Part shown: in pieces, positions 1-64,000 of the stretch | Numbering within the stretch: position 1 is the stretch's first letter | Layout: every line of letters starts with the position of its first letter | Origin: a virus | Taxonomy: Duplodnaviria > Heunggongvirae > Uroviricota > Caudoviricetes | IMG/VR virus record: IMGVR_UViG_650377940_000003 | Coordinates: 87,323 to 151,322 of that record | DNA length: 64,000 bases | Reading direction: 5' to 3' (one strand) | Notes under the pieces: generated by a model | The model's input: the letters and a program-made list of their open reading frames with translations, nothing else | What the model was told of the DNA's origin: nothing | Databases searched by the model: none | Translations under genes and position numbers: made by a program

Positions 1-32
1 CCGAAAAATATTTGTAAGCTTGGTATCGTAGA

Positions 33-356
33 TTGAGAGGAAATTTGAAAATGAATAACGCTCGTAGAAAAGCTATTAAGCAGACTATTGATCGTTTTGA
101 TTCCATCCGTAAGAAACTGGATGAGCTTGTAGCAGAGGTCGAAAGTGTAAAGTCTGACGTTGAGGATATCCAGTGGGAAGAAGAAGAGTATCGTGATAAT
201 ATGCCGGAGAACCTGCAGGGAAGTGAACGATACGATAAGGCAGATAATGCTTGCACGAATCTGTCTGATGCTGTGGATGCTCTGGATGATATGATTGGTG
301 CTCTGGATTTTGACTTTGGTGATGTGACTACATCTCTGGAGGAAGCAATGGAATGA
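33..356 (+). CDS. hypothetical phage protein (acidic, helical)
   Basis: ORF with GAGG-type RBS upstream; no recognisable motif. Confidence 0.3.
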   Translation: MRGNLKMNNARRKAIKQTIDRFDSIRKKLDELVAEVESVKSDVEDIQWEEEEYRDNMPENLQGSERYDKADNACTNLSDAVDALDDMIGALDFDFGDVTTSLEEAME

Positions 357-635
357 TTAAGGCCACATATCCATTGAAAAGAAGTGCATGGGCTGTGTTC
401 TTGTACAGAGGCAGGCAAGTTTGTTCATATCTTTTGCGTAATAGCAATCTTGGGGACAAGGAACGTATGGTAGAGTTGCTGGCACGAAGGTACATGACAG
501 AGCCTGAGAATATTGTTGTAGATATTGAATTTAGAAATTGAGGTGATAAAGAATGACCGCGTTTATGATGTTTACTTTCAATGTGGCACTGATAATAGCA
601 GTGAATAGTAATCCGTTTGCATTTTAAGTGGAGAC

Positions 636-869
636 ATGAATATGAAAGAGCTGGAAGAAATTTACAATCGATTATATGATGAATACATTGACGCTAGACG
701 AGAGCATATTAAGTCTACTCTCGATATGAAAAAGAATGGTGACAGAATATATCTACATGGAAAAATGCATGGGTTAGAAATTGCTATTAGCATCGTCGAT
801 GAAGTGCTAAATGGGGATAAGGCAGAATGTATCAAGGAAGCTTTTGACGTAGACCCATATAAAACCTAA
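636..869 (+). CDS. hypothetical phage protein
   Basis: ORF with RBS; no motif recognised. Confidence 0.3.
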   Translation: MNMKELEEIYNRLYDEYIDARREHIKSTLDMKKNGDRIYLHGKMHGLEIAISIVDEVLNGDKAECIKEAFDVDPYKT

Positions 870-890
870 ATTCTTTGGAGGAAAAACTAA

Positions 891-1409
891 ATGATTATTA
901 CTATGTATCGAAGAAAATGGAAATTCTCGGTAATGAACGCAGAAGATGCAGAAAACTTTATCCGACAGCCACATTTTGAACGAATTCGGTTCATCTCAAT
1001 CACTGAAGCTAATGGTTATCATATTGATTTTCATAAGTGTAAGGGCAATATTACTTTTCTACCGCTGAAGTTTGATGATTGCACTACTGATTTAGAAGGC
1101 ACCTGTATCACTGATGTTCAAGCTAAGAATATCGTGAATTTTGTTCTGGACAACCATGAGGAAGATAAGACAGATTGGTTCTGCGTGAATTGTGGTGCTG
1201 GTAAATCAAGATCTGCAGCTGTGTGCGCTGCTGTTATGAAAATTCTGTGTAATGATGATATGCCGGTATTTACAAACAGCTACTTCGATCCGAATATGAC
1301 GGTGTACAGAGAGGTGCTAAATGCTTGGGTTAACCGTCTGTCTGATGAAAATGAAAGTGTTTCGACTGAGATACGGAATACTGTAAATAAAGATATAGTA
1401 GAGGAGTAA
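891..1409 (+). CDS. CX5R-motif phosphatase-like protein (PTP/DSP/rhodanese superfamily)
   Basis: Active-site-like loop C-G-A-G-K-S-R-S (CxxGxxRS) within FCVNCGAGKSRSAAV. Confidence 0.4.
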   Translation: MIITMYRRKWKFSVMNAEDAENFIRQPHFERIRFISITEANGYHIDFHKCKGNITFLPLKFDDCTTDLEGTCITDVQAKNIVNFVLDNHEEDKTDWFCVNCGAGKSRSAAVCAAVMKILCNDDMPVFTNSYFDPNMTVYREVLNAWVNRLSDENESVSTEIRNTVNKDIVEE

Positions 1410-1412
1410 AAC

Positions 1413-1676
1413 ATGAAATACACAAAGCGTGAAATCATTAGCGCATATCGAATTCTCACGAAGAATATTCAACAGAATGATCTCGGCTGGCGTGGAAAAA
1501 TGATTTTAAGTGATGTGCTTGATGACTATTTCAGCCGTATTGATGGTGAAATAGTTGTTGTCGATCCAAAGTATGGAAATTTTCGTTGTCCAAAATGCAA
1601 TACGGTAATTACGAGTAGGTATGATCACTATTGCAGAGATTGTGGTCAGAAGTTTGATTGGAGAGAAACAAGATGA
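1413..1676 (+). CDS. zinc-ribbon protein
   Basis: CPKC...CRDCG paired cysteine motifs. Confidence 0.35.
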   Translation: MKYTKREIISAYRILTKNIQQNDLGWRGKMILSDVLDDYFSRIDGEIVVVDPKYGNFRCPKCNTVITSRYDHYCRDCGQKFDWRETR

Positions 1677-2193
1677 AGATTGATTTGACTCTTAATGAAG
1701 CACGAGTAATCCAAGACGCACTTGATGCGACGAGCCTGTGCCGTTCTGGATGCTACATGGGTTACAAGAGTGGTGATGAGGATTTGTGTTTCAAACTTGA
1801 TAAGGATGGAAATTATCGCTGCAAGCTAATGCGAGAAATTGATTCTATCAATGGCAAGCTTGAGGATGTAATAAATAAAGGCCGATAAAATCCGGGTTCT
1901 TGTGGATACTTAACAAAAGGATGTGCAGACCGATGATATAACTATTGATGACGTAGGATTATTAGTAAAATTTTGGTAATTTTGATAATTGTGTTGAATA
2001 ATCTCTTTGTGCGGTGTATGCTTGAGACAACCTCAATACAAGATGGTCAAGCCAAAAGAATGTGAGGTTAATATAATGTGGATTATGATAATTTTACTTA
2101 TGGTATTGGATGCCGTGTACGCACTTAGTCTGTTAGGAGCGCTTTCCGATGCCGATGATCAGAGTGGGCGGCTGGAAATGAAACAGGGAAGGA

Positions 2194-2433
2194 ATGGTCG
2201 AAATGGATAATTTGAAACCGTGTCCATTTTGCGGTGGAGAAGTTACTATTGCAGAGGGCGGTTATCGCCAAACACGATGGATGTATGTTACGAGAGGAAA
2301 CAAAGAAAATAGGTGCAACTGCTATGTTATCATGGAAAGCAAAACTTACGACTTTGATTCCTCTGAAATGGAAAAAGCAAAAATTAAAGCCGATCTTATC
2401 GAAGCATGGAATAAACGGATTTATAAAAACTAA
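2194..2433 (+). CDS. Lar-family restriction-alleviation-like zinc-ribbon protein
   Basis: N-terminal LKPCPFCGG motif typical of small Lar-family proteins; 79 aa; in the phage accessory arm. Confidence 0.4.
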   Translation: MVEMDNLKPCPFCGGEVTIAEGGYRQTRWMYVTRGNKENRCNCYVIMESKTYDFDSSEMEKAKIKADLIEAWNKRIYKN

Positions 2434-2453
2434 GTTCTAATAGAGGTGATTCT

Positions 2454-3207
2454 ATGACAAGAAATGAATTGTTTGGAGCGTTATGCTTCCCAGAATATAG
2501 TTTTCTTCGGGAGAATGAGCATCTTGGCAAGCATATGATGTTCGTAACGGTCGGTGGCAGTCATGCTTACGGGACAAATGTTGAGGGCTCAGATCTTGAC
2601 ATTCGAGGTGTAGCATTGAATTCAAAAGAAGACCTTCTTGGTCTCGGTGAGTTTGAGCATTATGTGGACACTCAGACCGATACAACGATTTATAGCTTTA
2701 ACAAAGCTGTGAAATTGATGTGCAGTGGAAATCCCAATATGCTGGAACAGTTAGGAAATGCCGATGAACTCGTTATTAGCTATAACCCAATGACGCAGCT
2801 ACTTATGGACAACAAAAACCTATTCCTTTCAAAGCGTGTGATTTTACTCGTTTGGAGGTTTTGCAGGCAAGCTGATTCAGAAGTCTGATACATTAGACAA
2901 AGATCCAATCTACCATAATTCAAAGAAAATGCACAAGACGGTAATGAATGCAGTTCGTGTATACCTGATGCTCTTTGACATCTTGGAAAAAGGTGAAATT
3001 AAAACCTATCGAGACAATGATCATAACTTCCTGACGCAGCTTCGCAACGGTGAATATGATTACAAAGAGATTCGTCAGCAACTGATTCCGGCCTATGAAA
3101 GCAGATTGTCAGTTGACAAGAGCGAGACTTACCTGCCGGACAATGTTGATTGGAAGCGGGTCAACGAGCTTGTGATGACCGTAAATGAGGAGTCTTTAAA
3201 GATCTGA
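2454..3207 (+). pseudogene. nucleotidyltransferase (Pol-beta superfamily, GS..DxD motif) interrupted by an apparent 1-nt frameshift near 2842
   Basis: Frame 0 encodes GGSHAYGTNVEGSDLDIRGV (NTase motif) and decays to nonsense after ...LFLSKRV; frame +1 is open from 2842 with protein-like sequence FYSFGGFAGKLIQ... continuing into ORF 2929..3207; junction at T4 run 2842-2845. Confidence 0.5.
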
Positions 3208-3231
3208 TAAAACCAATATTTTTGAAAGGAA

Positions 3232-3858
3232 GTGATTCTTATTAACTCTAATTTGTTAATAAATCGTGAGCAAAGTATTGCTATTGTGTGTATAATGTGC
3301 CTGCTGGCGGGGAATCTTGTATCGAAGATCAGTCCGGTAATTCAGAATCATGGTGATTCATACCTTTATAATAATAGCCCTCCGGCAGTGAGTGTAGTGC
3401 AGCAAGAGGAAAAGGAGCCAGAAGTCATTGTAGAAACCGTTACTGAGATGCGGATTGTAAACTTTGGTCAGGGCAAACATAAACTCACTGATGACGAACG
3501 TGCTCTTGCGGAGCAGATCGTTGCTTGTGAAGCAGGTGCTGACAGTTTGGAAGGCCAGATGGCTGTGGCCCAATGCCTTTATGATTCCGCTGTACTTGAT
3601 AGTCTAACCATCCAGCAGGTCTTTAAGAAGTATGGTTATAGTTCCTTATATAATAGGAAGGTGACGGCAGAGAACGAACTGGCTGTGTCTATGGTGTTTG
3701 ATTACGGCGCTAAGATTTCAGACAAACCTATTCAATGGTTTGTAACCCCGGCGGCTGCTCCAGGCAGTTGGCACGAGCGCGGAGCAACCTTTGCTGGACA
3801 ATTTGGCGCACACAGGTTTTATTATGACGCGAAGCTGGTTGTGGATGATGCTGAGTAA
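3232..3858 (+). CDS. cell wall hydrolase, SleB/Hydrolase_2-like, with N-terminal TM/signal
   Basis: ERALAEQIVACEAGADSLEGQMAVAQCLYDS and C-terminal W..TP....G.H.FY pattern typical of SleB-type hydrolases; start codon uncertain. Confidence 0.55.
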   Translation: MILINSNLLINREQSIAIVCIMCLLAGNLVSKISPVIQNHGDSYLYNNSPPAVSVVQQEEKEPEVIVETVTEMRIVNFGQGKHKLTDDERALAEQIVACEAGADSLEGQMAVAQCLYDSAVLDSLTIQQVFKKYGYSSLYNRKVTAENELAVSMVFDYGAKISDKPIQWFVTPAAAPGSWHERGATFAGQFGAHRFYYDAKLVVDDAE

Positions 3859-3982
3859 ATGGCATCATCTAAAATTTTGATAAAGTAGCACAACAAAATG
3901 GTGTGGTACATATTGACGAAAACAAAAAGATGTGTATAATATATCTTGGAAGTTGTTTATGTGATCGGAAGGCGGTATTTCG

Positions 3983-4309
3983 ATGAGTGAGAAAAAGGTT
4001 TTGGGAGTTATACAGGTTGAGAACTTTTTGAAGTACATAAGAAAAAAGCGAGTGTGGGTCTGTTTTATTTGCAATGGTGTGGATGTTCACATGATCTGCA
4101 AAAAGATGGACGACATTGGCGTAGAGACGCATGGGATTGTCAAAGGCATTGGATTTTTTGGAAACGAAAGTCATATTGAGTTGCGGCAAGAATGTCACGA
4201 AGTAAGGAGGGTTGAGTTTAGGCCGGGCGATAAAGAGAAAGCGTATGAGATGATATTCGATAACACCAGCGTGTTCGTATCAGAGAATCCAGAGTTGTAC
4301 GGGCACTAA
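3983..4309 (+). CDS. hypothetical protein
   Basis: ORF with RBS; Cys/His rich. Confidence 0.25.
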   Translation: MSEKKVLGVIQVENFLKYIRKKRVWVCFICNGVDVHMICKKMDDIGVETHGIVKGIGFFGNESHIELRQECHEVRRVEFRPGDKEKAYEMIFDNTSVFVSENPELYGH

Positions 4310-4328
4310 AAATATTTTTGAAAACCTA

Positions 4329-4357
4329 TTGACTTCTGTAAAGGTATCCTGTATAAT
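4329..4357 (+). promoter_or_regulatory. consensus sigma70/sigmaA promoter TTGACT-17-TATAAT overlapping an inverted copy of the phage motif
   Basis: TTGACT at 4329-4334, 17-nt spacer, TATAAT at 4352-4357; drives the MazF-like gene. Confidence 0.7.
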
Positions 4358-4400
4358 ATAGCTATGGAACGGAGCTACACTATTATAGAGGAGAAAGACT

Positions 4401-4820
4401 ATGGACAACAATATTGACCCAAAGGTCGGAGAGGTTTGGTTGGTTGATCTATCCAATGCGACAGGTCATCAGCAGCGCGGTATTCGACCGTTCGTTGTGA
4501 CGAGCAACAATAAGCGCAACTTCTTTAGTCCAACAATTAAAGGGAATCCGTTGTCTTCCAGAATATACAAGCGCTCTCCGGTTCATGTTCTACTCTCAAA
4601 GGAAGATTGTGATTTCCTAGAGGTTGATAGTATCGTTCTATGTGAAGAGACTGATACACTTAACAAAGGACAGTTCATTAAAAAACTTGGTGTCTTGTCG
4701 GAGCGTCAGATGAATATGATCGCAATGGCAAGATGCAAGGATGAACCGTTTTTGCTTGCAGCATTCCTGAGCGGCGTACAACATACCATGGAATTTCAGA
4801 ATTTTGCCGCATTTGCTTGA
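4401..4820 (+). CDS. MazF/PemK/Kid-family endoribonuclease toxin homolog (solitary)
   Basis: GEVWLVDLSNATGHQQRGIRPFVVTS matches Kid/PemK signature GEIWLV.LDPT.GHEQ.G.RP..IV; no antitoxin-like ORF adjacent. Confidence 0.65.
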   Translation: MDNNIDPKVGEVWLVDLSNATGHQQRGIRPFVVTSNNKRNFFSPTIKGNPLSSRIYKRSPVHVLLSKEDCDFLEVDSIVLCEETDTLNKGQFIKKLGVLSERQMNMIAMARCKDEPFLLAAFLSGVQHTMEFQNFAAFA

Positions 4821-4873
4821 TTTTTTATAAGGTTTAATGGTACACTACATATAATAAGAAGGAGTGTGCCACT

Positions 4874-5800
4874 ATGCTTACTGAAGAAAAAATCAAAGCT
4901 TTTGCCGAAAAGTATTCTGATAGAAGCGGTGAGTTTGTTGCATCGACGATGCGTCACGTCATGGATTACGAGGCCGAGCGTGGGTATGAGTTGTTTGACT
5001 TCACAAAAGATGATTTCGTAAAGATGTTTGCCAAATATAATTGGGTGAATTCGAGTCGTTCGTTTAAAAATGTGAAGTCAATAATCACAGGCTACATCAA
5101 AAGTGAAAACGAAACAAGCATGTATGATCTGGCTGACTTTTCAGAGAGCGATGTAAGCGCAGATGATATGTACAATGACAGTTATTTTGCGTCGGTTGAC
5201 GAATTTGTTGACTTCTTAAATAAGTACGAAGAGCCATATCAGATTCGTATGAACGTAATTGCTGTTTTGTACTGGATTGGTCTTACTTCCGATGAGATTT
5301 CTAATCTAACAATTAACGATGTGGATTTTGAATCTAATACCGTTCTTGATAAGACTGATGTTGACGCAAGGTTAATGGATATTATCAAGCAATGTTACGA
5401 GATGAAACAGTATGATGCCCCCAATAAGAGCGGTTATAGAACATTTTATGTCATGAATGGCGATTATATCCTACGCAAAACGAAGGATAAACCCGGTGTA
5501 AACAGTGATCCAAAGACGTCTATAATTTCAATTCATGTCTATTTTTCGAGGTTGAACGATATCCTCGAAAAAAGGCATCATTCAAAAACCTTAGATCAAA
5601 GATATTTAGCCAGAAATTGTGAGTATATCAAGGTTTATAACTACTGTAAAACTCATCCAAAATTTAATCTTGCAGAACTTAGTTTCGGAAATGGTAAAGG
5701 TCCTCTTGCGGACATTATCGGAAGAAAGTGCAGTAAAGTTGCCTATCTTAGTTTCCGGCAAGGATATAAAGGTTGGGTTGAATATTTCCATGAAAATTAA
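4874..5800 (+). CDS. hypothetical protein with tyrosine-recombinase box-I-like segment (likely non-catalytic)
   Basis: IRMNVIAVLYWIGLTSDEISNLTINDVDF resembles integrase core-binding/box I region; no clear RHRY. Confidence 0.25.
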   Translation: MLTEEKIKAFAEKYSDRSGEFVASTMRHVMDYEAERGYELFDFTKDDFVKMFAKYNWVNSSRSFKNVKSIITGYIKSENETSMYDLADFSESDVSADDMYNDSYFASVDEFVDFLNKYEEPYQIRMNVIAVLYWIGLTSDEISNLTINDVDFESNTVLDKTDVDARLMDIIKQCYEMKQYDAPNKSGYRTFYVMNGDYILRKTKDKPGVNSDPKTSIISIHVYFSRLNDILEKRHHSKTLDQRYLARNCEYIKVYNYCKTHPKFNLAELSFGNGKGPLADIIGRKCSKVAYLSFRQGYKGWVEYFHEN

Positions 5801-5833
5801 AAACAGGGGGCTTCGGCCCCTTCATTTTAACAT

Positions 5834-5856
5834 GCTAACTATATAACACAGGATAC
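5834..5856 (+). promoter_or_regulatory. phage conserved motif copy (ACTATATAACACAGGATAC)
   Basis: One of 7 copies of core TAWWYACAGGATAC; 16 nt upstream of RBS of the Pnkp-ligase gene. Confidence 0.6.
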
Positions 5857-5877
5857 CTATTAGAAAGGGAGATGCAG

Positions 5878-8091
5878 ATGAGAACACTTTTACTGTTCCG
5901 TGGAGCACCCGGTTGCGGGAAGTCCACCTATATTAAAGAGCATAATCTTGAGCAGTACGTATTGAGTGCTGATACACTTCGCCTTATGTGCCAGAGCGCA
6001 CAGGAAACACCTGATGGGCAGATGGAGATTTCTCCGCAGAATGATGATGTTGTATGGGAGATGCTTTTCAAACTGCTTGAGGTGCGGATGAGCCATGGCG
6101 AGTTTACTGTGATTGATGCAACGAATTCCAAGACGGTCGAAATGAATTGTTATAAGAATCTTGCAAAACAGTATCGTTATCGGATGTATGTTATTGATAT
6201 GACGGACCTTCCGATCGAGGAATGCAAACGAAGAAACGCTCAGAGAGAATGGCTAAAGCGAGTTCCTGAAGCGGCTATTGATAAGATGTACGCTCGGTTT
6301 GCTACTCAAAAAGTTCCTTCTGGCGTGACAGTTCTTCCTTCTACTACGGATGTGATGTCCGATTTGAACTACTGCCCGAATGACTTTAACCAGTGGAAAA
6401 AGATACATATCATCGGTGATATTCATGGCTGCTATACCTGCTTGAGTGAATACCTTGGTGAGATGAAGGACGACGAGCTTTATATCTTCGTTGGTGATTA
6501 TCTCGATCGTGGCATCGAAAACGTTGAGGTATTCAAGTTCTTGTGTGATGTTGTAAATAACAACCGCAAGAATGTGATCCTTTTGGAAGGGAACCACGAG
6601 CATTGGCTGAACAAGTGGGGGCATGATAAACCGGTTCAAAGTGAAGAGTTTGCAAACTACACTCGTCCGCAGCTCTTTAAAGCCGGTATTGACAAGAACA
6701 CTGCTCGTAAGATCTATTCCAGAGTCGGCCAGTGTGTCTACTTTGAGTATGATGGTAAGCGGTATTTCGTAAGTCACGGTGGTCTGAGCTATCTTCCTTA
6801 TTTTCTTCCGTTCGTGTCTGCGGATCAGATGATTAAAGGCGTAGGCCGCTATCCTGATATACTGACCGTGGCTGAGTCTTGGGAAAAGTCGATGCCGGAT
6901 AGCTATATTCAGATCTTCGGCCATCGAAATGTACAGGATGTTCCTATTGATATGGGTCATCGGTGCTACAATCTTGAAGGCAAAATCGAGTTTGGTGGAT
7001 ATCTTCGTTGTGTGGAGCTTGAACACGGTCAGCCTATCAAATGCGTAGAAACCAAGAATGATGTATTCCGAAAAGAGGAGCCAAAGACTGAAACTGCCGT
7101 TGAAATGAAAACTGAGTTCGATAACGCAGAACTTGTTAGTAAGATGCGTCAAAGCAAATATGTGTTTGAGAAGCGATTCGGAGATATTTCTTCTTTCAAC
7201 TTCTCTCGTGAAGCATTTTATAAGAAGCACTGGGATGAGGTTTCTACCAAAGCAAGAGGGTTGTTCATTAACACAAAGACGAATAAGATTGTAGCTCGAA
7301 GCTATGATAAGTTCTTTGCGGTTGATGAGCGGAATGAAACGAGAATTGGAAACCTACAGAACACTTTGAAGTTCCCGGTGACTGCATATCTAAAAGAGAA
7401 CGGATTTCTTGGTATCATTTCGTATGATGCAGAACAGGATGGTCTGTTCATTGCAAGTAAATCCACTCCTGATGGGCCTTTTGCAGATATGTTCCGAAAG
7501 ATTCTCATGGATACGACTTCTGATGAAGATCGTAAGAATCTGAAAGAAGTTGCAAAAGAGAATGGCTCCATCATCTTCGAGGTGATTGATCCTGTGAATG
7601 ATGCACATATCATCGAATATAAGAAACCGCACATTGTTTTGCTGGATATTATTGCAAATGATATGAATTTCAGTGTAATGGATTATGATGATTTGAAGCG
7701 TGTAGCCGAGAAGTGTCATCTGCAGATTAAGGAGAAGGTTAAAACCTTTGAGAACTGGAGTGAATTCTATCCTTGGTACGAAGAAGTCATGAACGAGAAC
7801 TATCTGCATCATGGTTTTGAACACGTTGAAGGCTTTGTTTTGCGAGACAGCAATAATTTCATGTTTAAGCTGAAGCTTCCGTATTATAAGCACTGGAAGT
7901 TCTTGCGTGGTGTCATGCAGAGCGTTCAAAAACGTGGCTATTATGAAAATACCGCAAAGTTGTTTACTGCCGAGGATAACCTGTTCTATGGTTGGATGCG
8001 TGAACAACGAGAGAAAGATCAAGAGTCTTTCTGCAAGAAGGGTATTATTCAGCTGCGGAATGAGTTCTACGCAAGTCAGCAGAAGAGCTAA
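5878..8091 (+). CDS. trifunctional polynucleotide kinase-phosphatase-ligase (Pnkp/CthPnkp-like RNA repair enzyme)
   Basis: N-terminal P-loop GAPGCGKST kinase; central calcineurin-type phosphoesterase GDIHGC...GDYLDRG...GNHE; C-terminal nucleotidyltransferase ligase motifs KENG (I), IIFEVID (III), EGFVLRD (IV), FKLKL (V). Confidence 0.7.
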   Translation: MRTLLLFRGAPGCGKSTYIKEHNLEQYVLSADTLRLMCQSAQETPDGQMEISPQNDDVVWEMLFKLLEVRMSHGEFTVIDATNSKTVEMNCYKNLAKQYRYRMYVIDMTDLPIEECKRRNAQREWLKRVPEAAIDKMYARFATQKVPSGVTVLPSTTDVMSDLNYCPNDFNQWKKIHIIGDIHGCYTCLSEYLGEMKDDELYIFVGDYLDRGIENVEVFKFLCDVVNNNRKNVILLEGNHEHWLNKWGHDKPVQSEEFANYTRPQLFKAGIDKNTARKIYSRVGQCVYFEYDGKRYFVSHGGLSYLPYFLPFVSADQMIKGVGRYPDILTVAESWEKSMPDSYIQIFGHRNVQDVPIDMGHRCYNLEGKIEFGGYLRCVELEHGQPIKCVETKNDVFRKEEPKTETAVEMKTEFDNAELVSKMRQSKYVFEKRFGDISSFNFSREAFYKKHWDEVSTKARGLFINTKTNKIVARSYDKFFAVDERNETRIGNLQNTLKFPVTAYLKENGFLGIISYDAEQDGLFIASKSTPDGPFADMFRKILMDTTSDEDRKNLKEVAKENGSIIFEVIDPVNDAHIIEYKKPHIVLLDIIANDMNFSVMDYDDLKRVAEKCHLQIKEKVKTFENWSEFYPWYEEVMNENYLHHGFEHVEGFVLRDSNNFMFKLKLPYYKHWKFLRGVMQSVQKRGYYENTAKLFTAEDNLFYGWMREQREKDQESFCKKGIIQLRNEFYASQQKS

Positions 8092-8208
8092 ATTAAAAAA
8101 TAGACATTTTATCGTGATTTTCGTTAGAATAATTAACGAAGTATAGTGATATTTCTTCCTCCGAAAATGCCCTGCGCGGGGCTGACAGCCGGGAAAGACC
8201 GGCAATAT

Positions 8209-8293
8209 GGGGATATGGTGAAATTGGCAGCCACGCTTGATTCAAACTCAAGTGTCGAAAGACGTATCGGTTCAAATCCGATTATCCCTACCA
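8209..8293 (+). tRNA. tRNA-Leu (anticodon CAA)
   Basis: Hand-folded cloverleaf: acceptor GGGGATA/TATCCCT, anticodon loop TTCAAAC, long variable arm, T-loop TTCAAAT, CCA encoded. Confidence 0.75.
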
Positions 8294-8494
8294 TGAAGAT
8301 TAGTTGTTCTAGCTCGTTCGGGGATTGGCCGTACATTGGCGACCGGAAAGACGTCACACCGGTAAAGGACGTCAAGCCAGACAAGAAGAGAAATAAGGTG
8401 TAAGCCGACTAGCTATCGGATAAATACTCTTCGGTTCGCCAGAAAACTAGAATGTAAAACGAATGGTTGGCTGTTTCTGATCTTCTTTTTATAT

Positions 8495-8577
8495 GCGCCC
8501 GTGGTGGAATCGCAGACACAGGAGACTTAAGATCTTCTGCCAGAGATGGCGTGCGGGTTCAAGTCCCGCCGGGCGCA
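8495..8577 (+). tRNA. tRNA-Leu (anticodon TAA)
   Basis: Acceptor GCGCCCG/CGGGCGC, anticodon loop CTTAAGA, long variable arm, T-loop TTCAAGT. Confidence 0.7.
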
Positions 8578-8584
8578 TTTATAT

Positions 8585-8660
8585 CTGGGCGTAGCGAAGT
8601 TGGTATCGCACCTGTTTTGGGAACAGGGGACCGCAAGTTCAAGTCTTGTCGCTCAGACCA
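8585..8660 (+). tRNA. tRNA-Pro (anticodon TGG)
   Basis: C1:G72 acceptor typical of tRNA-Pro, anticodon loop TTTGGGA, T-loop TTCAAGT, CCA encoded. Confidence 0.7.
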
Positions 8661-8748
8661 GTCCGAAAGGGCATGTAGAATTTTTCATTCACATTATTCC
8701 CAGCTCTCTGGAAACGGAGCAGTGTGACGTAGTAAGCTGGGTATATGA

Positions 8749-8819
8749 TGCGCCATCGCCAAGCGGTAAGGCAGAGGACTTTGACTCCTCCATCACAGGT
8801 TCGACCCCTGTTGGCGCAA
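8749..8819 (+). tRNA. tRNA-Gln (anticodon TTG)
   Basis: U1:A72 acceptor TGCGCCA/TGGCGCA, anticodon loop CTTTGAC, T-loop TTCGACC. Confidence 0.65.
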
Positions 8820-8824
8820 TTTAT

Positions 8825-8906
8825 GCGGATATGGTGGAATGGCAGACACGCCAGATTTAGGATCTGGTGCTTCGGCGTGTGGGTTCGATGCCCACTATCC
8901 GCACCA
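8825..8906 (+). tRNA. tRNA-Leu (anticodon TAG)
   Basis: Acceptor GCGGATA/TATCCGC, anticodon loop ATTTAGG, long variable arm, T-loop TTCGATG, CCA. Confidence 0.75.
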
Positions 8907-9007
8907 CGGTCATGAATCGTTGTTGTTCATGGTTGAACTCCTTTGACCACTATTATTCCCGGCTCGCCAGTGATGGTGCAGTAGTGCTTTGTAAGCTGGG
9001 TTCTCAT

Positions 9008-9082
9008 GCAGCGGTCGTACAACGGCTAGTATATCAGCCTTCCAAGCTGAGGATGAGGTTTCGACTACCTTTCGCTGCTCCA
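9008..9082 (+). tRNA. tRNA-Gly (anticodon TCC)
   Basis: Acceptor GCAGCGG/TCGCTGC, D-stem GTAC/GTAT, anticodon loop CTTCCAA, T-loop TTCGACT, CCA. Confidence 0.6.
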
Positions 9083-9264
9083 ATTTCGTATGGGTAGGGA
9101 TTTTAAGCGGTCAGATCCGGCTGCGCCTGTGCGAGATACCACCCCGAAAGGGGCTAACGAAATTATCCATGTACGTTATTCTCGGTTCGCTCGAAAGAGT
9201 ACAGCGTGCCTTTGCAAGCCGAGCATCCCAGCCTAGTGATGCCAGTTGCTAGGTTGGTTCTTAT

Positions 9265-9340
9265 GCGACTGTAGTTCAATTGGCAGAGCGTCAGATTTCC
9301 AATCTGAATGTTGCGGGATCATACCCCGTCAGTCGCTCCA
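9265..9340 (+). tRNA. tRNA-like, second Gly(TCC)-type with atypical T-loop (ATCATAC)
   Basis: Acceptor GCGACTG/CAGTCGC, D-arm GTTC..GAGC, anticodon loop TTTCCAA, CCA; non-canonical T-loop, so possibly a pseudo-tRNA. Confidence 0.4.
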
Positions 9341-9567
9341 CACGCAGCCCCTTACGCTGCACCGGTTACTCAGAGCCGAAAGAAACCTATATGTTACGAC
9401 ATGGTTGCCAAGAGTGATCATATTGGAACGCGACGTAGCTTGGATAGTGAGAATTAAATTCTGAGGTATACGGCTGGATAGCTTAATGGTAAAAGCGCTC
9501 GGAAACGCCGAGAGATGAGGTTCGATTCCTCCGCTGGCATCGCGCCGACGAAAGTCGGCGTTTGCAT

Positions 9568-9644
9568 GGGATAGTAGCTCAGTTGGTCAGAGCTGGCGGC
9601 TCATAACCGCTTGGTCGCGAGTTCAAATCTTGCCTGTCCCACCA
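9568..9644 (+). tRNA. tRNA-Met/Ile2/fMet type (anticodon CAT)
   Basis: Acceptor GGGATAG/CTGTCCC, D-loop TAGCTCAGTTGGTCAGAGC, anticodon loop CTCATAA, T-loop TTCAAAT, CCA. Confidence 0.75.
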
Positions 9645-9747
9645 GCCCGATAGGGCATACATAAAATCTGCTAGAACTTTTGTTTTATAAGCGAATGAAT
9701 AATATGACGTTAATACGTCTATTATTTTTCGCTTATTTTCGGAGTTT

Positions 9748-9768
9748 TAGCTATGTAACACAGGATAC
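9748..9768 (+). promoter_or_regulatory. phage conserved motif copy (TAGCTATGTAACACAGGATAC)
   Basis: Copy of TAWWYACAGGATAC 12 nt upstream of AAAGGAGG RBS of the methyltransferase gene. Confidence 0.6.
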
Positions 9769-9779
9769 TAAAAGGAGGA

Positions 9780-11256
9780 ATGAAAACTGAAGCATTACGG
9801 AGATATCACACAACTCCATGGATGGCAGATTGAACCGGTTTCCTGTATCACAGGAGGCAGTCCCTGCCAAGATCTGAGTCAAGCCGGTAAACGTGAAGGT
9901 TTGGCTGGTGAACGCTCTGGATTGTTCCTTGAAATGATTCGTGTGATTACAGAAATGAGGGAGGCCACTAATGGAGAATATCCAAAATTCGCAATCTGGG
10001 AAAATGTCAGAGGAGCTTTCAGCTCAAGCAAAGGTGAAGACTTCAGATGTGTGTTGGAAAGATTTGCACGCATTGTCGAGCCAGACGTTTCAATTCCTCG
10101 ACCTTCAGGAAAGAACGGAAAGTGGGCAAAATCTGGAGCGATTTCCGGTAATGGATGGTCTCTTGCATGGAGATTGTTCGACGCTAAATACTGGGGAGTC
10201 GCCCAGCGTCGCCAGAGAATCGCGCTTGTCATGGATTTTGGAGGACAACGTGCCTCAGAAATTCTATTTGAGCGCACGAGCATGTCAGGGGATTCTTGTG
10301 AGAGCATCCCGGCGTGGAAAACCTTTGCCCGAACTCCTGAAGCAAGCGTTGCTGGATATGATCGAATGGTGGAATCCAGGAACTCTGTCACAGGTGGTGC
10401 AGAAAGTGAAGGAACAAGAAGGTCTGGAAGAGAAGGAATTGGACGAGTATTGGAGTCAGACCATCGAGAGACTTCGACTCGATGCACAGAACCTGCAGCC
10501 TACACTCTAAAAATCCGTTCTGGATGTGAAGGTGGCGGTAAAGGCGCTCTTGTTCAAACTGAATTGAGCGCAACGATTTCTACGTTACAAGACCAGACGC
10601 TGATTTGCTTGGCAGAAAATCCCTCCTTACATAATTTAAAACAAAATATTTCGCCGGTGGTGTTTGAGAGCCACAGTCAGGACGCTCGATACACTCAGCA
10701 GAGTGATACAAGTCCGACTTGTACTGCTCAGTGGGGAACTGGTGGCAATAATATGCCACTGGTCATTGAGAAGAAAGCCTTTGCGATGCAACGCATTGGT
10801 GAATACAAGGAAAGTGAACAGGCTAGTACGATGAAATCTCGTGACTACAAGGACGCTACTGACCTGATTACAGAGAAAGAAACGAAGAATCTACGATGGA
10901 TTGTTCGCCGTTTGACTCCTTTGGAGGATGAACGGCTTCAGGGGTTCCCTGATGGATGGACAGATATCGGTGACTGGATTGATGAGAACGAAAAGAAGCA
11001 TAAAACTTCTGACGCAGTTCGTTATAAGGCACTCGGCAATTCAATCGCATTACCGCAATGGTATTGGATTTTTCAGAAGATGAAATCGTATATCGGTGAG
11101 AATCCTACTCTTGGTAGCCTCTTCGATGGGATCGGCGGCTTTCCGCTAGTATTTCAAAGCACATATGGTGAAGGTACTGCCATTTGGGGGTCAGAAATTG
11201 ATAGCTTTTGCGTTGCAGTAACTAAGAAGCATTTTCCAGAAAAGCAAAGAGGATAA
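9780..11256 (+). CDS. C5 cytosine DNA methyltransferase, circularly permuted (motif order III/IV-VI-VIII-TRD-IX-X-I-II); ATG at 9780 is 1 nt out of frame (A4 run 9783-9786)
   Basis: Frame +1 from 9784: KLKHYGDITQL...GGSPCQDLSQAG (IV), ENVRGA (VI), QRRQRIALV (VIII), RRLTPLEDERLQGFPDGW (IX), KALGNSIALP (X), then LFDGIGGF (I) and SEID (II) before stop at 11256; RBS AAAGGAGGA precedes ATG 9780; deleting one A gives M-KLKHYGDITQL. Confidence 0.6.
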
Positions 11257-11578
11257 AAATGGGAGCTTTTATTGCAAGACAGCCTAACGGTTTGCTGTGT
11301 CGGTTTTCTTCGGTGGTCGATTGTGTCACCGATTACAACATGACCGAAGAAGAATATATCGAGATGTGTGCTGAAAAGGCACGAAAAGAAGCACGAGATG
11401 TTCTTGACCATTATATTAAGCCGTTTGAAATGGTTGACAGGTGTTTCTTCCCGAACAACATGACAATCGAAGAACACAAGCGGATTATGAAGGAAATGGA
11501 AAAGCCCGTTGACAAAGCAACTCATATTCCGTAATAAGAAAATCTCATAAAAGGCCAATTCAAACAAGAGGTGACACG

Positions 11579-11809
11579 ATGAATACCAAAATTCCTATCA
11601 ATGTAACCATTGATTCCGGTTCCTTGAGTCTTCCGGCGAGTCCAATTTTCCAGAAGGAAAAGAGCACATATCTCTGTCCGTTCTGTGTGACGAAGCTGGA
11701 GAAGCTTGAACCGAAATGTCCAGAGTGTCAACATAAAATGGATTGGGGTGTATGGATGGATAAGAATGCAAAGCACAATTATGCATTTGCTGAAAGTGGT
11801 GTGTTATGA
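11579..11809 (+). CDS. zinc-ribbon protein
   Basis: CPFC...CPEC pairs; RBS. Confidence 0.3.
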   Translation: MNTKIPINVTIDSGSLSLPASPIFQKEKSTYLCPFCVTKLEKLEPKCPECQHKMDWGVWMDKNAKHNYAFAESGVL

Positions 11810-12174
11810 AAGATTGGATGCACGCAAAGAAAAAAGAGATTGAGAACATGACTTTTGACCAAGCAAAGGAAATTGTAGAGAAACAAATTCGTCTTGGTAA
11901 AGAAGGCGGGCAATGGTGTCCTCGTGAGCATTTAACAAAGGCTCTCGAAATTATTCTTTCAAAAGCTGAACTTTATGAGTTTAGAACAGATTACAAAGAG
12001 CCTCTTCACGATGACGTTTATAAACGTTATGAGTGCCCGGTTTGTTATTACACACTATCAAATCTTGATAACTTCTGTCCACGTTGCGGACAATTACTTG
12101 ATTGGCGATTTGTAAGGCATTGGGAAAGAACGATTCGTCCCACGCTTGAAAGACTGCAGAATGGGGAGGTGTAG
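11806..12174 (+). CDS. zinc-ribbon protein
   Basis: CPVCYY...CPRCG; start overlaps previous stop. Confidence 0.3.
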   Translation: MKDWMHAKKKEIENMTFDQAKEIVEKQIRLGKEGGQWCPREHLTKALEIILSKAELYEFRTDYKEPLHDDVYKRYECPVCYYTLSNLDNFCPRCGQLLDWRFVRHWERTIRPTLERLQNGEV

Positions 12175-12473
12175 GGTTGAATATAGATTTCTTCCAACGG
12201 CGTAAGACTCAGCTTGAAGATGCACTTCTTTTGAAAAATCAGGCGGTCGATATGCTTGATTATCTAAAAACGCACTGCGTCAACAATGACCAGTATTGTG
12301 CAATTCGAGATTACATTGAAGAAGCTGCGAAGATTCTGGAGAGTGACCTCGAATACGCAAACAACAAGCTGCAGTCAGCATTCAGACCTAAGTATGGTCG
12401 GAACAGTAGACTGACTCGTGCTCAATCTAAGATGTTCCGTGATAGAGAGTATTAAAAATGGGGTGATGCCGCT

Positions 12474-12686
12474 ATGAACACATGTAAGAAAATATGTAAC
12501 TGGTGTGGTCGTGAAATCAAGCCGATAGGTAGCGAGCAGGGAATCAGTTTTGAGCATCAATACTCTTATGGTAGTCAACTTGATGGTTCGTTTTTGAGTT
12601 TTGATTTGTGTCCTGAGTGTTCAGAACGGCTCCCAATAGTGCTCGGCGCAATGTTTGTACATAATCCATTAAAGGACGATTTCTAA
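12474..12686 (+). CDS. zinc-ribbon protein
   Basis: CNWCG...CPECS. Confidence 0.3.
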   Translation: MNTCKKICNWCGREIKPIGSEQGISFEHQYSYGSQLDGSFLSFDLCPECSERLPIVLGAMFVHNPLKDDF

Positions 12687-12831
12687 CGGCGAGTGCCGTA
12701 TGAAATATAAGCCATCAATAAACCAGACGGAGGATAACATATAGAATGAATAGTGCATGAATTGATTTAAGACGATAACAGAAAACATAAGTGATTATCA
12801 ATGAAACAAAATTACATAAAGGAGACTTGAT

Positions 12832-13935
12832 ATGGCAGATAGAATTTTTAATCTTCCTCAGACCCGTGGTTCTTTTGAGATGGCTGGTAAGGTCACCGGC
12901 ACCCAGCGTAGTAACTTCTATAACGAGAAGGAGACTAAGAGTGGTGCTATGCGCCGTGTCCTGAGCTTTGGCGTTCAGACTTCCAATGAAAACACTTTCT
13001 ATGTTGATCTGGCTGGTATGCCTCGTGATAAGGTTTACTTCTTCCGCCGTGCCGATAAGGACAAGGGCATCGAGAAGGATAAGAAGGAAGTCGCTTGGAA
13101 GGATCGTCTGACTTATGTTGCACCGGAAGGCTATGATATGATTGGCGTTAAGGTCGGTGTTACCAAGAAGACGAATGAGTCTGGTAAGGTTATCAATGAT
13201 AACAAGACTCTGACTGATTTCGATGCAGCCAAGGAGATCTCTGAGAACCTGCATGACGGTGATAACGTGTATGTCCGTGGTAACATCGAGTACAGCACTT
13301 ACAACGGCAAGCACCAGATTCGTTTTGTTCCTACTCAGGTTTCTCTGAGTTCTAAGGAAATCGACTTCGATGCAGAGGGTTTTGAAGAGCTGGCTCTGTT
13401 TACCCAGACCATTGTTTACACTGGTTGCCGCAAGAGTGATGAGGGCGATGAAGTAGTTGTCGATGCAAAGATCGTGAATTACAACACTATTGAGGATGCA
13501 GAGTTCTTCATTGACTATAAGGCAAACACTCAGAATAAGGTTCTGGCCGATTCTATTCGTAAGCGTTTGAAGCCTTATACTAGTTTCGAGTGTTTTGGTC
13601 CCATCGTTAATCAGCAGAAGGTTGAGGAAGTTGAGACTGAGAATATCTGGGGTGGTCCTAACAAGATGAAGCGTCAGAGCACTCCGGCAGTTCGTAAGCT
13701 GTATATCGAGGGTGTTAATCCTGATTCCTTTGATCCGAATCCCGGCGATAAGGATGCAGAGCCTACCTATACTGAGGACAATATCTCCGAGGCACGGGCA
13801 AAGATTGCTGCCAACGCTCAGGCTAAGAAGGACTTCGATGGCAAGGCAGCTGAGAACGATACTTCTTGGTGGGGTGGTTCTAACAAGTCCACTGCGACTC
13901 CTGCTGATGAGGAAGAGGATGACTGGGGAGTGTAA
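12832..13935 (+). CDS. putative single-stranded DNA-binding protein (acidic aromatic C-terminal tail)
   Basis: C-terminal ...DEEEDDWGV tail resembling SSB/T7 gp2.5 tails; host-like optimal codons; adjacent to Sak4-like ATPase as in phage recombination modules. Confidence 0.35.
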   Translation: MADRIFNLPQTRGSFEMAGKVTGTQRSNFYNEKETKSGAMRRVLSFGVQTSNENTFYVDLAGMPRDKVYFFRRADKDKGIEKDKKEVAWKDRLTYVAPEGYDMIGVKVGVTKKTNESGKVINDNKTLTDFDAAKEISENLHDGDNVYVRGNIEYSTYNGKHQIRFVPTQVSLSSKEIDFDAEGFEELALFTQTIVYTGCRKSDEGDEVVVDAKIVNYNTIEDAEFFIDYKANTQNKVLADSIRKRLKPYTSFECFGPIVNQQKVEEVETENIWGGPNKMKRQSTPAVRKLYIEGVNPDSFDPNPGDKDAEPTYTEDNISEARAKIAANAQAKKDFDGKAAENDTSWWGGSNKSTATPADEEEDDWGV

Positions 13936-13945
13936 TTTTTAGTCT

Positions 13946-13966
13946 TAGCTAAGTAACACAGGATAC
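13946..13966 (+). promoter_or_regulatory. phage conserved motif copy (TAGCTAAGTAACACAGGATAC)
   Basis: Copy of the motif in the intergenic region before the Sak4-like gene, followed by TATCGTA/TACGATA inverted repeat. Confidence 0.55.
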
Positions 13967-14056
13967 TTATAAAAGAAAAGTTTTATCGTATTTACGTCAA
14001 AATAAATATCGTAGGTACGATAAATAATTTTGATAAAAACGGAGGAATTTACATAT

Positions 14057-15193
14057 ATGGCTATGATTCGTAAGGCAAATGCCATTCGCAAGAAAATTAA
14101 GATTCTTGTCTATGGCGAACAGGGTACTGGGAAATCTCGTCTGGCTATGCAGATGTGTTATTTGAAGAATGCAGATGGCCGTCCATTTCGTGTTTTATAT
14201 ATTGATACCGAGAATGGCTCTGTTGACAATTACACAGAGGAACTTGAGGCAAACGGTGTTAATCCTGAAAACCTGCTTGTTGTATATACGCAGTCTCTCG
14301 CAGAGGTACAGGATTTCATTAAGACTGTTGCTGACGATGAAGACTTTGAGTATTCGGATGGAAGTGTAATTCTCGATGCGGATGGTAATCCATTCCGTGC
14401 TGATGCGATTGTTGTTGATTCTACGTATATTTTGACCCTTACTTGCAAGCAGGGGCTTTCGGAATTCTCGAAAAAGCGTGCAAAAGTAAAAGCAAACGCA
14501 CAAGGTTTGACTGGCGATGAAAAGGCAGTCAAGATTGAGGGCGCTGGTATGGAGCTGAAGGATTACCAGCAGTTGAATTTCAAGGGGCAGTCTTTGATTC
14601 TGGATCTGAATGCAACTGGTGTTCATTATGTTGTTGTCTGCCGCGAAAAGGACGAGACTGAAAACAAGATTGTGAATGGTTCTTCTGTCAGCGTATCGAC
14701 TGGTCGAAAGATTCCTGATGGATTTAAAGGTCAGGGTCATAATGTTGATACTGAAATTCGTCTGTACAAACAGAACGGTGCACATCTTGCTTATTTCGTT
14801 AAAGACAGATCTGATGTGCATCGAGACGAAGAAATTGTTGAAGATCTTACCTTGCTGGAATACCAAAACCTTATCTCTAATAGTGCAAAGAATAAGGATT
14901 TCGTTATTAAAAACGGACTGAGCGATGCAGTCAAGACTGAAATCAAGCTGAATATGCGTGACCTTGGTCTTGATGAGAATGAAATTGAAGAATCTTCTGA
15001 TGTAAAGAAAGAACTTTCGCTTGATGAGCTAAAGGCCAATCTAATCAAGATGTTGTCTGATGCATCTCCGATTAAGAAAAACGCAGCAAAGAATGCGGTT
15101 GAGGAAGCTGGCCTGTCTACTCGATTCCGTTCCATGACTGATATCGAGGAACTGAAGAAGGTTGCCGCAATCATGGAGAAGGAACTGGCTTAA
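14057..15193 (+). CDS. P-loop ATPase, RecA-superfamily (Sak4/AAA_24-like recombination protein) with acidic C-terminal extension
   Basis: Walker A ILVYGEQGTGKSRLA; synteny with SSB-like gene. Confidence 0.45.
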   Translation: MAMIRKANAIRKKIKILVYGEQGTGKSRLAMQMCYLKNADGRPFRVLYIDTENGSVDNYTEELEANGVNPENLLVVYTQSLAEVQDFIKTVADDEDFEYSDGSVILDADGNPFRADAIVVDSTYILTLTCKQGLSEFSKKRAKVKANAQGLTGDEKAVKIEGAGMELKDYQQLNFKGQSLILDLNATGVHYVVVCREKDETENKIVNGSSVSVSTGRKIPDGFKGQGHNVDTEIRLYKQNGAHLAYFVKDRSDVHRDEEIVEDLTLLEYQNLISNSAKNKDFVIKNGLSDAVKTEIKLNMRDLGLDENEIEESSDVKKELSLDELKANLIKMLSDASPIKKNAAKNAVEEAGLSTRFRSMTDIEELKKVAAIMEKELA

Positions 15194-15885
15194 TGGAATT
15201 AACCCGTAAATGCAAGATTTGCGGGAAGAACATTTTCATCGAGCGAGACCGTAGCACGTTTTTCTACGACAAGACTGGCTTTTACCATAAGGATTGTTTT
15301 GTAGAAAAAAAGAAAAATCAAAAACGCCCTTGGACAGATGACCTGCTAAGGGCATTTTTTGACAAAGTGAATGACACTACGGATAAAAAGGTCGATGATC
15401 TTCTTTCCAAAAAGAGAGAGCAAGACCACAATCGTGAGCTTGCACATATCAAACAGGAAGAGAAAAAGATTCTTTTCGACCATATTCGAGATATATACGC
15501 CCCGGCGGTTGTTCCTGGCAGCTTTTACTCGAAACTTACGCAGTTAATTTCCGGTAATTATTACAAATATAGAGGTTCTATTCCTCCGCTAGAACTTTAC
15601 GATATGTGGGTTTTAGCGAAACCCCGACTAGATAAGATAATTGCCGAGAAAGAAGCAAAGGGTTGCGATATGAGCCAGCGATGGAATTACGACTTGGCTG
15701 TTTTATTGGCTCAATATCCTAGTTATCTCGAACGAAAAGAAAGACTTGCTTCGATTCGCAGTGAAAGCGAAGACAAAACGAAGGAAAATCTGACTGAAAC
15801 GGTACTGAAACGGATGAAAACAGCACCGAAACAGAGTAAAAACGAGAATGAAATTGATATAAGTGCAATTCTCGATGAGATATAA
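15193..15885 (+). CDS. hypothetical protein with N-terminal C4 zinc finger
   Basis: CKICGK...HKDC; start overlaps previous stop. Confidence 0.3.
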   Translation: MELTRKCKICGKNIFIERDRSTFFYDKTGFYHKDCFVEKKKNQKRPWTDDLLRAFFDKVNDTTDKKVDDLLSKKREQDHNRELAHIKQEEKKILFDHIRDIYAPAVVPGSFYSKLTQLISGNYYKYRGSIPPLELYDMWVLAKPRLDKIIAEKEAKGCDMSQRWNYDLAVLLAQYPSYLERKERLASIRSESEDKTKENLTETVLKRMKTAPKQSKNENEIDISAILDEI

Positions 15886-15900
15886 AAGGGAGGTGGATGA

Positions 15901-17424
15901 GTGGAGCTCATTTCAAATATCCCGAACGAAATTCTATTTGTTGGCGCAATTTACAAGCATCCTGACTATTTAGTCGAGTATGGGCATTATGTCAAGAGCA
16001 AGTACGATTTTGCCGATGAAGCAACAAAATTTTTCTACGATGCAGCGTTGATTATTTACGAAACTCGGACTCAAGAATTTAATAAAACGTCTGTTTTAAC
16101 GTTTATGGCTGAAGACGAGTCCAGATTGTCCCAATATAAGCGGCTGAAGGGCTGGTCAACCATTGAATACTACATGAGTCTTGCGAATGACGATGATATC
16201 AAGGGATATTTCAATATCCTGAAGAAATATTCGCTACTTCGTGAGTATCAGCGTAATGGGTTCAATATTGAAGGAATCTTGAAGCACCGGCAGTTTGAAA
16301 TGTTTGGTGCTCAGGACATTTATAAACTGATTCGTGGCAAGGCCGACAAGATCAATACGGTTATCATTACAAACGATGATGCTGAGATTTTGAATAACGG
16401 TCTGCTGCCGATGGTTAATGAACGTTTGAGTGTTCCTGATATGGGCTTGCCGTTCCAGTATCCTATCATGAACGATTTGTTCCGAGGATTGAAGCTGGGC
16501 ACCGTGATGTTCAATGGTATGCCATCTAATGCTGGTAAGACTAGATACATGATGGCGATTGTTGCATACGTCACATTGGTTCAAAAGCAAAAAGCACTCC
16601 TGCTGCTGAACGAGATGGATCTTGAGTCAGTCCGATATTGCTTACTGGTCACCGCCATCAATAATCCTGAGTTTCAAGAGTTGCATGGTCATCGTTTCCA
16701 TAAGGACGAGCGAGAAATTACCCTTGGAATGTACCGGGATGCAAACGGAAACTTCATCTTCCGAAAGCAAAACGAAGATGGAGAATACATAGAAAGCATT
16801 GATGAGTTTACCGCTCGTGTCTACGAAGAAAGCGAAGAGTACCGCAATGTGCTTGATGTTTGCCAGTGGATTGAGAACGAATCACAAGGCTTGATTATAG
16901 CAAAAGATGTTTCTGCTGATTATAGTGACAAATCCCTGCGATTTGAAATCCAGAAGGCAGCTCTCACGCAGGGAGTTAAGTATGTGTTCTACGATACTCT
17001 AAAGAACGACATTGCATCTATTGGTGAATGGGCAGCGTTTAAAGTCACAGCCACAGAGCTTGAAGAGATTGCGAAAAATCTGAAGATCTTTATCTATGGT
17101 AGTATCCAGTTGGCCGAAAACGCTCATGAGTATCTTCCTGATGAGCTGAATTCAAACAACATTGCTGAGTCAAAAATGATTAAGCATGTTGCTTGGACGA
17201 TGGTTCTGTTCAAGGAGATTCCAAAAGATAAGTTCGCGAAGTATCAATACATCTCTCATGACCCTGAGTGGGGCGGTGACTGTGCCCATCGGCTAAATCC
17301 AGATAAGCGGTATTACGTTGGAAACATCGATAAGAACCGCTTTGGTGAGAAAAAGAAAATCATGTTTGAAGTGAATTTGAATCAGAATATTTGGAGAGAG
17401 GTCGGTGTCTGCACCAGAAAGTAA
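15901..17424 (+). CDS. replicative DNA helicase (DnaB-like)
   Basis: GMPSNAGKTRYMMAI Walker A and NEMDLESVRYCLL (DnaB SLEMS...R region); GTG start with AAGGGAGGTGG RBS. Confidence 0.55.
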   Translation: MELISNIPNEILFVGAIYKHPDYLVEYGHYVKSKYDFADEATKFFYDAALIIYETRTQEFNKTSVLTFMAEDESRLSQYKRLKGWSTIEYYMSLANDDDIKGYFNILKKYSLLREYQRNGFNIEGILKHRQFEMFGAQDIYKLIRGKADKINTVIITNDDAEILNNGLLPMVNERLSVPDMGLPFQYPIMNDLFRGLKLGTVMFNGMPSNAGKTRYMMAIVAYVTLVQKQKALLLLNEMDLESVRYCLLVTAINNPEFQELHGHRFHKDEREITLGMYRDANGNFIFRKQNEDGEYIESIDEFTARVYEESEEYRNVLDVCQWIENESQGLIIAKDVSADYSDKSLRFEIQKAALTQGVKYVFYDTLKNDIASIGEWAAFKVTATELEEIAKNLKIFIYGSIQLAENAHEYLPDELNSNNIAESKMIKHVAWTMVLFKEIPKDKFAKYQYISHDPEWGGDCAHRLNPDKRYYVGNIDKNRFGEKKKIMFEVNLNQNIWREVGVCTRK

Positions 17425-17433
17425 GGAACTACA

Positions 17434-18456
17434 ATGGTAAATATCGCAGATCTGAAAAATTACATTCTTGAAGAACAGCAGATTGAACCGATTCTGGAGG
17501 AACTTGGTTGTCATCATATCAGTCACAAGACTGGTTATTACCAGTGTGCAAATCCAGATGGTGACAATAGAACGGCACTCTGTATCTACGAGAATGAAAA
17601 TCTTACTGCGGTAGATTACACACGAGATATTGCCAATGGAAAGACCAGTTATGATTTGATTTCTGTCGTCCAGTTCTTTCTGGAACTGTCTTTCCCAAAA
17701 GCTATTAAGCAAATCTGCGAATGGGTTGGACTTGACTACTATCACAACTTCGAGGAAGACCTTCCTAAAAGTATGTTGATTCTAAAAGAACTCATCGCCA
17801 TGCAAAGTGAAGGTGAAGAACACGAGGATGACCGTCCGATAGTCCCAATCTCCGAAGCCATCCTCGGTTATTACAAACCTTATGTAAACCAGATTTTTGC
17901 TGACGATGGGATATCTTATGAGACGCAGCAGGAGTTTGAGATTGGCTTTGATGAACTGACAAATAGAATCACGATTCCAATCAGAGATGAAATTGGTACT
18001 CTGGTTGGTGTAAAGGGAAGATATTTTGGTAAGCCGCCTGAAGGTGAATTAAAGTATCTATATCTTGAGCCGTGTGCCAGAAACCGTATTCTGTATGGCC
18101 TGTATAAGACAGAGCCGTACATTAAGAATGAAGGTCTGGTATATGTTGGTGAAGCTGAAAAGTCTGTCATGCAGATGTGGAACATGGATGTCTACAACTG
18201 TGTGGCGACTGGCGGTAAGAAGGTTTCACAGAATCAAATTGAAATTTTAACACGTCTTTGCGTTGATATTTGTTTTGTATTTGATAAAGACGTTCAGCTT
18301 AGTGAGCTTATGGTTCTCGCTAATCGATTTGTCGATGGCGTAAGTGTGTATGCTGTAGTAGATGATAAAGGGATTCTGGATGAAAAGGAAGCCCCGACTG
18401 ATAATCCTGAAAAATTTAAGGCATTGATTGAAAACTGTGTTAGGAGAATTAAATGA
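17434..18456 (+). CDS. DNA primase (DnaG-like zinc-binding + TOPRIM)
   Basis: CHH...C zinc-binding region; TOPRIM EGLVYVGEAEKSVMQMW...VATGG and VFDKD. Confidence 0.6.
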   Translation: MVNIADLKNYILEEQQIEPILEELGCHHISHKTGYYQCANPDGDNRTALCIYENENLTAVDYTRDIANGKTSYDLISVVQFFLELSFPKAIKQICEWVGLDYYHNFEEDLPKSMLILKELIAMQSEGEEHEDDRPIVPISEAILGYYKPYVNQIFADDGISYETQQEFEIGFDELTNRITIPIRDEIGTLVGVKGRYFGKPPEGELKYLYLEPCARNRILYGLYKTEPYIKNEGLVYVGEAEKSVMQMWNMDVYNCVATGGKKVSQNQIEILTRLCVDICFVFDKDVQLSELMVLANRFVDGVSVYAVVDDKGILDEKEAPTDNPEKFKALIENCVRRIK

Positions 18457-20195
18457 ATGTAAAACTCTGGAAGGGGAGTAGGAACGACCTATCAGACCCG
18501 ATTGGAACGATTATGGAGAACAGAGGGGTTAAGGATTATAAGATCTACATGAACCTAGATGATTCTTGTCTGAATTCTCCGTGGGAACTGGACAACATGG
18601 AAGATGCTGTCCGGCTGTTGAACAAACATATCTGGAATAAGTCTATTATCTCTATCCTTGTAGACTGTGATGTGGATGGATTCACAAGTGCTTCAATGAT
18701 GTTTCAGTATTTGAAGACGATTGGTTATTTTGGAAAAATCAATGTTCTGCATCATAGTGGCAAAGAACACGGACTCTCTAAAGAAATTGAAGTTCCACCT
18801 GAAACTACCTTGCTGATTATTCCTGATGCTGGCAGCAATGATGTTGAGCAGTGTAAGGAACTTCGTGATAATGGCATCGATATTCTGATTCTTGACCATC
18901 ACATCTGCGACAGAGAGAATCCTTACGCAGTAATCGTCAATAACCAGAATGGTACATATCCTAATAAGGAATTGTCTGGCGCTGGCGTGGTGTATAAGTT
19001 CCTTCAGGCTGTTGATGAATATAATTGGACTGATGTTGCAGACAGGTATCTTGATCTAGTGGCCGTCGGAAATATCGGTGACGTCATGGATATGCACTCA
19101 CACGAGACAAAGCGCCTTTGCACGAAAGGTCTTGCGAGAATTGTGAATCCAATGATTTGCGCTCTGGTTGAAGCGAATAGCTTCAATATTAAGGGTGACC
19201 CGACTATCAATGATGTTCAGTTCTACATCGTTCCGATGATGAATGCACTGATTCGTGTTGGTTCATCCGAGCAGAAGAAGCGGATGTTCCGTGCAATGGT
19301 CGGTGAGGAACAGACATTCCAGTACACTCCGACTCGTGGCAAGAATGCCGGTGTCACGATTGACGAGACTCTGGCACAGCATGTAGCTCGTGAGTGTTCG
19401 TCTTGCAAGTATCAGCAAAACAAGACCAAAGACAAGGCTGTCGCAGAGCTTCAAAACTGGATTTCTAAGTATGGAGCGGACAGAAGTAAAGTTTTGTTTT
19501 GTAATTCCACTGGCATTCTGGACAGTAATTTGACTGGCGTTGTAGCAATCAAGTTGGCTGAAATGTATGGTAAACCTTGCGTACTACTTCGAGAGATGGC
19601 CTGCCCTGAAGAGCCAGACGAGAATCAAGAGTATTTTGGTGGTTCAATGAGAAATCCTGACGGTTCTCCGATTGAAAGTTTAAAAGAGTTTTTGATGAGC
19701 ACCGGAGATTTTGAGTCGGTTCTTGGTCACGATAATGCCGCTGGCGTAAAAATCAAGAAAAAAAACGTACCAAAGGCGATTGCGGATTGCAATGAACTGC
19801 TTAAAGATGTCACGATGAGTAAGGCGATCGTGGTCGATTTTGATTTTGACTATAGTAAGTTGACTGTTGCATTGCCGAAGACCATGTATGAAATGCATAA
19901 AATCTGGGCACAGGGAATCTCCGAACCGTATTTCTACATTAAAAACATTCCGCTGATTCATAGTGGATGTGCTCCGATGGGCAAGAATGGTAATATGTGG
20001 AAATATTCTGATGAAGAAAAAGGCATTGATTTTGTGTGCTTTGCTGATAATGGCCGGATGATTGGCTGGATCAACAATGACTTTTATGGTGATCAGGAAG
20101 AAAAATACATCAATGCTGTATGCCGGTTATCTTTAAATCAGTACGGGAACAAAGTAACTCCGCAGGCGCAGATTGTTGATTTTGAGGTGATTTGA
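18453..20195 (+). CDS. DHH-family phosphoesterase, RecJ-like ssDNA exonuclease
   Basis: DHH motifs DCDVDG, IIPDAGSND, ILDHHI; ATGA start/stop overlap with primase. Confidence 0.6.
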   Translation: MNVKLWKGSRNDLSDPIGTIMENRGVKDYKIYMNLDDSCLNSPWELDNMEDAVRLLNKHIWNKSIISILVDCDVDGFTSASMMFQYLKTIGYFGKINVLHHSGKEHGLSKEIEVPPETTLLIIPDAGSNDVEQCKELRDNGIDILILDHHICDRENPYAVIVNNQNGTYPNKELSGAGVVYKFLQAVDEYNWTDVADRYLDLVAVGNIGDVMDMHSHETKRLCTKGLARIVNPMICALVEANSFNIKGDPTINDVQFYIVPMMNALIRVGSSEQKKRMFRAMVGEEQTFQYTPTRGKNAGVTIDETLAQHVARECSSCKYQQNKTKDKAVAELQNWISKYGADRSKVLFCNSTGILDSNLTGVVAIKLAEMYGKPCVLLREMACPEEPDENQEYFGGSMRNPDGSPIESLKEFLMSTGDFESVLGHDNAAGVKIKKKNVPKAIADCNELLKDVTMSKAIVVDFDFDYSKLTVALPKTMYEMHKIWAQGISEPYFYIKNIPLIHSGCAPMGKNGNMWKYSDEEKGIDFVCFADNGRMIGWINNDFYGDQEEKYINAVCRLSLNQYGNKVTPQAQIVDFEVI

Positions 20196-20196
20196 T

Positions 20197-20544
20197 ATGG
20201 GAAATTGGAAACGTGCTATCGCCATCGACTTTGATGGCACTCTCTGTGAAAATAATTACCCTGATATCGGTGAGCCAAATTGGAATGTCATTTATCAAGC
20301 AATTCAGGAACAGAAACACGGTGCTGGTCTGATTCTCTGGACTTGCCGTGAAGGAAAGCTTTTGTATGATGCAATGGAGGCTTGCTTTGATTGGGGCATT
20401 CAGTTTGATGCAATCAATGAGAGTCTTCCTGAGTGGAAAGAGCATTTTGGCACTGCTCCTAGAAAGGTTGTAGCTGATGAATATTGGGATGATAAGGCTA
20501 AGGTTGTAAAAAATGGAGAGTTGATTGACAATGCTGATGCCTGA
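20197..20544 (+). CDS. small HAD-like hydrolase
   Basis: HAD motif I AIDFDGTL. Confidence 0.3.
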   Translation: MGNWKRAIAIDFDGTLCENNYPDIGEPNWNVIYQAIQEQKHGAGLILWTCREGKLLYDAMEACFDWGIQFDAINESLPEWKEHFGTAPRKVVADEYWDDKAKVVKNGELIDNADA

Positions 20545-20716
20545 ACAGTTTGAAGCAGACGTTAAAGAATTTATCGCAGAATGCCAAAGCCATCCAGTGA
20601 TAGATTTATCAAAAGATGATCCATGCGAAGGATGTCGCTTTGAGGACTTTTGCGATAGGTTTTATCCGGGCGATGGTAGCACATGGCATTGGCGAGTTTA
20701 TGAGAGGGGTGAATGA

Positions 20717-21478
20717 ATGGTTTACATTACAGGCGATATTCATGGCGATTTTAATCGTCTCTTAGAGTTAAATAAATTTTGCATTAAACACAATCTTGGA
20801 AAGAATGATTGGATTATCTGTCTTGGTGATGTTGGTCTAAACTATTATGGTAAGGATAACATCAACGAATGGAGAGTTAAGACCATTGCTGCGGACATCC
20901 CTGCGAATTTATTCTGTATTCATGGAAATCACGAACGCCGCCCGTCTCGTAAGGATGGTTATAGGACAAAGGAAATCAGTGGAGATATTTGTGGTAAGGT
21001 GTGGCATGATTCACATTATCCCAATCAGTATTTTGCTATTGATGGCGAAGTTTACCAGATTCTTGCTGATAGGGAAATTCTGAACTGTCTTGTTTGCGGC
21101 GGAGCATATTCTGTAGATAAATATTATCGGTTGGAACGTGGATGGAACTGGTGGCCGGACGAACAGCCTAATGAGAAGACTAAGAAAAAGATCTGGAATA
21201 TTACACATGACCCTCAAATCGATGATATTGATGTTATGCTCACGCATACCTGTCCATTTCGGTTCATTCCAACTGAATTGTTTATCGGTGGTATTGATCA
21301 AAGCACAGTAGACCAGTCAACTGAAATATTCTTTGATAATATATACGAATGTTATCCTAACGATTGTAAACCATTCTGGTACTTCGGCCATTTCCATGGC
21401 AACAAGTACACCGATGACTATGTGATGCTTTTCGACGATATTATTAAGTTTGGAGATAAGGTGAATACGAATGAGTGA
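20717..21478 (+). CDS. calcineurin-like metallophosphoesterase
   Basis: GDIHGD...GDVG...GNHE motifs. Confidence 0.6.
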   Translation: MVYITGDIHGDFNRLLELNKFCIKHNLGKNDWIICLGDVGLNYYGKDNINEWRVKTIAADIPANLFCIHGNHERRPSRKDGYRTKEISGDICGKVWHDSHYPNQYFAIDGEVYQILADREILNCLVCGGAYSVDKYYRLERGWNWWPDEQPNEKTKKKIWNITHDPQIDDIDVMLTHTCPFRFIPTELFIGGIDQSTVDQSTEIFFDNIYECYPNDCKPFWYFGHFHGNKYTDDYVMLFDDIIKFGDKVNTNE

Positions 21479-21744
21479 ATATCATGTGAGCTGTGGTATG
21501 TTTGGTATTTACGCAGGAACTGTTAAAAAGAATGGAACCGAATGGAAGGATAAAACTCGTGTCACGGATGAAGCTATCGAGGCAGTTCGTGATTGGCTTC
21601 TTTCTGAAGCTCAGTTCAACAATAGAACTTTTGGTGGATACACATGGACAACAAAGGACGGTAAGACTGTAACTTTGAGAGTGTCTATCGAAGATAAGGA
21701 GCAGACAGAATGAATTTAAATAGTATGAAAGGTGGTGTTGCCTG

Positions 21745-24700
21745 ATGAGTAGCAGTTTACATATGCACTCATACTTTTAGCTTGCTCGATGGGTTCTCTT
21801 CTCCTGAAGAAAATCTAAAAAGAGCATCGGAACTTGGCTTGAAAGCTATTGCCATTACGGAACATGGTGAGGTGACAAGCTGGCCGTATTACTCAGAACT
21901 AAAAGACAAGTATCCTGACGTAAAGCTTCTTTATGGTATCGAGGCATATGAGTGCGAGGATAGGGAAGTAAAGGACAAGAACAGTAAATACTGGCATCTG
22001 ATCATCATCGCAAAGAATGAGGCTGGTCGTCAGACGGTTAATCGCTTATCTACACTCGGTCATCTTCATGGCTTTTATAGCCGTCCTCGTATCACAAAAG
22101 AGGATATCGCTAAGGAAGATACGAATAATTTGATTATCCTGTCTGCTTGTTTGGCGAGTAGACTGTCCAAAACGGATGATTATGACACTTGTGTCAAGCT
22201 AGTTCAAGAGTATAAGAGTTTATTCCCTCACTATTATCTTGAGGTTCAGGCTCATGCAAATAGTGAACAAGCAAAATACAATCAGAAAATCATGCGGTTG
22301 GCAAACGACACTCATACAAAAGTAGTCGTCACAAACGATGTTCATGCTGCCACAAAAGAAGCTCTGTATTATCAAGACTACTTTCTGAGAATTGCTCATG
22401 ATACAGAAACTGCCGCAGAAATCTACGAAGAATGCTACTTTATGTCTCGCAGGGAGCAACATGAAGTCCTTGACGGTCAGATTGGATATGATGCGGCAGA
22501 ATGGTGTATCAACAATACCGATGAGATTGCTGACCTATGTGATTATGTGGATATGCCTTGGCACGAACCTGAACTTCCCAAAATCGAGATTCCTCCACAG
22601 TATTCCAACTCAGCAGCTTACTTAAAAGACCTTGTGAAAGAGGGATGGAAGAAACGCGGCATTGACAAGTTTGATGTAGAAAAGCAGAAGATCTATCGTA
22701 AGCGTGTTGATGACGAGCTGTTTGTCATTGAGAAGAAAGACTTCTGTGATTATTTTTTGATTCTGGTTGATTACATCAACTGGTGTAAGAAAAATGATGT
22801 CATTGTTGGCCCTGGTCGTGGTTCTGCCGCTGGTTCACTTGTATGTTACCTGATTGGCATTACGCAACTTGATTCCATCAAATACGAGCTTGATTTCGGA
22901 CGATTCCTTACCATTGAACGAAAAGACCTTCCCGACGTTGATGTAGATGTCAGTGATCGTGCCAAGGTTGTCGAGTATCTGACACGGAAGTACGGTGAAG
23001 ATCGAGTAGTTCAGGTTATGAATATCGTGTACACCACTCCGGTCACTTCGATTCAGGATGTTGGCAAGGTGCTCGGTTTCCCGTATGCTGAGATTAGAAA
23101 AATCAGCGAGAAATTCGTTCAAAAGACATGGAAGGATTGTCTTGAAGCAAATCCAGAAGTGGCTGAGAATCCGAGATACAAAGAACTGCTTGATATTGCA
23201 GAGCACATCAATGGTCGCCCACGAGGGTATGGTATCCATGCTGGCGGTGTTATTGTCTGCCGACATCCTTATTATGAGTATATCGGTATCCGACACGGTG
23301 CCGATGGAGAGCACGTTATCTCTGTTGATAAGGTGATGGACGAGAAAATTGGACTTGTTAAGTTTGATATTCTTGGCGTTGCATCGCTTGTGGCTATTGA
23401 TGAGGCAAAGCGTGAGGACAATATTCCAGACTGGGAAATTGACATTAACAATCCTGAGTTTGAAAATGACAAGGCATCCTATGATTTGATTTGTTCTGGC
23501 CGGACAGACAATCTATTCCAGATTGAGTCGTCTGGTATGAAGGATCTGGTTGCACAGCTTCAGCCGAGGTCGATTGAGGAGCTGTCAGCATTGATTGCTC
23601 TTTATCGTCCTGACGCAATGCCGTCTATTCCTACATACGTTGATTGCAAGTATCATCCAGAACACATTCATTATTTCCATCCTGATATGGAACCAATTTT
23701 CCGCAGCACCTATGGCGTGAACATCTATCAGGAACAGAGTATGAAGCTCACAAAGGTCTTTGGTGGCCGAAGCGATGCTGGTGCTGATAGAATGCGTAAG
23801 TGCTTAGCAAAGAAGAAACCTGAGAAGGTCAAGGAAGAGGTAGAACTTCTTCACGATGAAATTCTTGCAAATGGATACGATAAAGCAACCGCCGAGTATA
23901 TTTGTAACGAGTTGTCAACGAAGGGCGGCTACGGCTTCAACGCTAGTCATTCTCAAGCATACGCCGTCATCTGTCTTCAGACCGCATACTTGAAAGCCCA
24001 TCATCCGCTTGCGTTCTTTAAGGCTATGCTGAACCTGAATAAAGCAAAGGTCGGTAAGGTCAATAAGATTATGGTGGACGCACGCAGCTTTGATATTCAG
24101 ATTCTTCCTCCGAGTATCAATCGTTCCGGCATGGATTTTACTGTGTCAAATGGTAAAATCCTATTTGGCTTGTCTGCTATCGGTGGTATTGGCAATACAC
24201 TTGCTGAGACTATCATTGCAGAACGAGATAGGAATGGAAAATTTAAGGGACTTGATGATTTCACGAGTCGTGTTCGTGCAACGAAAGCGCAGATCATTGC
24301 GTTGGTCAAATCCGGTGCGATTCCTACAAAAAACAAACGAATATTCTTGGAAAAGTACATTGCCAGCGGTTTGGAACAATCTGAGTTTAAACCAGTCAGT
24401 ACACTTCCTACCAAGGCAGTTTTGCTGAGTAAGTGGGATATTGATACAGAGCATTATAAGGTTGGTAAGAAGGTTGATAAAGAAACCGTCCTACGAATCT
24501 ATAATGAAAAGCGCCGTGTCGTACATGAAACTGAAAAACTCAAGAAAAAGGAAGCGTACATGGCCGAGCAGTCAGAGAAGTATTTGAAGGACGAGCAATT
24601 CTGGGAGTTCCAGACGTTGCAGACGTTTATTATCGATAAGAATCCGTTTGAAAAGGCATACGAATACATTAAGGATTTCTCTGAGCTTGAAACTGGTGAC

Positions 24701-24961
24701 TCCTGTGTACTGGTTGGTATTATCGCAAAGATTCAAAAGAAGAAAACAAAGACTGGTATGCAGTTTGCGTTTGTGAATCTGTATTCTGGCGATGGTATCA
24801 TTGAGTTGACAGTATGGCCGAGAATCTTGTCAGATTATCAGGATTTGATTGTAAAGGGAAGTCAGGTAGCTGTGCTTGGAAAGAAGGAAGATGAATCACA
24901 CGTTATTGCAAACGACTTCAAACCTTACAAGCAGTGGCTACATGATAGAGAGATAGCGTAA
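21745..24961 (+). CDS. dnaE: DNA polymerase III alpha subunit (DnaE-type); N-terminal 12 codons (MSSSLHMHSYF) out of frame because of an extra T in T4 run 21775-21778
   Basis: PHP start HMHS.YFSLLDG split across frames; GPGRGSAAGSLVCYLIGIT palm motif; 1059-aa main ORF 21782..24961; RBS GAAAGGTGGTG before ATG 21745. Confidence 0.85.
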
Positions 24962-24973
24962 GAGGGTTATAAA

Positions 24974-27304
24974 GTGGCAGATAAGAAATTTAATGAAAAT
25001 ATGATTCGTTGCTACATCAGGATAAAACGAGTCTTTTATCCGAAAGATGGGAGGGAGGTGGAGCCCGGCGGCTTCGCCACTTTCTCTGCCGAGGTGGTAA
25101 AAGTCAAGCAGGGAAATCCTATCATGAGTCGATATAGTGACCTCCGACTGAAGGGCAATGTCCCTAGTCTTGATATGAATAAAACTTATTCGTTCTGTGG
25201 TGAGTATGTTCATCATGAAAAGTTTGGTGATCAGTACAAAATCATCTACATGAATGAGTTTCAAGAGATCACTGACCCGGAAGAACAAAAAAGCTTTCTC
25301 CGTTTTATTTTGACCGATCATCAGTTTGAGATGCTTTATGAAGCATTCGATAATCCGTATGAAGTTATCAAGAATGGTGACATCAAGGCTCTTTGTACTA
25401 TTAGCGGTATTACGGAAGGTCGAGCACAAAAGATCATTGACTCTTTTGAACGCAACATTGATAACAGTGAAGCGTACACAAAACTGATTGAGTACGGTCT
25501 GACTCCCAGTGCTATTGAAAAGCTTGTTCGTCAGTATCACGGTGCAGACATTCTGGTAAAAAAGATTGAGGAGAATCCTTACGTCCTGATTGATGATGTG
25601 TATGGTATCGGCTGGAAAAAAGCTGACGCTATTGCTTTGAATATGGGCTTAAAGCACAATTCGCAATTTAGAATCGAAGCTTACGTCATGCATTTTCTTG
25701 CCGCTCGTGCCGAAGAAGGTAACTCTATTATCCCGGCAAACCAGACAATCAATAGCTGTATTAAGGAACTTGATTTGAACGAGGGTGATCAAGAAGTCAT
25801 CAAAAGGGCACTTTTCCATTTACATGATGTCCGTGAAACGCTTTGGTGGAGTGATGACCGTCAGGAATTTGCTTTAACTAGAGTGTGGAATCTTGAAGAT
25901 AAAATCGCAAAGGAAATCAAGCGACTGGCTGATGCACCTGTTGAGCCGATTGGTCGAAACATGGATGCTGCAATCAATGAAGCCGGGAATGCGCTTGGCA
26001 TCGAGTATACTGAGGAGCAAAGAGATGCTATTAAAAAGGTATGCTCTAGCAACGTCTGTATCTTAACAGGCTACGGCGGAACTGGTAAAAGTACCGTTGT
26101 CGCTGGTGTTTTAAAGGTTCTTCGTGGCAAGTCTTTCGCTCAGACTGCACTTTCTGGTCGTGCCGCAGCTCGTATGCAGGAGATTACTGGTCAGGATGGA
26201 AAGACCATTCACCGTCTTCTTGGCTACGACATCGAGAATGGTGGTTTCATCCATAACAAGGACAATCCTCTTGAAGAAGACATTATTATTCTGGATGAGA
26301 CCTCTATGGTTGGAGCTCAGTTATTCTATGACTTGATTCAGGCAATCGAGACCGGCAAGCGATTCATCATGATTGGTGATGACGGCCAGCTTGAGAGTAT
26401 TGGTATGTGTAACATCTTCAAGGATATGCTTGCATCTAAGGTTGTTCCTGTGGCTCGTTTGACTAAGATCCATCGTCAGGCAGCTAAGTCTGCAATTATC
26501 ACGGAAAGCATTAAGGTTCGTAACGCTACGCAGTTGGTGCCTTATGGCTGGGCTGGTAGTGAGATTCGTGGTGAACTTCGTGATTTGGAGCTTGATATCT
26601 ATAAGGATGCAAGTGAGTCGTTCAACCATATCATCAATCAGTACCGTACCTTATATAATAAGGTGGGGAATGATAGTGCGAAGATTCAGATTGTACTTCC
26701 ACAGAAGCTTCGTGGCAGTATTTGCACCTACGAAGTAAACAATGCTATTCAGGAGATTGTAAATCCGAGTCGTGGTCAGGCGGAAGCAAAGGTCACTATC
26801 TATGGAGATGGCAAGGACAGAGAATATACTTTGCGTGAGGGCGATCAGGTCATCATCAACAAGAACAACTACGAGCTTCACACATACAATCTCAAGACAA
26901 AGAAAAAGGAAGAGAAGTGTCCGGTGTTCAACGGAAACCGTGGCATTATCCGAAAGATTGAGAGCAGCTTTATTCTGGTTGATTTTGACCAGTGGGGCAC
27001 GATCTTTATTCCACATTATTTTGGTGGGAATAACATCTGGGCAACGCTTGAACTTGCCTATGCTCTGAGTTGTCATAAACTGCAGGGCAGTGAGGCTCCG
27101 TATGTGATTGTTGGCATGGACAATTCTGCGTACCTGATGTTGACGAGAGAATGGCTCTATACGGCCATCACTCGTGCCAAGAAGTATTGTGTGATTTGTG
27201 CCGAAACTCATGCTCTTGATCGGGCTGCAAAGACTTCGAGAGTTCCATATAAGCGGACGTTCTTGAAGGAATTTTTACGGAAAGAATTTGCAGAAAAGCA
27301 TTGA
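24974..27304 (+). CDS. RecD/Dda-like SF1B DNA helicase with HhH region
   Basis: Motifs GYGGTGKST (I), IILDETSMV (II), IMIGDDGQLESIG (III), IHRQ (IV), VGMDNSAYLMLTREWLYTAITRAKK (VI). Confidence 0.7.
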   Translation: MADKKFNENMIRCYIRIKRVFYPKDGREVEPGGFATFSAEVVKVKQGNPIMSRYSDLRLKGNVPSLDMNKTYSFCGEYVHHEKFGDQYKIIYMNEFQEITDPEEQKSFLRFILTDHQFEMLYEAFDNPYEVIKNGDIKALCTISGITEGRAQKIIDSFERNIDNSEAYTKLIEYGLTPSAIEKLVRQYHGADILVKKIEENPYVLIDDVYGIGWKKADAIALNMGLKHNSQFRIEAYVMHFLAARAEEGNSIIPANQTINSCIKELDLNEGDQEVIKRALFHLHDVRETLWWSDDRQEFALTRVWNLEDKIAKEIKRLADAPVEPIGRNMDAAINEAGNALGIEYTEEQRDAIKKVCSSNVCILTGYGGTGKSTVVAGVLKVLRGKSFAQTALSGRAAARMQEITGQDGKTIHRLLGYDIENGGFIHNKDNPLEEDIIILDETSMVGAQLFYDLIQAIETGKRFIMIGDDGQLESIGMCNIFKDMLASKVVPVARLTKIHRQAAKSAIITESIKVRNATQLVPYGWAGSEIRGELRDLELDIYKDASESFNHIINQYRTLYNKVGNDSAKIQIVLPQKLRGSICTYEVNNAIQEIVNPSRGQAEAKVTIYGDGKDREYTLREGDQVIINKNNYELHTYNLKTKKKEEKCPVFNGNRGIIRKIESSFILVDFDQWGTIFIPHYFGGNNIWATLELAYALSCHKLQGSEAPYVIVGMDNSAYLMLTREWLYTAITRAKKYCVICAETHALDRAAKTSRVPYKRTFLKEFLRKEFAEKH

Positions 27305-27329
27305 CAATTATGTGCGTATCCTGTATAAT
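27301..27329 (+). promoter_or_regulatory. consensus sigma70 promoter TTGACA-17-TATAAT overlapping an inverted motif copy
   Basis: TTGACA 27301-27306, TATAAT 27324-27329; motif GTATCCTGTATAATATAGTT at 27317-27336. Confidence 0.65.
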
Positions 27330-27341
27330 ATAGTTACAAAA

Positions 27342-27360
27342 AGTCTCCGCCCCGGAGGCT
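27342..27360 (+). terminator. short GC hairpin between inverted motif copies
   Basis: AGTCTCCGCCCCGGAGGCT stem-loop; weak T tract. Confidence 0.35.
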
Positions 27361-27375
27361 TAAAATTCTCTCTTT

Positions 27376-27464
27376 AACTATATAATACAGGATACGGGAA
27401 AGAAATGGCTTGCTCGTAACGACAAGCCTTTCTTTATTAGCTATAACTATATAACACAGGATAC
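27376..27464 (+). promoter_or_regulatory. two direct motif copies (27376-27395 and 27438-27464) flanking a tiny ORF/hairpin (GGCTTGCTCGTAACGACAAGCC) upstream of the ligase gene
   Basis: AACTATATAATACAGGATAC and TAGCTATAACTATATAACACAGGATAC; hairpin followed by TTTCTTTATT. Confidence 0.55.
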
Positions 27465-27477
27465 GCAAGGAGGCTTT

Positions 27478-28809
27478 ATGACAGATAAAGAGCTCATAGG
27501 TAAGCTTAATGCGATGGTTAAGGCATTGCAGAAAGCAAAGAAAAAGACGGACAAGACCCGCATTTTGTTGGATGCACGTAAGGATTTTGGAGATGAAGCT
27601 GACGAGCTAATGGCATTCTTCAAATTCCTGCTTGACCCAGCGATTGTGACTGGCCTGTCTGATGCAAAGATCAACAAGAAGGTAACGGCAAAGCCTGATA
27701 TCGATATTCAGTATCTCAGCTGCGGATACCTTTATATTATGGGTGCTGGGCATAATACTGGCTCTGATGCATCCATTGTAACAATCCAGAATTATTTACA
27801 TAAAAATCCTGAATACGAAGAGTTTCTGAAGCGACTGTTCACTAAGAACTTGCCGATTGGAGTCGAGGCAGCGACCATCAATAAAGTGTACGGCGAAGAG
27901 ATTATTCCAGTCTGGGAGGTCCAGCAGGGATATCCGATTGATAAGGTAAAGCTGAAGGATGGCATTTGGTTCAGTTTGAGCCAGAAGATGAATGGCAATA
28001 GGGGCACCATGTATAAAGGCGAGCTCATCTCTCGGCAGGCTCAGAAGTTTAAAGGGCTCGACCATATAAAGAATGATCTGCTCGCTCTATACGACGAAGA
28101 CGCCTCAAGGCGAGATGCGTGGGTGTTTGATGGTGAGCTGATCTACAAGAACCCAGAAAGAATGTCGGACGGAGAGGCTTTTCGTTATGGCACTGGCCTA
28201 CTTAATTCTGATAACAAGGACAAGACTGGAATCAAATTTGTGATTTTTGATGTGATTCCTGTTGTAGAGTTCGACCGTGGAAAGTGTACTATCCCATATA
28301 AAATTCGCCGTATTGGGTTAAATTGTCTTCGCGCAGAGATTACTCGCAAGCACCTTGAGAATATTGAAATTGTTCCAATGGTATATGAAGGTACTGACCA
28401 GAGTGTGATTCCGAAGTGGCTTGATTATGCTGTCGAACACGATTGGGAAGGTCTTATGTTGAACACGGATGTCCCTTATCGCCGGGCTCGTCACAACGGA
28501 TGTCTCAAAATCAAGCGATTCTATACGGTCGATCTGCGAATCACAGCGATTGAGGAAGGTCAGAACCGTCTGGCTGGTACGATGGGCGCTCTTGTTGTTG
28601 ACTACAAGGGTAACGAACTTCGTGTTGGTTCCGGTTTTGATGATGCTACGAGAGCTGCTGTGTGGGCGAATCCCGATAATTACATCGGTAAGATTGTGGA
28701 ATGTAAGTACAAAGAGGTCACGATGGACAAAAAGACTGGCCTTGAGTCTCTGCAATTCCCGACGTTTGTACGATTCCGAGATGATAAGAACGAAGTAAGC
28801 TACGGCTAA
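27478..28809 (+). CDS. ATP-dependent DNA ligase
   Basis: Motif I KMNGNRG, motif III FDGELI, motif IV FVIFDV, motif V EGLMLN and LKIK. Confidence 0.75.
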   Translation: MTDKELIGKLNAMVKALQKAKKKTDKTRILLDARKDFGDEADELMAFFKFLLDPAIVTGLSDAKINKKVTAKPDIDIQYLSCGYLYIMGAGHNTGSDASIVTIQNYLHKNPEYEEFLKRLFTKNLPIGVEAATINKVYGEEIIPVWEVQQGYPIDKVKLKDGIWFSLSQKMNGNRGTMYKGELISRQAQKFKGLDHIKNDLLALYDEDASRRDAWVFDGELIYKNPERMSDGEAFRYGTGLLNSDNKDKTGIKFVIFDVIPVVEFDRGKCTIPYKIRRIGLNCLRAEITRKHLENIEIVPMVYEGTDQSVIPKWLDYAVEHDWEGLMLNTDVPYRRARHNGCLKIKRFYTVDLRITAIEEGQNRLAGTMGALVVDYKGNELRVGSGFDDATRAAVWANPDNYIGKIVECKYKEVTMDKKTGLESLQFPTFVRFRDDKNEVSYG

Positions 28810-28819
28810 GGAGAAAGCT

Positions 28820-29092
28820 ATGAATCTTTCTAAGAAGTCCATTAAGCACATTCTTCGGATTCTGGATAACAAATGTGTTGAAGTTCCTACAAAGGCATCT
28901 GCTTATAGCAATGGTGGACGTAGAATTTTGACTCGTGATTTTGAACCAAAGGAGTCACACGGAATGAATGGCTGGCAACGGATCGTCTATGTACCGTCCG
29001 AAGGATATTTCTACGGAATTTATAATGGAAAATCGGAAGAAGATTGGGATATTCCAGATATCTGGTCTCCTGCACAGCTTGCTGATTTGTGA
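28820..29092 (+). CDS. hypothetical protein
   Basis: ORF with RBS. Confidence 0.3.
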   Translation: MNLSKKSIKHILRILDNKCVEVPTKASAYSNGGRRILTRDFEPKESHGMNGWQRIVYVPSEGYFYGIYNGKSEEDWDIPDIWSPAQLADL

Positions 29093-29768
29093 GGTTTTAT
29101 AATGTTTATTTTGACGCAGCATCGAGCCGAAATTGTTGATACCAGTAAATGTTTTGGAATTTGCATTGTAGACGATACGACAGTTATTAGAGCGTATTGC
29201 AATGATACAAGTAACTGGATAATGCTTGGTTTCTACAAAACAAGAGAACGAGCAAAGGATGTAATTCAAGAGATTAACACTGCTCTTTGTGAAAACCGTA
29301 TTAGCTTCGATATGCCGGAGGATTAAAATGCTACTTTTAACGCTAGATGGAGAGATTATAAATCTTGACCGCATGGCAATCATTGATACCGCAAGCCTTA
29401 ATGTTTATGCAAGGCAGGGCATGGGTGAGCGTGGAATTGTTCTTGGCAGCTATGACTCCGAAAGTAGATGCTATGACGTTATTGCAAATATTTTTGACTG
29501 CTATCGAAAAAATGAGAAAGCATACATAATGCCAAAATGAATGATTTTAAAAAACTAGCTATCCCAAAGAAAGAACGACTTGAAGTTCAACTTACGGATG
29601 GCACAGAAGAACACAATATATTGTACATAATCACATCTCTAGCCACTATTAAAGGTGCTGAGATTTTTAAAAATTTTCGTTTGTATTCTGTAGGCTCCGC
29701 CGGGGAGCTCAACTTATTAGAGAAGCGAGACGGCGATCCCTACTTTGATAAGCTGAAAGGAACAGAAT

Positions 29769-30116
29769 ATGAGTAATTCGATGAATCGAGAAGACTGGCG
29801 CAGAGAGCAGCGTAAGGCACGAATCCTTGCCCGGCGAATCAAGAAGGCTGGTGGCCCCGACTTTCTGGCCGGAATGCCAGCAGAGGAATGGGAGCCAAAG
29901 ATTGGTGATGAAGTCACTATCAAGGTAAAGAGGATTCAAGGAAAGAAGGATTTCTTCAAGATGAGTTCTCAATATCAGGACTTTATCAATAGCCTTGAGG
30001 ACGGAAAACCTTACAAAATCACCAGTACCGGCATGAAGGGTCAGGTTTACGGCATTGACGCACATCCTTATTTTCAGATTTGGAAGGGTGATATGGAACC
30101 CTACAAGGAGCCCTAA
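29769..30116 (+). CDS. hypothetical protein
   Basis: ORF in overlapping-stop operon 29537-30561. Confidence 0.3.
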   Translation: MSNSMNREDWRREQRKARILARRIKKAGGPDFLAGMPAEEWEPKIGDEVTIKVKRIQGKKDFFKMSSQYQDFINSLEDGKPYKITSTGMKGQVYGIDAHPYFQIWKGDMEPYKEP

Positions 30117-30955
30117 TGAAGATGTACTTCAGGACGGACTATTATGCCGATGTTGGCATAGATGAAGTCGTTCGGCTTCAAAGAGGAATTACATACGAAG
30201 TGGTTTCAGAAACTGAATTTTTTTATTTTATCGTAACTGATAATGAATCGTTCAGAAAAATGCTAAACATTGTCATGATTCCCAAAGAAGACCTTGAAGA
30301 TGATGTATATGTCGTGACTGGTAAGAGCGAAAAACTTGAGGAAGGAGGTGGGGCGATATGATTGGTATTGACCATCGTGAGCAGGGTCGTAAGGAACGAG
30401 CCCTTGCAGAATATTACAGAACCTTGGCTAGATATCCTACTGAGTGTGGAGATCCGATTACATATCAGTTGTCAGAAGAGCAGCTTAAACAGGTTCTTTG
30501 TGGAGAGGTTACTGTTGATGAATTGATTGGAAGAGGTGAGGTAAGTGAGAGACAGGATTAAGATGTGGATCGCGTTCATTAAGATTTTTAAGGATTATCT
30601 TATTGCGGTCGGAATCATGATTGCGTTGTGGCTGCTGTCTTGCCTTATCAAGTATGGGATTTCAGTATCCAACTTCCCAGATTGGTTTAAATTTGCACTT
30701 CTAAAATAAAGGAGGATTAAATGGTAACCGATATTCTTAATAGAGAGATTCATGTTGGCGACACAGTTCTTAGAGCTAGAACTCGAAATGGTCGCGGAGT
30801 TCTTTGGAGCATTCGTAAAGTTGTCTCAATTATGAACGTAATGATTAAAGTTCAAGACGGAAAGTACACAACGAATGTTGCACCTAGGAATTGTATCGTA
30901 ATTGACGAGAGTGACATTCCTGAAAACTGGCAAGACGAATATTAAGGAGAGTTGA

Positions 30956-31672
30956 ATGACAGTTGATTTGATCGCGTATACACAGCGAGTTGTTCCTACA
31001 AGTGATAAGAATCCTTTAGATATTGTGGAGGAAGCTGCGAGTATTTGTTACAATTCTTCAATGACTGACGATTATAAGATTGCCAAGGGATGCAAGGCAA
31101 GCGGTCACTATTCTGTGCTCGAGCACATCAATTTTACGTTTTACGTCAAAGATGTAAGCCGAGCACTTCTGGCACAGATTAGTCGTCATCGACATATTAG
31201 CATGAGCTGTCGCAGTCAGCGCTATTGTAGTGAGGATGGGTTTAAGTATGTAAATCCGTTTACCGGTGAAGATGCTGATGTTTTCGATAATATGATGTCG
31301 GACATTGATACCGATTATCAGATTCTCAAGAAGTATCACAACGCCAAAAACGAAGACGCCCGTGCAGTTCTGCCAAATGCTTGCTGTACAGAGTTTTACA
31401 TTACGATGAACGCTCGTGCTTTGATTGAAATGAGCCATCTTCGACTTTGTTCTAGGGCTCAAAAAGAAATCCGCGAGATGTTTACAGAGATGAAGAGGGA
31501 AGTTGCACAGGTTTGTCCTGAAGTAGCAAGCTGGATGGTTCCTTCTTGCGAGGCTAATCCGAAGTATCCGTTCTGTCCAGAGGGTCGTGGTTGCTGTGGC
31601 CGTCATCCTCTGTTGGCAGATGTTTATAAGCCTATTGAAAAGAACAAGGAGGTCGTTGATGGAAACACTTGA
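30956..31672 (+). CDS. thyX: flavin-dependent thymidylate synthase ThyX
   Basis: ThyX signature RHRHISMSCRSQRY (RHRx7S...QRY). Confidence 0.8.
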   Translation: MTVDLIAYTQRVVPTSDKNPLDIVEEAASICYNSSMTDDYKIAKGCKASGHYSVLEHINFTFYVKDVSRALLAQISRHRHISMSCRSQRYCSEDGFKYVNPFTGEDADVFDNMMSDIDTDYQILKKYHNAKNEDARAVLPNACCTEFYITMNARALIEMSHLRLCSRAQKEIREMFTEMKREVAQVCPEVASWMVPSCEANPKYPFCPEGRGCCGRHPLLADVYKPIEKNKEVVDGNT

Positions 31673-32189
31673 CGAAATTAAAAAGAATGTCGAGCACCCA
31701 GCTCATTACGGCGGTGCAGACAATCCTTATGAAGCAATTAAAGTGCTACGGGAGTGGCAATTAGACGAGGATGCTTATCTTTGGAATGTTGGTAAGTATT
31801 TAAGCCGAGCAGGGCACAAAGATGGCAATTCTCCGCTTCAAGATTTAATGAAGGCACGTTATTATTTGGACTATAAAATCCGGCTTTTAGAGGAACAGCA
31901 GAAGATTGCCGAAAGTGTCGTAGATACGCTCAAGAAGATTCCTGATGAGGCAAATGATAAGCTGGCTACGATGCCGAAAAAAGACAGCCAAGGAAATTTT
32001 TACGATCCTAGACTTAATTGTTGGGTAAACGATTGTGTTTATCGTCCAAACGCATACGAGCAGAACATCGAAACTGCCGTGGTTCCGAGTGTTCATAATG
32101 ATGCTATGTCTCCGAATAACAAAGGAGTTAATAAGGTTGACCATTCGATGCTGAACTCTAAAGTCCATGTCGATGAAGTCAAGTTTTAA
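31659..32189 (+). CDS. DUF3310-like phage protein
   Basis: HPAHYGG...YEAIKV...LSRAGHK...DLMKARYYL pattern; start overlaps thyX stop. Confidence 0.4.
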   Translation: METLDEIKKNVEHPAHYGGADNPYEAIKVLREWQLDEDAYLWNVGKYLSRAGHKDGNSPLQDLMKARYYLDYKIRLLEEQQKIAESVVDTLKKIPDEANDKLATMPKKDSQGNFYDPRLNCWVNDCVYRPNAYEQNIETAVVPSVHNDAMSPNNKGVNKVDHSMLNSKVHVDEVKF

Positions 32190-32202
32190 GAGGTTTACAT
32201 AA

Positions 32203-32760
32203 ATGAGATACAACTGGAAGTTACCTATTATCGTTATTTGTGTCGTGTTAATTTCCATTCTTGGCATGACCTTTATTGTGCAGGGACCTAAGAACACGGC
32301 CATCTCTTATGAAGAGCAGATTCAGGAAGCTAAGTCTGGCATTGGGAATCAGGAGAAGCGCAGAGCTGATCTGATTCCAAATCTGGTTGAAACCGTCAAG
32401 GCTTATGACCAACATGAGTATCAGACTTTGATGGATGTTGTGAATGCTCGTGGCACTTCCGGCCAGACCGCTCAAGAGATTACGACTCAGATTGCAGCTA
32501 TTGCGGAAGCATATCCTGAACTGAAGTCTAGCGACAACTACAAGGAGCTTATGAATGAGCTATCCGTCACTGAAAATTTGATTGCAAACTATCGTGGCGA
32601 TTACAATCGTGTCGTGAAGGAATATAAGCAGAGCGTTCGTAAGTTTCCGAACTCATTTCTGCTTGGTCTGACTGGATATGAGGTTCAGAATTATGAGTAT
32701 CTGTCCTATGAGGGGAATGAGGCGGCACCGGCAGTCGGTAACCTTTTTGGAAATCGGTAA
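32203..32760 (+). CDS. LemA-family membrane protein
   Basis: N-terminal TM then RADLIPNLVETVKAYDQHEYQTLMDVVNAR LemA signature. Confidence 0.65.
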   Translation: MRYNWKLPIIVICVVLISILGMTFIVQGPKNTAISYEEQIQEAKSGIGNQEKRRADLIPNLVETVKAYDQHEYQTLMDVVNARGTSGQTAQEITTQIAAIAEAYPELKSSDNYKELMNELSVTENLIANYRGDYNRVVKEYKQSVRKFPNSFLLGLTGYEVQNYEYLSYEGNEAAPAVGNLFGNR

Positions 32761-32782
32761 TGCCGAAATTACTTATCGTGAA

Positions 32783-33484
32783 TTGATCGTCAGTGTTGGT
32801 ATTGTGTTCATTATGCTGATACTTGGTAGCGTTATCGCTGGAAATATCACCAGAGATTCACTTGAGCAGAAAAAAGAATATAATACAGCAATTTCGATTG
32901 AGTCCGAAAATATGTTCGATTATGGAATGAGAACCAACGTAGGTAATGCGTTTTGCCAAGGCGCACTAGAAGCAGTAGATACCGTAAGCGATCCACGTAT
33001 CGACGGCCAGTGGATGTACATCTATTGCGAAGAAAAGCACTATACGATGCATACACGAACTGTCACTACTACGGATGGTAAAGGCCATACAAGAACAAGA
33101 GTCGAAACGTACTGGACTTGGGACTATTACAGCTCAGAAGAGCACAGTTCCAAAAATGTAACGTTTCTGGGAAAAGAATTTAAGTATGGTGACATCAAAA
33201 TGCCATCCAGCAAGTACCTGACCACTGTACAAGTCAGTTCTCATGTAAAGTTCGAGTTTTATGTCAAAGATGTTCGTTATGGTGGTACATTATACGCGAA
33301 TTTGAGCGATAAAAGTATACATGATGCACAATTCATTAAGGATAAAAACATCGAAGAAGCACGAGATTATATGATTTCTGCAGCTGGTACACGAGTGATT
33401 TGGTTTTGGGTATTCTGGGTCGTATTGATGGTAGTTGCGGTTGGAGCTTTCTATGTGGCAGAAAATCGTTGGTTGGAAGATTAA
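32783..33484 (+). CDS. membrane protein partner of LemA (two terminal TM segments)
   Basis: Hydrophobic N- and C-termini; start codon uncertain (TTG 32783 or downstream ATG). Confidence 0.3.
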   Translation: MIVSVGIVFIMLILGSVIAGNITRDSLEQKKEYNTAISIESENMFDYGMRTNVGNAFCQGALEAVDTVSDPRIDGQWMYIYCEEKHYTMHTRTVTTTDGKGHTRTRVETYWTWDYYSSEEHSSKNVTFLGKEFKYGDIKMPSSKYLTTVQVSSHVKFEFYVKDVRYGGTLYANLSDKSIHDAQFIKDKNIEEARDYMISAAGTRVIWFWVFWVVLMVVAVGAFYVAENRWLED

Positions 33485-33495
33485 GGAGTGATTGC

Positions 33496-35691
33496 ATGGA
33501 ATATGTGATTAAACGCGATGGAACGAAAGTTCCTTTTGATAAAAGTAAGATTGTAAATGCGATTGAGAAGGCAATGACGAATACGACTGGAGGAGTTGAT
33601 TCTCGCGTATCTAACGCTATTGCAGACTACATCGCGGACATCCATGATACGATGTCTGTAGAGCAGATTCAGGATGTGGTTATTGACCAGTTGAAAAATA
33701 GCCCTCTTTCGGATGTGGCTGACGCTTATAGTCACTGGCGTATTCTTCGGCAGGAGATTCGTGAGAAACAGCGAGCGTATGGCGAAATTCTTTCCATCTG
33801 TGATGTAGACAATGAGAAGGTCAAGCAGGAAAACAGCAACAAAAATCCTGTTGTGAATAGCGTGCAGCGTGACTATATGGCTGGCGAGGTTTCCAAAGAT
33901 CTGAGCTTCAATCTGCTTCTCCCGAAAGATATTGTGGACGCTCACTATGATGGCCGAATTCATTTTCACGATTCCGACTATTTTGCCCAGCACATGTTTA
34001 ACTGCTCGCTAGTCAATCTGGAAGACATGCTTCAAAACGGCACTGTGATTTCTGGCACTGGAATCGACAAACCACATAGTTTCTCTACAGCGTGCAATAT
34101 TGCAACCCAGATTATTGCACAGGTTGCTTCCAACCAATATGGTGGTCAGAGTATTACTCTGTCTCATTTGGCTCCTTTCGTGGACGTCTCTCGAAAGAAG
34201 ATTACGGGTGAAGTCCATGAGGAGTTTTACGACATGATTCAAAACAATGAGATTGACAAGATGCCAAATCAGGAGACTATCAATCGAATTGTAGAGAAGC
34301 GTTTACATAAAGAAATCGTTGCAGGCGTTCAGACTATTCAGTATCAGGTTATTACTTTGATGACCACTAACGGGCAAGCTCCTTTTATTACTATTTTTAT
34401 GTATCTGGATGAAGTTCCTGAAGGCCAGACCCGTGATGACCTTGCAATTATCATTGAAGAAGTCCTTCGTCAGCGTATTAAAGGCGTGAAGAATGAGACT
34501 GGTGCATGGATTACTCCGGCTTTCCCAAAGCTGATTTATGTGCTGGAAGAAGATAACATTCGAGATAATTCTAAGTATTACTATCTGACTGAACTGGCAG
34601 CTAAATGTACGGCCAAGAGATTTGTACCTGACTACATTTCTGAGAAGAAGATGTTGGAGTACAAAGGTGCTTGCTACCCCTGTATGGGATGTCGCAGCTT
34701 CTTGACTCCTGATCGAACCACCGAGAATGTTTCTGGTGCCATGAATTGGGAGAAGGGCCACAAGTACTATGGTCGCTTTAATGCCGGTGTTGTCACCATC
34801 AATCTGGTAGATGTTGCTTGTAGCTCTAAGAAGGATGTTTCTGAGTTTTGGGAAATTTTTGATGAGCGTCTTGAACTGTGCCATCGAGCACTTCAGATTC
34901 GGTATAAGCGATTGATGGGTACGCCTTCTGATGTGAGTCCAATTCATTTTCAGCATGGTGCAATCGCACGTTTGAAGAAGGGCGAGAAGATTGATAAATT
35001 GCTGTTTGACGGATATGCAACCATCAGTTTAGGTTACGCAGGTCTGTATGAATGCGTAAAGTACATGACCGGTAAGAGCCATACCGATGATGAAGCAAAA
35101 CCTTTTGCTCTTGAGATTATGCAGCACATGAACGACAAGTGCAGTGAGTGGAAGGCAGCAGAAAATATTGATTATAGTCTTTACGGCACCCCGCTGGAAT
35201 CCACCACCTACAAGTTTGCCAAGTGCCTGCAAAAGCGCTTTGGCATCATTCCAGATGTAACAGACCATGATTACATCACCAACAGTTATCATGTCGTGGT
35301 TCGTGAGCATATTGATGCATTCAAGAAGCTGAAGTTTGAGTCTGAGTTTCAGCAGCTGTCTCCAGGAGGAGCGATTTCTTATATTGAATGCCCGAACATG
35401 ACCAACAACATCCCCGCTGTGATGAGTGTCATCAAATACATCTACGACACTATTATCTACGCAGAGCTGAACATCAAGTCTGATTATTGTCAGGTTTGTG
35501 GTTATGACGGCGAGATTAAGATTGTTGAAGATAACGGCAAGCTCGTTTGGGAATGCCCGAACTGTGGTAATCGTGACCAGAATAAACTGAATGTCGCCCG
35601 TCGCACCTGCGGATTTATTGGCACTCAGTTCTGGAATCAGGGTCGCACTCAGGAAATTCGAGATCGAGTAGTTCACCTGAGCGATAACTAA
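33496..35691 (+). CDS. nrdD: anaerobic ribonucleoside-triphosphate reductase NrdD (class III RNR)
   Basis: ATP-cone start MEYVIKRDGTKVPFD; C-terminal zinc ribbon CQVCGY..CPNCG and glycyl-radical motif RRTCGFIG. Confidence 0.85.
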   Translation: MEYVIKRDGTKVPFDKSKIVNAIEKAMTNTTGGVDSRVSNAIADYIADIHDTMSVEQIQDVVIDQLKNSPLSDVADAYSHWRILRQEIREKQRAYGEILSICDVDNEKVKQENSNKNPVVNSVQRDYMAGEVSKDLSFNLLLPKDIVDAHYDGRIHFHDSDYFAQHMFNCSLVNLEDMLQNGTVISGTGIDKPHSFSTACNIATQIIAQVASNQYGGQSITLSHLAPFVDVSRKKITGEVHEEFYDMIQNNEIDKMPNQETINRIVEKRLHKEIVAGVQTIQYQVITLMTTNGQAPFITIFMYLDEVPEGQTRDDLAIIIEEVLRQRIKGVKNETGAWITPAFPKLIYVLEEDNIRDNSKYYYLTELAAKCTAKRFVPDYISEKKMLEYKGACYPCMGCRSFLTPDRTTENVSGAMNWEKGHKYYGRFNAGVVTINLVDVACSSKKDVSEFWEIFDERLELCHRALQIRYKRLMGTPSDVSPIHFQHGAIARLKKGEKIDKLLFDGYATISLGYAGLYECVKYMTGKSHTDDEAKPFALEIMQHMNDKCSEWKAAENIDYSLYGTPLESTTYKFAKCLQKRFGIIPDVTDHDYITNSYHVVVREHIDAFKKLKFESEFQQLSPGGAISYIECPNMTNNIPAVMSVIKYIYDTIIYAELNIKSDYCQVCGYDGEIKIVEDNGKLVWECPNCGNRDQNKLNVARRTCGFIGTQFWNQGRTQEIRDRVVHLSDN

Positions 35692-35705
35692 ACAAAGGAT
35701 GAAAT

Positions 35706-36038
35706 ATGGATACTACACAACAGATTTTAGAGCGAGATTGGGATAATGGTTTTGTTAAAAAGATGCAGAATCGTATTTTGGTATCTCATTATAAATATGG
35801 TTGGATGAATCAAACATATCCAGACTTGGCTCAAGCTGTAAAGGAAATTTATCCAAGAGTCAAAAAGTATTTAGAGACAGGAAATACAGAATGGCTCATT
35901 GATGCTGCTAATTTTGCAATGATTGAGTATTTGCATCCTAGTGTTGTTGGAGCGCATTTCAAAGGAACGGATAGCGAAGAGTCTCCGGGACTGACAAGTG
36001 GAATCAGCTACAAAGAACTCGAAGAGAGTATGAAGTAA
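35706..36038 (+). CDS. hypothetical protein
   Basis: ORF with RBS AAGGATGAAATATG. Confidence 0.3.
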   Translation: MDTTQQILERDWDNGFVKKMQNRILVSHYKYGWMNQTYPDLAQAVKEIYPRVKKYLETGNTEWLIDAANFAMIEYLHPSVVGAHFKGTDSEESPGLTSGISYKELEESMK

Positions 36039-36162
36039 AATTTGAATATAAGTGGTGGGTTGGTGGGATTATTTATGAAAGAAATCATTGTTTTCTTTGT
36101 GATTGTATGGGTTATCTCCTATTACATTCTAAAAGACAACTATAAAGATTAAGGAGATACTT

Positions 36163-37014
36163 ATGAAAAAGTTTATGGCAATTTTCGTTGCATTCCTCAT
36201 TGCAGTTGGTGCAGTGCTTTGCACCGAGCGAGTACATACTGGTTATGTTGGTGTTATTTATTCCGCAAAGGGTGTTGAACAGCAGACTATCTCTCAGGGC
36301 TGGCATTTTATGAGTCCTCTGAAGCATGTGTCTGAGTTTCCGATTACTCAGCAGCGAGTGGTATTTTCTAATGCTCCGTCCGATTATGGCGCAAAGGAAC
36401 ACGCAGACTGGCATATCGACGCTCCTGCAAATGGCGGTACGATTGCAATCAACCTGACCGTCAATTATAACTTCCTGCCGGAGCATGTTGTTGAACTGTA
36501 TACCAAGTTTGGCGGCATGGACGGCGAGAGCCTGATGGAGAGTAAGATCCAGAACGATATTATTGCTTATGTCAAGGAAGTTACTCCTCAGTTCAGTGTT
36601 ATGCAGATTTATTCCGATGATCGTGCAGGTGTCAATACTGCAATCACCGACTATTTGAATGAGAAGCTGACCGCAGAATATGGAATCAATGTCTCTTCCG
36701 CACTGATTGTTGACGCACAGCCTGACGATACCCTAATGCAGAAGATTCGTGCCAAGGAGCAGGCAAAGCAGGATGCAGAGATTGCAGAACTGAATAAGCA
36801 GACTGCTCTGGCTCAGGCAGAGACTGATAAGGTTAAGGCACAGACGGAAGCCGATGTTAAGATGATTGAAGCACAGGCCGAGGCTGATGCAAATAAGGTG
36901 CTTTCCGAGTCTATTACTCCTGAGCTAATTCAGATGAAGGAAGCAGAAGCTCGTCTGAAGCATGGTTGGGTTACCGTACAGGGTGCAGATACTGTCGTTA
37001 CCAAGGGTGAATAA
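36163..37014 (+). CDS. SPFH/band-7 domain membrane protein
   Basis: N-terminal TM, GYVGVIY....GWHF..P SPFH start, coiled-coil AQ-rich C-terminus. Confidence 0.55.
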   Translation: MKKFMAIFVAFLIAVGAVLCTERVHTGYVGVIYSAKGVEQQTISQGWHFMSPLKHVSEFPITQQRVVFSNAPSDYGAKEHADWHIDAPANGGTIAINLTVNYNFLPEHVVELYTKFGGMDGESLMESKIQNDIIAYVKEVTPQFSVMQIYSDDRAGVNTAITDYLNEKLTAEYGINVSSALIVDAQPDDTLMQKIRAKEQAKQDAEIAELNKQTALAQAETDKVKAQTEADVKMIEAQAEADANKVLSESITPELIQMKEAEARLKHGWVTVQGADTVVTKGE

Positions 37015-37432
37015 GTAATACATTATTGAAAAAATAAGAACAGGGTGGGTTGGTGGGACTATGAGGTTAATATTATATGGTTTACGGAATTAAAGATGCT
37101 CCGCGTGATAAGTATCTGTGGTGTACTGGATATCGTTTCGACAAAACTAAGGCAGGTATTAACTGCAAGCCTTGTTATGGAAAAATCAAGGATAAGGATG
37201 ATGGTAATAGTATTTTTACTGTAATGGGCAAAAAAGACATTACTGTTCTGCAAAATGGTAAGAGCCGTGGATACTCTTTCTCTGACGATTACGAAGACGC
37301 CGTTCGTACATTTAATATTGCGGTTATTATTTATGAAACCGAATACGAAGATAAACTTAACAAAATCAAGAGTGCAAAAATTGAGGTAAAGAAGTAAACG
37401 AGGCTTTATAAAATGAAAATTTTTGAAAGAAG

Positions 37433-37660
37433 GTGATTAACATAAACGCATGGAAGAAATTCTTTAAGGCACTTGGTTCTTTTCTTGGAATCATTCTGAT
37501 TTTTGTGGCTACATATTTTATCTCGTGGATTACCACGATCGGTATTATCTGGCTGATTTTTAAGCTGCTGAATATTATGTTTACCATCAAAGTAGCAACC
37601 GGTATCTGGCTGATACTGATTTTGCTTGAATGTTTTATCAAAGGTAGCCGAGGTAAATAA
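37433..37660 (+). CDS. small two-TM membrane protein (possible NfeD-like partner)
   Basis: Highly hydrophobic 75 aa; GTG start with GAAAGAAGG RBS. Confidence 0.3.
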   Translation: MININAWKKFFKALGSFLGIILIFVATYFISWITTIGIIWLIFKLLNIMFTIKVATGIWLILILLECFIKGSRGK

Positions 37661-39214
37661 ATAAACTAGTAGGGTGGGTGTGGTGGCATGAAAGGAGCTA
37701 TATGGATTATTGGTCTGTTGAAGTAATGTATTACGATGATGGGAATCAGGCATTCAATACATATATGGTAAAGGCGCAGGATCAGAATGACGCTATGAAT
37801 AAGGCACATCATCGCTTTGAGAAGGCGCATCCTAACATGAACTGCATGATTCACAACGCAGAAAAGGCAGGTGGCTGAGGTGGAAGACGATAGCGTTATC
37901 TATGAAAACATCAATTCCAAAGACGATGATGAAAAATTTGTTCTAGCGCCTTGGGGTTGCCTTAATTGTGCATTCAAGGATTTCGGTTTAAAACTTCCTA
38001 AAATCTCCAGAAAGATGGCAGAAGCTTTAATGGATGATTTCTTTGAAATTATGGAAATGTCCGGCATTATAGAGAGGGAAAATGAACCTTGATAAAAGTG
38101 CCGTTTTATCGTAAAATTCTATCAAATTTATAACGTAGATACGTTAAATAACAGGAGACAAAATGAAGAAGTGGACAGAAAAGCTGCTTGAAGCTGAAGG
38201 ATACGAGATCCGAAATGCACAAATCAAGAATGTTAGCCTTAACATGGCCGATCATGGAGTTTTGACTTCTGATTTGACGTTGGATGGTCATGGATGGGGC
38301 GTTTGCTATGGAGGATATGTTCTTGGTAAAGGATATGTAGGAGCAAAAACTTTCAAAGGATATGCTTCTGGTATGGAAGCCATCATGCGAATCATGGACA
38401 CTGTTGGCTGCGATAAGTACGAGAACATGAAAGACAAGTATATCCGTGTGGCAACTAAAGGCTGGGGTAGTACAGTAAAAATTATCGGCAATATTCTTGA
38501 GGATAAGTGGTTTGATTATGAATCTTTCTTTGATGATATGAAAAACGACACTGCCGATGATAAGGGTACTGAGGTAATATGGAGAAGAAATACGTAAAAA
38601 TCTTTAAATGCCGTGGATGCAATCGCGATATCATTAAAAATGATGTTGATTTATCTATTGCTGAGAAATGGACTCTTTCAGGAATGTTTCAAGATGGGTG
38701 TAAACCCGTTGAAGTGTCTGGCGGGTCTAGGCTTTCTGGACAGAACAAATTCCTGCTTCATCGGTGTGATCCAGAGAAGCTTTGTATTTGTGATTTCATT
38801 GGATGGAAAGAAATCGAGGCTAAAAATGATTAACAATCCTTTTGCAGAAAAAGGTATTATTGCCTGCCAGTGCTGTGACAGTGGTGAATATCTCTTTAAT
38901 GAAGATGGTAACCGTAATGGTTACTGTGGTAACTGCGGAGCTAGAATCGACTGGCCGGAGGACGAAGACGGTTGGAAGAGTACAAATACTGACCTGCCAA
39001 AATATGGAGTGCTGTGCAAGATTAAATATAAAGATGGTCGAGAGGATACGGCTGTTTTAAGTTCTTGTGTTGGATGGCATACTGAAGGCATACTTAATAC
39101 TCTCAAAGAGCCGGATTATTGGCGATACATAATTGAGGAAGAGAAGAATGGGGCTTAAAGAACACAAAACCGGATGCGCTTTCTAAAATTCCGCTTTTAA
39201 CAGAAAGGAAAAGT

Positions 39215-39523
39215 ATGTTTAAGACTTTCAAAAATACTGCCGTATGCGTACTTCTAGCAGCGATTATACTGACTGGATGCAGTACAAGTGTGAAAAACTC
39301 AGTAGGGAATGTAGCCAAAGAGAATGACTGGTTCTATCGTATTGGTGACACTCCTGTGGTGTACGACAAGGATACACACGTTATGTATTACTTGTTCAGT
39401 AAAAGTGGAGGCAACCATGCTTACGGCTACATGTCTCCTTATTATAATGAGCACGGTCAGATGTGCTACTACGTTGATGGTCAGGTTATTCCAATCGAGG
39501 AGGTGCTAATCGATGTTAACTGA
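39215..39523 (+). CDS. lipoprotein
   Basis: Signal peptide with lipobox LTGC. Confidence 0.4.
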   Translation: MFKTFKNTAVCVLLAAIILTGCSTSVKNSVGNVAKENDWFYRIGDTPVVYDKDTHVMYYLFSKSGGNHAYGYMSPYYNEHGQMCYYVDGQVIPIEEVLIDVN

Positions 39524-39994
39524 GATTGCTTGGCTCATGACCAAAGCTTATATTATTTTGATTTTCGCCGCAGCTGTGATTCGCTCTGAACAGATTCTGT
39601 ATGATACCTCTACATACATTTTTCGAGGCGACAAGATGAATGTAATGTATGGTTGCGTCGCACTGAATGTTTTTATTATCGTTTGTGCAAGCATGTGGAC
39701 GAAGGTGATTTGAGATGAGACCTATTGATGCAGACATGGTTATTCCTGCCATTTATAATAAAGGACTTCATTTAAAATATGAGCAAATCTCAGATATGTC
39801 TGACGCAATTAAATCTATTCCAACGCTTGATTTAGAAAATCTTCAAAAAGTAGATTATCATTGTTATACCGATTGGTATAAAAGTTCTTTTTGGAAATGC
39901 AATATATGCGGTGGAGAAATTAAAGGTTTTGAGGACCCTGAACTTATGGGATATAGTTTTTGCCCATATTGTGGATTAAAACCGAGGTGGATAA

Positions 39995-40552
39995 ATGAAT
40001 TACATGAAAGTTGTTCCTTGTGATATTGCGAATGGGCCAGGCGTAAGAGTCACGTTATTCTGCGCGGGGTGCAATCACCATTGCCCCGGTTGCCAGAATC
40101 CTACTACATGGGACCCGAATGGTGGTCAGCCATTCACAGATAAAACGCTTGATAAAATTGTAGATTTACTTCGACCTGATTATATTCAGGGGCTGACGCT
40201 CACTGGTGGAGACCCACTGTATCAAGAGAACAGGGAGATGATTTGCAAAATTCTAATAAGAGTCAGACACGAGTTTGAAGGAAGCAAAGACATTTGGATG
40301 TGGACTGGATATACATGGGAAGAATTGATTCAACAGGCGGCAGAAGAATTGAAATATCAAACTATTCCGACAACGGTAACAATTATTCGAAACATAAACG
40401 TGCTAGTCGATGGCCCATATATTGAATCCAAACGAGATATCTCTTTGCCGTACATGGGGAGTTCCAATCAACGTGTAATCGGCTGTAATAAGAGTTTTGC
40501 TTTACGAAGACCAGTCCTTTGGTGGACTCCAGAAGAGAAGAAAGGAAAATAA
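39995..40552 (+). CDS. nrdG: anaerobic RNR activating protein NrdG (radical SAM)
   Basis: CAGCNHHCPGC radical-SAM cysteine cluster; GLTLTGGDPL. Confidence 0.8.
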   Translation: MNYMKVVPCDIANGPGVRVTLFCAGCNHHCPGCQNPTTWDPNGGQPFTDKTLDKIVDLLRPDYIQGLTLTGGDPLYQENREMICKILIRVRHEFEGSKDIWMWTGYTWEELIQQAAEELKYQTIPTTVTIIRNINVLVDGPYIESKRDISLPYMGSSNQRVIGCNKSFALRRPVLWWTPEEKKGK

Positions 40553-40553
40553 T

Positions 40554-41087
40554 ATGGATTTAGGAAACGCAACTACTAATCTTGGCTATGGCATGAGTCG
40601 GATGCCGTATCGCCCCAGCATTAAAATCAACAAATTGCACGACGATGCTCATCTGCCGACTTATGGTTCTGCAAATGCTGCTTGTGCAGACCTGTACGCC
40701 TATATCGGTTTTGATGACGCAACGATGGTAAACAAGAATGGTGATCGCTGCATTATGATTCAGCCGCATGAGACCGTTAAGGTACATACTGGTTTACGGA
40801 TGGCTCCGCCGGAAGGTTGGTATGTCGCTATCTATGCTCGCAGCGGTCTAGCAACCAAGCATGGTTTAGCCCCTGCAAATAAAACAGGGATTTGCGATCA
40901 GGATTATCGTGGAGAATATATTGTGGCACTACATAATCATTCTAACATCCCGCAGATGATTACTCATGGTGACCGCATTGCTCAGATGGCAGTTGTTCCG
41001 TTCTGGCAGGCTGATTTTGAAGAAGTTTCCGAATTGGACGAAACTGAGCGTGGAGCCGGTGGGTTTGGATCTACTGGTAAACAGTAA
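40554..41087 (+). CDS. dut: dUTP diphosphatase (trimeric Dut)
   Basis: Motifs AACADLYA, RSGLATKHGL, GICDQDYRGE, C-terminal ERGAGGFGSTG. Confidence 0.8.
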   Translation: MDLGNATTNLGYGMSRMPYRPSIKINKLHDDAHLPTYGSANAACADLYAYIGFDDATMVNKNGDRCIMIQPHETVKVHTGLRMAPPEGWYVAIYARSGLATKHGLAPANKTGICDQDYRGEYIVALHNHSNIPQMITHGDRIAQMAVVPFWQADFEEVSELDETERGAGGFGSTGKQ

Positions 41088-42690
41088 TCGAGGTGTTTAT
41101 GGGAAAGACGATTGATACGTCCGAGCTTCTGTATCGGATGGGCAAGTACGCAGAAATCGATGTTGAAGAAGAAAAACATGATGCGTTTATGCATTTCATG
41201 CTTCTTTTGACACGCACAATTGAAAAGATGCCGAATGCTGCATTGATTCATAAAAATCCGATTGATGATGAGATTATGGAAAATCAGTACAAGTTGACGA
41301 ACGCAATCTCACTGGTAACTGGCCGTACTCGAAACGACGGCTGGTATTCTACTTGGATTGGCATGACTATGAAGATTGTGCGTCTGAAGAGTGGAGAATC
41401 AGCTGGTTTCCGGTACATTAAAGATAATGAGGGACATGATTATCCGGGCACAATGCATACATCTTGTGTTGTTGATTATTACATCTCAAGTGACAAGAAA
41501 AATGTTATTGTCCAGACTGAGAACACAATTTATAAGTTTGAAAAGGTTAAGGAGGACTAAATTATGGCTAAGTATTTTTATGTTTACAATATCGCCGGTG
41601 TCGAGGATTCTATTGTAAAGATGTTCAACACTGATACTGGTGCAATGGGCGAGAAAAGCGTCAAGAAGGATCGCATGGATGGCTTTATTGATGGTATTAA
41701 GACGAGCGGCTTTGTTTTGAATAAAGAACTGGCGGAGGCTGACGTTGCAGAGGCCGAAGCAAAGCGTGTTCTTGCAGAGAAGATGACCGCTTATCAGGCA
41801 GCTCGCGATGACTATCACAGCAAAAGTGAAACTCTGAAGAAGGTCAAGGCCAAGTACGGTATCAAGTAAGGAGAATACATAATGAAGTATTACGCTATCG
41901 AATCTCATTACGAGAAAGAAGCTCCATTTGGAATTGCATGGCAAGTAAAGCTGTTTGACGGGCATACGCTTTTGGAAGAGTACGACCACATCTTCTATAA
42001 CGAGATTGCTGGCTACTGCAAATGTCTTGAGGATATGGGGTTTATCGAGAATGTCGAAGTGAAACTGGACATCGAAAGCGAACTGAAGAAGCTACAGGAT
42101 TTCCAGAAGAGTATCGATGAAATCACGGCGAAGGCCGCGATACTGGAAAATCCTGCAAAAAGTGTAGAAACACCTTCAATTAGAACAAAATCTTTATCCT
42201 GGTAAAAGGTAAATTTTACGGAGGATTTATGGAGGGGAATGAAATCGGTTTCCTGCAAGCGACAGACGGAATTTACAACGTAGATATTGGCGTAAGAGTC
42301 TCGAATGGCTCTGTTGAACTTGCATATTATAGTGATGCTCCAGATATGGAATTGAGCTCTGCAACACTTACAAAAGAAAAGACAAAGACTTTAATTTTGT
42401 ATTTGATATATGCACTTGAGCAATTAGAGTAAATATGTTTTATGGGTGGGTGGGAGGAATAAAAATCATTATGCACAAGACTGATAGTTTGAAAAATCCA
42501 GTAATCGTGTTTCCTTGTAAGAACTGCGGTTGCACAACTAAGATTCGAGTAACTTCTTTTGAAAATCCTGATTTGGATATTCCTGAGAATAATGTGATTG
42601 CGTGCTATAGATGTAGAGCGGAAGTTGCTGGGGCTGAGTTTATTTCTTGGAAAGAAGCAACTAAAACTATTTTTACCGTGGAGGTGCCAG

Positions 42691-42924
42691 ATGGCGATTA
42701 AGATTATTGAACACAAACATGAGCGAAAGAAAACAAGATATGCCGTTAAATTCCTTTGTAAATGTGGATGCGTATTTTGGGCTGATGAAGAAGATACGAA
42801 AATTCCAAAAGAATTTGATTGGACTGAATACTCACCGGTTAAACAGGCGATTTGCCCAGAATGCAACACAGAAGTTTCATCTTGTTTATCTGCAGTTCCA
42901 AGAGAAAAGATTTTTGTGGATTGA
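42691..42924 (+). CDS. small zinc-ribbon protein (paralog A)
   Basis: MAIKIIEHKHERKKTRYAVKFLCKCGC..CPECN; tandem paralog of the next gene. Confidence 0.35.
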   Translation: MAIKIIEHKHERKKTRYAVKFLCKCGCVFWADEEDTKIPKEFDWTEYSPVKQAICPECNTEVSSCLSAVPREKIFVD

Positions 42925-42932
42925 GGTGCCAA

Positions 42933-43232
42933 ATGGCTATACGAATTGAAGTCCATGGTAAAGAAAGAGAAAAAACAAAATACTCAGTAGAGTTTAGATG
43001 TTCTAGCTGCGGTTGCGAGTTTTGGGTTGATGCAGATTCTCTTGGAGAGTTTAAGCCAGCCAATTATTGTGATTTGAAATATAACTGTCCTGAATGTGAT
43101 TCTAGTTCTTATCCTGTTGATATTATGGAGAACAGCCGTATCTTTAATAAACACAAGTGGAAACCTATATTTTGGCAGATTATCGAATCTCCGTTTCATC
43201 GGTATTGCAGAATTTGCGATAAAGAAAAATAA
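42933..43232 (+). CDS. small zinc-ribbon protein (paralog B)
   Basis: MAIRIEVHGKEREKTKYSVEFRCSSCGC..CPECD. Confidence 0.35.
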   Translation: MAIRIEVHGKEREKTKYSVEFRCSSCGCEFWVDADSLGEFKPANYCDLKYNCPECDSSSYPVDIMENSRIFNKHKWKPIFWQIIESPFHRYCRICDKEK

Positions 43233-45960
43233 TATGCCAAAGCAAGTTTATTTTCAAGAATGTATGTTTTAGAAAGAGGTGAGAAAAAATGGCTATTTGC
43301 AGTAAATGTCTACATAAAGAAGTATGCGCTTTTAGGAAGCAAACAAGAGATAGCTGCGCCGAATCTTGCGAAGACTTCCTCGGTTGGGTCAAGGTTATGG
43401 ATGAGCGTCCGATTCTTTTAAAAGATAACGTTGTAATAAGCGATTATGGTTTGTCATTTATTGGATATTATGATTACAATAAGAGAGATCGAGAACACTT
43501 TTGCGATGCAAACACATTTGAAAAAATTTATGAATGTCCATCTTACTGGATGAAAGGACTTGATTTGCATGAGCAAGAACGAATCGCTAACAACGAGTAC
43601 AAACAACGATTGGTGGCTCGCAAAGAAGCGGAGAGCGTACTTCAAACTGTTTCTGATGCAAACGAAGGTTGACTTCTGTGATGCGATTTGTAGAGTGTGT
43701 GAGAGAATCGAAGGATGGTGTAAGAGATGAAGGTTGTGGAGCTTATCAACAAACTAAACGAAATCGGATACGACGAGAATACTGAACTGACATTTGGATT
43801 CGCAGACGGTAATACTGGAGAATGGTACGAAGCTCCATTTGATGAGATCACCTATGGTATTGATTTGACCGGAGAACCATACCATAATGATGTAATCAAT
43901 ATTGACATGGATGTTGATTCTGTAAAAGAATATCAAAAAGATAAAGCAGAGTGCGCTGTTATTGATATTGTAGAAGAAATGCAATATGTTTTAAATAAAT
44001 ATCAGCGTAAGCTTATTTTTTAAGAACTAGACTTTTATGAGGTGACTTATGGGTGACTTTGCATTTTGTAGTACATTCACAGAAGATTATAAACTTTTCA
44101 GAAAAAAACTTGAAGCTGGTACGCTTACGGAAAAAGAACTAATAGAGTTTGATAAAAAATATGGCTGCAAATTAGAATACACTTATTATGCAGATCAAAC
44201 GCCTGAATATCTCAGACATCTTTTTAAACAAAAGAAAAGTATCTATAATAATCCAATCATTAAAAGTCGGTAACGTAAATGGTAAATAAAGATTTTTCAA
44301 TCGAAAAGAATCACTGGGAAATACAAAATCCAGAATGGGAAAACTATTCTCATTTCATCTGCACTAAAGACCATTATTGGACTGGTGTACACGGTATCAG
44401 CAACTATTTTCTTCAATATAAGAATTTTGGCAGAAGTAAACCAGTCGAACGATTTTCTGTAGAATGGCCGAACTTCGTAAAGCACATGTGGTTTATCCAT
44501 TGGCGTGGCCCATGGGATTATATTTTTGCTTCATATAAATTATCCGAAATCAAACGATTTTTAGAACTTGATATTGACGCTATTAAAAAGAACCATTGGC
44601 CGGATGGCCGCTGCACTTGCTACAGTATTTATGACTACGTGACGAAGAAATGGTACTATTTTAAAATCGAAAATTTGGGAACATTTTATGGATGCACGTG
44701 GCCGTTGGGTGATGATACGGGGGATGTGATTAGTTGTGACTAAACAAATAGGCTATTATAAATCCGACTGGTACATTATGGGCATTGATGGAAAATATAA
44801 CAAAGCCTGTATCTCGCATACAGAATCGTAGCTTCGATATACAGTTCCAAGGTCGCCAGAATGGACAATCAATGGATTGGGTTTTGCTTATCTTAGAGAA
44901 CATGGATTTGAAGATTATCCTGAACTTTATGGTATTGTATTCTATGATATGGAGTGGTGGCGACGAAAACGCTATCCGGGTGACTTTTATGTAGAAATAC
45001 CGATTTGCGATTTGTGCGGAGATGCCTTTCATTTAAAATGGCGTTGTAAGGAATTTCGTGTACATCAATGGTCTTGCTTGCGTAAAGAAACAAAGTGGGT
45101 GAAAGGCAGAAGTAACTACACTATTTATGAGCTTGCCGATAAGTTGCCACACGAAGAATTTATAGAATATCTTAAAGACAACGGTATCTATATTGTAAAC
45201 GAAGGTGGTGTTGAACTTGGATGATAATAACGAAAAACTCACTCTTGGAGAAAAGATCTTGTTTTTGACAGTCGGTGTGCTCATTACTCTTATTGTTGGA
45301 TATTTTGTATGGGCGATTGGCGACGGTATCTATCGTCATTATAATCCGATTAAGTGGACTGCCACTATTGAAGAACTGGAACCGGGTATCTACGGATATA
45401 CATCTACTATGGTATCTAATATCCCAGCAGAAAATTATGAGATGCTTACAGTTCTTTGTAATGGCACATACATGAATATCAAAGGCCATGTACAGATTGT
45501 GTACGATAGCAATACTCCGTATATCGAATATAAGTCAACCAATACTGTTAATGCTGACTCTGTAATAATTCATGTTCAAAAAGGACAGATTAAAAATAAT
45601 GGAGTTAGTACAGTAACGAGGTAATTTTTATGGAAGAATTAGGGTTTTACAAAGGAGAATGTTTATAATGGATTACAAAGATGCAGATAGTCTTTCTTCT
45701 AAAATATTTGCGTTGATTGCTTCGGCCACAGTGTTGATTATAGCCATTGTTTTTCTTCGTATTATTCAAGTGGATTTTAATAATGCCAAGTGGCATGATG
45801 GTATCTGTCTAAAGGATAATACTCATTGGCAGTATAGTAATAGCACCCACAACAGATTTTGGAGATGCGACTATTATATATGCGATAACGGTCATGTCAT
45901 TGAACTTGTCAACGATTATGAAATACGATAAAACTTGGATTCTTATAAAGGAGGTTCACA

Positions 45961-46794
45961 ATGATTATTGACTGCAAATCTATTGCACAAGATATCAAAA
46001 ATAAAATCAAGAATATTATTGCAGAAGATGGCTACGCTCCTGTTTTATATATTTATCAAGTAGGAGACAACCCTGCGTCTAATGCTTATATCCGTGGCAA
46101 GCTGCGTGACTGTGAAGAGGTGGGAATCGAAGCAAAACTTATCAAGTTGTCAGAGAATATTACTGAAGATGAATTGAACAACAAGATACTGGAAGATTAT
46201 AATTATAATTGGGAAGATATGGACGGTATCATCGTCCAGCTTCCATTGCCAAAACATATCAATCCCAAAAATATCTGTATTCCAGACGCGGTTGATGTTG
46301 ATGGTTTTAATTCTACATCTCCATTTCAGCCGTGCACTCCGCTGGGTGTTATGAAGATTTTTGACTCCATCGGCTACAATCTGGATGGCAAGAATGTGCT
46401 TGTGTGTGGTCAATCTGATATTGTAGGTCGTCCACTGGTCGATATGCTGATTAAGCGGCACTGTAATGTGATCTCTGTGAATAGCACTGGTTCCACTATG
46501 AAGGCAATTGCTCTTGAATTTGAAATTGTCGATGTGATTATTTCTGCTGTGGGTAAGCGCAACTTTCTCATACCGTTTGATATTGATCGGGTTAAAGTGT
46601 GTATCGATGTTGGTATCAATTATGACGAGAATGGGAAGCAGCATGGAGACTGTTCCGATGATGTCTATGATATGAAAGATATCAAAGTGACTCCTCGAAT
46701 CGGTGGGGTTGGACTAATGACACGCGCCATGCTTCTTTATAATATGTGTGTGGCAAGGTATGGGGAGCATAAGATGGAGGAGGTGATTGGATGA
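45961..46794 (+). CDS. folD: bifunctional methylenetetrahydrofolate dehydrogenase/cyclohydrolase FolD
   Basis: GIIVQLPLP, DVDGF, PCTPLG, GQSDIVGRP, TPRIGGVGLMT signatures. Confidence 0.8.
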   Translation: MIIDCKSIAQDIKNKIKNIIAEDGYAPVLYIYQVGDNPASNAYIRGKLRDCEEVGIEAKLIKLSENITEDELNNKILEDYNYNWEDMDGIIVQLPLPKHINPKNICIPDAVDVDGFNSTSPFQPCTPLGVMKIFDSIGYNLDGKNVLVCGQSDIVGRPLVDMLIKRHCNVISVNSTGSTMKAIALEFEIVDVIISAVGKRNFLIPFDIDRVKVCIDVGINYDENGKQHGDCSDDVYDMKDIKVTPRIGGVGLMTRAMLLYNMCVARYGEHKMEEVIG

Positions 46795-46985
46795 AAGAAG
46801 TCCCAATCTGGGAAAAAACGACGCTTACTGTGGAAGAAGCTGCTGCATACTCTAATATTGGCACACATAAACTAAGAGAAATCACAGACAAGGACGACAA
46901 GCAGCTTGTGCTGTGGGTTGGATCAAAACGCTTGATTAAACGCAAAGCACTCGAAAAATACATAGACCAGTCTTATTCGATTTGA
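46791..46985 (+). CDS. xis: excisionase/HTH_17-type DNA-binding protein
   Basis: LTVEEAAAYSNIGTHKLREI helix-turn-helix; directly upstream of integrase. Confidence 0.55.
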   Translation: MKEVPIWEKTTLTVEEAAAYSNIGTHKLREITDKDDKQLVLWVGSKRLIKRKALEKYIDQSYSI

Positions 46986-47058
46986 AATCAGAGCTTTGGT
47001 GTGGTATACTTATAGTGTCACATCAAGGCTCTTTATAATAAATGTAAGGAGTCTATTT

Positions 47059-48216
47059 ATGGAAAGACGTAAAGATAGTAAAGGTAAAGTCTTAAAAGAC
47101 GGCGAAAGCCAAAGAAAGGATGGAATATATCAATATCGATGGACTGATAAAACTGGAAAACGTCACACAATTTATGCGAAAGATTTAAAAGTTCTTCGAG
47201 AAAAAGAAAATAATGCTAACAAAATAATTTCTCAAGGGATAGATTTTGAAGGCGGTAAAATAACAACATATCAGTTTCTTATAAGATATTATGAATTTAA
47301 GAAAACATCAATAAAGAAATCGAGTTTGAAGACATATTATACAACGACAAACAAGTTGAAGGATACGTCTATCGGTAATACAAAAATTATTGACGTAAAG
47401 ATTTCAGACGCAAAACAACTGATTATTGATTTGAGCCAGAATGGATTGAAATACAGTACAATAAAAACTATAAAAACACTGATAAAAGCTGCATTTAAAA
47501 TGGCTCAAGAAGATGATTTAATTTTAAAGAATCCGTTTGATTTTCAGCTGAATGAAGTTATAAAAAACGACACTAAAAAAAGAGTCGCATTAACCGAACA
47601 ACAGTATTCTGATTTGCTTGAATTCGTTTTATGTGATCGAGTCTTTCGTAAGTATTATGATGACATCGTATTTTTGTATGAAACTGGAATTCGCGTAAGT
47701 GAATTTTGTGGATTAACACTTTCGGACATTGATTTTGTGAAACATGAAGTTGTAATTGATAAACAACTCATCAAAACCTCAAAAGGAGAACTCTACATCA
47801 CAGATCCAAAATCAAAAGCTGGGTTTCGGACGATTCCATTGAGCGCTGAGGCATATCACGCGATTAAAGCCATTATCAATCGTCGGCCACAAACAAACGA
47901 GATGATGGTCGATGGCTATTGTGGTTTCATCTCAATTCATTCAAATGGAACCCCGAAGACCGCTTGGAACATTGAATATGAGCTAAGAGAAATTGCAAAG
48001 GCGTATAACAGTCTTTACCCAGAGTGCCAATTACCAAATCTCACACCTCACGTTCTTCGACACACTTTTTGTACCAGAAAAGTTAGCAGCGGCATGAACA
48101 TCAAGGCAGTTCAATATCTAATGGGGCATAGCTCAGTACAAATTACACTCGATGTATACACGTCAATCGACGCTGATATGATAAAAACTGAATTCGCAAA
48201 AGTGGCACAGATGTGA
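47059..48216 (+). CDS. int: tyrosine recombinase/integrase (Tn916 Int-like)
   Basis: HVLRHTFCTR (HxxR) and LMGHSSVQITLDVYTS (catalytic Y); RBS TAAGGAG; marks the right prophage end. Confidence 0.85.
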   Translation: MERRKDSKGKVLKDGESQRKDGIYQYRWTDKTGKRHTIYAKDLKVLREKENNANKIISQGIDFEGGKITTYQFLIRYYEFKKTSIKKSSLKTYYTTTNKLKDTSIGNTKIIDVKISDAKQLIIDLSQNGLKYSTIKTIKTLIKAAFKMAQEDDLILKNPFDFQLNEVIKNDTKKRVALTEQQYSDLLEFVLCDRVFRKYYDDIVFLYETGIRVSEFCGLTLSDIDFVKHEVVIDKQLIKTSKGELYITDPKSKAGFRTIPLSAEAYHAIKAIINRRPQTNEMMVDGYCGFISIHSNGTPKTAWNIEYELREIAKAYNSLYPECQLPNLTPHVLRHTFCTRKVSSGMNIKAVQYLMGHSSVQITLDVYTSIDADMIKTEFAKVAQM

Positions 48217-48393
48217 GAGTTACTACACCAATCACTACACCAATTTTGGTGAAAATACGCCAAGATATGCAAAGATATGCCATACCATGCGGCACATAAT
48301 AGATTATTGAATACAAATAATTCACGAATTAACGTAATAAAATGTCAATATGTTAAAAAACTGAAAACTTTCTCATAAAAATTGCAAAACCCC

Positions 48394-48422
48394 TTGATTT
48401 TTCAGAGCAAGATGAGTACAAT
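48394..48422 (+). promoter_or_regulatory. groESL sigmaA promoter TTGATT-17-TACAAT
   Basis: Hexamers at 48394-48399 and 48417-48422. Confidence 0.6.
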
Positions 48423-48426
48423 ACAA

Positions 48427-48453
48427 TTAGCACTCAGAGAAAAGGAGTGCTAA
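48427..48453 (+). promoter_or_regulatory. CIRCE element (HrcA operator) TTAGCACTC-N9-GAGTGCTAA
   Basis: Perfect match to CIRCE consensus immediately upstream of groES. Confidence 0.9.
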
Positions 48454-48534
48454 ACCACTGCGGAGCACACACGAAGCCCCCGCAGGACACAACAAAGTTT
48501 CAAATAAATTCAATATAATTGGAGGGCAAGAATT

Positions 48535-48822
48535 ATGAAAATCATTCCTCTTGCAGACCGTGTTGTCATTAAGACTGTTGAAGTTGAGGAGACCACCAAG
48601 GGCGGCCTGATCCTGACCGGCAGCGCAAAAGAGAAGCCGCAGGTCGCACAGGTCATTGCTGTCGGCCCCGGCGGTGTCGTGGACGGCAAGGAAGTCAAGA
48701 TGACCGTCAAGGTCGGCGACAAGGTCCTCACCAGCAAGTACTCCGGCACTGAGGTCAAGGTGGACGGCGAAGAGTGCACCATCGTGCGTCAGAGTGATAT
48801 TCTGGCTGTTGTGGAAGACTGA
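48535..48822 (+). CDS. groES: co-chaperonin GroES
   Basis: MKIIPLADRVVIK...GGLILTGSAKEKPQVA..V.AVGPG; high GC (host). Confidence 0.9.
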   Translation: MKIIPLADRVVIKTVEVEETTKGGLILTGSAKEKPQVAQVIAVGPGGVVDGKEVKMTVKVGDKVLTSKYSGTEVKVDGEECTIVRQSDILAVVED

Positions 48823-48847
48823 AACTGAATTTTCCCTTTTCAATTGA

Positions 48848-50509
<1,662 letters not shown>

Positions 50510-50622
50510 TAGCTGCCAAAAAACCGCATGAATCCTTGGTTTTTGGAGCGTGCAAAAGCGGATTTACGCCAAACTTACGCCACTTACGCCAAAAATCAAA
50601 GCGCATTATAGGGTAACAGAAT

Positions 50623-50656
50623 CGGCACCCGCTGAAAAGCGGGTGCCGATTTTTTG
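50623..50656 (+). terminator. rho-independent terminator of groESL
   Basis: CGGCACCCGC-TGAAAA-GCGGGTGCCG followed by TTTTTTG. Confidence 0.8.
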
Positions 50657-50793
50657 TGTCTATTTGAAGACTCATGAAACCCACTGATGGATTCTGCGAG
50701 CGGCAGACTGTCAGCGGCTTTATTGTTGACGAAAAACAAAGGTAGGGATACAATAATAAAAAAGAATGTAAAACCGGAAGGGAGTGTGCCGCC

Positions 50794-51021
50794 TTGGAGA
50801 ATCAAAAGGACTTCTGCACAGAATGCCGCAGAGAAACGACTTATACCCTAAAGAAAATCAAAATCAACCAGACCATCCGGGAAAAGAAATACACTTTTGA
50901 GATCACGGCTGCTTTCTGCAACGAATGCGGCGGCGAAATGGGGATTCCCGGCTTGATGGACTACAACATGAAGGAAATCGACGAGCAGTATCGCAAGGCC
51001 AGTGACAACATTGGTGGATAA
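50794..51021 (+). CDS. zinc-ribbon protein (YgiT/MqsA-type zinc-finger-like)
   Basis: CTEC...(23 aa)...CNECGGEM; TTG start with GGAAGGGAG RBS; promoter TTGACG-17-TACAAT upstream (about 50723-50752). Confidence 0.4.
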   Translation: MENQKDFCTECRRETTYTLKKIKINQTIREKKYTFEITAAFCNECGGEMGIPGLMDYNMKEIDEQYRKASDNIGG

Positions 51022-51055
51022 GAATAGAAATAATCAAAAAGAGGCTGATAATATG

Positions 51056-51820
51056 TCAGAAGAAATTATTCGGTATGAAGAAGTTTCACCAACGGCCAAA
51101 CTTTGGCGTTACATGGATTTGGCTAAGTTCATTTCTTTGATTGGAAAGAAAAAGTTGTACTTTGCGTCATTGGAATCGTTTGAGGATATATTTGAAGGTG
51201 CAAAGGGAATTATAGAACGTAAGGGAATATGGAACGAATTTTACACGGAGTTTCTTGAGTGGGCTATACGAACGCCACCGGAGGGAAATACGAGAGATTT
51301 GACGGATGAATATGTGGAAAAGAACGCGGCGATGATTTTGTCAAATCTTGAAAGAGTGGGCGTAAGCGAAAGAAAAGATATCTTCGTAAGTTGTTGGCAT
51401 TGTAATCAATATGAATCAGAGGCTATGTGGAAATTATATTCTACAAACGTGGAAAATGCGATTGCAATTCAGACAACTAGCCAACAATTATATGAAGCAC
51501 TTGGAAAAGACCCATCAGTAGAAATAGGAAAAGTACGCTATATTGATTTTACAAAGCAGTTTGCACCTATAAATGGCTCGTATTGGTGTAAACGAAAATC
51601 GTTTGAGTATGAACAAGAAGTAAGGGCAGTTACACATATGAGAAAAGCTGCTTGCTGTGGTGTTGAAAAAGATGTCGATATTGAGAAATTGATTGCAGGA
51701 GTCTATATTTCGCCGTATGCACCTAAATGGTTTGAAGATGTAGTGCGTGATACTACAGAAAAGTATGGGTTGAATAAGCCAATCTTTTATTCGGAAATGA
51801 AAGCAAAACCATTTTACTGA
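51056..51820 (+). CDS. DUF2971-family protein
   Basis: KLYFASLESFEDIFEG matches DUF2971 hallmark (hydrophobic-Y-F.S...FND..E); RBS AAAGAGG. Confidence 0.55.
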   Translation, partial: SEEIIRYEEVSPTAKLWRYMDLAKFISLIGKKKLYFASLESFEDIFEGAKGIIERKGIWNEFYTEFLEWAIRTPPEGNTRDLTDEYVEKNAAMILSNLERVGVSERKDIFVSCWHCNQYESEAMWKLYSTNVENAIAIQTTSQQLYEALGKDPSVEIGKVRYIDFTKQFAPINGSYWCKRKSFEYEQEVRAVTHMRKAACCGVEKDVDIEKLIAGVYISPYAPKWFEDVVRDTTEKYGLNKPIFYSEMKAKPFY

Positions 51821-51848
51821 TATGCAATTATAAACAAACAGCCGCCCA

Positions 51849-51886
51849 GCGACCTTACGGTCAACTGCTGGGCGGCTGTTGTTGTA
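51849..51886. repeat. hairpin repeat copy 1 (CAGCCGCCCAGCGACCTTACGGTC...GCTGGGCGGCTG), bidirectional terminator
   Basis: Near-identical to copy at 52331-52376. Confidence 0.6.
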
Positions 51887-51893
51887 CTTATAC

Positions 51894-52271
51894 TTACGCC
51901 AGATGGAGTTTCTCTTTCAGCGCATCCTGAAGGACGCCGGAAAAGTTGATGTGTGCCGATTCGGCGGCATCGTTGAGCCAACCGGGAATGGAAAGGGTTT
52001 TCTTTACGGGTCTGTACCGCTTTTCGTACTCTTCCATATCGAAGGGCACCATCACCACAAAATCTTCCGGGTCAACATGGAGTGCAGAAGGGACAGAAGG
52101 CTCCGGGCAGACTTTGCAATCTTCCAGCATAAGGCCGATGGCATCCTGTGCCATGCGGACAGCTTCGTCCATGGTATCGCCTTGGGTGAAGCAGCCCTCA
52201 ATATCGGGGATCTCAACAGAGTACCCGGTTTCTTCCGGGTGAAAAATTGCAGGATAGAAAATAGCGTTCAT
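51894..52271 (-). CDS. hicB: HicB-family antitoxin (RNase H-like fold + RHH DNA-binding tail), orphan
   Basis: YPAIFHPEETGYSVEIPDIEGCFTQGDTMDEAVRMAQDAI HicB signature; C-terminal RHH-like segment; own promoter TTGACA-17-TATGAT with TACGTA repeats; no hicA ORF found. Confidence 0.6.
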   Translation of the reverse strand: MNAIFYPAIFHPEETGYSVEIPDIEGCFTQGDTMDEAVRMAQDAIGLMLEDCKVCPEPSVPSALHVDPEDFVVMVPFDMEEYEKRYRPVKKTLSIPGWLNDAAESAHINFSGVLQDALKEKLHLA

Positions 52272-52330
52272 AATGTGACCTCATTTATTGTATCATATAC
52301 GTATTTTACGTATTTGTCAAGAGGGCAAAA

Positions 52331-52376
52331 ACAGCCGCCCAGCGACCTTACGGTCTCGCTGGGCGGCTTATTTTTT
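52331..52376. repeat. hairpin repeat copy 2 followed by T tract (terminator)
   Basis: AGCCGCCCAGCGACCTTACGGTCTCGCTGGGCGGCTTATTTTTTG. Confidence 0.6.
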
Positions 52377-52670
52377 GCGTTTCCACAACAGATATTCTTC
52401 GTAGCGGTGCATCTCGTTCTGTTCTTCTTCGGTCAGGCGCTGGCGCTGTTTGCGGGCTTCGTCCGAGGGGTCGATGTCGGTCAGGCCCAGCAGGTAGTCG
52501 GCGGAGGTGCCGTAGAGCTTGCAGATGGCAAGCAACACATCGCTGGGTGGCGAATTGCGTCCCTGCTCCCAAGCGCTGACAGCCCAAACGGTAAGCCCTA
52601 GCTTATCCGCAAGGCTTTTTTGTGTGTCATGGTAGTTCTTTCGAATCTCTGCCAGTCGCTCTCCAAGCAT
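52368..52670 (-). CDS. XRE-family HTH transcriptional regulator
   Basis: MLGERLAEIRKNYHDTQKSLADKLGLTVWAVSAWEQG Cro/C1-type HTH; RBS AGGAAAGGTGG; upstream ACTAGTATA operator-like repeats (52690-52812). Confidence 0.65.
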   Translation of the reverse strand: MLGERLAEIRKNYHDTQKSLADKLGLTVWAVSAWEQGRNSPPSDVLLAICKLYGTSADYLLGLTDIDPSDEARKQRQRLTEEEQNEMHRYEEYLLWKRKK

Positions 52671-52845
52671 TATCAATACCACCTTTCCTGTTACTAGTAT
52701 AGGGAATTCTACTAGTTTTTGACGAAAGACGCACTTAAAATGCTGGACATGGTACAAACAAGTAGTTATAATGCTAGTATAAGGCAGAACTAGTATAAAA
52801 ATACTACTTCTGCCGCAACGCTAAGGCAAAGCGAGGAATACCCCG

Positions 52846-54861
52846 TTGGAACAACTGATCGACTTTCACGCACCGGAAGTGCAGGCGGTGCTGGATACAC
52901 TTCTAAAAGACCGCTCCACCGGTAAAAACATCATCTGGGCCACCGACCCGCCGGAGGAACTGCAAACGGTGATGTACGAACCTGTCACGGATAAATCCCA
53001 GATCACCACCCAGCAGCTCGGGCTGACCCACTACGAGGTGGTGCTGCCCCGGATGATGAAGCAGACCGACACCCAGCAGCAGCGCACCCGCAAAAAAGGC
53101 GAGGTGTTCAGCCCCGCATGGGTCTGCAACAAGATGAACAATGCACTGGATGCCGACTGGTTCCGTGGGCTGGGGGCAGGGGAGACCGCCGGGCAGTTCA
53201 CGGTGGAACTGCCCCAAGGCTGGCAGACGGTGGAAACGCCGGTGCGGTTCCCAGCTTGCGGGGGCAGGACCCCGGCATGGGTGCAGTATGTGCAGAGCCG
53301 CCGCTTGGAGGTGACCTGCGGCGAAGCCCCCTTTCTGGCGTCTCGGTACGATGCCGCCACCGGCGAGATGATCCCGGTAGCCCGGCGCATTGGCATTTTG
53401 GACCGCAAGCTGCGTGTGGTAAGCGAGAACGCCGCCACAGAGGACGAGTGGCGCAAATATGCCACCCATGCGGTGCAGTCCACCTACGGCTACGAGTATC
53501 AGGGTGATAACCTTTTGCTGGCGAGGGTCAACCTGCTGCTGACCTATGCAGAGCATCTGCAAGCCCGCTGGCAGCGCAAACCCACAAAAGAAGAGTTACA
53601 GCCTATCGCCAACATCATCAGCTGGAACCTGTGGCAGATGGACGGCTTGCACCTCTCTGTGCCCGGCGGCAAGCCCCAGCCGGAGACAGAACAGCTTGAC
53701 CTCTTTTCCATGTTCGGGGCGGCAGAGCCGCAGCTGCCCACGGTATCCTGTAAAGTGAAAAACTGGCGCAAGGGCAGCCATGGAACCGCCCAGAACTTTG
53801 AAACCATTCAGGAAGGGAGTACCAGCATGAAGTTTGATTATGTCATCGGAAACCCGCCGTATCAGGATGAAACCCTTGGCGATAACAAAGGCTTTGCACC
53901 GCCAGTATATAACAAATTTCTGGATGCGTCTTATGAAATTGCGGATAAGGTGGAAATGATTCACCCTGCACGGTTTTTGTTCAATGCTGGCTCTACGCCA
54001 AAAGCATGGAATGAGAAAATGCTGAGTGACCCGCACTTTAAGGTTTTGCACTATGAAGCTGATGCAAGCTCGATTTTCCCGAATACTGACATTAAAGGAG
54101 GAGTGGTTGTTTCATATAGGGATAGCTGTTCGGATTTTGGCGCAATCGGAGTGTTTACTAAATATGCAAAACTGAATGCGATTCTCCATAAGGTCACAGA
54201 AACGGCTGATTTTATTTCGTTAAGCAATATTGTGGTGACGAGAACAGCATATAGATTGACCGACAAAATGCACGAGGATCATCCAGAAGCAATCGGTCAG
54301 TTGAGCAAGGGTCATGCTTACGATATGGCAACAAATATATTTGACCGATTGCCACAAATATTTTTTGATGCGAAGCCAACAGATGGAAACGATTATATCC
54401 GAATATTAGGACGAACAAACAATGAACGTGCATATAAGTATGTGAGAAGGGATTATGTCAACAAGGTGAAAAACCTTGATAAATTCAAGCTGTTTATTCC
54501 GAAAGCAAATGGAATAGGTGCGTTTGGAGAAGTAATATCGTCACCAATCACGGCAACACCCGGAGTTGGTTCAACTGAAACATTTCTGAGCATTGGTATC
54601 CTAGACTCCGAGTATGAGATGGGTGCAGCATTAAAATACATAAAAACAAAATTTGCACGGGCATTATTAGGTGTTTTGAAAACTACACAAGATATTACAC
54701 CAGACAAATGGAAATACGTTCCCCTTCAAGATTTTACCGCCCATTCCGACATTGATTGGAGCAAGTCGGTGGCGGAAATCGACCAGCAGCTTTACCGCAA
54801 GTATGACCTGACTGCGGACGAGATCGAATTTATCGAGACCCATGTAAAGGAGATGGCATAA
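52846..54861 (+). CDS. gamma-class N6-adenine DNA methyltransferase (Eco57I/TaqI-like) with C-terminal TRD
   Basis: Motif X GEVFSPAWV near N-terminus, motif IV FDYVIGNPPYQ; stop overlaps start of next gene (TAATG). Confidence 0.7.
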   Translation: MEQLIDFHAPEVQAVLDTLLKDRSTGKNIIWATDPPEELQTVMYEPVTDKSQITTQQLGLTHYEVVLPRMMKQTDTQQQRTRKKGEVFSPAWVCNKMNNALDADWFRGLGAGETAGQFTVELPQGWQTVETPVRFPACGGRTPAWVQYVQSRRLEVTCGEAPFLASRYDAATGEMIPVARRIGILDRKLRVVSENAATEDEWRKYATHAVQSTYGYEYQGDNLLLARVNLLLTYAEHLQARWQRKPTKEELQPIANIISWNLWQMDGLHLSVPGGKPQPETEQLDLFSMFGAAEPQLPTVSCKVKNWRKGSHGTAQNFETIQEGSTSMKFDYVIGNPPYQDETLGDNKGFAPPVYNKFLDASYEIADKVEMIHPARFLFNAGSTPKAWNEKMLSDPHFKVLHYEADASSIFPNTDIKGGVVVSYRDSCSDFGAIGVFTKYAKLNAILHKVTETADFISLSNIVVTRTAYRLTDKMHEDHPEAIGQLSKGHAYDMATNIFDRLPQIFFDAKPTDGNDYIRILGRTNNERAYKYVRRDYVNKVKNLDKFKLFIPKANGIGAFGEVISSPITATPGVGSTETFLSIGILDSEYEMGAALKYIKTKFARALLGVLKTTQDITPDKWKYVPLQDFTAHSDIDWSKSVAEIDQQLYRKYDLTADEIEFIETHVKEMA

Positions 54862-57800
54862 TGGCTGGCATAACCCTGCGCACTGCCCGGCAGGTGGTGC
54901 CCATGATCTACGCCTATACCACCCCGGAAATTGCCCGGCACAACGGCTGGACGAAGATCGGCTACACCGAGCAGTCGGTGGACAAACGCCTGAAACAGCA
55001 GACTCACACCGCCGATGTGCTGTTCCATGAGGAGTGGCGGGGCAATGCCGTCTACGATGACGGCAGCGGCGAGGTGTTCACTGACCACGATTTCCACGCC
55101 TACCTCCGCAAGCTGAATGTGGAGAACGACCGCAAAAATGAGTGGTTCCATCTGGATGGACAGCAGTCCCGGCGGTATTTTCAGGATTTCCGCATGAACC
55201 GGGGTAGGGTGCAGCTGGATGCCGCCATCGCCTACACCCTGCGGGAAGAACAGGAAAGGGCTGTCCGCGACACCAAAACCTATTACCAGAGCCACCCCGG
55301 CGGGGAATACCTCTGGAACGCCAAGCCCCGCTTTGGCAAGACCCTCTCCGTCTACGACTTCTGCAAGCAGGTCGATGCACAGACGGTGCTCATCGTCACC
55401 AACCGCCCTGCCATCGCCAACAGCTGGTACAGCGACTATGTGCGCTTTCTGGGCAGGGAGTCCGGCTATCTGTTCGTCAGTCATGTGGATGCCCTTGCCG
55501 GGCAGCCCCATGTGCTGGACGAGCAAGGCTATCTGGATGCCGCCGCACAGGGCGAGGAACTGTATAAGCGCATTGAGTTCGTCAGCTTGCAGGACATGAA
55601 AGGCTCCAAGTATTTCGGCGGCGAGTACGACAAGCTGCGCCACCTGACCGAGCTGAACTGGGATGTGCTGGTCATCGACGAAGCCCACGAGGGCGTGGAC
55701 ACCTACAAGACCGACCTTGCCTTTGACCGCATCCGCCACAAGTTCACGCTGCACCTGTCCGGCACGCCCTTCAAGGCACTGGCGAACGACAAGTTTGCCG
55801 GGGATGCCATCTTCAACTGGACTTACGCCGACGAGCAGGCCGCCAAGCGGAACTGGCAGGGCGCACCGGGGCAGCAGAATCCCTACGCAAACCTCCCTAT
55901 GCTCAACCTCTACACCTACCAGATGTCCGAGATCATCCGGGACGAGATCCGGCAGGGCGTGGAGATCGACGGCGAAACGCAGGAATTTGCCTTTGACCTG
56001 AACGAATTCTTCAAGGTGAAGTCGGGCGGCAGCTTTGAGCACGAAGCCGAGGTAGACCGCTTTCTGGATGCCATGACCACCCAGAACAAATTTCCGTTTT
56101 CCACCCCGGAACTGCGTGCCGAACTGAAGCACACCTTCTGGCTGCTGAACCGGGTGGACAGCGCCAGAGCGCTGGCGAAAAAGCTGCAGGCGCACCCGGT
56201 ATTCCGGGACTACGAGGTGATCCTTGCCGCCGGTGACGGCAAGCTGGACGACACGGACGAGAACCAGAAGAGCTTTGACCGGGTAAAAGCCGCCATCGCC
56301 CACCACGAAAAGACCATCACCCTGTCGGTGGGGCAGCTGACCACCGGTGTCACCATCCCGGAGTGGTCGGCGGTGCTGATGCTCTCCAACCTGAAAAGCC
56401 CGGCACTGTATATGCAGGCAGCGTTCCGTGCCCAGAACCCCTGCCTTTTCCACGAAAACGGCACCTTCCGCCGCAAAGAGAACGCCTATGTGTTCGATTT
56501 TGACCCCGCCCGCACCCTGCTGATCTACGAGCAGTTCGCCAACGATCTTTCACAGGACACCGCCAGCGGCAAGGGCGACACCGAGGAGCGCAAGGCGCAC
56601 ATTCAGAATCTGCTCAACTTCTTCCCGGTCATCGGCGAGGACGAGGAAGGGGAGATGATCCCGCTGGATGCAGAAAAAGTCCTCAGCATCCCCCGGAAGA
56701 TCAAGTCCAAGGAAGTGGTGCGGATGGGCTTCCAGAGCAACTTCCTGTTCCAGAACATTTCCAACGTGTTCAGTGCCCCGCAGGAGGTGCTGGACATTCT
56801 GCAAAACTTCCAGCCCATCAGCGAGGCAAAGGCAAAGCCCATCCAGATCACCCCGGAGACCGGCGCAGACCTCTCCCTGAACGACAAGGGCGAGGTGGAT
56901 TTGGACGAGGGCTACGTCATCGGCAAGGCAGCGGATGTGTTCGGGGAGAAGATCTACGAAAGCACCCCGGCACTGGACACCGCCCTGCAAGACCTGACCG
57001 ATGCCCCGGCTCCTGCCAAAGAAGAGCATCTGGAACCACTGAAAAAGAGCATCACCAAGGAAATCATCACCCCTATGGTGGAACAGGCAAAGCAGGAGTA
57101 TGGTCGGGACCTGAAGCTGTCCGACCAGAAGCGGTTCGAGAGCACCGCCAAAGCCAAGATGGACGTGGCGGTGAACAAGGTGGTGGACAACTACCGCATC
57201 GACCAGAGCCAGCTGGAGACCCAGCGCACCCAGCAGCTGCAAAGCTGCGCCACCGCCCAGCAGCGCCAGCAGGTGAACCGGGAGTTTGACGCAAAGCAGC
57301 AGCAGAGCACCGCCGCCCTGATGGAAAACCTGCAATCCACCATCCAGCAGACGGCGCAGGAAATGCAGCAGACCATCGTGCGCACCGTGGAGACCAACCA
57401 GAAGGAGCAGGAGAAAAAGGGCTACGAGGACACCGTCCGTGACCATCTCCGGGGCTTTTCCCGCACCATCCCGTCCTTCCTCATGGCCTACGGCGACGAG
57501 ACCGTGACACTGGCGAATTTTGACCGGATCATCCCGGACAAGGTCTTTCAGGAGGTCACCAGCATCACGCTGGAGCAGTTCCGTTTTTTGCGGGACGGCG
57601 GGCCGTACATCAACCAGACCACTGGACAGGAGGAGCATTTTGCAGGCCACCTGTTCGACCCGGTGGTGTTTGACGATTCGGTGAAGGAGTTTTTGAACCT
57701 GAAGGTCAAACTGGCGGATTACTTTGACGAGAGCCGCACCGAGGATATCTTCGATTACATCCCGCCCCAGAAAACCAACCAGATCTTTACCCCCAAGTGG

Positions 57801-58169
57801 GTGGTGAAAAAGATGGTGGACCTGCTGGAGCAGGAAAACCCCGGCTGCTTCGATGACCCCGGCAAGACCTTCCTGGACCCCTACATGAAGTCCGGTCTGT
57901 ACATTACGGAAATCGTCAAGCGCCTTTACCGCAGCGAGAAGATGCGGCAGGCTTTCCCGGACGATAACGCCCGGCTGGAACATATCTTTGCCAAGCAGGT
58001 CTATGGGCTTGCCCCGACAGAGATCATTTACCGCATTGCCATCAGCTACATTCTGGGTTTTGCAAAGGATCACGGCATCACCGCCCACCATATCCGTCAG
58101 GCGGATACGCTGGAATTTGCCAAGGCGGGCACCATGGAAAGGGAACTGGATAAGATTTTCAGAGACTGA
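54861..58169 (+). CDS. GIY-YIG-like nuclease + SF2 (DEAH) helicase fusion with Q-rich linker and C-terminal MTase-N-lobe-like segment
   Basis: N-terminal MIYAYT...KIGYT (GIY-YIG-like); helicase motifs NAKPRFGKT (I), VIDEAHEG (II), LSGTPF (III), TTGVTIPE and QAAFRAQN (V/VI); C-terminal IFTPKWVVKKMVDLL...FLDPYMKSG resembling MTase motifs X/I. Confidence 0.6.
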   Translation: MAGITLRTARQVVPMIYAYTTPEIARHNGWTKIGYTEQSVDKRLKQQTHTADVLFHEEWRGNAVYDDGSGEVFTDHDFHAYLRKLNVENDRKNEWFHLDGQQSRRYFQDFRMNRGRVQLDAAIAYTLREEQERAVRDTKTYYQSHPGGEYLWNAKPRFGKTLSVYDFCKQVDAQTVLIVTNRPAIANSWYSDYVRFLGRESGYLFVSHVDALAGQPHVLDEQGYLDAAAQGEELYKRIEFVSLQDMKGSKYFGGEYDKLRHLTELNWDVLVIDEAHEGVDTYKTDLAFDRIRHKFTLHLSGTPFKALANDKFAGDAIFNWTYADEQAAKRNWQGAPGQQNPYANLPMLNLYTYQMSEIIRDEIRQGVEIDGETQEFAFDLNEFFKVKSGGSFEHEAEVDRFLDAMTTQNKFPFSTPELRAELKHTFWLLNRVDSARALAKKLQAHPVFRDYEVILAAGDGKLDDTDENQKSFDRVKAAIAHHEKTITLSVGQLTTGVTIPEWSAVLMLSNLKSPALYMQAAFRAQNPCLFHENGTFRRKENAYVFDFDPARTLLIYEQFANDLSQDTASGKGDTEERKAHIQNLLNFFPVIGEDEEGEMIPLDAEKVLSIPRKIKSKEVVRMGFQSNFLFQNISNVFSAPQEVLDILQNFQPISEAKAKPIQITPETGADLSLNDKGEVDLDEGYVIGKAADVFGEKIYESTPALDTALQDLTDAPAPAKEEHLEPLKKSITKEIITPMVEQAKQEYGRDLKLSDQKRFESTAKAKMDVAVNKVVDNYRIDQSQLETQRTQQLQSCATAQQRQQVNREFDAKQQQSTAALMENLQSTIQQTAQEMQQTIVRTVETNQKEQEKKGYEDTVRDHLRGFSRTIPSFLMAYGDETVTLANFDRIIPDKVFQEVTSITLEQFRFLRDGGPYINQTTGQEEHFAGHLFDPVVFDDSVKEFLNLKVKLADYFDESRTEDIFDYIPPQKTNQIFTPKWVVKKMVDLLEQENPGCFDDPGKTFLDPYMKSGLYITEIVKRLYRSEKMRQAFPDDNARLEHIFAKQVYGLAPTEIIYRIAISYILGFAKDHGITAHHIRQADTLEFAKAGTMERELDKIFRD

Positions 58170-58192
58170 CAAATAGAATACAGCATAAAAAC

Positions 58193-58233
58193 AAAGGCGG
58201 CTGTCTGCATGGGTGCAGATGGCCGCCTTTTTG
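58193..58233. terminator. bidirectional terminator between convergent genes
   Basis: GGCGGC...GCCGCC hairpin then TTTTTG. Confidence 0.6.
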
Positions 58234-58312
58234 TGCTATGCCTGTTACAAAAATGAAAGCTGTTGAACGTCCGGCAAATCGTTTTCAGGTGTGGAATGAT
58301 TGGCTTTTTTCA

Positions 58313-60100
58313 TCATGTTTCCAATGGTTTTTTGATGGTGGACTTGGTTTCGATCCCTTGCTTGCGCATCTTTGTATCATTGGTGTTTTTTTGAACCGAG
58401 CAGATACTGGATTTCAAGATACGATTGTAGAAGTCCATTGCCATGATATTCGTCCGCTCATTTATATCAATCGTGGACTTTCCAGCATATCGCTGAGCGA
58501 TATTCCGTGCGGTATAAAACATTGATGTTTCATAAATTTTAAGTTTGCTGGCGAAATCTTTTCCATTGCACCGTGAATTTAGGCTGTCTTCAAGAGGAAT
58601 CAAATTCCCAATAATGCCATTTTCAGGGGAATTTGTATCATCCAAGATATGTTCGATCGTGAAGGCAGCACACTGCTTACTGGCACATTTGTATCGTTCA
58701 AGGACTTCCAAAACAACTTGCACACGTTCCTTGTTTCGGTCATCGTCGTAATACCCAGCGTGATGTGACCACCCTAAATTGGAGAATGCTTTGAGAAAGA
58801 CTTCTTTGCTGGGAAGTTTATTCTTTAACTCTGAGATAAAGCATTCCAATGCGGAGTCGGAGTAGTGGTTTTCGAGAATACTGGAATTTTTGTAAATCGC
58901 ATTTGTTATTTTGTTCGAATTTTCTTGTCCAATAATGGTATAGCAGATGAAAAAATCATAGAGAAACAGAAGGGTCTCCTCGTACTTCTCTTGGCTGAGG
59001 TGACCGAGTTCATATTGATGAATTAGACTTAAAAGGATAGGACGAATTTGTTCTTGCCGATGCTTTTTGAAAAAAGCATACACTTTAAATTCAACATTCG
59101 AACAGTTTGCAGATTCCTCAGATTGAGAAGGAGAAAGAAGGCGGTTGTAGTAGATGGACTTCTGATAAATATCGTCAAGAAGCGGAACAGTTGGAATGCC
59201 TTTGTTGGAATCACGAATGAGTTTATAATCGCTGATACCTTCCTGAACAGAGGTTCTATATTTGTGGGTTGCATAATGTTTTACAAAGCGTTCGATGTTG
59301 TTACCTAAAAGCGATTCGATCTCCGACCAAGTGGTTTTCGCAGTGTCGACATCTCCATCGGGTCTAATGCCTCTTAGAATAAAGTTCTTTAATAGTTCAT
59401 GCCCTTCCAATGCTGAGCCGCGAGCGTTTAAAATCTCAAAAATCGTGTACGCATCTTCCTCGGAAGATGCGGTAATATCAACATATAGCAGATTGTCCGT
59501 TATGGCGGTTCGTAAATTGAGTAGGACTTGAATTGGGGAAAGAGTAGATTCTTCAATATGTTTATAGATGCTGTTTATGAAAAACACAAAGGCAGCTGCG
59601 AGATTCTTGTTGTTTTGAGAAAACTGCTTTACAAGTGCTGCGGTTTCAAAACGCTTTGCCATATTTGGAGAAATTGAAAAGAGTCCAGTAATAATTCGCT
59701 CTAGTGCAATATATTGCTCAGACTTGATGACCATGGCTTCCTGATTTAAATCGTCACGAGTGAACAAATACTGCTTTGTTCCTCGAAATTCGTCGTCAAA
59801 TTCATAGCAATGAAGGCAAAAGGCTACACTTGCAAGAAAAATTGTTAGGGAAATAATTCGTTGTTGACCATCTACAATTGTAAAATATGAGATGCCGTTT
59901 TTGCGGTCGTTCTCTTTGTAAAGAACGATACTTCCGATGAAGTGGGTTGCTTCTTTTCCGGTAGCAACGAGCAAGACATCATCAAATAACTCTTGCCAGT
60001 TTCTTTTGTTCCATACATACTGTCGCTGGTTTCGGGGCGTTCCATAACAACGCTTGGTGAAAAGGTCGTAGACGTGTTTGTCATCTGCTTCAAAACTCAA
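58313..60100 (-). CDS. GmrSD-like Type IV (modification-dependent) restriction endonuclease, DUF262 + DUF1524
   Basis: N-terminal ParB-like DGQQR motif (TIVDGQQRIISL); C-terminal HNH-like EHILD...N...PLEDSLNSRCNG; low GC (about 40%) inside high-GC island. Confidence 0.7.
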   Translation of the reverse strand: MSFEADDKHVYDLFTKRCYGTPRNQRQYVWNKRNWQELFDDVLLVATGKEATHFIGSIVLYKENDRKNGISYFTIVDGQQRIISLTIFLASVAFCLHCYEFDDEFRGTKQYLFTRDDLNQEAMVIKSEQYIALERIITGLFSISPNMAKRFETAALVKQFSQNNKNLAAAFVFFINSIYKHIEESTLSPIQVLLNLRTAITDNLLYVDITASSEEDAYTIFEILNARGSALEGHELLKNFILRGIRPDGDVDTAKTTWSEIESLLGNNIERFVKHYATHKYRTSVQEGISDYKLIRDSNKGIPTVPLLDDIYQKSIYYNRLLSPSQSEESANCSNVEFKVYAFFKKHRQEQIRPILLSLIHQYELGHLSQEKYEETLLFLYDFFICYTIIGQENSNKITNAIYKNSSILENHYSDSALECFISELKNKLPSKEVFLKAFSNLGWSHHAGYYDDDRNKERVQVVLEVLERYKCASKQCAAFTIEHILDDTNSPENGIIGNLIPLEDSLNSRCNGKDFASKLKIYETSMFYTARNIAQRYAGKSTIDINERTNIMAMDFYNRILKSSICSVQKNTNDTKMRKQGIETKSTIKKPLET

Positions 60101-60639
60101 TGAAAGTCACCTCTTTTTCAGTGGATGGATTTGACCATTTGCTAATTAAGTTCATTTTAACCCATAAGAGCCAGAAAATCAACATTAACGCTATGATTTG
60201 GAAGTTGCGGTTTACCGATGAAAAAACGGAATGGACTGAAAAGCTAATAATATAGAAAAACCAATACTGACTTCTACATAATCGCAAGCGACAGTTATGC
60301 GACAGTATGCTAGTGCAGGCTTCATCTAACGGATGCGGTTTACGGGTTTAGGTGTTCCCAATAAACATTCCGCAAAACGAAATGCCGTTTATATGCTGAC
60401 GAATTGTTGGCTTACGCTACGGAGACTCCTAGGGGGCTTTCCAAATTTCAAAGCCATTTTGTAAACCAGACCGTCAGCTTTCAACTTTGACTTGAAACTG
60501 GCGGTTATTTCATAACCTAGATGATTTTCGAGTTCACAACACCATATCAAACAGGATAGGCTACCTTGTTCTCTATCTTTTTGCCAAAGTTCCCCTTACA
60601 TTTTCTTGCAAGCTGCCGAAAGTATCGTATTTTCAAAAC

Positions 60640-60810
60640 TTTTTGTTGACATGGCTCGATTTTTGTGGTAGTCTATCTCAACAATTTAATATAACATATT
60701 TACTTAGAGTTCCAGCTCGGCTCCCGAAGGAGCCGGAGCAAGTTTTTGACTTTCTTATCGCTACATAACGAACCCGAATCAAGGCCATCCCTGAAGGGAT
60801 GGTCAGGTTC
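60640..60810 (+). ncRNA. putative small RNA: promoter TTGACA-17-TAGTCT, short transcript ending in two GC hairpins and T tract
   Basis: TTGACA at about 60649; hairpins GCTCGGCTCC-CGAA-GGAGCCGGAGC (60713-60738) plus TTTTTG, and GGCCATCCC-TGAA-GGGATGGTC (60781-60803). Confidence 0.3.
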
Positions 60811-61029
60811 AGGTTGTTGTGTGGCGATTTTTTATTGCCAAATCCAGCACCGCACCTTGAAAACCGCATGACCGTCTGCATGGGATACCCGGCGATGACC
60901 CCGCAAGGGAGAGCCGGAAAACGCCGCCGGAAGGGGGCAGGAAATCCATGCAGGGAGAACGGCACACCCAATATCAATTGGTCAAAATGGCCAGTTGATC
61001 TGGTGAATGACGCTTTGTGTCATTCACCA

Positions 61030-62250
61030 GAAAAACCTTATGTGTTACGGCTTACCTCATGTGGACAAATTGTCTACATGAGGTAAATTGGCCGCAGCTT
61101 GAATCAATGTAGACAATTTGTCCACATTGACTCCGTTCGTGTTACGTTTGACCTCGACTCGACATTTTGTCAAGCCACGGTGAAATCTGGTAAGTGCTGA
61201 TTTCCGGTACTTACCAGATTACTGTAACACGATCGTTCTGTGGCGGGTTACGAAAACCGCAACTCACCACTTGGAAGTGGTAAATGGACAAAATGTCCAC
61301 TTACCACCCAGCCATAACGCACAGATTTTAGTTGGTGATCATTTTGATCACCAACCAGACAATCGTAACGCTTTATTATGTAAAAGTGGTGGTTACCATT
61401 TTGGTAATCACCATATACCCGTAACATTTGGGGCAAATAATGCTTTTCATTATCCACCACACACCCGTAACAGCCAAAGGAGGATGCCTATGACAACAGA
61501 ACAATGGGAACGTGAAAATCAGGACACCCTGATGGAATATTTCATTGATGGCGACCCCAGTGTGCGCAGAATCCAATGTGAATACTGCCGCAAGGTCATC
61601 TACACCCAGACCCGGAACCGCAAGTATTGCAGCTTCCAAACCTGCGGTCACAAGATGCTGAATCTGCGGAAAAGCCTTAAAAAGCGCGTTGAGCGAGGAA
61701 AGTATACCTGCGCTTGCTGCGGGGAGCAGTTCTTACCGATTCGGGCAGATGCCAGATATTGCAGCAATGCCTGTCGGCAGAAAGACTACCGCCAGCGCAA
61801 AGCGAATGCTGCTTCTATCCTGTAAAGTGGTGCTTCCCATTTTGGGAAGTACCACTTTACCGTAACGCCTAATCGCTCACTCCCAAATCCCCAAAGTGGG
61901 AATTGGGGCTGTCATCTGAAATCAAATTATCAAAATGGTAACTTGATTTCATCCGTGGCAGAGCCACCGGAGTTCTCATTTTGATAACTTCGGTTTTACC
62001 TGTAACACGTCACTCCCACTCGTAAAAATCAGGTGGTCAAGATGACCACCTGATTCCACCTGTAACGCTGCAAGGCCTATTGAAAATCAGGTGCCGCCAC
62101 CCGGCACTTGATTCTACCCGTAACAGAATCAGTTGGTCATTTTGGCCAACTGAAAAAGCCGGACAAGTTGGTGGACAGGGATTCGCAAATCTTTGACCGC
62201 CAGCTTGCCAAAATCAACGGGCCAAAATGGCCCGTTGAAGGGAGTCAAGG
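61030..62250. repeat. array of about 15 distinct imperfect palindromes, many followed by a CGTAAC/CTGTAAC motif (iteron/oriT/ori-like region)
   Basis: For example TTACCTCATGTGGACAAATTGTCTACATGAGGTAA, AATCTGGTAAGT..ACTTACCAGATT, TTGGTGATCATTTTGATCACCAA, AATCAGGTGGTCAAGATGACCACCTGATT, CAGTTGGTCATTTTGGCCAACTG, AACGGGCCAAAATGGCCCGTT. Confidence 0.6.
61490..61825 (+). CDS. small protein with two FCS/YCS-type zinc-finger repeats (YCSxxC...YRQRK)
   Basis: RKYCSFQTCGHK and ARYCSNACRQKDYRQRK; RBS AAAGGAGGA; embedded in the palindrome array. Confidence 0.35.
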   Translation: MTTEQWERENQDTLMEYFIDGDPSVRRIQCEYCRKVIYTQTRNRKYCSFQTCGHKMLNLRKSLKKRVERGKYTCACCGEQFLPIRADARYCSNACRQKDYRQRKANAASIL

Positions 62251-62259
62251 GGGAACGCC

Positions 62260-63615
62260 TTGCCCAGTGATATGATGCTGTGCGTCATATCCTACTGGGT
62301 ATTATCTGGCGCAAAATGGCGGCAGATCCAGCAGCTTCGCTGCTGCGCTTTCCCCGCCAAGCTGTTGAAACGGAGGGATGTCTATCTGAAATTAACGCGA
62401 CACAACGGACGAGCCGGAACCCACGGCACCTATAACCCAAAACACAATGACCGCAGTTTCAACCTTGCCAACAGTGAGCACATCGACCCGGAACGAGCCA
62501 AGGGCAACATCTACTGGGACTGCTTTCACGGTTTCCGTTCGGCTCTTGACCCACAAGACCCGGACGATCTGGCGGTAACCTTCTCGGATGTGGAACGGCA
62601 GTTCTACGAAACCCACTACACGGCCTTCGTTGAAAGCCAGAACGAGCGCAACGCCAAGATCCGGCACACAGAGCGCAACCGCTCCATTCCCGACCTGTTG
62701 TCCAGCCGCAAGACCTGCCCAGAAGAAACCATCTATCAGCTCGGAACGTTGGATGAACACGCTTCGGCAGAGGACTTGCTGAGCGTCGTCACAGAGTTCA
62801 TCGAGGAGTTCAAGGCAAAGTTTGGCGACCACGTTCATGTGCTGGACTGGGCGCTGCATTTGGACGAAAGCACACCCCACATCCACGAGCGTCATGTGTT
62901 CGACTGTGAGAACAAATACGGTGAGGTGGCACCCCAGCAGGAAAAGACGTTGGAAGCGTTGGGCTTTGAGTTGCCCGACCCGGATAAGCCCCTCAGCCGC
63001 CGAAACAACCGCAAGATCACTTTCGATGCCGCCTGTCGAAAGATGCTATTCGAGATCGCCAAGCGGCATGGGCTGGAATTGGAGGAAGAAGCGGAGTACG
63101 GCAACCGCAAGTATTTGGAAAAGCAGGACTTCATCCTTGCAAAGCAGAAGGAGCAGCTTGCCGCCCAGCAGAACAAGCTGGACAAGCTGACCCTGAAAGT
63201 TTCGGACATGGAAACACTGATCGACGAGGTATCGGCTGCGGCTTACGACAAGGCGGTGGAGGTCGTGACGGACGTGGTGCGCACCGAGACCCGGAAAGAG
63301 GATATGCGGATGATCGAGGACACGAAGAAGTGGTTGCTGTCCCCTGAACGCAATGCTCCGCAGGCCACGAGAGAGTACGCCGCTCACCGTTTGGACACCG
63401 TGCTGGACAAGTTCCTCAAGACCATGCAGACCACTGCTACTCGCTTGCAGGAAAAGCTCCCGAGACCGGATGTCCGGCAGAAAGGCAGGGATCAGGTCAA
63501 GGAGAAAGCACGGGATTCCGTTCTGCAACTGTTGAGCCGTTTGCAGGCAGAACAGGCGCAGCGGAATCCATCTGCACCGCCTACCGCCGAGAAGTCAAAA
63601 AGTCGTTTTCAATAA
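62260..63615 (+). CDS. mob: MobV/Mob_Pre-family relaxase (plasmid recombination/mobilization enzyme)
   Basis: HLDESTPHIHERHVF (HxDE..PHxH motif III) and N-terminal HNGRAG...HNDR; long coiled-coil C-terminus; start uncertain (TTG 62260, ATG 62272 or TTG 62365). Confidence 0.55.
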   Translation: MPSDMMLCVISYWVLSGAKWRQIQQLRCCAFPAKLLKRRDVYLKLTRHNGRAGTHGTYNPKHNDRSFNLANSEHIDPERAKGNIYWDCFHGFRSALDPQDPDDLAVTFSDVERQFYETHYTAFVESQNERNAKIRHTERNRSIPDLLSSRKTCPEETIYQLGTLDEHASAEDLLSVVTEFIEEFKAKFGDHVHVLDWALHLDESTPHIHERHVFDCENKYGEVAPQQEKTLEALGFELPDPDKPLSRRNNRKITFDAACRKMLFEIAKRHGLELEEEAEYGNRKYLEKQDFILAKQKEQLAAQQNKLDKLTLKVSDMETLIDEVSAAAYDKAVEVVTDVVRTETRKEDMRMIEDTKKWLLSPERNAPQATREYAAHRLDTVLDKFLKTMQTTATRLQEKLPRPDVRQKGRDQVKEKARDSVLQLLSRLQAEQAQRNPSAPPTAEKSKSRFQ

Positions 63616-63634
63616 TAGTACGAGGTGATGTTTA

Positions 63635-64000
63635 TTGAGCAAAGAAGTCAATCAAGAAGAACGTGCTCCCCGAACCGTTGCCGATGTGAAAGAAATGCTG
63701 ACCAAGCACTCCAACGGCGAGATCCAGCGGACGATCCAGAACTGCATCACGATTTTGCAGAACGACCATGTGCTGGCCGATGCCATCCGGCTGAACCTTT
63801 TGAGTGAACGCATTGACATTGTAAAGCCTGTGGGCTGGCCCCGCTCCGGCAAGACGCTGAACGACACTGACATGAAGTATATCCTGCGGAGAATGGAGAA
63901 GTACGGCATTTCCAGCGAAAAGAAAATCGAATCTGCTATCCGCATCGTTGCCAACGAGAACCGTTATCATCCCATCCGGGACTATCTGAACGGCCTGTAA
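63635..64000 (+). CDS. VirE-like primase-associated protein, N-terminal part (truncated by window end)
   Basis: VirE_N-like region NCITILQNDHVLADAIRLNLLSERIDI; ORF runs off the window. Confidence 0.4.
   Translation: MSKEVNQEERAPRTVADVKEMLTKHSNGEIQRTIQNCITILQNDHVLADAIRLNLLSERIDIVKPVGWPRSGKTLNDTDMKYILRRMEKYGISSEKKIESAIRIVANENRYHPIRDYLNGL

Follow-up and report, generated by a model that had tools for sequence, protein, structure and literature searches.

A repeated 21-bp element in a Faecalibacterium prausnitzii prophage as the probable operator of an SPβ-type repressor

In the Bacillus phage SPβ, the binding site of MrpR (YopR, = SroF), termed SPBRE, has been verified by ChAP-seq and EMSA (Kohm et al. 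2023, PMC10516654). SPBRE fills the spacer of a TAGACA-17-TATAAT promoter at yonP, yorE, yorM, yorZ and yosX, abuts the RBS just after the promoter at yonX2, yopM and yopV, and lies just 5' of the −35 at yonX1 and aimR. SroF has a catalytically dead integrase fold and sits as a monomer on an asymmetric 26-bp box, of which it reads 24 bp (bioRxiv 10.1101/2025.11.27.690993); in the phi3T SroF complex (PDB 9rd5), the core-binding and catalytic-like domains encircle the asymmetric site. Two further systems offer comparison. Lambda CI/Cro operators overlap −35 and −10 elements and belong to an autoregulated repressor, but they are palindromic, are bound by dimeric helix-turn-helix proteins and are grouped in one or two control regions. 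The promoters of the single-subunit RNA polymerases of T7, T3 and SP6 (~19–23 bp) are contiguous, asymmetric and sharp-edged, and head gene clusters after terminators as repeats; in these traits and in length they resemble the element described below.

The DNA analysed here (the window) is a 64-kb stretch of a prophage of F. prausnitzii SL3/3 related to SPβ. The repeated element that it carries is, with a probability of about 0.75, the counterpart of SPBRE, i.e. the operator of a prophage master repressor, probably encoded by ORF 4874-5800.

The 21-bp element and its copies

An asymmetric 21-bp element with sharp edges, TARCTAWRTWAYACAGGATAC, was found in seven exact copies across the whole window. 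These are the seven copies listed by the first-pass annotation, at positions that agree to within 1–6 nt; the consensus originally written for them, TAWWYACAGGATAC, has zero matches and was mis-transcribed. The enrichment that had been claimed was confirmed: beside the seven exact copies, no further site with 1–3 mismatches was present in the window (0.02 expected from dinucleotide shuffles). The core ACAGGATAC occurs eight times in the window against 0.32 expected; the eighth occurrence, at 53743 (−), was rejected as a chance match, being the core alone within a GC-rich host ORF. The arrangement is as follows.

4329-4357 (+): σA consensus promoter, TTGACT-17-TATAAT, of the PemK–repressor operon; copy 1 forms its spacer and −10
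4344-4364 (−): motif copy 1 (class 2, inverted), TAGCTATATTATACAGGATAC
4401-4820 (+): PemK/MazF-like toxin gene heading the operon (PF02452, 2.1e-19)
4874-5800 (+): candidate MrpR/SroF-like integrase-fold repressor FPR_23110, the proposed motif binder
5805-5821 (+): terminator-like hairpin 3' of the repressor gene
5836-5856 (+): motif copy 2 (class 1, direct); the RBS of the Pnkp–RNA ligase gene (start 5878) is 10 nt further
9748-9768 (+): motif copy 3 (class 1), preceded by a tRNA array and a hairpin (9706-9719); 3 nt to the RBS of a C5 methyltransferase gene (CTG start, 9787)
13946-13966 (+): motif copy 4 (class 1), 12 nt after the stop of an SSB-like gene; the Sak4-like ATPase gene heading the replication module starts 90 nt past it, at 14057
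27301-27329 (+): perfect σA promoter, TTGACA-17-TATAAT; copy 5 forms its spacer and −10
27316-27336 (−): motif copy 5 (class 2, inverted)
27343-27359 (+): leader hairpin 1, GTCTCCGCCCCGGAGGC, within the 38-nt spacer separating copies 5 and 6
27375-27395 (+): motif copy 6 (class 1), 38 nt past copy 5
27407-27428 (+): leader hairpin 2, terminator-like, with T tracts on either side
27444-27464 (+): motif copy 7 (class 1), 3 nt before the RBS of an ATP-dependent DNA ligase gene (27478-28809)

Relatives of the prophage, ~130-kb human-gut phages also related to SPβ, yielded ~600 copies. The first 886 kb held 169 exact copies and 72, 10 and 9 with one, two and three mismatches, respectively, but none with four. 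Each genome carries ~10–12 copies, restricted to early intergenic regions, and they are fixed at orthologous intergenic positions over hundreds of contigs.

Two classes of copies and the phage RNA polymerase gene

The inverted copies (class 2) make up the spacer, −10 and +1 of consensus σA promoters; both promoters of this kind that had been reported in the window, on the + strand, were found as described. Direct copies (class 1) lie just 5' of an RBS and, at some loci, directly 3' of a σA promoter. Their distances to the RBS agreed with the first description, but the TATAAC attributed to them is present in only two of five, the others reading TGTAAC, AGTAAC and TATAAT. The middle of the element distinguishes the classes. 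Copies with an ATTATA middle, about a quarter of the total, were all inverted in the first set (60/60), with a TTGACA-like −35 (at least 5/6 matches) on the other strand, 17 ± 1 nt upstream. Where the middle reads ATAACA or GTAACA, an RBS and start codon followed within 10–40 nt and a TTGACA-like −35 at 17 ± 1 nt was absent; no class-1 copy carried a σA −35/−10 of its own. In relatives, a single σA promoter (TTGAAT-17-TATAAT) is flanked by two copies, an inverted one directly next to the −35 and a direct one near +3, and inverted pairs are always spaced by 38–40 nt (172 cases, with three unrelated spacers). The succession of promoter, hairpin, copy, hairpin, copy and ligase noted at 27300-27480 is real and is kept in relatives; it may act as an attenuator.

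The closeness of direct copies to the RBS (they end 2–10 nt before it), together with the PemK/MazF gene adjoining two copies, could suggest a motif acting in RNA, as a conserved 5' leader, a processing site (e.g. for the adjacent MazF-like toxin) or a translation signal. This is very improbable: inverted copies reach only to the predicted +1 and would not appear in the transcript in the sense required, the distance to the RBS varies from 3 to 90 nt, Rfam matched only tRNAs, and the element itself lacks a conserved secondary structure.

No σA promoter was recognisable within 160 nt upstream of the Pnkp, methyltransferase, Sak4-like and RNA polymerase gene sites, two or three of which come after terminator-like hairpins. 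Where a direct copy follows a hairpin and no σA promoter intervenes, as is often the case, some promoter activity is needed. The direct copies might accordingly be promoters of a phage transcription system, based either on a YonO-like single-subunit polymerase or on a phage σ factor or activator that works with the host polymerase; the inverted copies would then arise as a by-product or serve to interfere with early σA promoters. The family does encode a YonO-like RNA polymerase (Pfam RdRP, 3.7e-15; 24.6% identical to SPβ YonO; at least 226 contigs), the promoter sequence of YonO is undefined (PMC5467207), and the contiguous, asymmetric 21 bp, when near an RBS, invariably have the orientation of the downstream gene. 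We nevertheless regard this explanation as unlikely. The motif precedes the polymerase gene itself in 70 of 70 loci and is absent from the ~20 kb downstream in 70 + 72 contigs, where the late operon should begin, which argues against a promoter for that polymerase. SPβ YonO works from a single late promoter, located upstream of yonK (PMC5467207), and no SPBRE is present there. Roughly a quarter of the copies are inverted, and these without exception lie within consensus σA promoters; one type of direct copy occurs at +3 of a σA promoter, and the window ORFs that were scanned include no σ factor. The motif also diverges jointly with the immunity cassette, in a sister lineage whose polymerase is out of view. 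T7, T3 and SP6 promoters are always co-oriented with transcription, serve phage-enzyme genes including late ones and lie outside host-type promoters; all three traits fail for the motif here. Among the functions first offered for it, that of an operator for a phage regulator was therefore retained; a phage-specific promoter, a σ-factor site and a conserved leader were set aside on the inverted placement of all ATTATA copies within σA promoters and the motif before the polymerase gene.

The candidate repressor and its counterpart in a sister lineage

ORF 4874-5800, which sits between two motif copies, had been suggested as a recombinase-like binder. For structural comparison, an AlphaFold model (pLDDT 91.7) was searched with Foldseek. 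The seven best matches of this predicted structure were to SroF–DNA, SroF–Sar, YopR and MrpR, led by phi3T SroF on its 26-bp box (5.7e-8, TM 0.59), and true recombinases began only at 6e-4. Identity to MrpR/SroF repressors in the structural alignment is ~13–16%, and hhalign against YopR gave no match. Pfam MrpR_N_CB was matched by 32 of 42 family members (best 1.1e-15), with a marginal 6e-4 for the window protein itself. Catalytic Arg I of the tyrosine recombinases is replaced by T138. The predicted fold, the missing arginine and the co-variation described below support the suggested binder: the product is probably an integrase-fold repressor of the MrpR/SroF family that binds the motif. A non-palindromic 21-mer fits monomeric reading of an asymmetric box as by SroF, although the box of phi3T is 26 bp long and rich in A-tracts, and the motif here has a GC-containing 3' half.

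Inverted 21-bp repeats (4344, 5836) bracketing a 1.5-kb segment that encodes a recombinase-like protein, as well as an 80-bp inverted pair (27316-27395), would also be expected of recombination sites, such as an invertible segment or shufflon, or of the ends of small mobile elements. This is the least probable explanation considered: Arg I is missing, the PemK–repressor segment lies the same way round between its flanks in 29 of 29 loci, and the copies stay at their orthologous intergenic positions over hundreds of contigs.

Syntenic contigs of a sister lineage (L277, L281-L283) were compared. Flanking genes there are 74–94% identical (PemK 94%, methyltransferase 91.5%, RlaP 85%), but the repressor only 36%. 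Two orthologous sites read TAAGTATAGTATACAGAATTT and GTAGTATAGTAAACAGAATTT with the same promoter geometry; the changes fall at C4, T9, G17, A20 and C21, all near-invariant in the window lineage except the more variable T9. No variant motif was recognisable at the methyltransferase site of L281, a contig in which the motif-to-RBS distance is ~75 nt. Allele-specific repressor variants likewise occur among relatives of phi3T SroF, and heteroimmune relatives of lambda swap repressor and operator jointly.

ORF 3983-4309 (108 aa) is also replaced alongside the variant motif, by an unrelated 105-aa ORF, so that the integrase-fold protein is not the only gene product to co-vary with the motif. The regulator could then be this allele-specific ORF or an unseen helix-turn-helix protein, the MrpR/SroF assignment being based on predicted fold. 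We consider this improbable, since the small ORFs have no Pfam or PHROGs match and no DNA-binding signature, and small repressors typically bind palindromes as dimers, whereas the site here is asymmetric and a monomeric integrase-fold reader of 24–26 bp has a solved precedent.

A probable control scheme of the SPβ type

By analogy with SroF, a single repressor molecule would close around one asymmetric box. Bound to inverted copies, it would occlude RNA polymerase at strong σA promoters, one of which drives the repressor's own operon, implying autoregulation. Direct copies are found at the start of early modules, namely those of RNA repair, the methyltransferase, replication, the ligase and the YonO-like RNA polymerase. 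They are placed between +3 and +23 of a promoter, or beyond, and shortly before the RBS; from there, the repressor would prevent initiation or, as a roadblock, stop read-through. The four solo direct copies would presumably serve in the same way.

SPβ and the prophage analysed here are large temperate phages that share a YonO-type RNA polymerase and a syntenic Sak4–helicase–primase–RecJ–PolIII α module. In each, an asymmetric element occurs in ~10–12 early intergenic copies, one of which heads the operon containing the repressor gene. All three SPBRE placements recur, spacer-filling in the inverted copies, RBS-abutting in the direct copies, and 5' of the −35 in relatives. SPBRE stands before yonP–yonO (RNA polymerase), yorE (Sak4-to-PolIII module) and yorM, and the present motif before the RNA polymerase gene, before the Sak4-like module and before the ligase gene located after PolIII and RecD2. 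The element sequences are unrelated, however (CAAATACAAAWAATATGTATA in SPβ), and the host is a gut anaerobe of the Clostridia. SPBRE keeps a constant orientation relative to the gene, whereas here the copies within or upstream of a promoter have the opposite orientation to those downstream, with the fixed pairing at 38–40 nt. Unlike the lambda operators, about a dozen asymmetric sites are scattered over the early region. Most likely, then, the element represents a new example of a known control scheme, that of SPβ, rather than a new kind of promoter.

A repeated 21-bp element in the early region of a Faecalibacterium prophage

Exact protein look-up placed the window in Faecalibacterium prausnitzii SL3/3. 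Its first 48.2 kb form the right part of a large prophage, after which host DNA begins with GroEL at 48875. The prophage genes are arranged as follows.

Gene groups of the prophage part of the window
First: RlaP, PemK, recombinase-like ORF (4874-5800; FPR_23110), Pnkp-RNA ligase, 8 tRNAs
Middle: C5 methyltransferase, SSB-like, Sak4-like ATPase, helicase, primase-like, RecJ, PolIII alpha, RecD2
Last: ATP-dependent ligase, ThyX, NrdD, FolD, integrase (46996-48216)

RlaP (RNA-repair-pathway Pol beta family; 2454-2888), a 739-aa Pnkp-Rnl kinase-phosphatase-RNA ligase fusion (5878-8091) and the tRNA array (Leu x3, Pro, Gln, Gly x2, Met; 8209-9644) make up an RNA-repair kit, which may serve as a counter-measure against anticodon nucleases. 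The C5 methyltransferase (9787-11256) has an apparent CTG start at 9787, where relatives have GTG; the mechanical ORF list begins at TTG 9901. Translated from CTG 9787, the protein reads LKHYGDITQLHGWQIEPVSCITGGSPCQDL, and because of this start a PCQ motif lies inside the first 30 residues. Mobile insertions were seen in relatives: RecD2 has 1097 aa in contig L088 (751-4044) versus 776 aa here, an insert of ~320 aa; a methyltransferase ORF is fused to HNH and helix-turn-helix domains (L073:3741-5651); and an IS-type transposase lies in the late region (L205:11341-12495).

Eight occurrences of the invariant core ACAGGATAC were counted in the window, where 0.32 are expected, and alignment of its flanks gave a non-palindromic 21-mer, TARCTAWRTWAYACAGGATAC, with sharp boundaries. 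Exact matches to the 21-mer were found at seven sites.

Exact copies of the 21-mer in the window
4344-4364, minus strand, inverted copy
5836-5856, plus strand, direct copy
9748-9768, plus strand, direct copy
13946-13966, plus strand, direct copy
27316-27336, minus strand, inverted copy
27375-27395, plus strand, direct copy
27444-27464, plus strand, direct copy

These are the seven copies reported in the first-pass annotation; its consensus as written had no match and was replaced by the 21-mer, and the rest of its description is present in the window. No site with 1-3 mismatches occurs in the window (0.02 expected). The eighth core, at 53743-53751, falls inside a host ORF (52846-54861) in GC-rich host DNA; no other part of the motif accompanies it, and it is a chance match.

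A pattern scan of IMG/VR gave at least 113 loci; those listed were all on human-gut contigs, most of them 70-140 kb long. Pooling all fetched loci of relatives gave ~600 copies with up to 3 mismatches. The element is discrete, because in the first 886 kb of relatives the numbers of copies with 0, 1, 2, 3 and 4 mismatches were 169, 72, 10, 9 and 0; information content likewise drops away on either side of the 21 bp. The motif is kept while the gene cassettes that follow an identical upstream context differ between phages. About 5 further copies, beyond the 7 in the window, surround the RNA polymerase operon. The repeats lie in early-gene intergenic regions; the late region is without copies, and none was found in the window between 27.5 and 48 kb. 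Rfam at gathering thresholds detected tRNAs and nothing else; compared with GenBank phages by megablast, the region yielded no more than short fragments. The motif is real, highly non-random and conserved.

The interval between the fourth copy and the Sak4-like start (13985-14031) holds a palindrome of 16 bp, TATCGTAGGTACGATA, together with a half-site related to it, TATCGTATTTACG; these could serve a second regulator as its site or be part of an origin. This palindrome insert of ~45 nt is missing in relatives, where the Sak4-like gene starts 45 nt past the motif.

Orientation of the copies and promoter geometry

Both inverted copies overlap consensus sigmaA promoters on the plus strand, as had been proposed from the sequence, with 12/12 and 11/12 matches in their -35 and -10 hexamers on the strand opposite to the motif.

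sigmaA promoters at the inverted copies
4329-4357, plus strand, TTGACT-17-TATAAT, coincides with inverted copy 4344-4364
27301-27329, plus strand, TTGACA-17-TATAAT, coincides with inverted copy 27316-27336

This geometry extends to relatives. For all 60 copies with the middle ATTATA (60/60), the opposite strand carries a TTGACA-like hexamer (at least 5/6 matches) at a distance of 17+/-1 nt; very few of these copies have a downstream gene in their own orientation. Their reverse complement, GTATCCTG-TATAAT-ATAGYTA, supplies the spacer, -10 and +1 of a host-type promoter. About one quarter of all copies are of this inverted kind (class 2), inside sigmaA promoters. Copies with the middle ATAACA, GTAACA or GTAATA are followed 10-40 nt downstream by a ribosome-binding site and start codon, and the TTGACA-like -35 is absent from them. 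Direct copies (class 1), whose middle reads TATAAC, TGTAAC or AGTAAC, have no -35.

The two classes are also combined. In relatives, a TTGAAT-17-TATAAT promoter some 3.6 kb ahead of the phage RNA polymerase gene is bracketed by copies: an inverted copy adjoins its -35, and a direct copy begins 9 nt past its -10 (~+3 to +23) and is followed by a ribosome-binding site. In a second architecture, to which window positions 27316-27395 belong, 38-40 nt with a small hairpin and T tract separate a class 2 promoter from a direct copy, and a ribosome-binding site comes next. The spacing within inverted pairs was 38-40 nt (118, 46 and 8 cases), with one further pair at 37 nt, across three unrelated spacers; convergent pairs were absent among those examined in relatives. 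The ligase leader RNA (27336-27485; minimum free energy -34.8 kcal/mol, z-score -2.4) contains a 5' arm, GUCUCCGC, with two alternative predicted partners: CGGAGGC, giving hairpin 1, and the ribosome-binding site of the ligase, AAGGAGGC. The leader may work as a switch, by attenuation or at translation.

No sigmaA promoter was detectable within 160 nt upstream of four solo direct sites, some of which follow terminator-like hairpins. Either read-through suffices at these sites, or the direct copy carries an unrecognised promoter function as well. The latter is the main rival to an operator reading, and these sites speak for it; we consider it unlikely on the whole.

A candidate repressor of the MrpR/SroF family

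The recombinase-like ORF 4874-5800 sits between the first copy, part of its own operon's promoter, and the second, which lies past its terminator. The Pfam family MrpR_N_CB matched the protein itself at 6e-4, a 76%-identical homologue at 27.7 bits (curated cut-off 27) and 32/42 family members gathered down to ~20% identity (best 1.1e-15). An AlphaFold model built with close homologues only reached a pLDDT of 64.7; remade from an alignment that included distant homologues, it reached 91.7. Searching this model against the PDB with Foldseek, the seven best matches were SroF-DNA (5.7e-8, TM 0.59), SroF-Sar, YopR and MrpR structures (5.7e-8 to 2.4e-6), and Cre, XerA and other true recombinases appeared only from 6e-4. 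Phmmer and profile searches of PDB sequences returned generic tyrosine recombinases only and no MrpR, and hhalign against YopR was insignificant; the family link therefore rests on the Pfam matches and the fold. The position of the first catalytic arginine (Arg I), the sole catalytic residue that could be placed with confidence, is occupied by T138. On this evidence, the protein belongs to the integrase-fold MrpR/SroF family and is predicted to lack recombinase catalysis. An invertible segment or shufflon was rejected, since Arg I is absent and the copy-flanked segment has the same orientation in 29/29 loci.

A PemK/MazF-type toxin gene (4401-4820) with no recognisable antitoxin is co-transcribed with the candidate repressor gene. 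The repressor operon and arbitrium system of SPbeta and phi3T act through host MazEF, and this parallel may be relevant here.

[quoted passage not shown] SroF of phage phi3T binds as a monomer around an asymmetric 26-bp box, of which 24 bp are read (bioRxiv 10.1101/2025.11.27.690993). SPBRE (CAAATACAAAWAATATGTATA) was located in NC_001884, where it fills the spacer of TAGACA-17-TATAAT at yonP, yorE, yorM, yorZ and yosX. At yonX2, yopM and yopV it comes directly after a promoter, with 0-5 nt left to the ribosome-binding site; at yonX1 and aimR it sits immediately 5' of the -35. All three placements are shared by the present motif. The sites correspond in position too: they precede the polymerase operon (yonP-yonO in SPbeta) and the replication module (yorE), and they follow PolIII (yorM); a YonO-type RNA polymerase is encoded in the same contigs, and the order Sak4-like, helicase, primase-like, RecJ, PolIII alpha is that of yorG-yorL. 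In contrast, the motif resembles neither SPBRE nor the phi3T box (CAGTAATTTTATTTTTATTCTTAATG), which points to a different specificity, as expected of a distant allele, and the orientation rule and 38-40-nt pairing found here are not described for SPbeta. Enterocloster phage PMBT24 (L278/L279), whose polymerase is 39% identical, has an SPbeta-like layout of RNA polymerase, HU-like protein and terminase, and a sigma-factor-like gene separates PolIII alpha from a RecD-like gene; when searched for an analogous element, its sole strong repeat was TTCAATTCGTAAAGTAAAA, with 6 copies at gene ends beside terminators.

Further evidence came from a sister lineage, metagenome contigs L277 and L281-L283, that is syntenic with 2.4-11 kb of the window. 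Identity is 85% for RlaP, 74% for the next ORF, 94% for PemK and 91.5% for the methyltransferase, and only 36% for the integrase-fold protein. At two orthologous motif positions the lineage carries TAAGTATAGTATACAGAATTT, inverted and with the same TTGACA-17 promoter geometry, and GTAGTATAGTAAACAGAATTT, direct and behind the same terminator; at the methyltransferase site no motif was recognisable in L281. The variants differ at C4, T9, G17, A20 and C21; in the main lineage, four of these bases (C4, G17, A20 and C21) hardly vary over 376 distinct copies. At the level of sequence, this joint divergence of motif and candidate repressor bears the signature of a heteroimmune repressor-operator swap, with the caveat that the small upstream ORF 3983-4309 is likewise replaced by an unrelated ORF. 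Searches of IMG/VR with the variant motif gave chance singletons only, and P0080, from the sister-lineage search, was absent from IMG/VR and JGI metagenomes.

A sigmaA-like promoter of its own (TTGACG-16-TATAAT, 3913-3940) precedes ORF 3983-4309, whose 108-aa product matches no family. The sister lineage keeps this promoter and has an unrelated ORF of 105 aa in that place (L281:9116-9433). ORF 3983-4309 is a second allele-specific gene beside the repressor gene, possibly encoding a cognate antirepressor.

The phage RNA polymerase and a proposed regulatory scheme

The phage family encodes a 927-aa YonO-like single-chain RNA polymerase (Pfam RdRP 3.7e-15), present in at least 226 contigs, motif-bearing ones included. 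It shares 39% identity with the polymerases of Clostridium phage c-st and Enterocloster phages, and 24.6% with SPbeta YonO. It has the multisubunit-polymerase/RdRP fold and is encoded outside the window (L051:4907-7690; position 10001-12781 in L114-L193). The operon 5' of its gene holds an Ant-type antirepressor homologue (L123:8444-9136). A direct copy lies ~30 nt upstream of the polymerase start codon in 70/70 full-length loci, with both end boxes conserved and the middle variable, and no copy occurs in the ~20 kb downstream of the gene (70 plus 72 contigs). SPbeta YonO transcribes the late operon only, from a single start site upstream of yonK (PMC5467207), and SPBRE was not found at that site. 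The polymerase gene thus belongs to the motif's regulon, and the polymerase is not the motif's reader.

A promoter class of a phage RNA polymerase, T7-like or YonO-dependent, is argued against by the lack of downstream copies, the share of inverted copies inside sigmaA promoters and the copy before the polymerase gene itself. No sigma factor was found among ~30 window ORFs scanned, a set in which small ORFs were covered incompletely. Of the options raised in the first-pass annotation, a phage-specific promoter, a sigma-factor site and a conserved leader found no support, whereas the operator option, with the protein of ORF 4874-5800 as candidate binder, gained support from promoter geometry, the SPbeta parallel, the fold and co-variation. 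We consider it probable (about 0.75) that the element is an SPBRE/MrpR(SroF)-type operator whose sequence specificity is new.

Under the operator reading, each box would be clamped by a monomer of the candidate integrase-fold repressor. At class 2 sites the repressor would occlude the spacer and -10 of strong sigmaA promoters, its own among them, and would therefore be autoregulated. At direct sites it would block initiation (at +3) or, as a roadblock, stop read-through into each early module. Once the repressor is inactive, the RNA-repair, methyltransferase, replication and ligase modules would open together with the polymerase gene, and the polymerase, once made, would transcribe the late genes. 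A bolder version, which we rate as improbable, gives the 21-mer two roles, as repressor operator and, in direct orientation, as initiation site for the YonO-like multisubunit-type single-chain polymerase. Upon induction, sites insulated by terminators and without a sigmaA promoter would let the polymerase amplify its own gene along with the early modules, and the direct copy would be the first defined promoter of the YonO polymerase family. In a milder form of this improbable version, monomeric integrase-fold repressors would act in orientation-coded pairs, spaced exactly 38-40 bp, on both sides of a promoter or behind it, a repression geometry that would be new relative to what is described for MrpR/SroF.

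If the operator reading is correct, the SPbeta-type lysogeny switch, the recently described system in which a monomeric, integrase-derived repressor reads dispersed asymmetric boxes, would extend from soil Bacillus to a widespread ~130-kb prophage family of F. prausnitzii, a key human-gut commensal. The analysis provides an explicit candidate operator sequence, a candidate repressor (FPR_23110), an early regulon predicted to cover RNA repair, tRNAs and methyltransferase, replication, ligase and phage RNA polymerase, and a natural allele pair with putatively altered specificity. Together these would make prophage induction and immunity in F. prausnitzii directly testable, and would add a second, divergent protein-DNA pair on which DNA reading by the integrase fold can be studied.

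Follow-up and report, generated by a model that had tools for sequence, protein, structure and literature searches.

A mazF gene between a small variable ORF and a putative MrpR-type repressor gene in an SPbeta-like prophage of Faecalibacterium

Locus organization

[quoted passage not shown] All features described are on the plus strand. mazF is preceded by orf108 (3983..4309), encoding a small, mildly acidic, predicted all-beta protein of 108 aa, and is followed by a gene (4874..5800) for a 308-aa protein that is a putative integrase-fold master repressor of the prophage, of the MrpR/SroF/YopR type. The stop codon of orf108 lies 91 nt 5' of mazF, and the repressor gene starts 53 nt 3' of mazF with no terminator in the spacer. 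The three genes are bracketed by terminator-like hairpins, with none between them: a 12-pair stem with a T-containing tail after the preceding gene (3842..3871), which forms the upstream boundary, and an intrinsic terminator (5805..5821), which ends the cassette. A GC-rich hairpin was also seen by eye immediately 3' of the repressor stop in diverged lineages. Judged by sequence, a small variable ORF, mazF and a putative MrpR/SroF-type repressor gene form an insulated cassette, with mazF as its conserved central gene. The first-pass annotation had described mazF as solitary, which does not agree with the conserved ORF upstream and the repressor gene downstream.

Promoter P1 (3913..3940, TTGACG-16-TATAAT, 11/12 match) lies ahead of orf108, and TTGAC...TATAAT recurs at this position in five out of seven diverged lineages that were read. 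The gap between orf108 and mazF contains P2 (4329..4357, TTGACT-17-TATAAT, 11/12 match), a promoter for mazF alone that would also serve the repressor gene by read-through. Only three plus-strand sites with a match of at least 11/12, P2 included, occur in the 48-kb prophage part of the window, where about 0.9 are expected (P of at least three about 0.07 from counts alone). A perfect promoter match lies at 27301. P2 is taken as real because of its position and its conservation in diverged relatives, where the -35 TTGAC is invariant and the -10 is also found; the strong mazF promoter of the first-pass annotation was thereby borne out. A further promoter-like element, P3 (4817..4851), was recognized by eye in nine aligned spacers and was not called by a simple promoter scan. 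It has a -35 TTGATT overlapping the mazF stop, an 18-nt spacer and TGnTACACT. Each cassette gene would possess a promoter of its own, with a single terminator at the cassette end, and because this is the only terminator, transcripts from the strong mazF promoter are expected to extend through the repressor gene. Control of P1 or P2 by LexA was rejected, as no LexA box (GAAC-N4-GTTC) was found near 3880-4400. A hairpin specific to read-through transcripts that would mask the ribosome-binding site was predicted in four of seven lineages, but was discarded with z-scores of -3.0 to +0.2.

Prophage and host

The element is a roughly 130-kb SPbeta-like prophage, 48 kb of which lie in the window; its SPbeta-like traits include YorF, YorH, PolIII-alpha and a RecD2 module. 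The prophage ends with a Tn916-type excisionase and a tyrosine integrase (46791..48216), and the host groES-groEL genes (48535..50509; Cpn10, Cpn60) stand immediately outside it. GroEL is 99% identical to that of a Faecalibacterium MAG, and the GC content rises from about 0.42 to 0.52-0.59 at the boundary. The element is an integrated temperate prophage beside groES/groEL of a Faecalibacterium. The 48 kb of prophage in the window contain no gene that was seen to resemble AimR/AimP/AimX or YosL/MazE. In human gut metagenomes the phage is very common: 147 relatives of its MazF were found in IMG/VR, and its upstream ORF (P0096) has index entries in 541 blocks of the collection. A search of GTDB representative genomes with the window MazF yielded no confirmed match.

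Outside the cassette, 5872..8091 encodes a kinase/phosphoesterase/RNA-ligase fusion (AAA_33, Metallophos and RNA_lig_T4_1; phrog_8238, E 8e-227) resembling the Pnkp-Rnl RNA repair enzymes, and 8209..9644 holds an array of eight tRNA genes. The repair gene follows the cassette in some lineages and is replaced or missing in others; among 80 IMG/VR loci it is present in 57 and absent in 23. A functional unit of MazF and RNA repair was rejected on these grounds and on the position of the gene past the terminator.

The MazF protein

The mazF product matches PF02452 (PemK_toxin) over its core, residues 8-109, with 70.1 bits (E 2e-19; cut-off 23.1) and also matches phrog_1936 ('MazF-like growth inhibitor'). 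Residues 10-35 of the translated ORF, GEVWLVDLSNATGHQQRGIRPFVVTS, carry the Kid/PemK signature. MazF of S. aureus and B. subtilis were matched at 5e-14 to 5e-11 (phmmer), and identity to solved Bacillota MazF proteins is 30-36%. The AlphaFold2 model (pLDDT 87.4) has the SH3-like barrel of the MazF/CcdB fold, with Foldseek matches to MazF of S. aureus, B. subtilis and M. tuberculosis, 4MZP/4MDX among them, at E down to 1.6e-11 and a target TM of 0.78-0.86; for the S. aureus and B. subtilis proteins TM exceeds 0.8. The earlier assignment as a Kid/PemK-like endoribonuclease is well supported by these data. Arg29 is invariant and position 52 is Ser or Thr in 36 homologues; in an alignment with solved MazF, Arg29 and Ser52 align to R25 and T48, the catalytic residues of BsMazF. 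The roles of the catalytic Arg and Thr/Ser are reportedly described by Simanshu et al. in 2013. The alignment check called for by the earlier note thus found both catalytic positions retained, and the product is a phage-borne nuclease of the MazF/PemK type with intact catalytic residues, predicted to be a catalytically competent endoribonuclease. The RNA-contacting loop residues are unlike those of BsMazF, and for this reason UACAUA specificity should not be assumed for the window MazF.

Beyond the core the protein continues in a C-terminal tail (residues ~112-139, 4734..4817), the hallmark of its subfamily, with two predicted helices at 116-123 and 130-138 (block-mean pLDDT 81-89): an acidic and then hydrophobic helix (DEPFLLAAFL), followed by the second. 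In the homologue alignment D114, E115, P116, L118, F122 and F132 are invariant, and in members of a set of 6056 relatives the tail pattern persists down to 28-40% identity. The extension that had been put at 35 aa does exist, but is about 20-25 aa long, since solved MazFs run roughly 10-12 residues beyond the aligned core. No sequence similarity was found in the tail to the MazE/AimX motif M-x3-Y-x-E-M, whose key residues were taken from PMC10769878. The tail defines a wider, distinct, long-tailed MazF subfamily, whose carriers are large temperate phages of the SPbeta-like kind in gut Firmicutes, and this conserved tail may well be regulatory.

The downstream repressor gene

The N-terminal core-binding domain of MrpR (PF22822, MrpR_N_CB) was matched by eight of nine lineage members of the 308-aa protein (best 4e-8), the window copy scoring 20.8 bits, under the cut-off of 27; in distant loci the proteins encoded at the corresponding position exceed it, with 58 and 37 bits. 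MrpR_C_cat is recorded for close relatives. The catalytic domain of XerA/Tn1549 Int was matched weakly (E 0.016-0.045). Thr stands in place of the box-I Arg (GLT), and the alignment of nine sequences contains no invariant Arg or His. A repressor profile run against the PDB gave weak integrase matches only, none to solved MrpR; tblastn against the INPHARED phages gave no match, and no sequence match to cultured SPbeta-like phages was found for the window copy. The product is regarded as a putative master repressor of the MrpR/SroF/YopR type.

The upstream ORF and the search for an antitoxin

According to the first-pass annotation there was no antitoxin-sized ORF upstream or downstream of mazF; orf108, with its own 11/12 promoter, is such an ORF, and in each of the seven diverged lineages its slot is filled by an ORF 101-127 aa long. 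By position, its product is a candidate inhibitor of MazF or a candidate anti-repressor. The predicted fold has ten strands and is nearest to YojF/PH-like proteins; no DNA-binding fold or known antitoxin fold was recognized, nor was a Pfam, PHROG or PADLOC family matched. The adjacent antitoxin with an RHH/AbrB-like DNA-binding domain and a C-terminus for MazF binding that marks a type II mazEF is thus not seen in orf108, and in place of abutting genes co-transcribed from one autoregulated promoter there is the 91-nt gap with the mazF promoter.

No recognizable antitoxin of the MazE type, adjacent or in trans, was found in the window by phmmer, Pfam or PADLOC. SPbeta YosL and B. subtilis MazE (its query sequence checked through a match to yosL) gave nothing below E = 2 against all six-frame segments of the window, and a MazE-, YosL- or AimX-like antitoxin in the window was rejected on this result. 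A regular expression for the MazE/AimX motif produced one irrelevant match, and no known antitoxin or defence family was found by Pfam among 40 small ORFs or by PADLOC.

Conservation of the cassette

The order of a 101-127-aa ORF, a 138-149-aa MazF and a 308-348-aa MrpR-like protein was found in seven lineages and at every locus read. Between these seven lineages MazF is 58-81% identical, the upstream ORF 16-32% and the repressor 20-35%; between the window and its relative L015 the values are 98%, 79% and 81%, respectively. In the 80 IMG/VR loci, which were chosen for highest MazF identity, MazF is full-length and 97-100% identical, and the flanking proteins are 77-100% and 81-100% identical. 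An MrpR-domain gene again follows a tail-bearing MazF in four distant lineages with 30-40% MazF identity (L185, L196, L197 and L198), these being the ones whose context could be read. The MrpR_N_CB scores of 58 and 37 bits given above belong to L185, where one DndB-like gene lies between mazF and the repressor gene, and to L196. Two MazFs without a tail were inspected, those of phages Perkons and CB457P1, and neither is followed by an MrpR-domain gene. The adjacency of mazF and mrpR is the sole linkage kept from 81% to about 30% MazF identity, and it tracks the presence of the tail.

MazF cleavage-site statistics

The MazF of Bacillota cleaves strictly at U^ACAUA (bioRxiv 10.64898/2026.08.06.743204). 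A sequence matching this site, TACATA, follows the -10-like element of P3 at 4846-4851. Each mazF-mrpR spacer of the seven close lineages contains one TACATA; it is absent in the distant lineages, including L185 and L198, which retain a promoter-like -35 over or beside the mazF stop. A self-cleavage site in the spacer was rejected on this distribution, and the TACATA, which stands directly after the -10-like element, is no less likely to belong to a promoter or a transcription start. A second TACATA of the window, 5' of P1, is not conserved even in L015.

TACATA occurs 0-0.07 times per kb in Faecalibacterium DNA versus 0.62 on the phage sense strand and is thus about ten-fold rarer in the host. 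Genome-wide, the sense strand carries 30 UACAUA and the antisense strand 11, with 10-12 expected on the sense strand by low-order Markov models; the count of 30 ranks 5th of 60 hexamers of the same composition. No UACAUA is present in the mazF and mrpR coding sequences of the seven lineages (1.3-2.2 expected under codon-aware nulls), and UACAU was observed 13 times in the mazF-mrpR transcripts versus 16.5 expected. The pattern predicted from phi3T, depletion of MazF sites in the repressor operon and enrichment elsewhere, found no statistical backing, neither part being significant under composition-aware nulls.

Functional interpretation

As the conserved middle gene of a cassette that also encodes the putative master repressor, mazF is most likely part of a lysis/lysogeny switch and not a free-running host-killing toxin. 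The best explanation, to which we would give an even chance, is that MazF forms the post-transcriptional arm of this switch in a common cassette with the MrpR-type repressor. MazF would be made together with the repressor from the shared cassette and would cut lytic mRNAs of the phage, possibly also those of a superinfecting phage, and its cleavage would strengthen the establishment and maintenance of lysogeny. On this model 3.9-5.8 kb would be the chief transcribed region in uninduced cells, with transcripts starting near 3947, 4364 and 4853. Its toxicity would be restrained by a partner other than MazE, namely the upstream ORF, the repressor or its own tail, and the restraint may be increased if MazF cuts at few sequences in a host of high GC content. 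A wider proposal is made tentatively and is rather doubtful as a whole: a clade of large temperate phages of gut Firmicutes may have taken in the MazF arm, tailed MazF and MrpR-type repressor now forming an obligate MazE-free switch in which the nuclease, gated directly by the tail and/or by the repressor or variable upstream protein, would act after transcription as a dedicated, non-lethal regulator of the phage life cycle.

The gene order is fitted equally well by a sequence-novel type II toxin-antitoxin pair, in which orf108 would be a labile antitoxin that binds MazF for prophage addiction or abortive infection, while the adjacent repressor gene would be incidental, as beside a moron. A small ORF (89-156 aa, with a pI of 4.1-6.5 in 11 of 12 loci) does lie just 5' of mazF on the same strand and evolves fast, as is typical of antitoxins; strong promoters precede both orf108 and mazF, and 'MazF-like growth inhibitor' is a widespread annotation of phage MazF genes. 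The pair is nonetheless unlikely, given that mazF has its own conserved promoter and a gap of 70-120 nt, which leaves expression uncoupled, that orf108 has a predicted YojF/PH-like and not a DNA-binding or known antitoxin fold, and that its divergence resembles that of the repressor and not that of MazF (79% and 81% versus 98% in L015). In distant lineages the ORF upstream of mazF has no homology to orf108, and the deep linkage of MazF tail and MrpR would be left unexplained. This same linkage, kept to about 30% MazF identity and tracking the tail, would be accounted for by a reversed toxin-repressor module analogous to higBA or hicAB, the MrpR-like repressor docking on the tail as the MazF inhibitor and its loss or inactivation freeing the nuclease; the missing terminator between the two genes agrees with it. 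Such a module is quite improbable, as a repressor with 20-35% identity between lineages would be an odd direct binding partner for a MazF whose sequence and tail are conserved, and as another gene separates the two in L185.

Restraint could also be built in, with the tail lying as a pseudo-antitoxin in the RNA groove of the dimer until a phage or host signal displaces it. By analogy, MazE-type inhibition inserts a hydrophobic helix in the MazF groove (PMC10769878), and the acidic-then-hydrophobic helix and second helix of the tail are strongly conserved and confidently modelled; the tail shows no similarity to the MazE/AimX motif, and this auto-inhibition, compatible with the preferred lysogeny-switch reading, appears very unlikely. 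The host shut-off raised in the first-pass annotation, in which a strong host-type promoter would yield an mRNA interferase early in the lytic cycle with nothing to oppose it, is the least probable of the readings. The sigma-A-type promoter is indeed strong, no MazE-like partner was detected, and the nearby RNA-repair genes and tRNAs could shield phage translation. Against it, the phage is temperate and integrated and mazF is predicted to share a transcript with the gene of a putative lysogeny repressor, and with a MazF-like specificity the AT-rich phage transcripts would be cut about ten times more than those of the GC-rich host. As mazF would be expressed with the repressor, it is more likely to help set up or maintain lysogeny, or to serve immunity.

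If the lysogeny-switch reading is true, dependence on MazF would be general to switches of the MrpR/SroF type, beyond Bacillus; the locus would offer a natural case of a MazF held back without MazE, and its conserved tail would stand out as a regulatory element open to testing. Faecalibacterium is a key gut commensal and the phage is very common, and for these reasons the switch may influence prophage induction in the gut.

Comparison with known systems

The window MazF shares Pfam family, fold and the catalytic Arg and Ser/Thr with the Bacillota MazF/EndoA proteins (NdoA, S. aureus MazF). It differs from Bacillota mazEF in that mazF has its own promoter and no MazE gene of the RHH or AbrB type, is phage-borne and linked to a repressor gene, and encodes a protein with different substrate-loop residues and about 25 extra C-terminal residues in two helices. 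The solitary MazF-mx of Myxococcus xanthus, which Nariya and Inouye reportedly found in 2008 to be restrained by the transcription factor MrpC, is similar in lacking MazE and in having a transcription regulator as candidate inhibitor. MazF-mx, however, is a chromosomally encoded, developmental protein that is not known to have a tail, and its regulator MrpC bears no relation to MrpR. The phage MazFs of PHROG 1936/35650 (for instance Psychrobacillus phage Perkons ORF37, Enterocloster phage CB457P1) are also without an annotated antitoxin, but the two inspected are tail-less, 118-120 aa long and not beside an MrpR-type gene.

Sar (phi3T_99) is an anti-repressor of SPbeta-like phages of about 100 aa, encoded one gene from an SroF-type repressor, with which it evolves in lineage-specific pairs (bioRxiv 10.1101/2025.11.27.690993). 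As a candidate analogue, orf108 is likewise small, one gene from the repressor gene and diverges in step with it. However, Sar is LexA-controlled, encoded downstream of sroF and folded as an intertwined dimer of four strands and three helices, whereas orf108 lies upstream, with no LexA box near P1, and has a predicted ten-strand YojF/PH-like fold.

Lysogeny of the Bacillus phage phi3T is promoted by the MazF of its host, against which AimX and YosL act as MazE-like inhibitors and which is freed by phi3T_93, encoded in the repressor operon (PMC10769878; bioRxiv 10.1101/2023.04.27.537455); SroA and SroB of the repressor operon bind MazE, which renders MazF active (bioRxiv 10.64898/2026.08.06.743204). 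The present element resembles the phi3T/SPbeta arbitrium-MazF circuit as a large SPbeta-like temperate phage with a putative integrase-fold repressor of the MrpR type. In phi3T/SPbeta there is a genetic link between the repressor operon and the activity of MazF (PMC10769878; PMC10516654; bioRxiv 10.1101/2025.11.27.690993), and here mazF itself lies in the repressor cassette. The available 48 kb yielded no homologue of AimR/AimP/AimX or YosL, and the host is a GC-rich member of the Clostridia and not a Bacillus. While phi3T borrows the MazF of its host, the nuclease here is encoded by the phage inside its repressor cassette, and by analogy its own MazF would take on the lysogeny-promoting task that the host enzyme performs in phi3T.

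Properties of the mazF product

The 139-aa product of mazF (4401..4820, + strand) matches PF02452 PemK_toxin over residues 8-109 (70.1 bits, cut-off 23.1) and phrog_1936 'MazF-like growth inhibitor', and matches the MazF proteins of S. aureus and B. subtilis at 5e-14 to 5e-11 (phmmer). The signature peptide on which the first-pass annotation had based its MazF/PemK-like assignment is present at residues 10-35. An AlphaFold2 model (input 36 homologues) has a mean pLDDT of 87.4 and superposes on MazF structures with a target TM of 0.78-0.86. In the HMMER alignment, Arg29 corresponds to the catalytic Arg and Ser52 to the catalytic Thr of Bacillota MazF, residues whose roles were reportedly described by Simanshu et al. 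in 2013. Lack of catalytic residues on alignment had been named, along with non-toxicity, as grounds against the proposal; they are kept, Arg29 being invariant across the family and position 52 being Ser or Thr without exception. Judged from its sequence, the phage MazF should be enzymatically active.

The C-terminal extension noted earlier is real. Its length, given as 35 aa, was not borne out; the addition amounts to about 20-25 aa, because solved MazFs continue about 10-12 residues past the aligned core. The tail (residues ~112-139) is predicted to form two helices (116-123 and 130-138; block-mean pLDDT 81-89) and is one of the most strongly conserved stretches of the protein, with invariant D114, E115, P116, L118, F122 and F132.

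Organization of the cassette

The promoter of mazF, P2 (TTGACT-17-TATAAT), was located at 4329-4357, in agreement with the earlier description. The 48-kb phage part has three + strand sites of at least 11/12, P2 among them, against an expectation of about 0.9; the count by itself is weak evidence. The -35 TTGAC and a -10 of P2 keep their position in relatives while the rest of the intergenic DNA has diverged. The sole perfect 12/12 site of the prophage part (TTGACA-17-TATAAT) lies at 27301-27329, between the RecD2-type helicase and DNA ligase genes.

The first-pass annotation had reported no antitoxin-sized ORF nearby. This does not hold: orf108 (3983..4309, 108 aa) ends 91 nt upstream of mazF and has its own promoter, P1 (3913-3940, 11/12 match). 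The putative repressor gene (4874..5800, 308 aa) starts 53 nt 3' of mazF. Terminator-like hairpins lie upstream (3842-3871) and downstream (5805-5821) of the cassette and none was found between the three genes; in other lineages the repressor stop codon is directly trailed by a GC-rich hairpin (by eye). A third, weaker promoter-like element, identified by eye and missed by the consensus scan, stands before the repressor gene in the close lineages; its -35 lies across the mazF stop codon and its -10 is TGn-extended. In the distant loci L185 and L198 a promoter-like -35 lies on or beside the mazF stop codon. With three promoters and hairpins only outside, orf108, mazF and the repressor gene therefore constitute a nested three-promoter, one-terminator cassette. 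No LexA box was found at P1 or P2.

Directly after the P1 -10 (3941-3965) stands TATAAT-AcAACCaAAGgTTGTaTT, a partly palindromic sequence (ACAACC...GGTTGT) that is conserved in L001, L005, L102 and L103, lineages with repressors just 20-35% identical; it is a possible operator or 5' leader element. One arm of an inverted repeat (4347-4358 / 4381-4392) falls in the P2 -10 region and the other in the ribosome-binding site of mazF; their pairing could block mazF translation, only in P1 read-through transcripts; similar pairing is predicted in four of seven lineages, with weak z-scores (-3.0 to +0.2).

The 308-aa product of the window scores 20.8 bits, below threshold, against the MrpR N-terminal core-binding domain, which is matched by eight of nine lineage representatives (best 4e-8); MrpR_C_cat is recorded for close relatives. 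Its middle part aligns weakly to the catalytic domain of XerA and Tn1549 Int, with the box-I Arg substituted (GLT) and no invariant Arg or His in the nine sequences. MrpR (also YopR, SroF) is the master repressor of SPbeta, with an integrase fold that is recombination-dead (PMC10516654; bioRxiv 10.1101/2025.11.27.690993).

Element, host and neighboring genes

Replication genes of SPbeta-like type are found elsewhere in the window (PolIII alpha, RecD2-type helicase, primase, RecJ, DNA ligase and anaerobic NrdD), and YorF and YorH adjoin the cassette in relatives. Tn916-type Xis and Int (46791-48216) are followed by groES/groEL (junction region to 50509), the GC content shifts from about 0.42 to 0.52-0.59 at the junction, and a Faecalibacterium MAG encodes a GroEL 99% identical to the one here; the window therefore takes in 48 kb, the right-hand part, of a temperate phage in its integrated state. 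Contigs of related phages measure 122-141 kb. Human-gut data are rich in this phage (147 IMG/VR relatives; upstream ORF P0096 indexed in 541 blocks). In the host-side region 52846-63615, which looks like a defence or mobile island, there are genes for an Eco57I-type methylase/restriction protein, a ResIII helicase (1102 aa; T5orf172/MUG113 at its N-terminus) and, on the minus strand, a GmrSD-type endonuclease; the ORF after these matches Mob_Pre weakly.

A 739-aa kinase/phosphoesterase/RNA-ligase fusion (5872-8091) followed by eight tRNA genes (8209-9644) lies downstream of the cassette, and a fragment of RlaP ('RNA repair pathway' nucleotidyltransferase; 2454-2888) lies upstream. The 5'-OH and cyclic-phosphate ends left by MazF are substrates that such RNA-repair enzymes heal. 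A MazF/RNA-repair unit was considered and rejected: the ligase gene lies past the terminator, several lineages lack it or carry something else in its place, and 23 of 80 IMG/VR loci do not have it. The RlaP-like gene appears split or truncated (a 144-aa ORF spanning profile positions 18-126 of 249, then a 92-aa ORF at 2929-3207 without Pfam match) and may be a pseudogene; relatives have intact genes of 250-348 aa.

The UACAUA hexamer has a frequency of 0.62 per kb in the sense strand of the phage versus 0-0.07 per kb in Faecalibacterium DNA, and host tolerance of the phage MazF is plausible if this enzyme cuts as strictly as Bacillota MazF (U^ACAUA). Neither depletion of UACAU(A) in the cassette nor enrichment elsewhere was found beyond composition-matched nulls. 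Exactly one TACATA (4846-4851 in the window) is present in the mazF-repressor spacer of each close lineage (window, L001, L005, L011, L015, L100-L103), and none in their mazF or repressor coding sequences; the spacer copy is absent in distant lineages. It lies directly 3' of a TGnTAYWCT -10-like element, where transcription from the internal promoter presumably starts, and could serve for self-cleavage or as a transcription-start element. Across window positions 1-48300, 30 sense and 11 antisense TACATA were counted, the reverse of what base skews predict, and 5 of the 30 sense copies lie at most 35 nt 5' of start codons (same-composition hexamers 5.8%); asymmetry and placement are suggestive only.

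Comparison across lineages

The order upstream ORF-mazF-repressor was found in all seven diverged lineages and at every locus read. Identities over the seven lineages are 16-32% (upstream ORF), 58-81% (MazF) and 20-35% (repressor); the corresponding values in 80 IMG/VR loci are 77-100%, 97-100% (all full-length) and 81-100% (two classes), a comparison that is biased because these loci were chosen for highest MazF identity. MazF is thus a conserved core flanked by two fast-evolving genes, as would be expected if the flanks determine the specificity of immunity and the nuclease acts on something conserved.

Exhaustive HMM search retrieved 6056 MazF relatives; of the top 150 representatives, about 20 reach through the tail and share a pattern of roughly A..(D/Q)xP....A....G(V)..T..F. 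Distant tail-bearing MazFs (30-40% identity) are followed by an MrpR_N_CB protein in L185 (58 bits; one DndB-like gene intervening), L196 (37 bits; MrpR-like gene intact), L197 and L198, the loci with legible context, two further loci stopping at contig edges. Neither of two tail-less phage MazFs examined (Perkons, CB457P1) has an MrpR-type neighbor. Tail and repressor linkage co-occur in this small sample.

In L196, a distant 44-kb viral contig, two consecutive IS3-type-transposase-like ORFs (1875-3382; translations read by eye) stand where the 5' end of mazF would be expected, an apparent IS having cut it off. L185 carries a LexA/CI-type repressor-like ORF (HTH and S24 peptidase; opposite strand) upstream of the MazF-MrpR pair, adjoined by a HicA-like ORF (region 1305-2505; both judged by eye from translations), and this phage may therefore carry two repressor types. 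One lineage (L005-L008) has NAD+ salvage/synthesis genes (PRTase-like, NAMPT/NAPRTase, NAD synthase; 2099-5361) just 5' of the cassette, reminiscent of phage counter-defence against NAD-depleting systems, and the close relatives L011, L012 and L016 have TnpB/Cas12f1-like genes (about 8900-10300) a few kb 3' of it.

Functional interpretation

All functional readings of the cassette are drawn from sequence and context. In the best reading, which we hold to be evenly poised and which the UACAU(A) counts do not prove, the phage would bring along a MazF of its own to serve as post-transcriptional arm of the lysogeny switch, with immunity to related phages as a possible added role. By its position orf108 is an antitoxin candidate, and it could form with MazF a sequence-novel TA pair for addiction or abortive infection: it lies directly 5' of mazF, is of suitable size and mildly acidic, and the same slot holds a small, mostly acidic ORF in all lineages. 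Such a pair is nevertheless unlikely, as mazF has its own conserved promoter and is preceded by a gap of 70-120 nt, orf108 lacks any family match, its divergence tracks the repressor and not MazF, and it shares no homology with the ORFs that occupy the upstream slot in distant lineages. Searches of the ORFs in the 48 kb of phage that the window covers gave no MazE, YosL or AimX-like sequence and no member of any antitoxin family, about 85 kb of the phage lying outside.

The MrpR-like protein might itself inhibit MazF, in a reversed toxin-repressor pair, which we judge improbable. Auto-inhibition by the tail, which would be compatible with the lysogeny reading, is more doubtful still, and lytic host shut-off by MazF, suggested by the first-pass annotation, is the least probable of these explanations.

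Comparison with known systems

The closest worked-out system is that of the Bacillus phages phi3T and SPbeta. There, host MazF favors lysogeny via decay of phage lytic mRNAs, the phage MazE mimics AimX and YosL block MazF, and a repressor-operon product (phi3T_93; SroA/SroB) sequesters MazE and so frees MazF (PMC10769878; bioRxiv 10.1101/2023.04.27.537455; 10.64898/2026.08.06.743204). In that system the MazF is the host's, whereas the present phage encodes the nuclease inside its repressor cassette. PHROGs already annotate phage MazF homologues, and Faecalibacterium phage maps label MazF without comment (PMC12323421); no description was found in the literature of a MazF that is encoded by a phage, bears such a tail and is linked to MrpR/SroF repressors. 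The enzyme family and the connection of MazF with lysogeny are already known, which is not the case for the conserved tail or for the MazE-less arrangement, internal to the phage and linked to a repressor.

Follow-up and report, generated by a model that had tools for sequence, protein, structure and literature searches.

A 64,000-nucleotide stretch of phage DNA, hereafter called the window, carries a gene for a putative kinase, phosphatase and ligase fused in one chain, followed immediately by a cluster of tRNA genes. This arrangement raises the question of whether enzyme and tRNAs form a combined defence against anticodon nucleases, as an earlier note on this DNA had proposed, or whether two functions merely lie side by side. 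We consider it likely that the enzyme is a single-chain heal-and-seal RNA repair protein and that the downstream tRNA array is a separate translation-support module.

The window comprises the right arm of an SPbeta-like prophage of about 135 kb together with a flank of host DNA. The host is identified as Faecalibacterium, based on a GroEL protein that is 99% identical to those of Faecalibacterium MAGs and on the GC content of the host flank within the window (52-58%, versus 42% for the phage). The phage is placed as a temperate, SPbeta-like element integrated in Faecalibacterium. Members of this genus are gut bacteria. No tRNA-targeting or anticodon nuclease was identified, and the only defence genes seen in the host flank are candidates or target DNA. 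The predicted repair gene and its domains are arranged as follows.

5878..8091, + strand: trifunctional RNA repair enzyme gene, 737 aa (ORF list, RBS spacing, Pfam, PHROG 8238)
5878..6366, + strand: 5'-OH polynucleotide kinase domain, with P-loop GAPGCGKS (K17), catalytic D34, R37, D82 and lid residues R121/R125
6394..7071, + strand: binuclear metallophosphoesterase domain of the 2',3'-phosphatase/cyclic phosphodiesterase type
7078..7116, + strand: flexible linker joining the healing half to the sealing half (residues 403-415; pLDDT <50), where the protein is split in some relatives
7144..7875, + strand: ATP-dependent RNA ligase adenylyltransferase domain (R462, K480, K508, E570, H579, E653-G654, K666/K668)
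7876..8088, + strand: all-helical ligase C-terminal domain, Trl1-LIG (Rnl6)-like (Y672, W675, K676, R679, GII-x-LR729-x-x-F)

The open reading frame spans 5872..8091 on the + strand and would encode 739 aa from its first ATG at 5872. However, a GGGAG sequence lies 6 nt upstream of the ATG at 5878, and the identical (100%) database cluster P0001 is 737 aa long, so that a product of 737 aa is likelier than the 738 aa given earlier. Residue numbers throughout follow the 739-aa numbering. Pfam searches recover all three expected domains, AAA_33 (residues 6-144, E 2.6e-22), Metallophos (177-355, E 2.5e-15) and RNA_lig_T4_1 (460-672, E 4.2e-41), each scoring far above its cutoff and with an intact active site, which bears out the proposed union of kinase, phosphatase and ligase in one protein. 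The metallophosphoesterase carries the motifs GDIHG (D183, H185), GDYLDRG (D209, D212, R213), GNHE (N241, H242), H302 and GH (H351). The ligase motifs quoted in the earlier note are likewise all present: KENG (motif I, K508-G511), FEVID (motif III, 569-573, with E570), EGFVLRD (motif IV, 653-659) and KLK (motif V, 666-668). K508, the lysine-adenylylation residue on which that note had staked its reading, is invariant.

Several observations indicate that this architecture is maintained. The AlphaFold model has a pLDDT of 91.5 and falls below 50 only in the linker. Across 70 homologues of about 50% identity, no catalytic residue of any of the three domains varies, and these residues are also kept in the proteins of Twort and the SPbeta-like phage SPbetaL2. 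The gene is under strong purifying selection (dN/dS 0.084, with every domain at or below 0.13), and 77 of 79 relatives retain an unbroken reading frame. Interruptions do occur in the linker: the frame of one relative (L063) meets a stop at codon 408, and in some others the enzyme is split at this site into two reading frames. Clusters P0004 and P0008 consist of half-length proteins.

Judged from its sequence, the protein is probably able to mend cut RNA. [quoted passage not shown] The N-terminal P-loop kinase (K17, D34, R37, R121, R125) would then phosphorylate the 5'-OH, whereas the central metallophosphoesterase (D183, H185, D209, N241, H242, H302, H351) would open and remove the cyclic phosphate to yield a 2',3'-diol. 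The C-terminal ligase is predicted to react with ATP to form ligase-AMP at K508, adenylylate the 5'-phosphate and join it to the 3'-OH. Such repair could keep translation going when RNases of the host or of a rival element attack during infection.

The two halves of the enzyme resemble different known systems. The kinase and phosphatase most resemble those of Clostridium thermocellum Pnkp (CthPnkp), which provides the best structural match for both domains, ahead of protein phosphatases. However, the ligase of CthPnkp belongs to the Rnl4 clade, whereas the ligase here is Rnl6/Rnl1-like, and the TIGR04075 model matches only residues 5-305, scoring 80 bits (cutoff 750). The description of the protein as CthPnkp-like therefore holds for the healing half and fails for the Trl1/Rnl6-like ligase. 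No Hen1 methyltransferase partner adjoining the gene was found in the ORF list or in the Pfam and PHROG annotations.

For the ligase, the nearest counterpart is fungal Trl1-LIG (Rnl6), both in sequence and in predicted structure and including the C-terminal domain, with T4 Rnl1 less close. Matched residues (Trl1/enzyme) are H227/H579, Y333/Y672, W336/W675 and R389/R729, and a C-terminal GII-x-LR-x-x-F motif is common to fungal and plant Trl1-LIG and this enzyme. T4 Rnl1 lacks the equivalent of H579, the YxxW[KR] motif and the GIIxLRxxF motif, and its C-terminal domain is unlike the one found here. In T4, moreover, repair of PrrC-cleaved tRNA-Lys is divided between two proteins, Pnkp and Rnl1, and the phosphatase is a DxDxT/HAD enzyme rather than a metallophosphoesterase (PMC3592404). 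Trl1 differs in turn by its reversed domain order (LIG-KIN-CPD) and by its healing phosphoesterase, which is a 2H cyclic phosphodiesterase.

This affinity to Trl1 raises the possibility that the ligase needs a 2'-phosphate at the 3' end and leaves it at the junction, in which case the metallophosphoesterase would act solely as a cyclic phosphodiesterase, leaving completion of the repair to a Tpt1/KptA enzyme. The histidine of the Trl1 2'-PO4 site (CthLIG H227), part of a His-Arg-Arg triad with a documented role (PMC11404444, PMC6379707), is invariant here as H579; the R337 position holds an invariant lysine (K676), and an invariant R679 lies nearby. However, the R334 position varies among K, N, R and H, and the phosphatase retains the full residue set of a CthPnkp-type monoesterase. 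This set includes an invariant H185, equivalent to the CthPnkp histidine whose H189D mutation restricts the product to 2'-NMP (PMC2190708). No Tpt1 gene occurs within 10 kb in any context examined, phage Tpt1 homologues reside in other genera than the carriers of the enzyme, and the KptA gene of a C. difficile phage has no RNA ligase nearby. We therefore regard a Trl1-like 2'-phosphate pathway as quite unlikely.

The genomic neighbourhood also bears on function. The following additional genes in the window are relevant.

2454..3207, + strand: RlaP-family nucleotidyltransferase, an RNA repair accessory (Pfam RlaP 5e-15; PHROG 388)
4401..4820, + strand: PemK/MazF-family endoribonuclease toxin homologue (Pfam 2e-19; PHROG 1936), in a conserved block 5' of the enzyme gene
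4874..5800, + strand: MrpR/YopR-like protein with an SPbeta master-repressor-type core-binding domain (PHROG 5830), directly 5' of the enzyme gene
27478-28809: separate gene for an ATP-dependent DNA ligase

RlaP adds nucleotides to damaged RNA 3' ends (PMC12776372). Its gene is broken in the window by a +1 T frameshift near 2843, and is intact (250 aa) in 24 relatives. Association of the enzyme with tRNA-end repair genes is observed in other phages as well: in three contexts (L085, L087, L171) the enzyme gene overlaps the start of RlaP and Thg1 lies nearby, in another (L173) the homologue occurs with RlaP and a CCA-adding enzyme, and RlaP is also present in L174 and in the window's own phage lineage. 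These neighbours support a function in tRNA or RNA repair, and the idea that phages pair RNA repair with tRNA provisioning is well established (PMC7824862).

Some GenBank records name relatives of the enzyme 'serine/threonine protein phosphatase', and in sequence the enzyme's phosphatase domain shows similarity to lambda phosphatase, PP1 and PP2A as well. In vitro, T4 Pnkp and CthPnkp accept DNA ends too. Nevertheless, a role as a protein Ser/Thr phosphatase or kinase, or on DNA ends, in place of RNA repair is very improbable given that the C-terminal third is a domain of an RNA ligase family and keeps every nucleotidyl-transfer motif, that the best structural matches are to an RNA repair enzyme, and that tRNA-end repair genes adjoin the enzyme gene in other phages. 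An exclusive role in DNA end repair, which the earlier note had named as counter to its reading, is further disfavoured by the separate DNA ligase gene.

Neither is the enzyme rare. The PHROG 8238 profile (phrog_8238, 'RNA ligase') covers residues 3-737 of 737 (E 8e-227), full-length matches occur in 113 GenBank phage genomes, and at least 4697 metagenomic protein clusters match. By sequence, the enzyme can be assigned to a common, already catalogued phage family, contrary to the earlier view that it is uncommon in phages. Members from Staphylococcus Twort/K-like, Brochothrix A9, SPbeta-like Bacillus, Lactobacillus and Fusobacterium phages share the full-length architecture, with 28-44% identity across 93% or more of the length. 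These relatives are annotated, and we found no biochemical characterisation of them in the literature searched; the enzyme gene is also absent from PADLOC.

MazF products carry exactly the ends that such an enzyme would heal. The enzyme might be functionally linked to a MazF/PemK-type endoribonuclease of the prophage itself, whose gene lies two genes upstream and whose cuts would leave 2',3'>p and 5'-OH ends. The toxin would serve host takeover, lysogeny control or phage exclusion, and the enzyme would reverse or limit damage to RNAs that the phage needs. The block of PemK toxin, MrpR/YopR-like protein and enzyme recurs in the window and in four other contexts (L083, L088, L089 and L174; enzymes 50-54% identical). 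Syntenic MrpR/YopR-like homologues are found in L088, L089 and L174, and the MrpR_N_CB Pfam match of the window's protein is 20.8 bits, under the cutoff of 27. A strong promoter-like site (11/12 match) belongs to the MazF gene alone, and Pfam and PHROG searches revealed no recognisable MazE, the upstream 108-aa reading frame having no family match. However, this reading frame could be an unrecognised antitoxin. Every PemK context is an SPbeta-like phage, so the linkage may be plain synteny, and in Twort-like, SPbetaL2 and jumbo-like phage contexts the enzyme gene is present but PemK is missing. Coupling to this toxin is accordingly judged unlikely.

The tRNA array can be considered separately. 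As the earlier note had it, eight tRNAs follow the gene; ARAGORN and Rfam agree on all of them, between 8209 and 9644, with a gap of 117 nt between the enzyme stop codon and the first.

8101..8130, + strand: promoter-like site TAGACA-18-TAGAAT in the gap between enzyme and first tRNA (weak consensus match only)
8209..8293, + strand: tRNA-Leu (CAA) (ARAGORN; Rfam 53 bits)
8494..8578, + strand: tRNA-Leu (UAA) (ARAGORN, Rfam)
8585..8660, + strand: tRNA-Pro (UGG) (ARAGORN, Rfam)
8749..8819, + strand: tRNA-Gln (UUG) (ARAGORN, Rfam)
8825..8906, + strand: tRNA-Leu (UAG) (ARAGORN, Rfam)
9008..9082, + strand: tRNA-Gly (UCC), copy 1 (ARAGORN, Rfam)
9265..9340, + strand: tRNA-Gly (UCC), copy 2, with a body unlike copy 1 (ARAGORN, Rfam)
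9473..9539, + strand: degenerate tRNA-like element (Rfam 30 bits versus a gathering score of 29; no ARAGORN call)
9568..9644, + strand: tRNA with anticodon CAU, elongator Met or Ile2 (ARAGORN, Rfam)
9706..9719, + strand: terminator-like hairpin and T-run 3' of the last tRNA (weak consensus match)

The element at 9473-9539 has a 5-nt anticodon loop and a mispaired acceptor stem and is probably a pseudo-tRNA. The CAU tRNA is not an initiator, as indicated by its G1-C72 pairing, and four relatives carry UAU in this slot. Promoter-like sites are no more numerous in the region than in shuffled sequence.

Two explanations have been put forward for phage tRNA arrays, namely codon compensation and the provision of nuclease-resistant replacements (Bailly-Bechet 2007, as cited in PMC10264068; van den Berg 2023, PMC10264068). 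The present array resembles known ones in its clustering, canonical cloverleaves and bias to host-rare codons. The phage is AT-rich (42% GC) and its host GC-rich (~57% GC), so it would be expected to supply U34/C34 tRNAs for host-rare A/G-ending codons, and six of the seven anticodons here read codons used about 1.5-4 times more by the phage than by Faecalibacterium. Codons per 1000 (phage/host, the latter from a small sample of 17.6k codons in 4 MAG loci) are CTA 5.6/1.0, TTA 7.1/1.5, CAA 9.9/3.7, CCA 8.6/4.2, TTG 14.2/7.9 and GGA 14.3/9.4. For leucine, the three tRNAs correspond precisely to the three Leu codons that the host uses least; these make up 9% of Leu codons in the host versus 35% in the phage.

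This correspondence makes codon compensation a strong rival for the tRNA half, in which the array would serve this need only and lie beside the repair gene incidentally, in a shared accessory early-gene zone. Indeed, the region surrounding the array is one among several variable accessory zones. However, ATA is not enriched (phage 5.2 versus host 4.4), and AGA, CGA and TCA are equally enriched yet have no tRNA in the array, although the window holds only part of the phage. Nor does codon need alone predict how the array varies. Anticodon order is fixed across 80 close relatives while tRNA bodies are swapped slot by slot, such that bodies in the same slot are 55-80% identical in phages that share 85-100% identity in the flanking genes. 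We found no description in the literature of such replacement among near-identical phages. Alleles also differ in the anticodon loop at positions 32, 33, 37 and 38, a variation shared with known phage tRNA arrays. Compensation as the sole role is quite conceivable, if slightly short of an even prospect.

For our preferred reading, in which the array is a translation-support module distinct from the repair enzyme, the anticodons would chiefly match codons that the phage uses and its host rarely does, and the tRNAs may also replace nuclease-sensitive host tRNAs. The difference in codon usage explains the tRNAs at least as well as defence evasion. The 79 close relatives, although not independent of one another, all have the enzyme gene directly 5' of the tRNAs. 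In contrast, none of the 9 more distant contexts examined has tRNAs directly 3' of the gene, although 4 of them have tRNAs within 7 kb upstream; nor does a tRNA array directly follow the gene in the PHROG 8238 phages listed above. Immediate adjacency of enzyme and tRNAs is thus conserved only within one phage lineage.

The enzyme is encoded in an open reading frame (ORF) listed at 5872-8091 on the + strand, which yields 739 aa from its first ATG. A second ATG at 5878 has GGGAG 6 nt upstream, and in the protein-cluster search the representative of cluster P0001, 737 aa in length, proved 100% identical to the window enzyme. For these two reasons the gene is best stated as 5878-8091 with a product of 737 aa, although residue numbers here follow the 739-aa numbering. 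The earlier note had proposed that kinase, phosphatase and ligase domains are combined in this single protein, and this architecture is borne out by Pfam domain HMMs.

Pfam matches in the enzyme, all above curated cutoffs
Residues 6-144: AAA_33
Residues 177-355: Metallophos
Residues 460-672: RNA_lig_T4_1 (E 4e-41, whole model covered)

Active-site conservation was evaluated in an alignment of 70 full-length homologues (about 50% identity) and in a second alignment that adds phages Twort and SPbetaL2. The window enzyme carries every column that is invariant among the 70 sequences. The kinase invariants are G11, G16, K17, D34, D82, R121 and R125, with R37 present in >90% of sequences, and the kinase residues correspond position by position to the P-loop Lys, the general-base Asp38 and Arg41 of Clostridium thermocellum polynucleotide kinase. 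All five metallophosphoesterase motifs of the phosphatase are invariant (GD183xH185G, GD209xxD212R213G, GN241H242E, H302 and GH351). Ligase invariants comprise R462 and K480-F481, which occupy the positions of R54 and K75-F76 in T4 Rnl1, as well as motif I (K508-E-N-G), motif III (E570), motif IV (E653-G654) and motif V (K666-x-K668). The adenylylation lysine, whose absence the earlier note had named as a refutation, is therefore present as K508 and invariant in the 70 sequences.

The enzyme gene is under strong purifying selection. For one divergent pair, the window and its relative L068, dN is 0.065, dS is 0.78 and dN/dS is 0.084; the same pair gives per-domain ratios of 0.04 for the kinase, 0.04 for the phosphatase and 0.13 for the ligase. 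Of 79 close relatives, 77 retain an intact ORF. The 70-sequence alignment also yielded a confident AlphaFold2 model, which has a mean pLDDT of 91.5 and is disordered only at the linker spanning residues 403-415. Some relatives encode the enzyme as two ORFs split at this linker (codon 408 in L063; protein clusters P0004, P0007 and P0008), yielding a kinase-phosphatase of ~434-471 aa and a ligase of ~420 aa. The two halves may therefore work as separate proteins, as they do in T4.

The two halves resemble different systems. The best structural match to the phosphatase domain is the phosphatase of C. thermocellum Pnkp (CthPnkp; 4j6o, 23.2), with ApaH and lambda phosphatase lower, and Foldseek ranks the structural matches in the same order. 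The description of the enzyme as CthPnkp-like in the earlier note holds for the kinase and the binuclear metallophosphoesterase, which are homologous, but not for the ligase, which is of another clade. Membership in the bacterial Pnkp (Pnkp-Hen1) family was considered and rejected, since TIGR04075 (bacter_Pnkp) scores 79.9 bits, far below its cutoff of 750, the ligase clade differs, and there is no adjacent Hen1. The TIGR04075 match is limited to residues 5-305, equivalent to positions 9-323 of the 851 in the model. No Hen1 or methyltransferase partner was found among the scanned flanking ORFs; the enzyme gene is preceded by an MrpR-like gene and followed by tRNAs.

The sealing half shares with the Rnl1 family (T4 RNA ligase 1 type) an adenylyltransferase with an Rnl1-like N-subdomain and motifs I, III, IV and V, but it is without the C-terminal tRNA-specificity domain of T4 Rnl1. 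Instead, its predicted all-helical C-terminal domain (residues 670-738) comprises ~65 extra residues that align to the ligase domain of Trl1 (Trl1-LIG, or Rnl6). An all-helical C-domain appended to an Rnl1-like adenylyltransferase is the hallmark of the Rnl6 clade (PMC6379707). We directly aligned the phage family with T4 Rnl1, using a sequence 100% identical to the T4 genome, and with two Trl1-LIG sequences. Three features are common to the phage family and Trl1 yet absent from T4 Rnl1: a His (H579) at the position of H227 in the Trl1-LIG reference CthLIG, a Y-x-x-W-[K/R] segment past motif V, and a C-terminal GII-x-LR-x-x-F motif in which R729 of the enzyme matches CthLIG R389. A profile of the C-domain searched against the PDB finds Trl1-LIG at the homologous position but with an E value of only 0.74, and thus the C-domain assignment rests on predicted structure and common motifs. 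As judged from model and alignment, the enzyme resembles bacterial Pnkp in its healing half and Trl1-LIG (Rnl6) in its sealing half. This CthPnkp-like/Trl1-like chimeric make-up is a point of some novelty. Under the name Rnl6, only eukaryotic members are described in the literature searched (e.g. PMC6379707), and the link to Trl1-LIG bears on the origin of the eukaryotic tRNA-splicing ligase.

The earlier note had called such enzymes uncommon in phages, and this view does not survive database searches. PHROG family phrog_8238 ('RNA ligase') covers residues 3-737 of 737 (E 8e-227), with the three domains of the window enzyme in the family order, and tblastn matched 144 GenBank phage records, 113 of them over the full length. 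These phages are mainly Twort/K-like Staphylococcus phages, with others from Lactobacillus, SPbeta-like Bacillus, Brochothrix and Fusobacterium. At least 4697 clusters in a large protein collection match at E <= 1e-10, including hundreds of full-length proteins that carry this set of three Pfam domains; many of these clusters are labelled 'AAA family ATPase' or 'RNA ligase' and derive from Lachnospiraceae and Oscillospiraceae assemblies. By sequence, the enzyme is a sound, intact member of a widespread, predicted single-chain RNA heal-and-seal family of phages and Clostridia, which extends through Twort-like Staphylococcus phages, SPbeta-like phages and many gut Clostridia phages. Twort-like Staphylococcus phages are in therapeutic use. 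We found no biochemical study of any member of the PHROG 8238 type in the literature searched, and a single 737-aa protein with named catalytic residues is a well-defined and inexpensive subject for experiments.

The window spans the right arm of a prophage and continues into flanking host DNA, with ~42% GC as far as ~48 kb and 52-58% GC thereafter. A tyrosine integrase (Tn916-type) at 46996-48216 is followed by groES/groEL, and the prophage-host junction lies near 48.3 kb. The flank GroEL is 99% identical to that of Faecalibacterium metagenome-assembled genomes (MAGs), and nucleotide similarity to these MAGs is restricted to 48377-50509. The 80 IMG/VR relatives come from contigs of ~125-137 kb, with ends that agree with this prophage geometry. 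SPbeta-like traits include an MrpR/YopR-like protein encoded directly upstream of the enzyme gene and YorF, YorH and YunG homologues in related contigs. The replication module comprises PolIII-alpha, a RecD2-like helicase, a RecJ-like protein, a DNA ligase, NrdD and ThyX.

The likely substrate of the enzyme was approached through the gene neighbourhoods of homologues only 50-54% identical to it. Three jumbo-phage-like contexts (contigs L085/L086, L087 and L171) have a 354-aa RlaP gene whose start is overlapped by the enzyme gene, with a Thg1-family gene at a distance of 2-8 kb. In contig L173, genes for RlaP and a CCA-adding enzyme are located 6 kb upstream, and L174 has RlaP at the same upstream distance. 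RlaP extends damaged RNA 3' ends by one or two nucleotides (PMC12776372), and Thg1 and CCA-adding enzymes mend tRNA 5' and 3' ends (PMC7824862). This recurrent company, together with the RNA-ligase family assignment and the separate DNA ligase, argues for RNA, and tRNA in particular, as the substrate. The window itself has an RlaP nucleotidyltransferase gene at 2454-3207, 3 kb upstream of the enzyme, with a +1 T frameshift in a T-run near 2843. This region exists in only ~30% of relatives, and RlaP is intact (250 aa) in 24 of them (e.g. L075, 4584-5336). The window copy has either decayed recently into a pseudogene or been misassembled.

The resemblance to Trl1 raises the question of which RNA ends are sealed. 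Fungal Trl1-LIG requires a 2'-phosphate, which is read by a His-Arg-Arg triad of H227, R334 and R337 (PMC11404444). The triad positions were compared with those of the phage family.

Counterparts of the CthLIG 2'-phosphate triad in the enzyme family
CthLIG H227: H579, invariant
CthLIG R337: K676, invariant Lys
CthLIG R334: variable (K, N, R or H)
No CthLIG counterpart: R679, an additional invariant Arg

Dependence of the phage ligase on a 2'-phosphate, as in the Trl1-type mechanism, appears very unlikely. The phosphatase keeps the full set of CthPnkp-type residues, including the His whose mutation limits the CthPnkp product to 2'-NMP (PMC2190708). Furthermore, no gene for the 2'-phosphotransferase Tpt1 sits beside the enzyme in any examined context, and phage Tpt1 genes sit in other phage groups, with no co-occurrence of the two found among GenBank phages. 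Because of the full phosphatase set, the lack of an accompanying Tpt1 and its distribution in other phages, the favoured prediction is a T4/CthPnkp-type outcome with a 2',3'-diol end and an ordinary junction. Were a 2'-phosphate-dependent phage ligase to exist, it would supply a natural substrate for bacterial Tpt1/KptA enzymes. Among the window's small ORFs, a search for Tpt1/KptA, RtcB and other repair genes turned up only a Lar-like restriction alleviation protein (2194-2433; Pfam PF14354, E 5.6e-8) in the same accessory zone as RlaP. Elsewhere, a Tpt1 homologue occurs in 98 phage records, mostly of Erwinia, Dickeya and Klebsiella jumbo phages. An RNA 2'-phosphotransferase (KptA/Tpt1) is also encoded by ~131-kb C. 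difficile phages (e.g. phiCDIF1296T, L175, record positions 94482-95024), with no RNA ligase within 9 kb of it.

Eight tRNA genes at 8209-9644, all on the same strand as the enzyme, are called by both ARAGORN and Rfam. The placement of the array right after the enzyme, as first noted, is confirmed, with the first tRNA 117 nt past the stop codon. Within the array, a degenerate tRNA-like element at 9473-9539 (Rfam 30 bits, gathering threshold 29) has mismatches among its acceptor pairs and an anticodon loop of 5 nt, and probably represents a tRNA gene that has decayed. The enzyme gene is followed by a tRNA array with the same anticodon order in all 79 close relatives that have the region. However, these relatives represent one lineage, and therefore the adjacency reflects inheritance and was rejected as independent evidence for a functional link. 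In the more distant contexts examined, no tRNAs lie directly downstream of the enzyme; four have tRNAs within 7 kb upstream.

Codon usage was compared between 44 phage ORFs and 39 host ORFs for the codons read by the array.

Codon usage per 1000, phage versus host
CTA: 5.6 versus 1.0
TTA: 7.1 versus 1.5
CAA: 9.9 versus 3.7
CCA: 8.6 versus 4.2
TTG: 14.2 versus 7.9
GGA: 14.3 versus 9.4
ATA: 5.2 versus 4.4 (the sole array codon not phage-enriched)

Six array codons are phage-enriched. The host avoids three Leu codons, which make up 9% of host but 35% of phage Leu codons, and precisely these are read by the three Leu tRNAs. Thus, most of the anticodon set can be explained by codon compensation, with no need to assume defence. 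It accounts for the array at least as well as defence evasion does, although the two explanations are compatible and codon need does not predict that tRNA bodies are swapped slot by slot. For this phage-host pair, codon usage is a caution for the tRNA half of the counter-defence proposal.

Such swapping is extensive. Among relatives whose repair genes are 84-100% identical in nucleotide sequence, 3-9 highly dissimilar tRNA bodies occur per anticodon slot. Their identity to the window tRNA is bimodal (96-100% or 55-80%) and unrelated to the identity of flanking genes, and the alleles differ in the anticodon loop as well (positions 32, 33, 37 and 38). This turnover fits frequent recombination with a diverse pool. 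Selection by tRNA-recognising nucleases, proposed for the tRNAs of other phages (PMC10264068), would also fit. Unique hypervariability of the tRNA zone was rejected, since accessory zones at 600-3200 and 9800-12200 are equally patchy; slot-wise replacement is the special part, and it too is a point of some novelty.

Several unusual alleles were encountered. In 17 relatives (e.g. L024, L036 and L038, ~10962-11035), the first Gly slot is occupied by a tRNA-like gene that ARAGORN calls His(ATG), with G33 and the loop TGATGAA. In four others (L005, L021, L052 and L073), a related UAU tRNA (Ile, AUA-reading) replaces the CAU tRNA, which hints that the latter may be of the Ile2 type. The tRNA-Gln and tRNA-Met of certain relatives are 87-92 nt in length and carry a long variable arm, which is unusual for these specificities.

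The earlier note had read enzyme and array together as counter-defence against anticodon nucleases. For the enzyme such a purpose is plausible, and it agrees with the known T4 example and with the published concept of phages that combine RNA repair with tRNA provisioning (PMC7824862). More tentatively, and as a possibility we rate well short of even, the locus may protect translation from tRNA-cutting immunity in two layers. The first would be the invariant heal-and-seal enzyme, whose sealing half would represent the Trl1/Rnl6 clade in a prokaryotic virus. The second would be the tRNA array acting as a cassette system, in which codon need fixes the anticodon order while host tRNases select new, uncleavable tRNAs, such that slots are repeatedly refilled with unrelated bodies bearing altered anticodon loops. 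An extension in which the Trl1-like ligase keeps a 2'-phosphate-dependent mechanism is less likely. If the tRNA substrate is confirmed, the enzyme would represent a widespread phage countermeasure to a fast-growing list of tRNA-cutting defences. These defences include PrrC, VapC, PARIS, retrons, Cas13 and Schlafen-like nucleases.

The enzyme might instead be coupled to an RNase of the prophage itself, a PemK/MazF homologue encoded two genes upstream. MazF cleavage products bear exactly the ends that the enzyme is predicted to heal, which makes such coupling conceivable, and the block of PemK, MrpR-like gene and enzyme recurs in SPbeta-like Clostridia phages. Even so, we consider this coupling unlikely, because the enzyme is widely found in the absence of PemK, and plain synteny may account for the linkage. 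The block at 3200-8100 is present in all relatives at ~90% identity and contains an ORF at 3232, a 108-aa ORF, the PemK/MazF homologue, the MrpR-like gene and the repair enzyme. Within it, 3983-5800 holds the 108-aa ORF, which has no family match, followed by the PemK/MazF homologue and the MrpR/YopR-like protein; this order also precedes the enzyme in distant SPbeta-like Clostridia phages (L083, L088, L089 and L174). The PemK/MazF homologue has its own near-consensus promoter-like site (4329-4357). Promoter and terminator scans gave counts no higher than in shuffled sequence.

The visible host flank covers 16 kb and holds RM, GmrSD and PDC-S31-type genes. Past groES/groEL lies a variable island, which the closest MAG lacks.

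Features of the variable island in the host flank
51002-51820: PDC-S31 candidate
52846-54861: type IIG-like methyltransferase
54861-58169: 1102-aa partner
58313-60100, minus strand: GmrSD/HEC-06 type IV restriction enzyme
62260-63615: relaxase-like gene

Two further genes of the window were noted. A C5 cytosine DNA methyltransferase ORF with a TTG start (9901-11256) matches only the C-terminal part of its Pfam model, in two stretches, and long ORFs in other frames overlap it; only ~70% of relatives can be aligned here, and the gene may be rearranged or truncated. At 891-1409, a 172-aa protein carries the cysteine-phosphatase signature C-G-A-G-K-S-R-S (CX5R[ST]) with weak DSPc and Rit1 DUSP-like matches, and contigs L088 and L089 have a DSPc-like homologue in the corresponding location.
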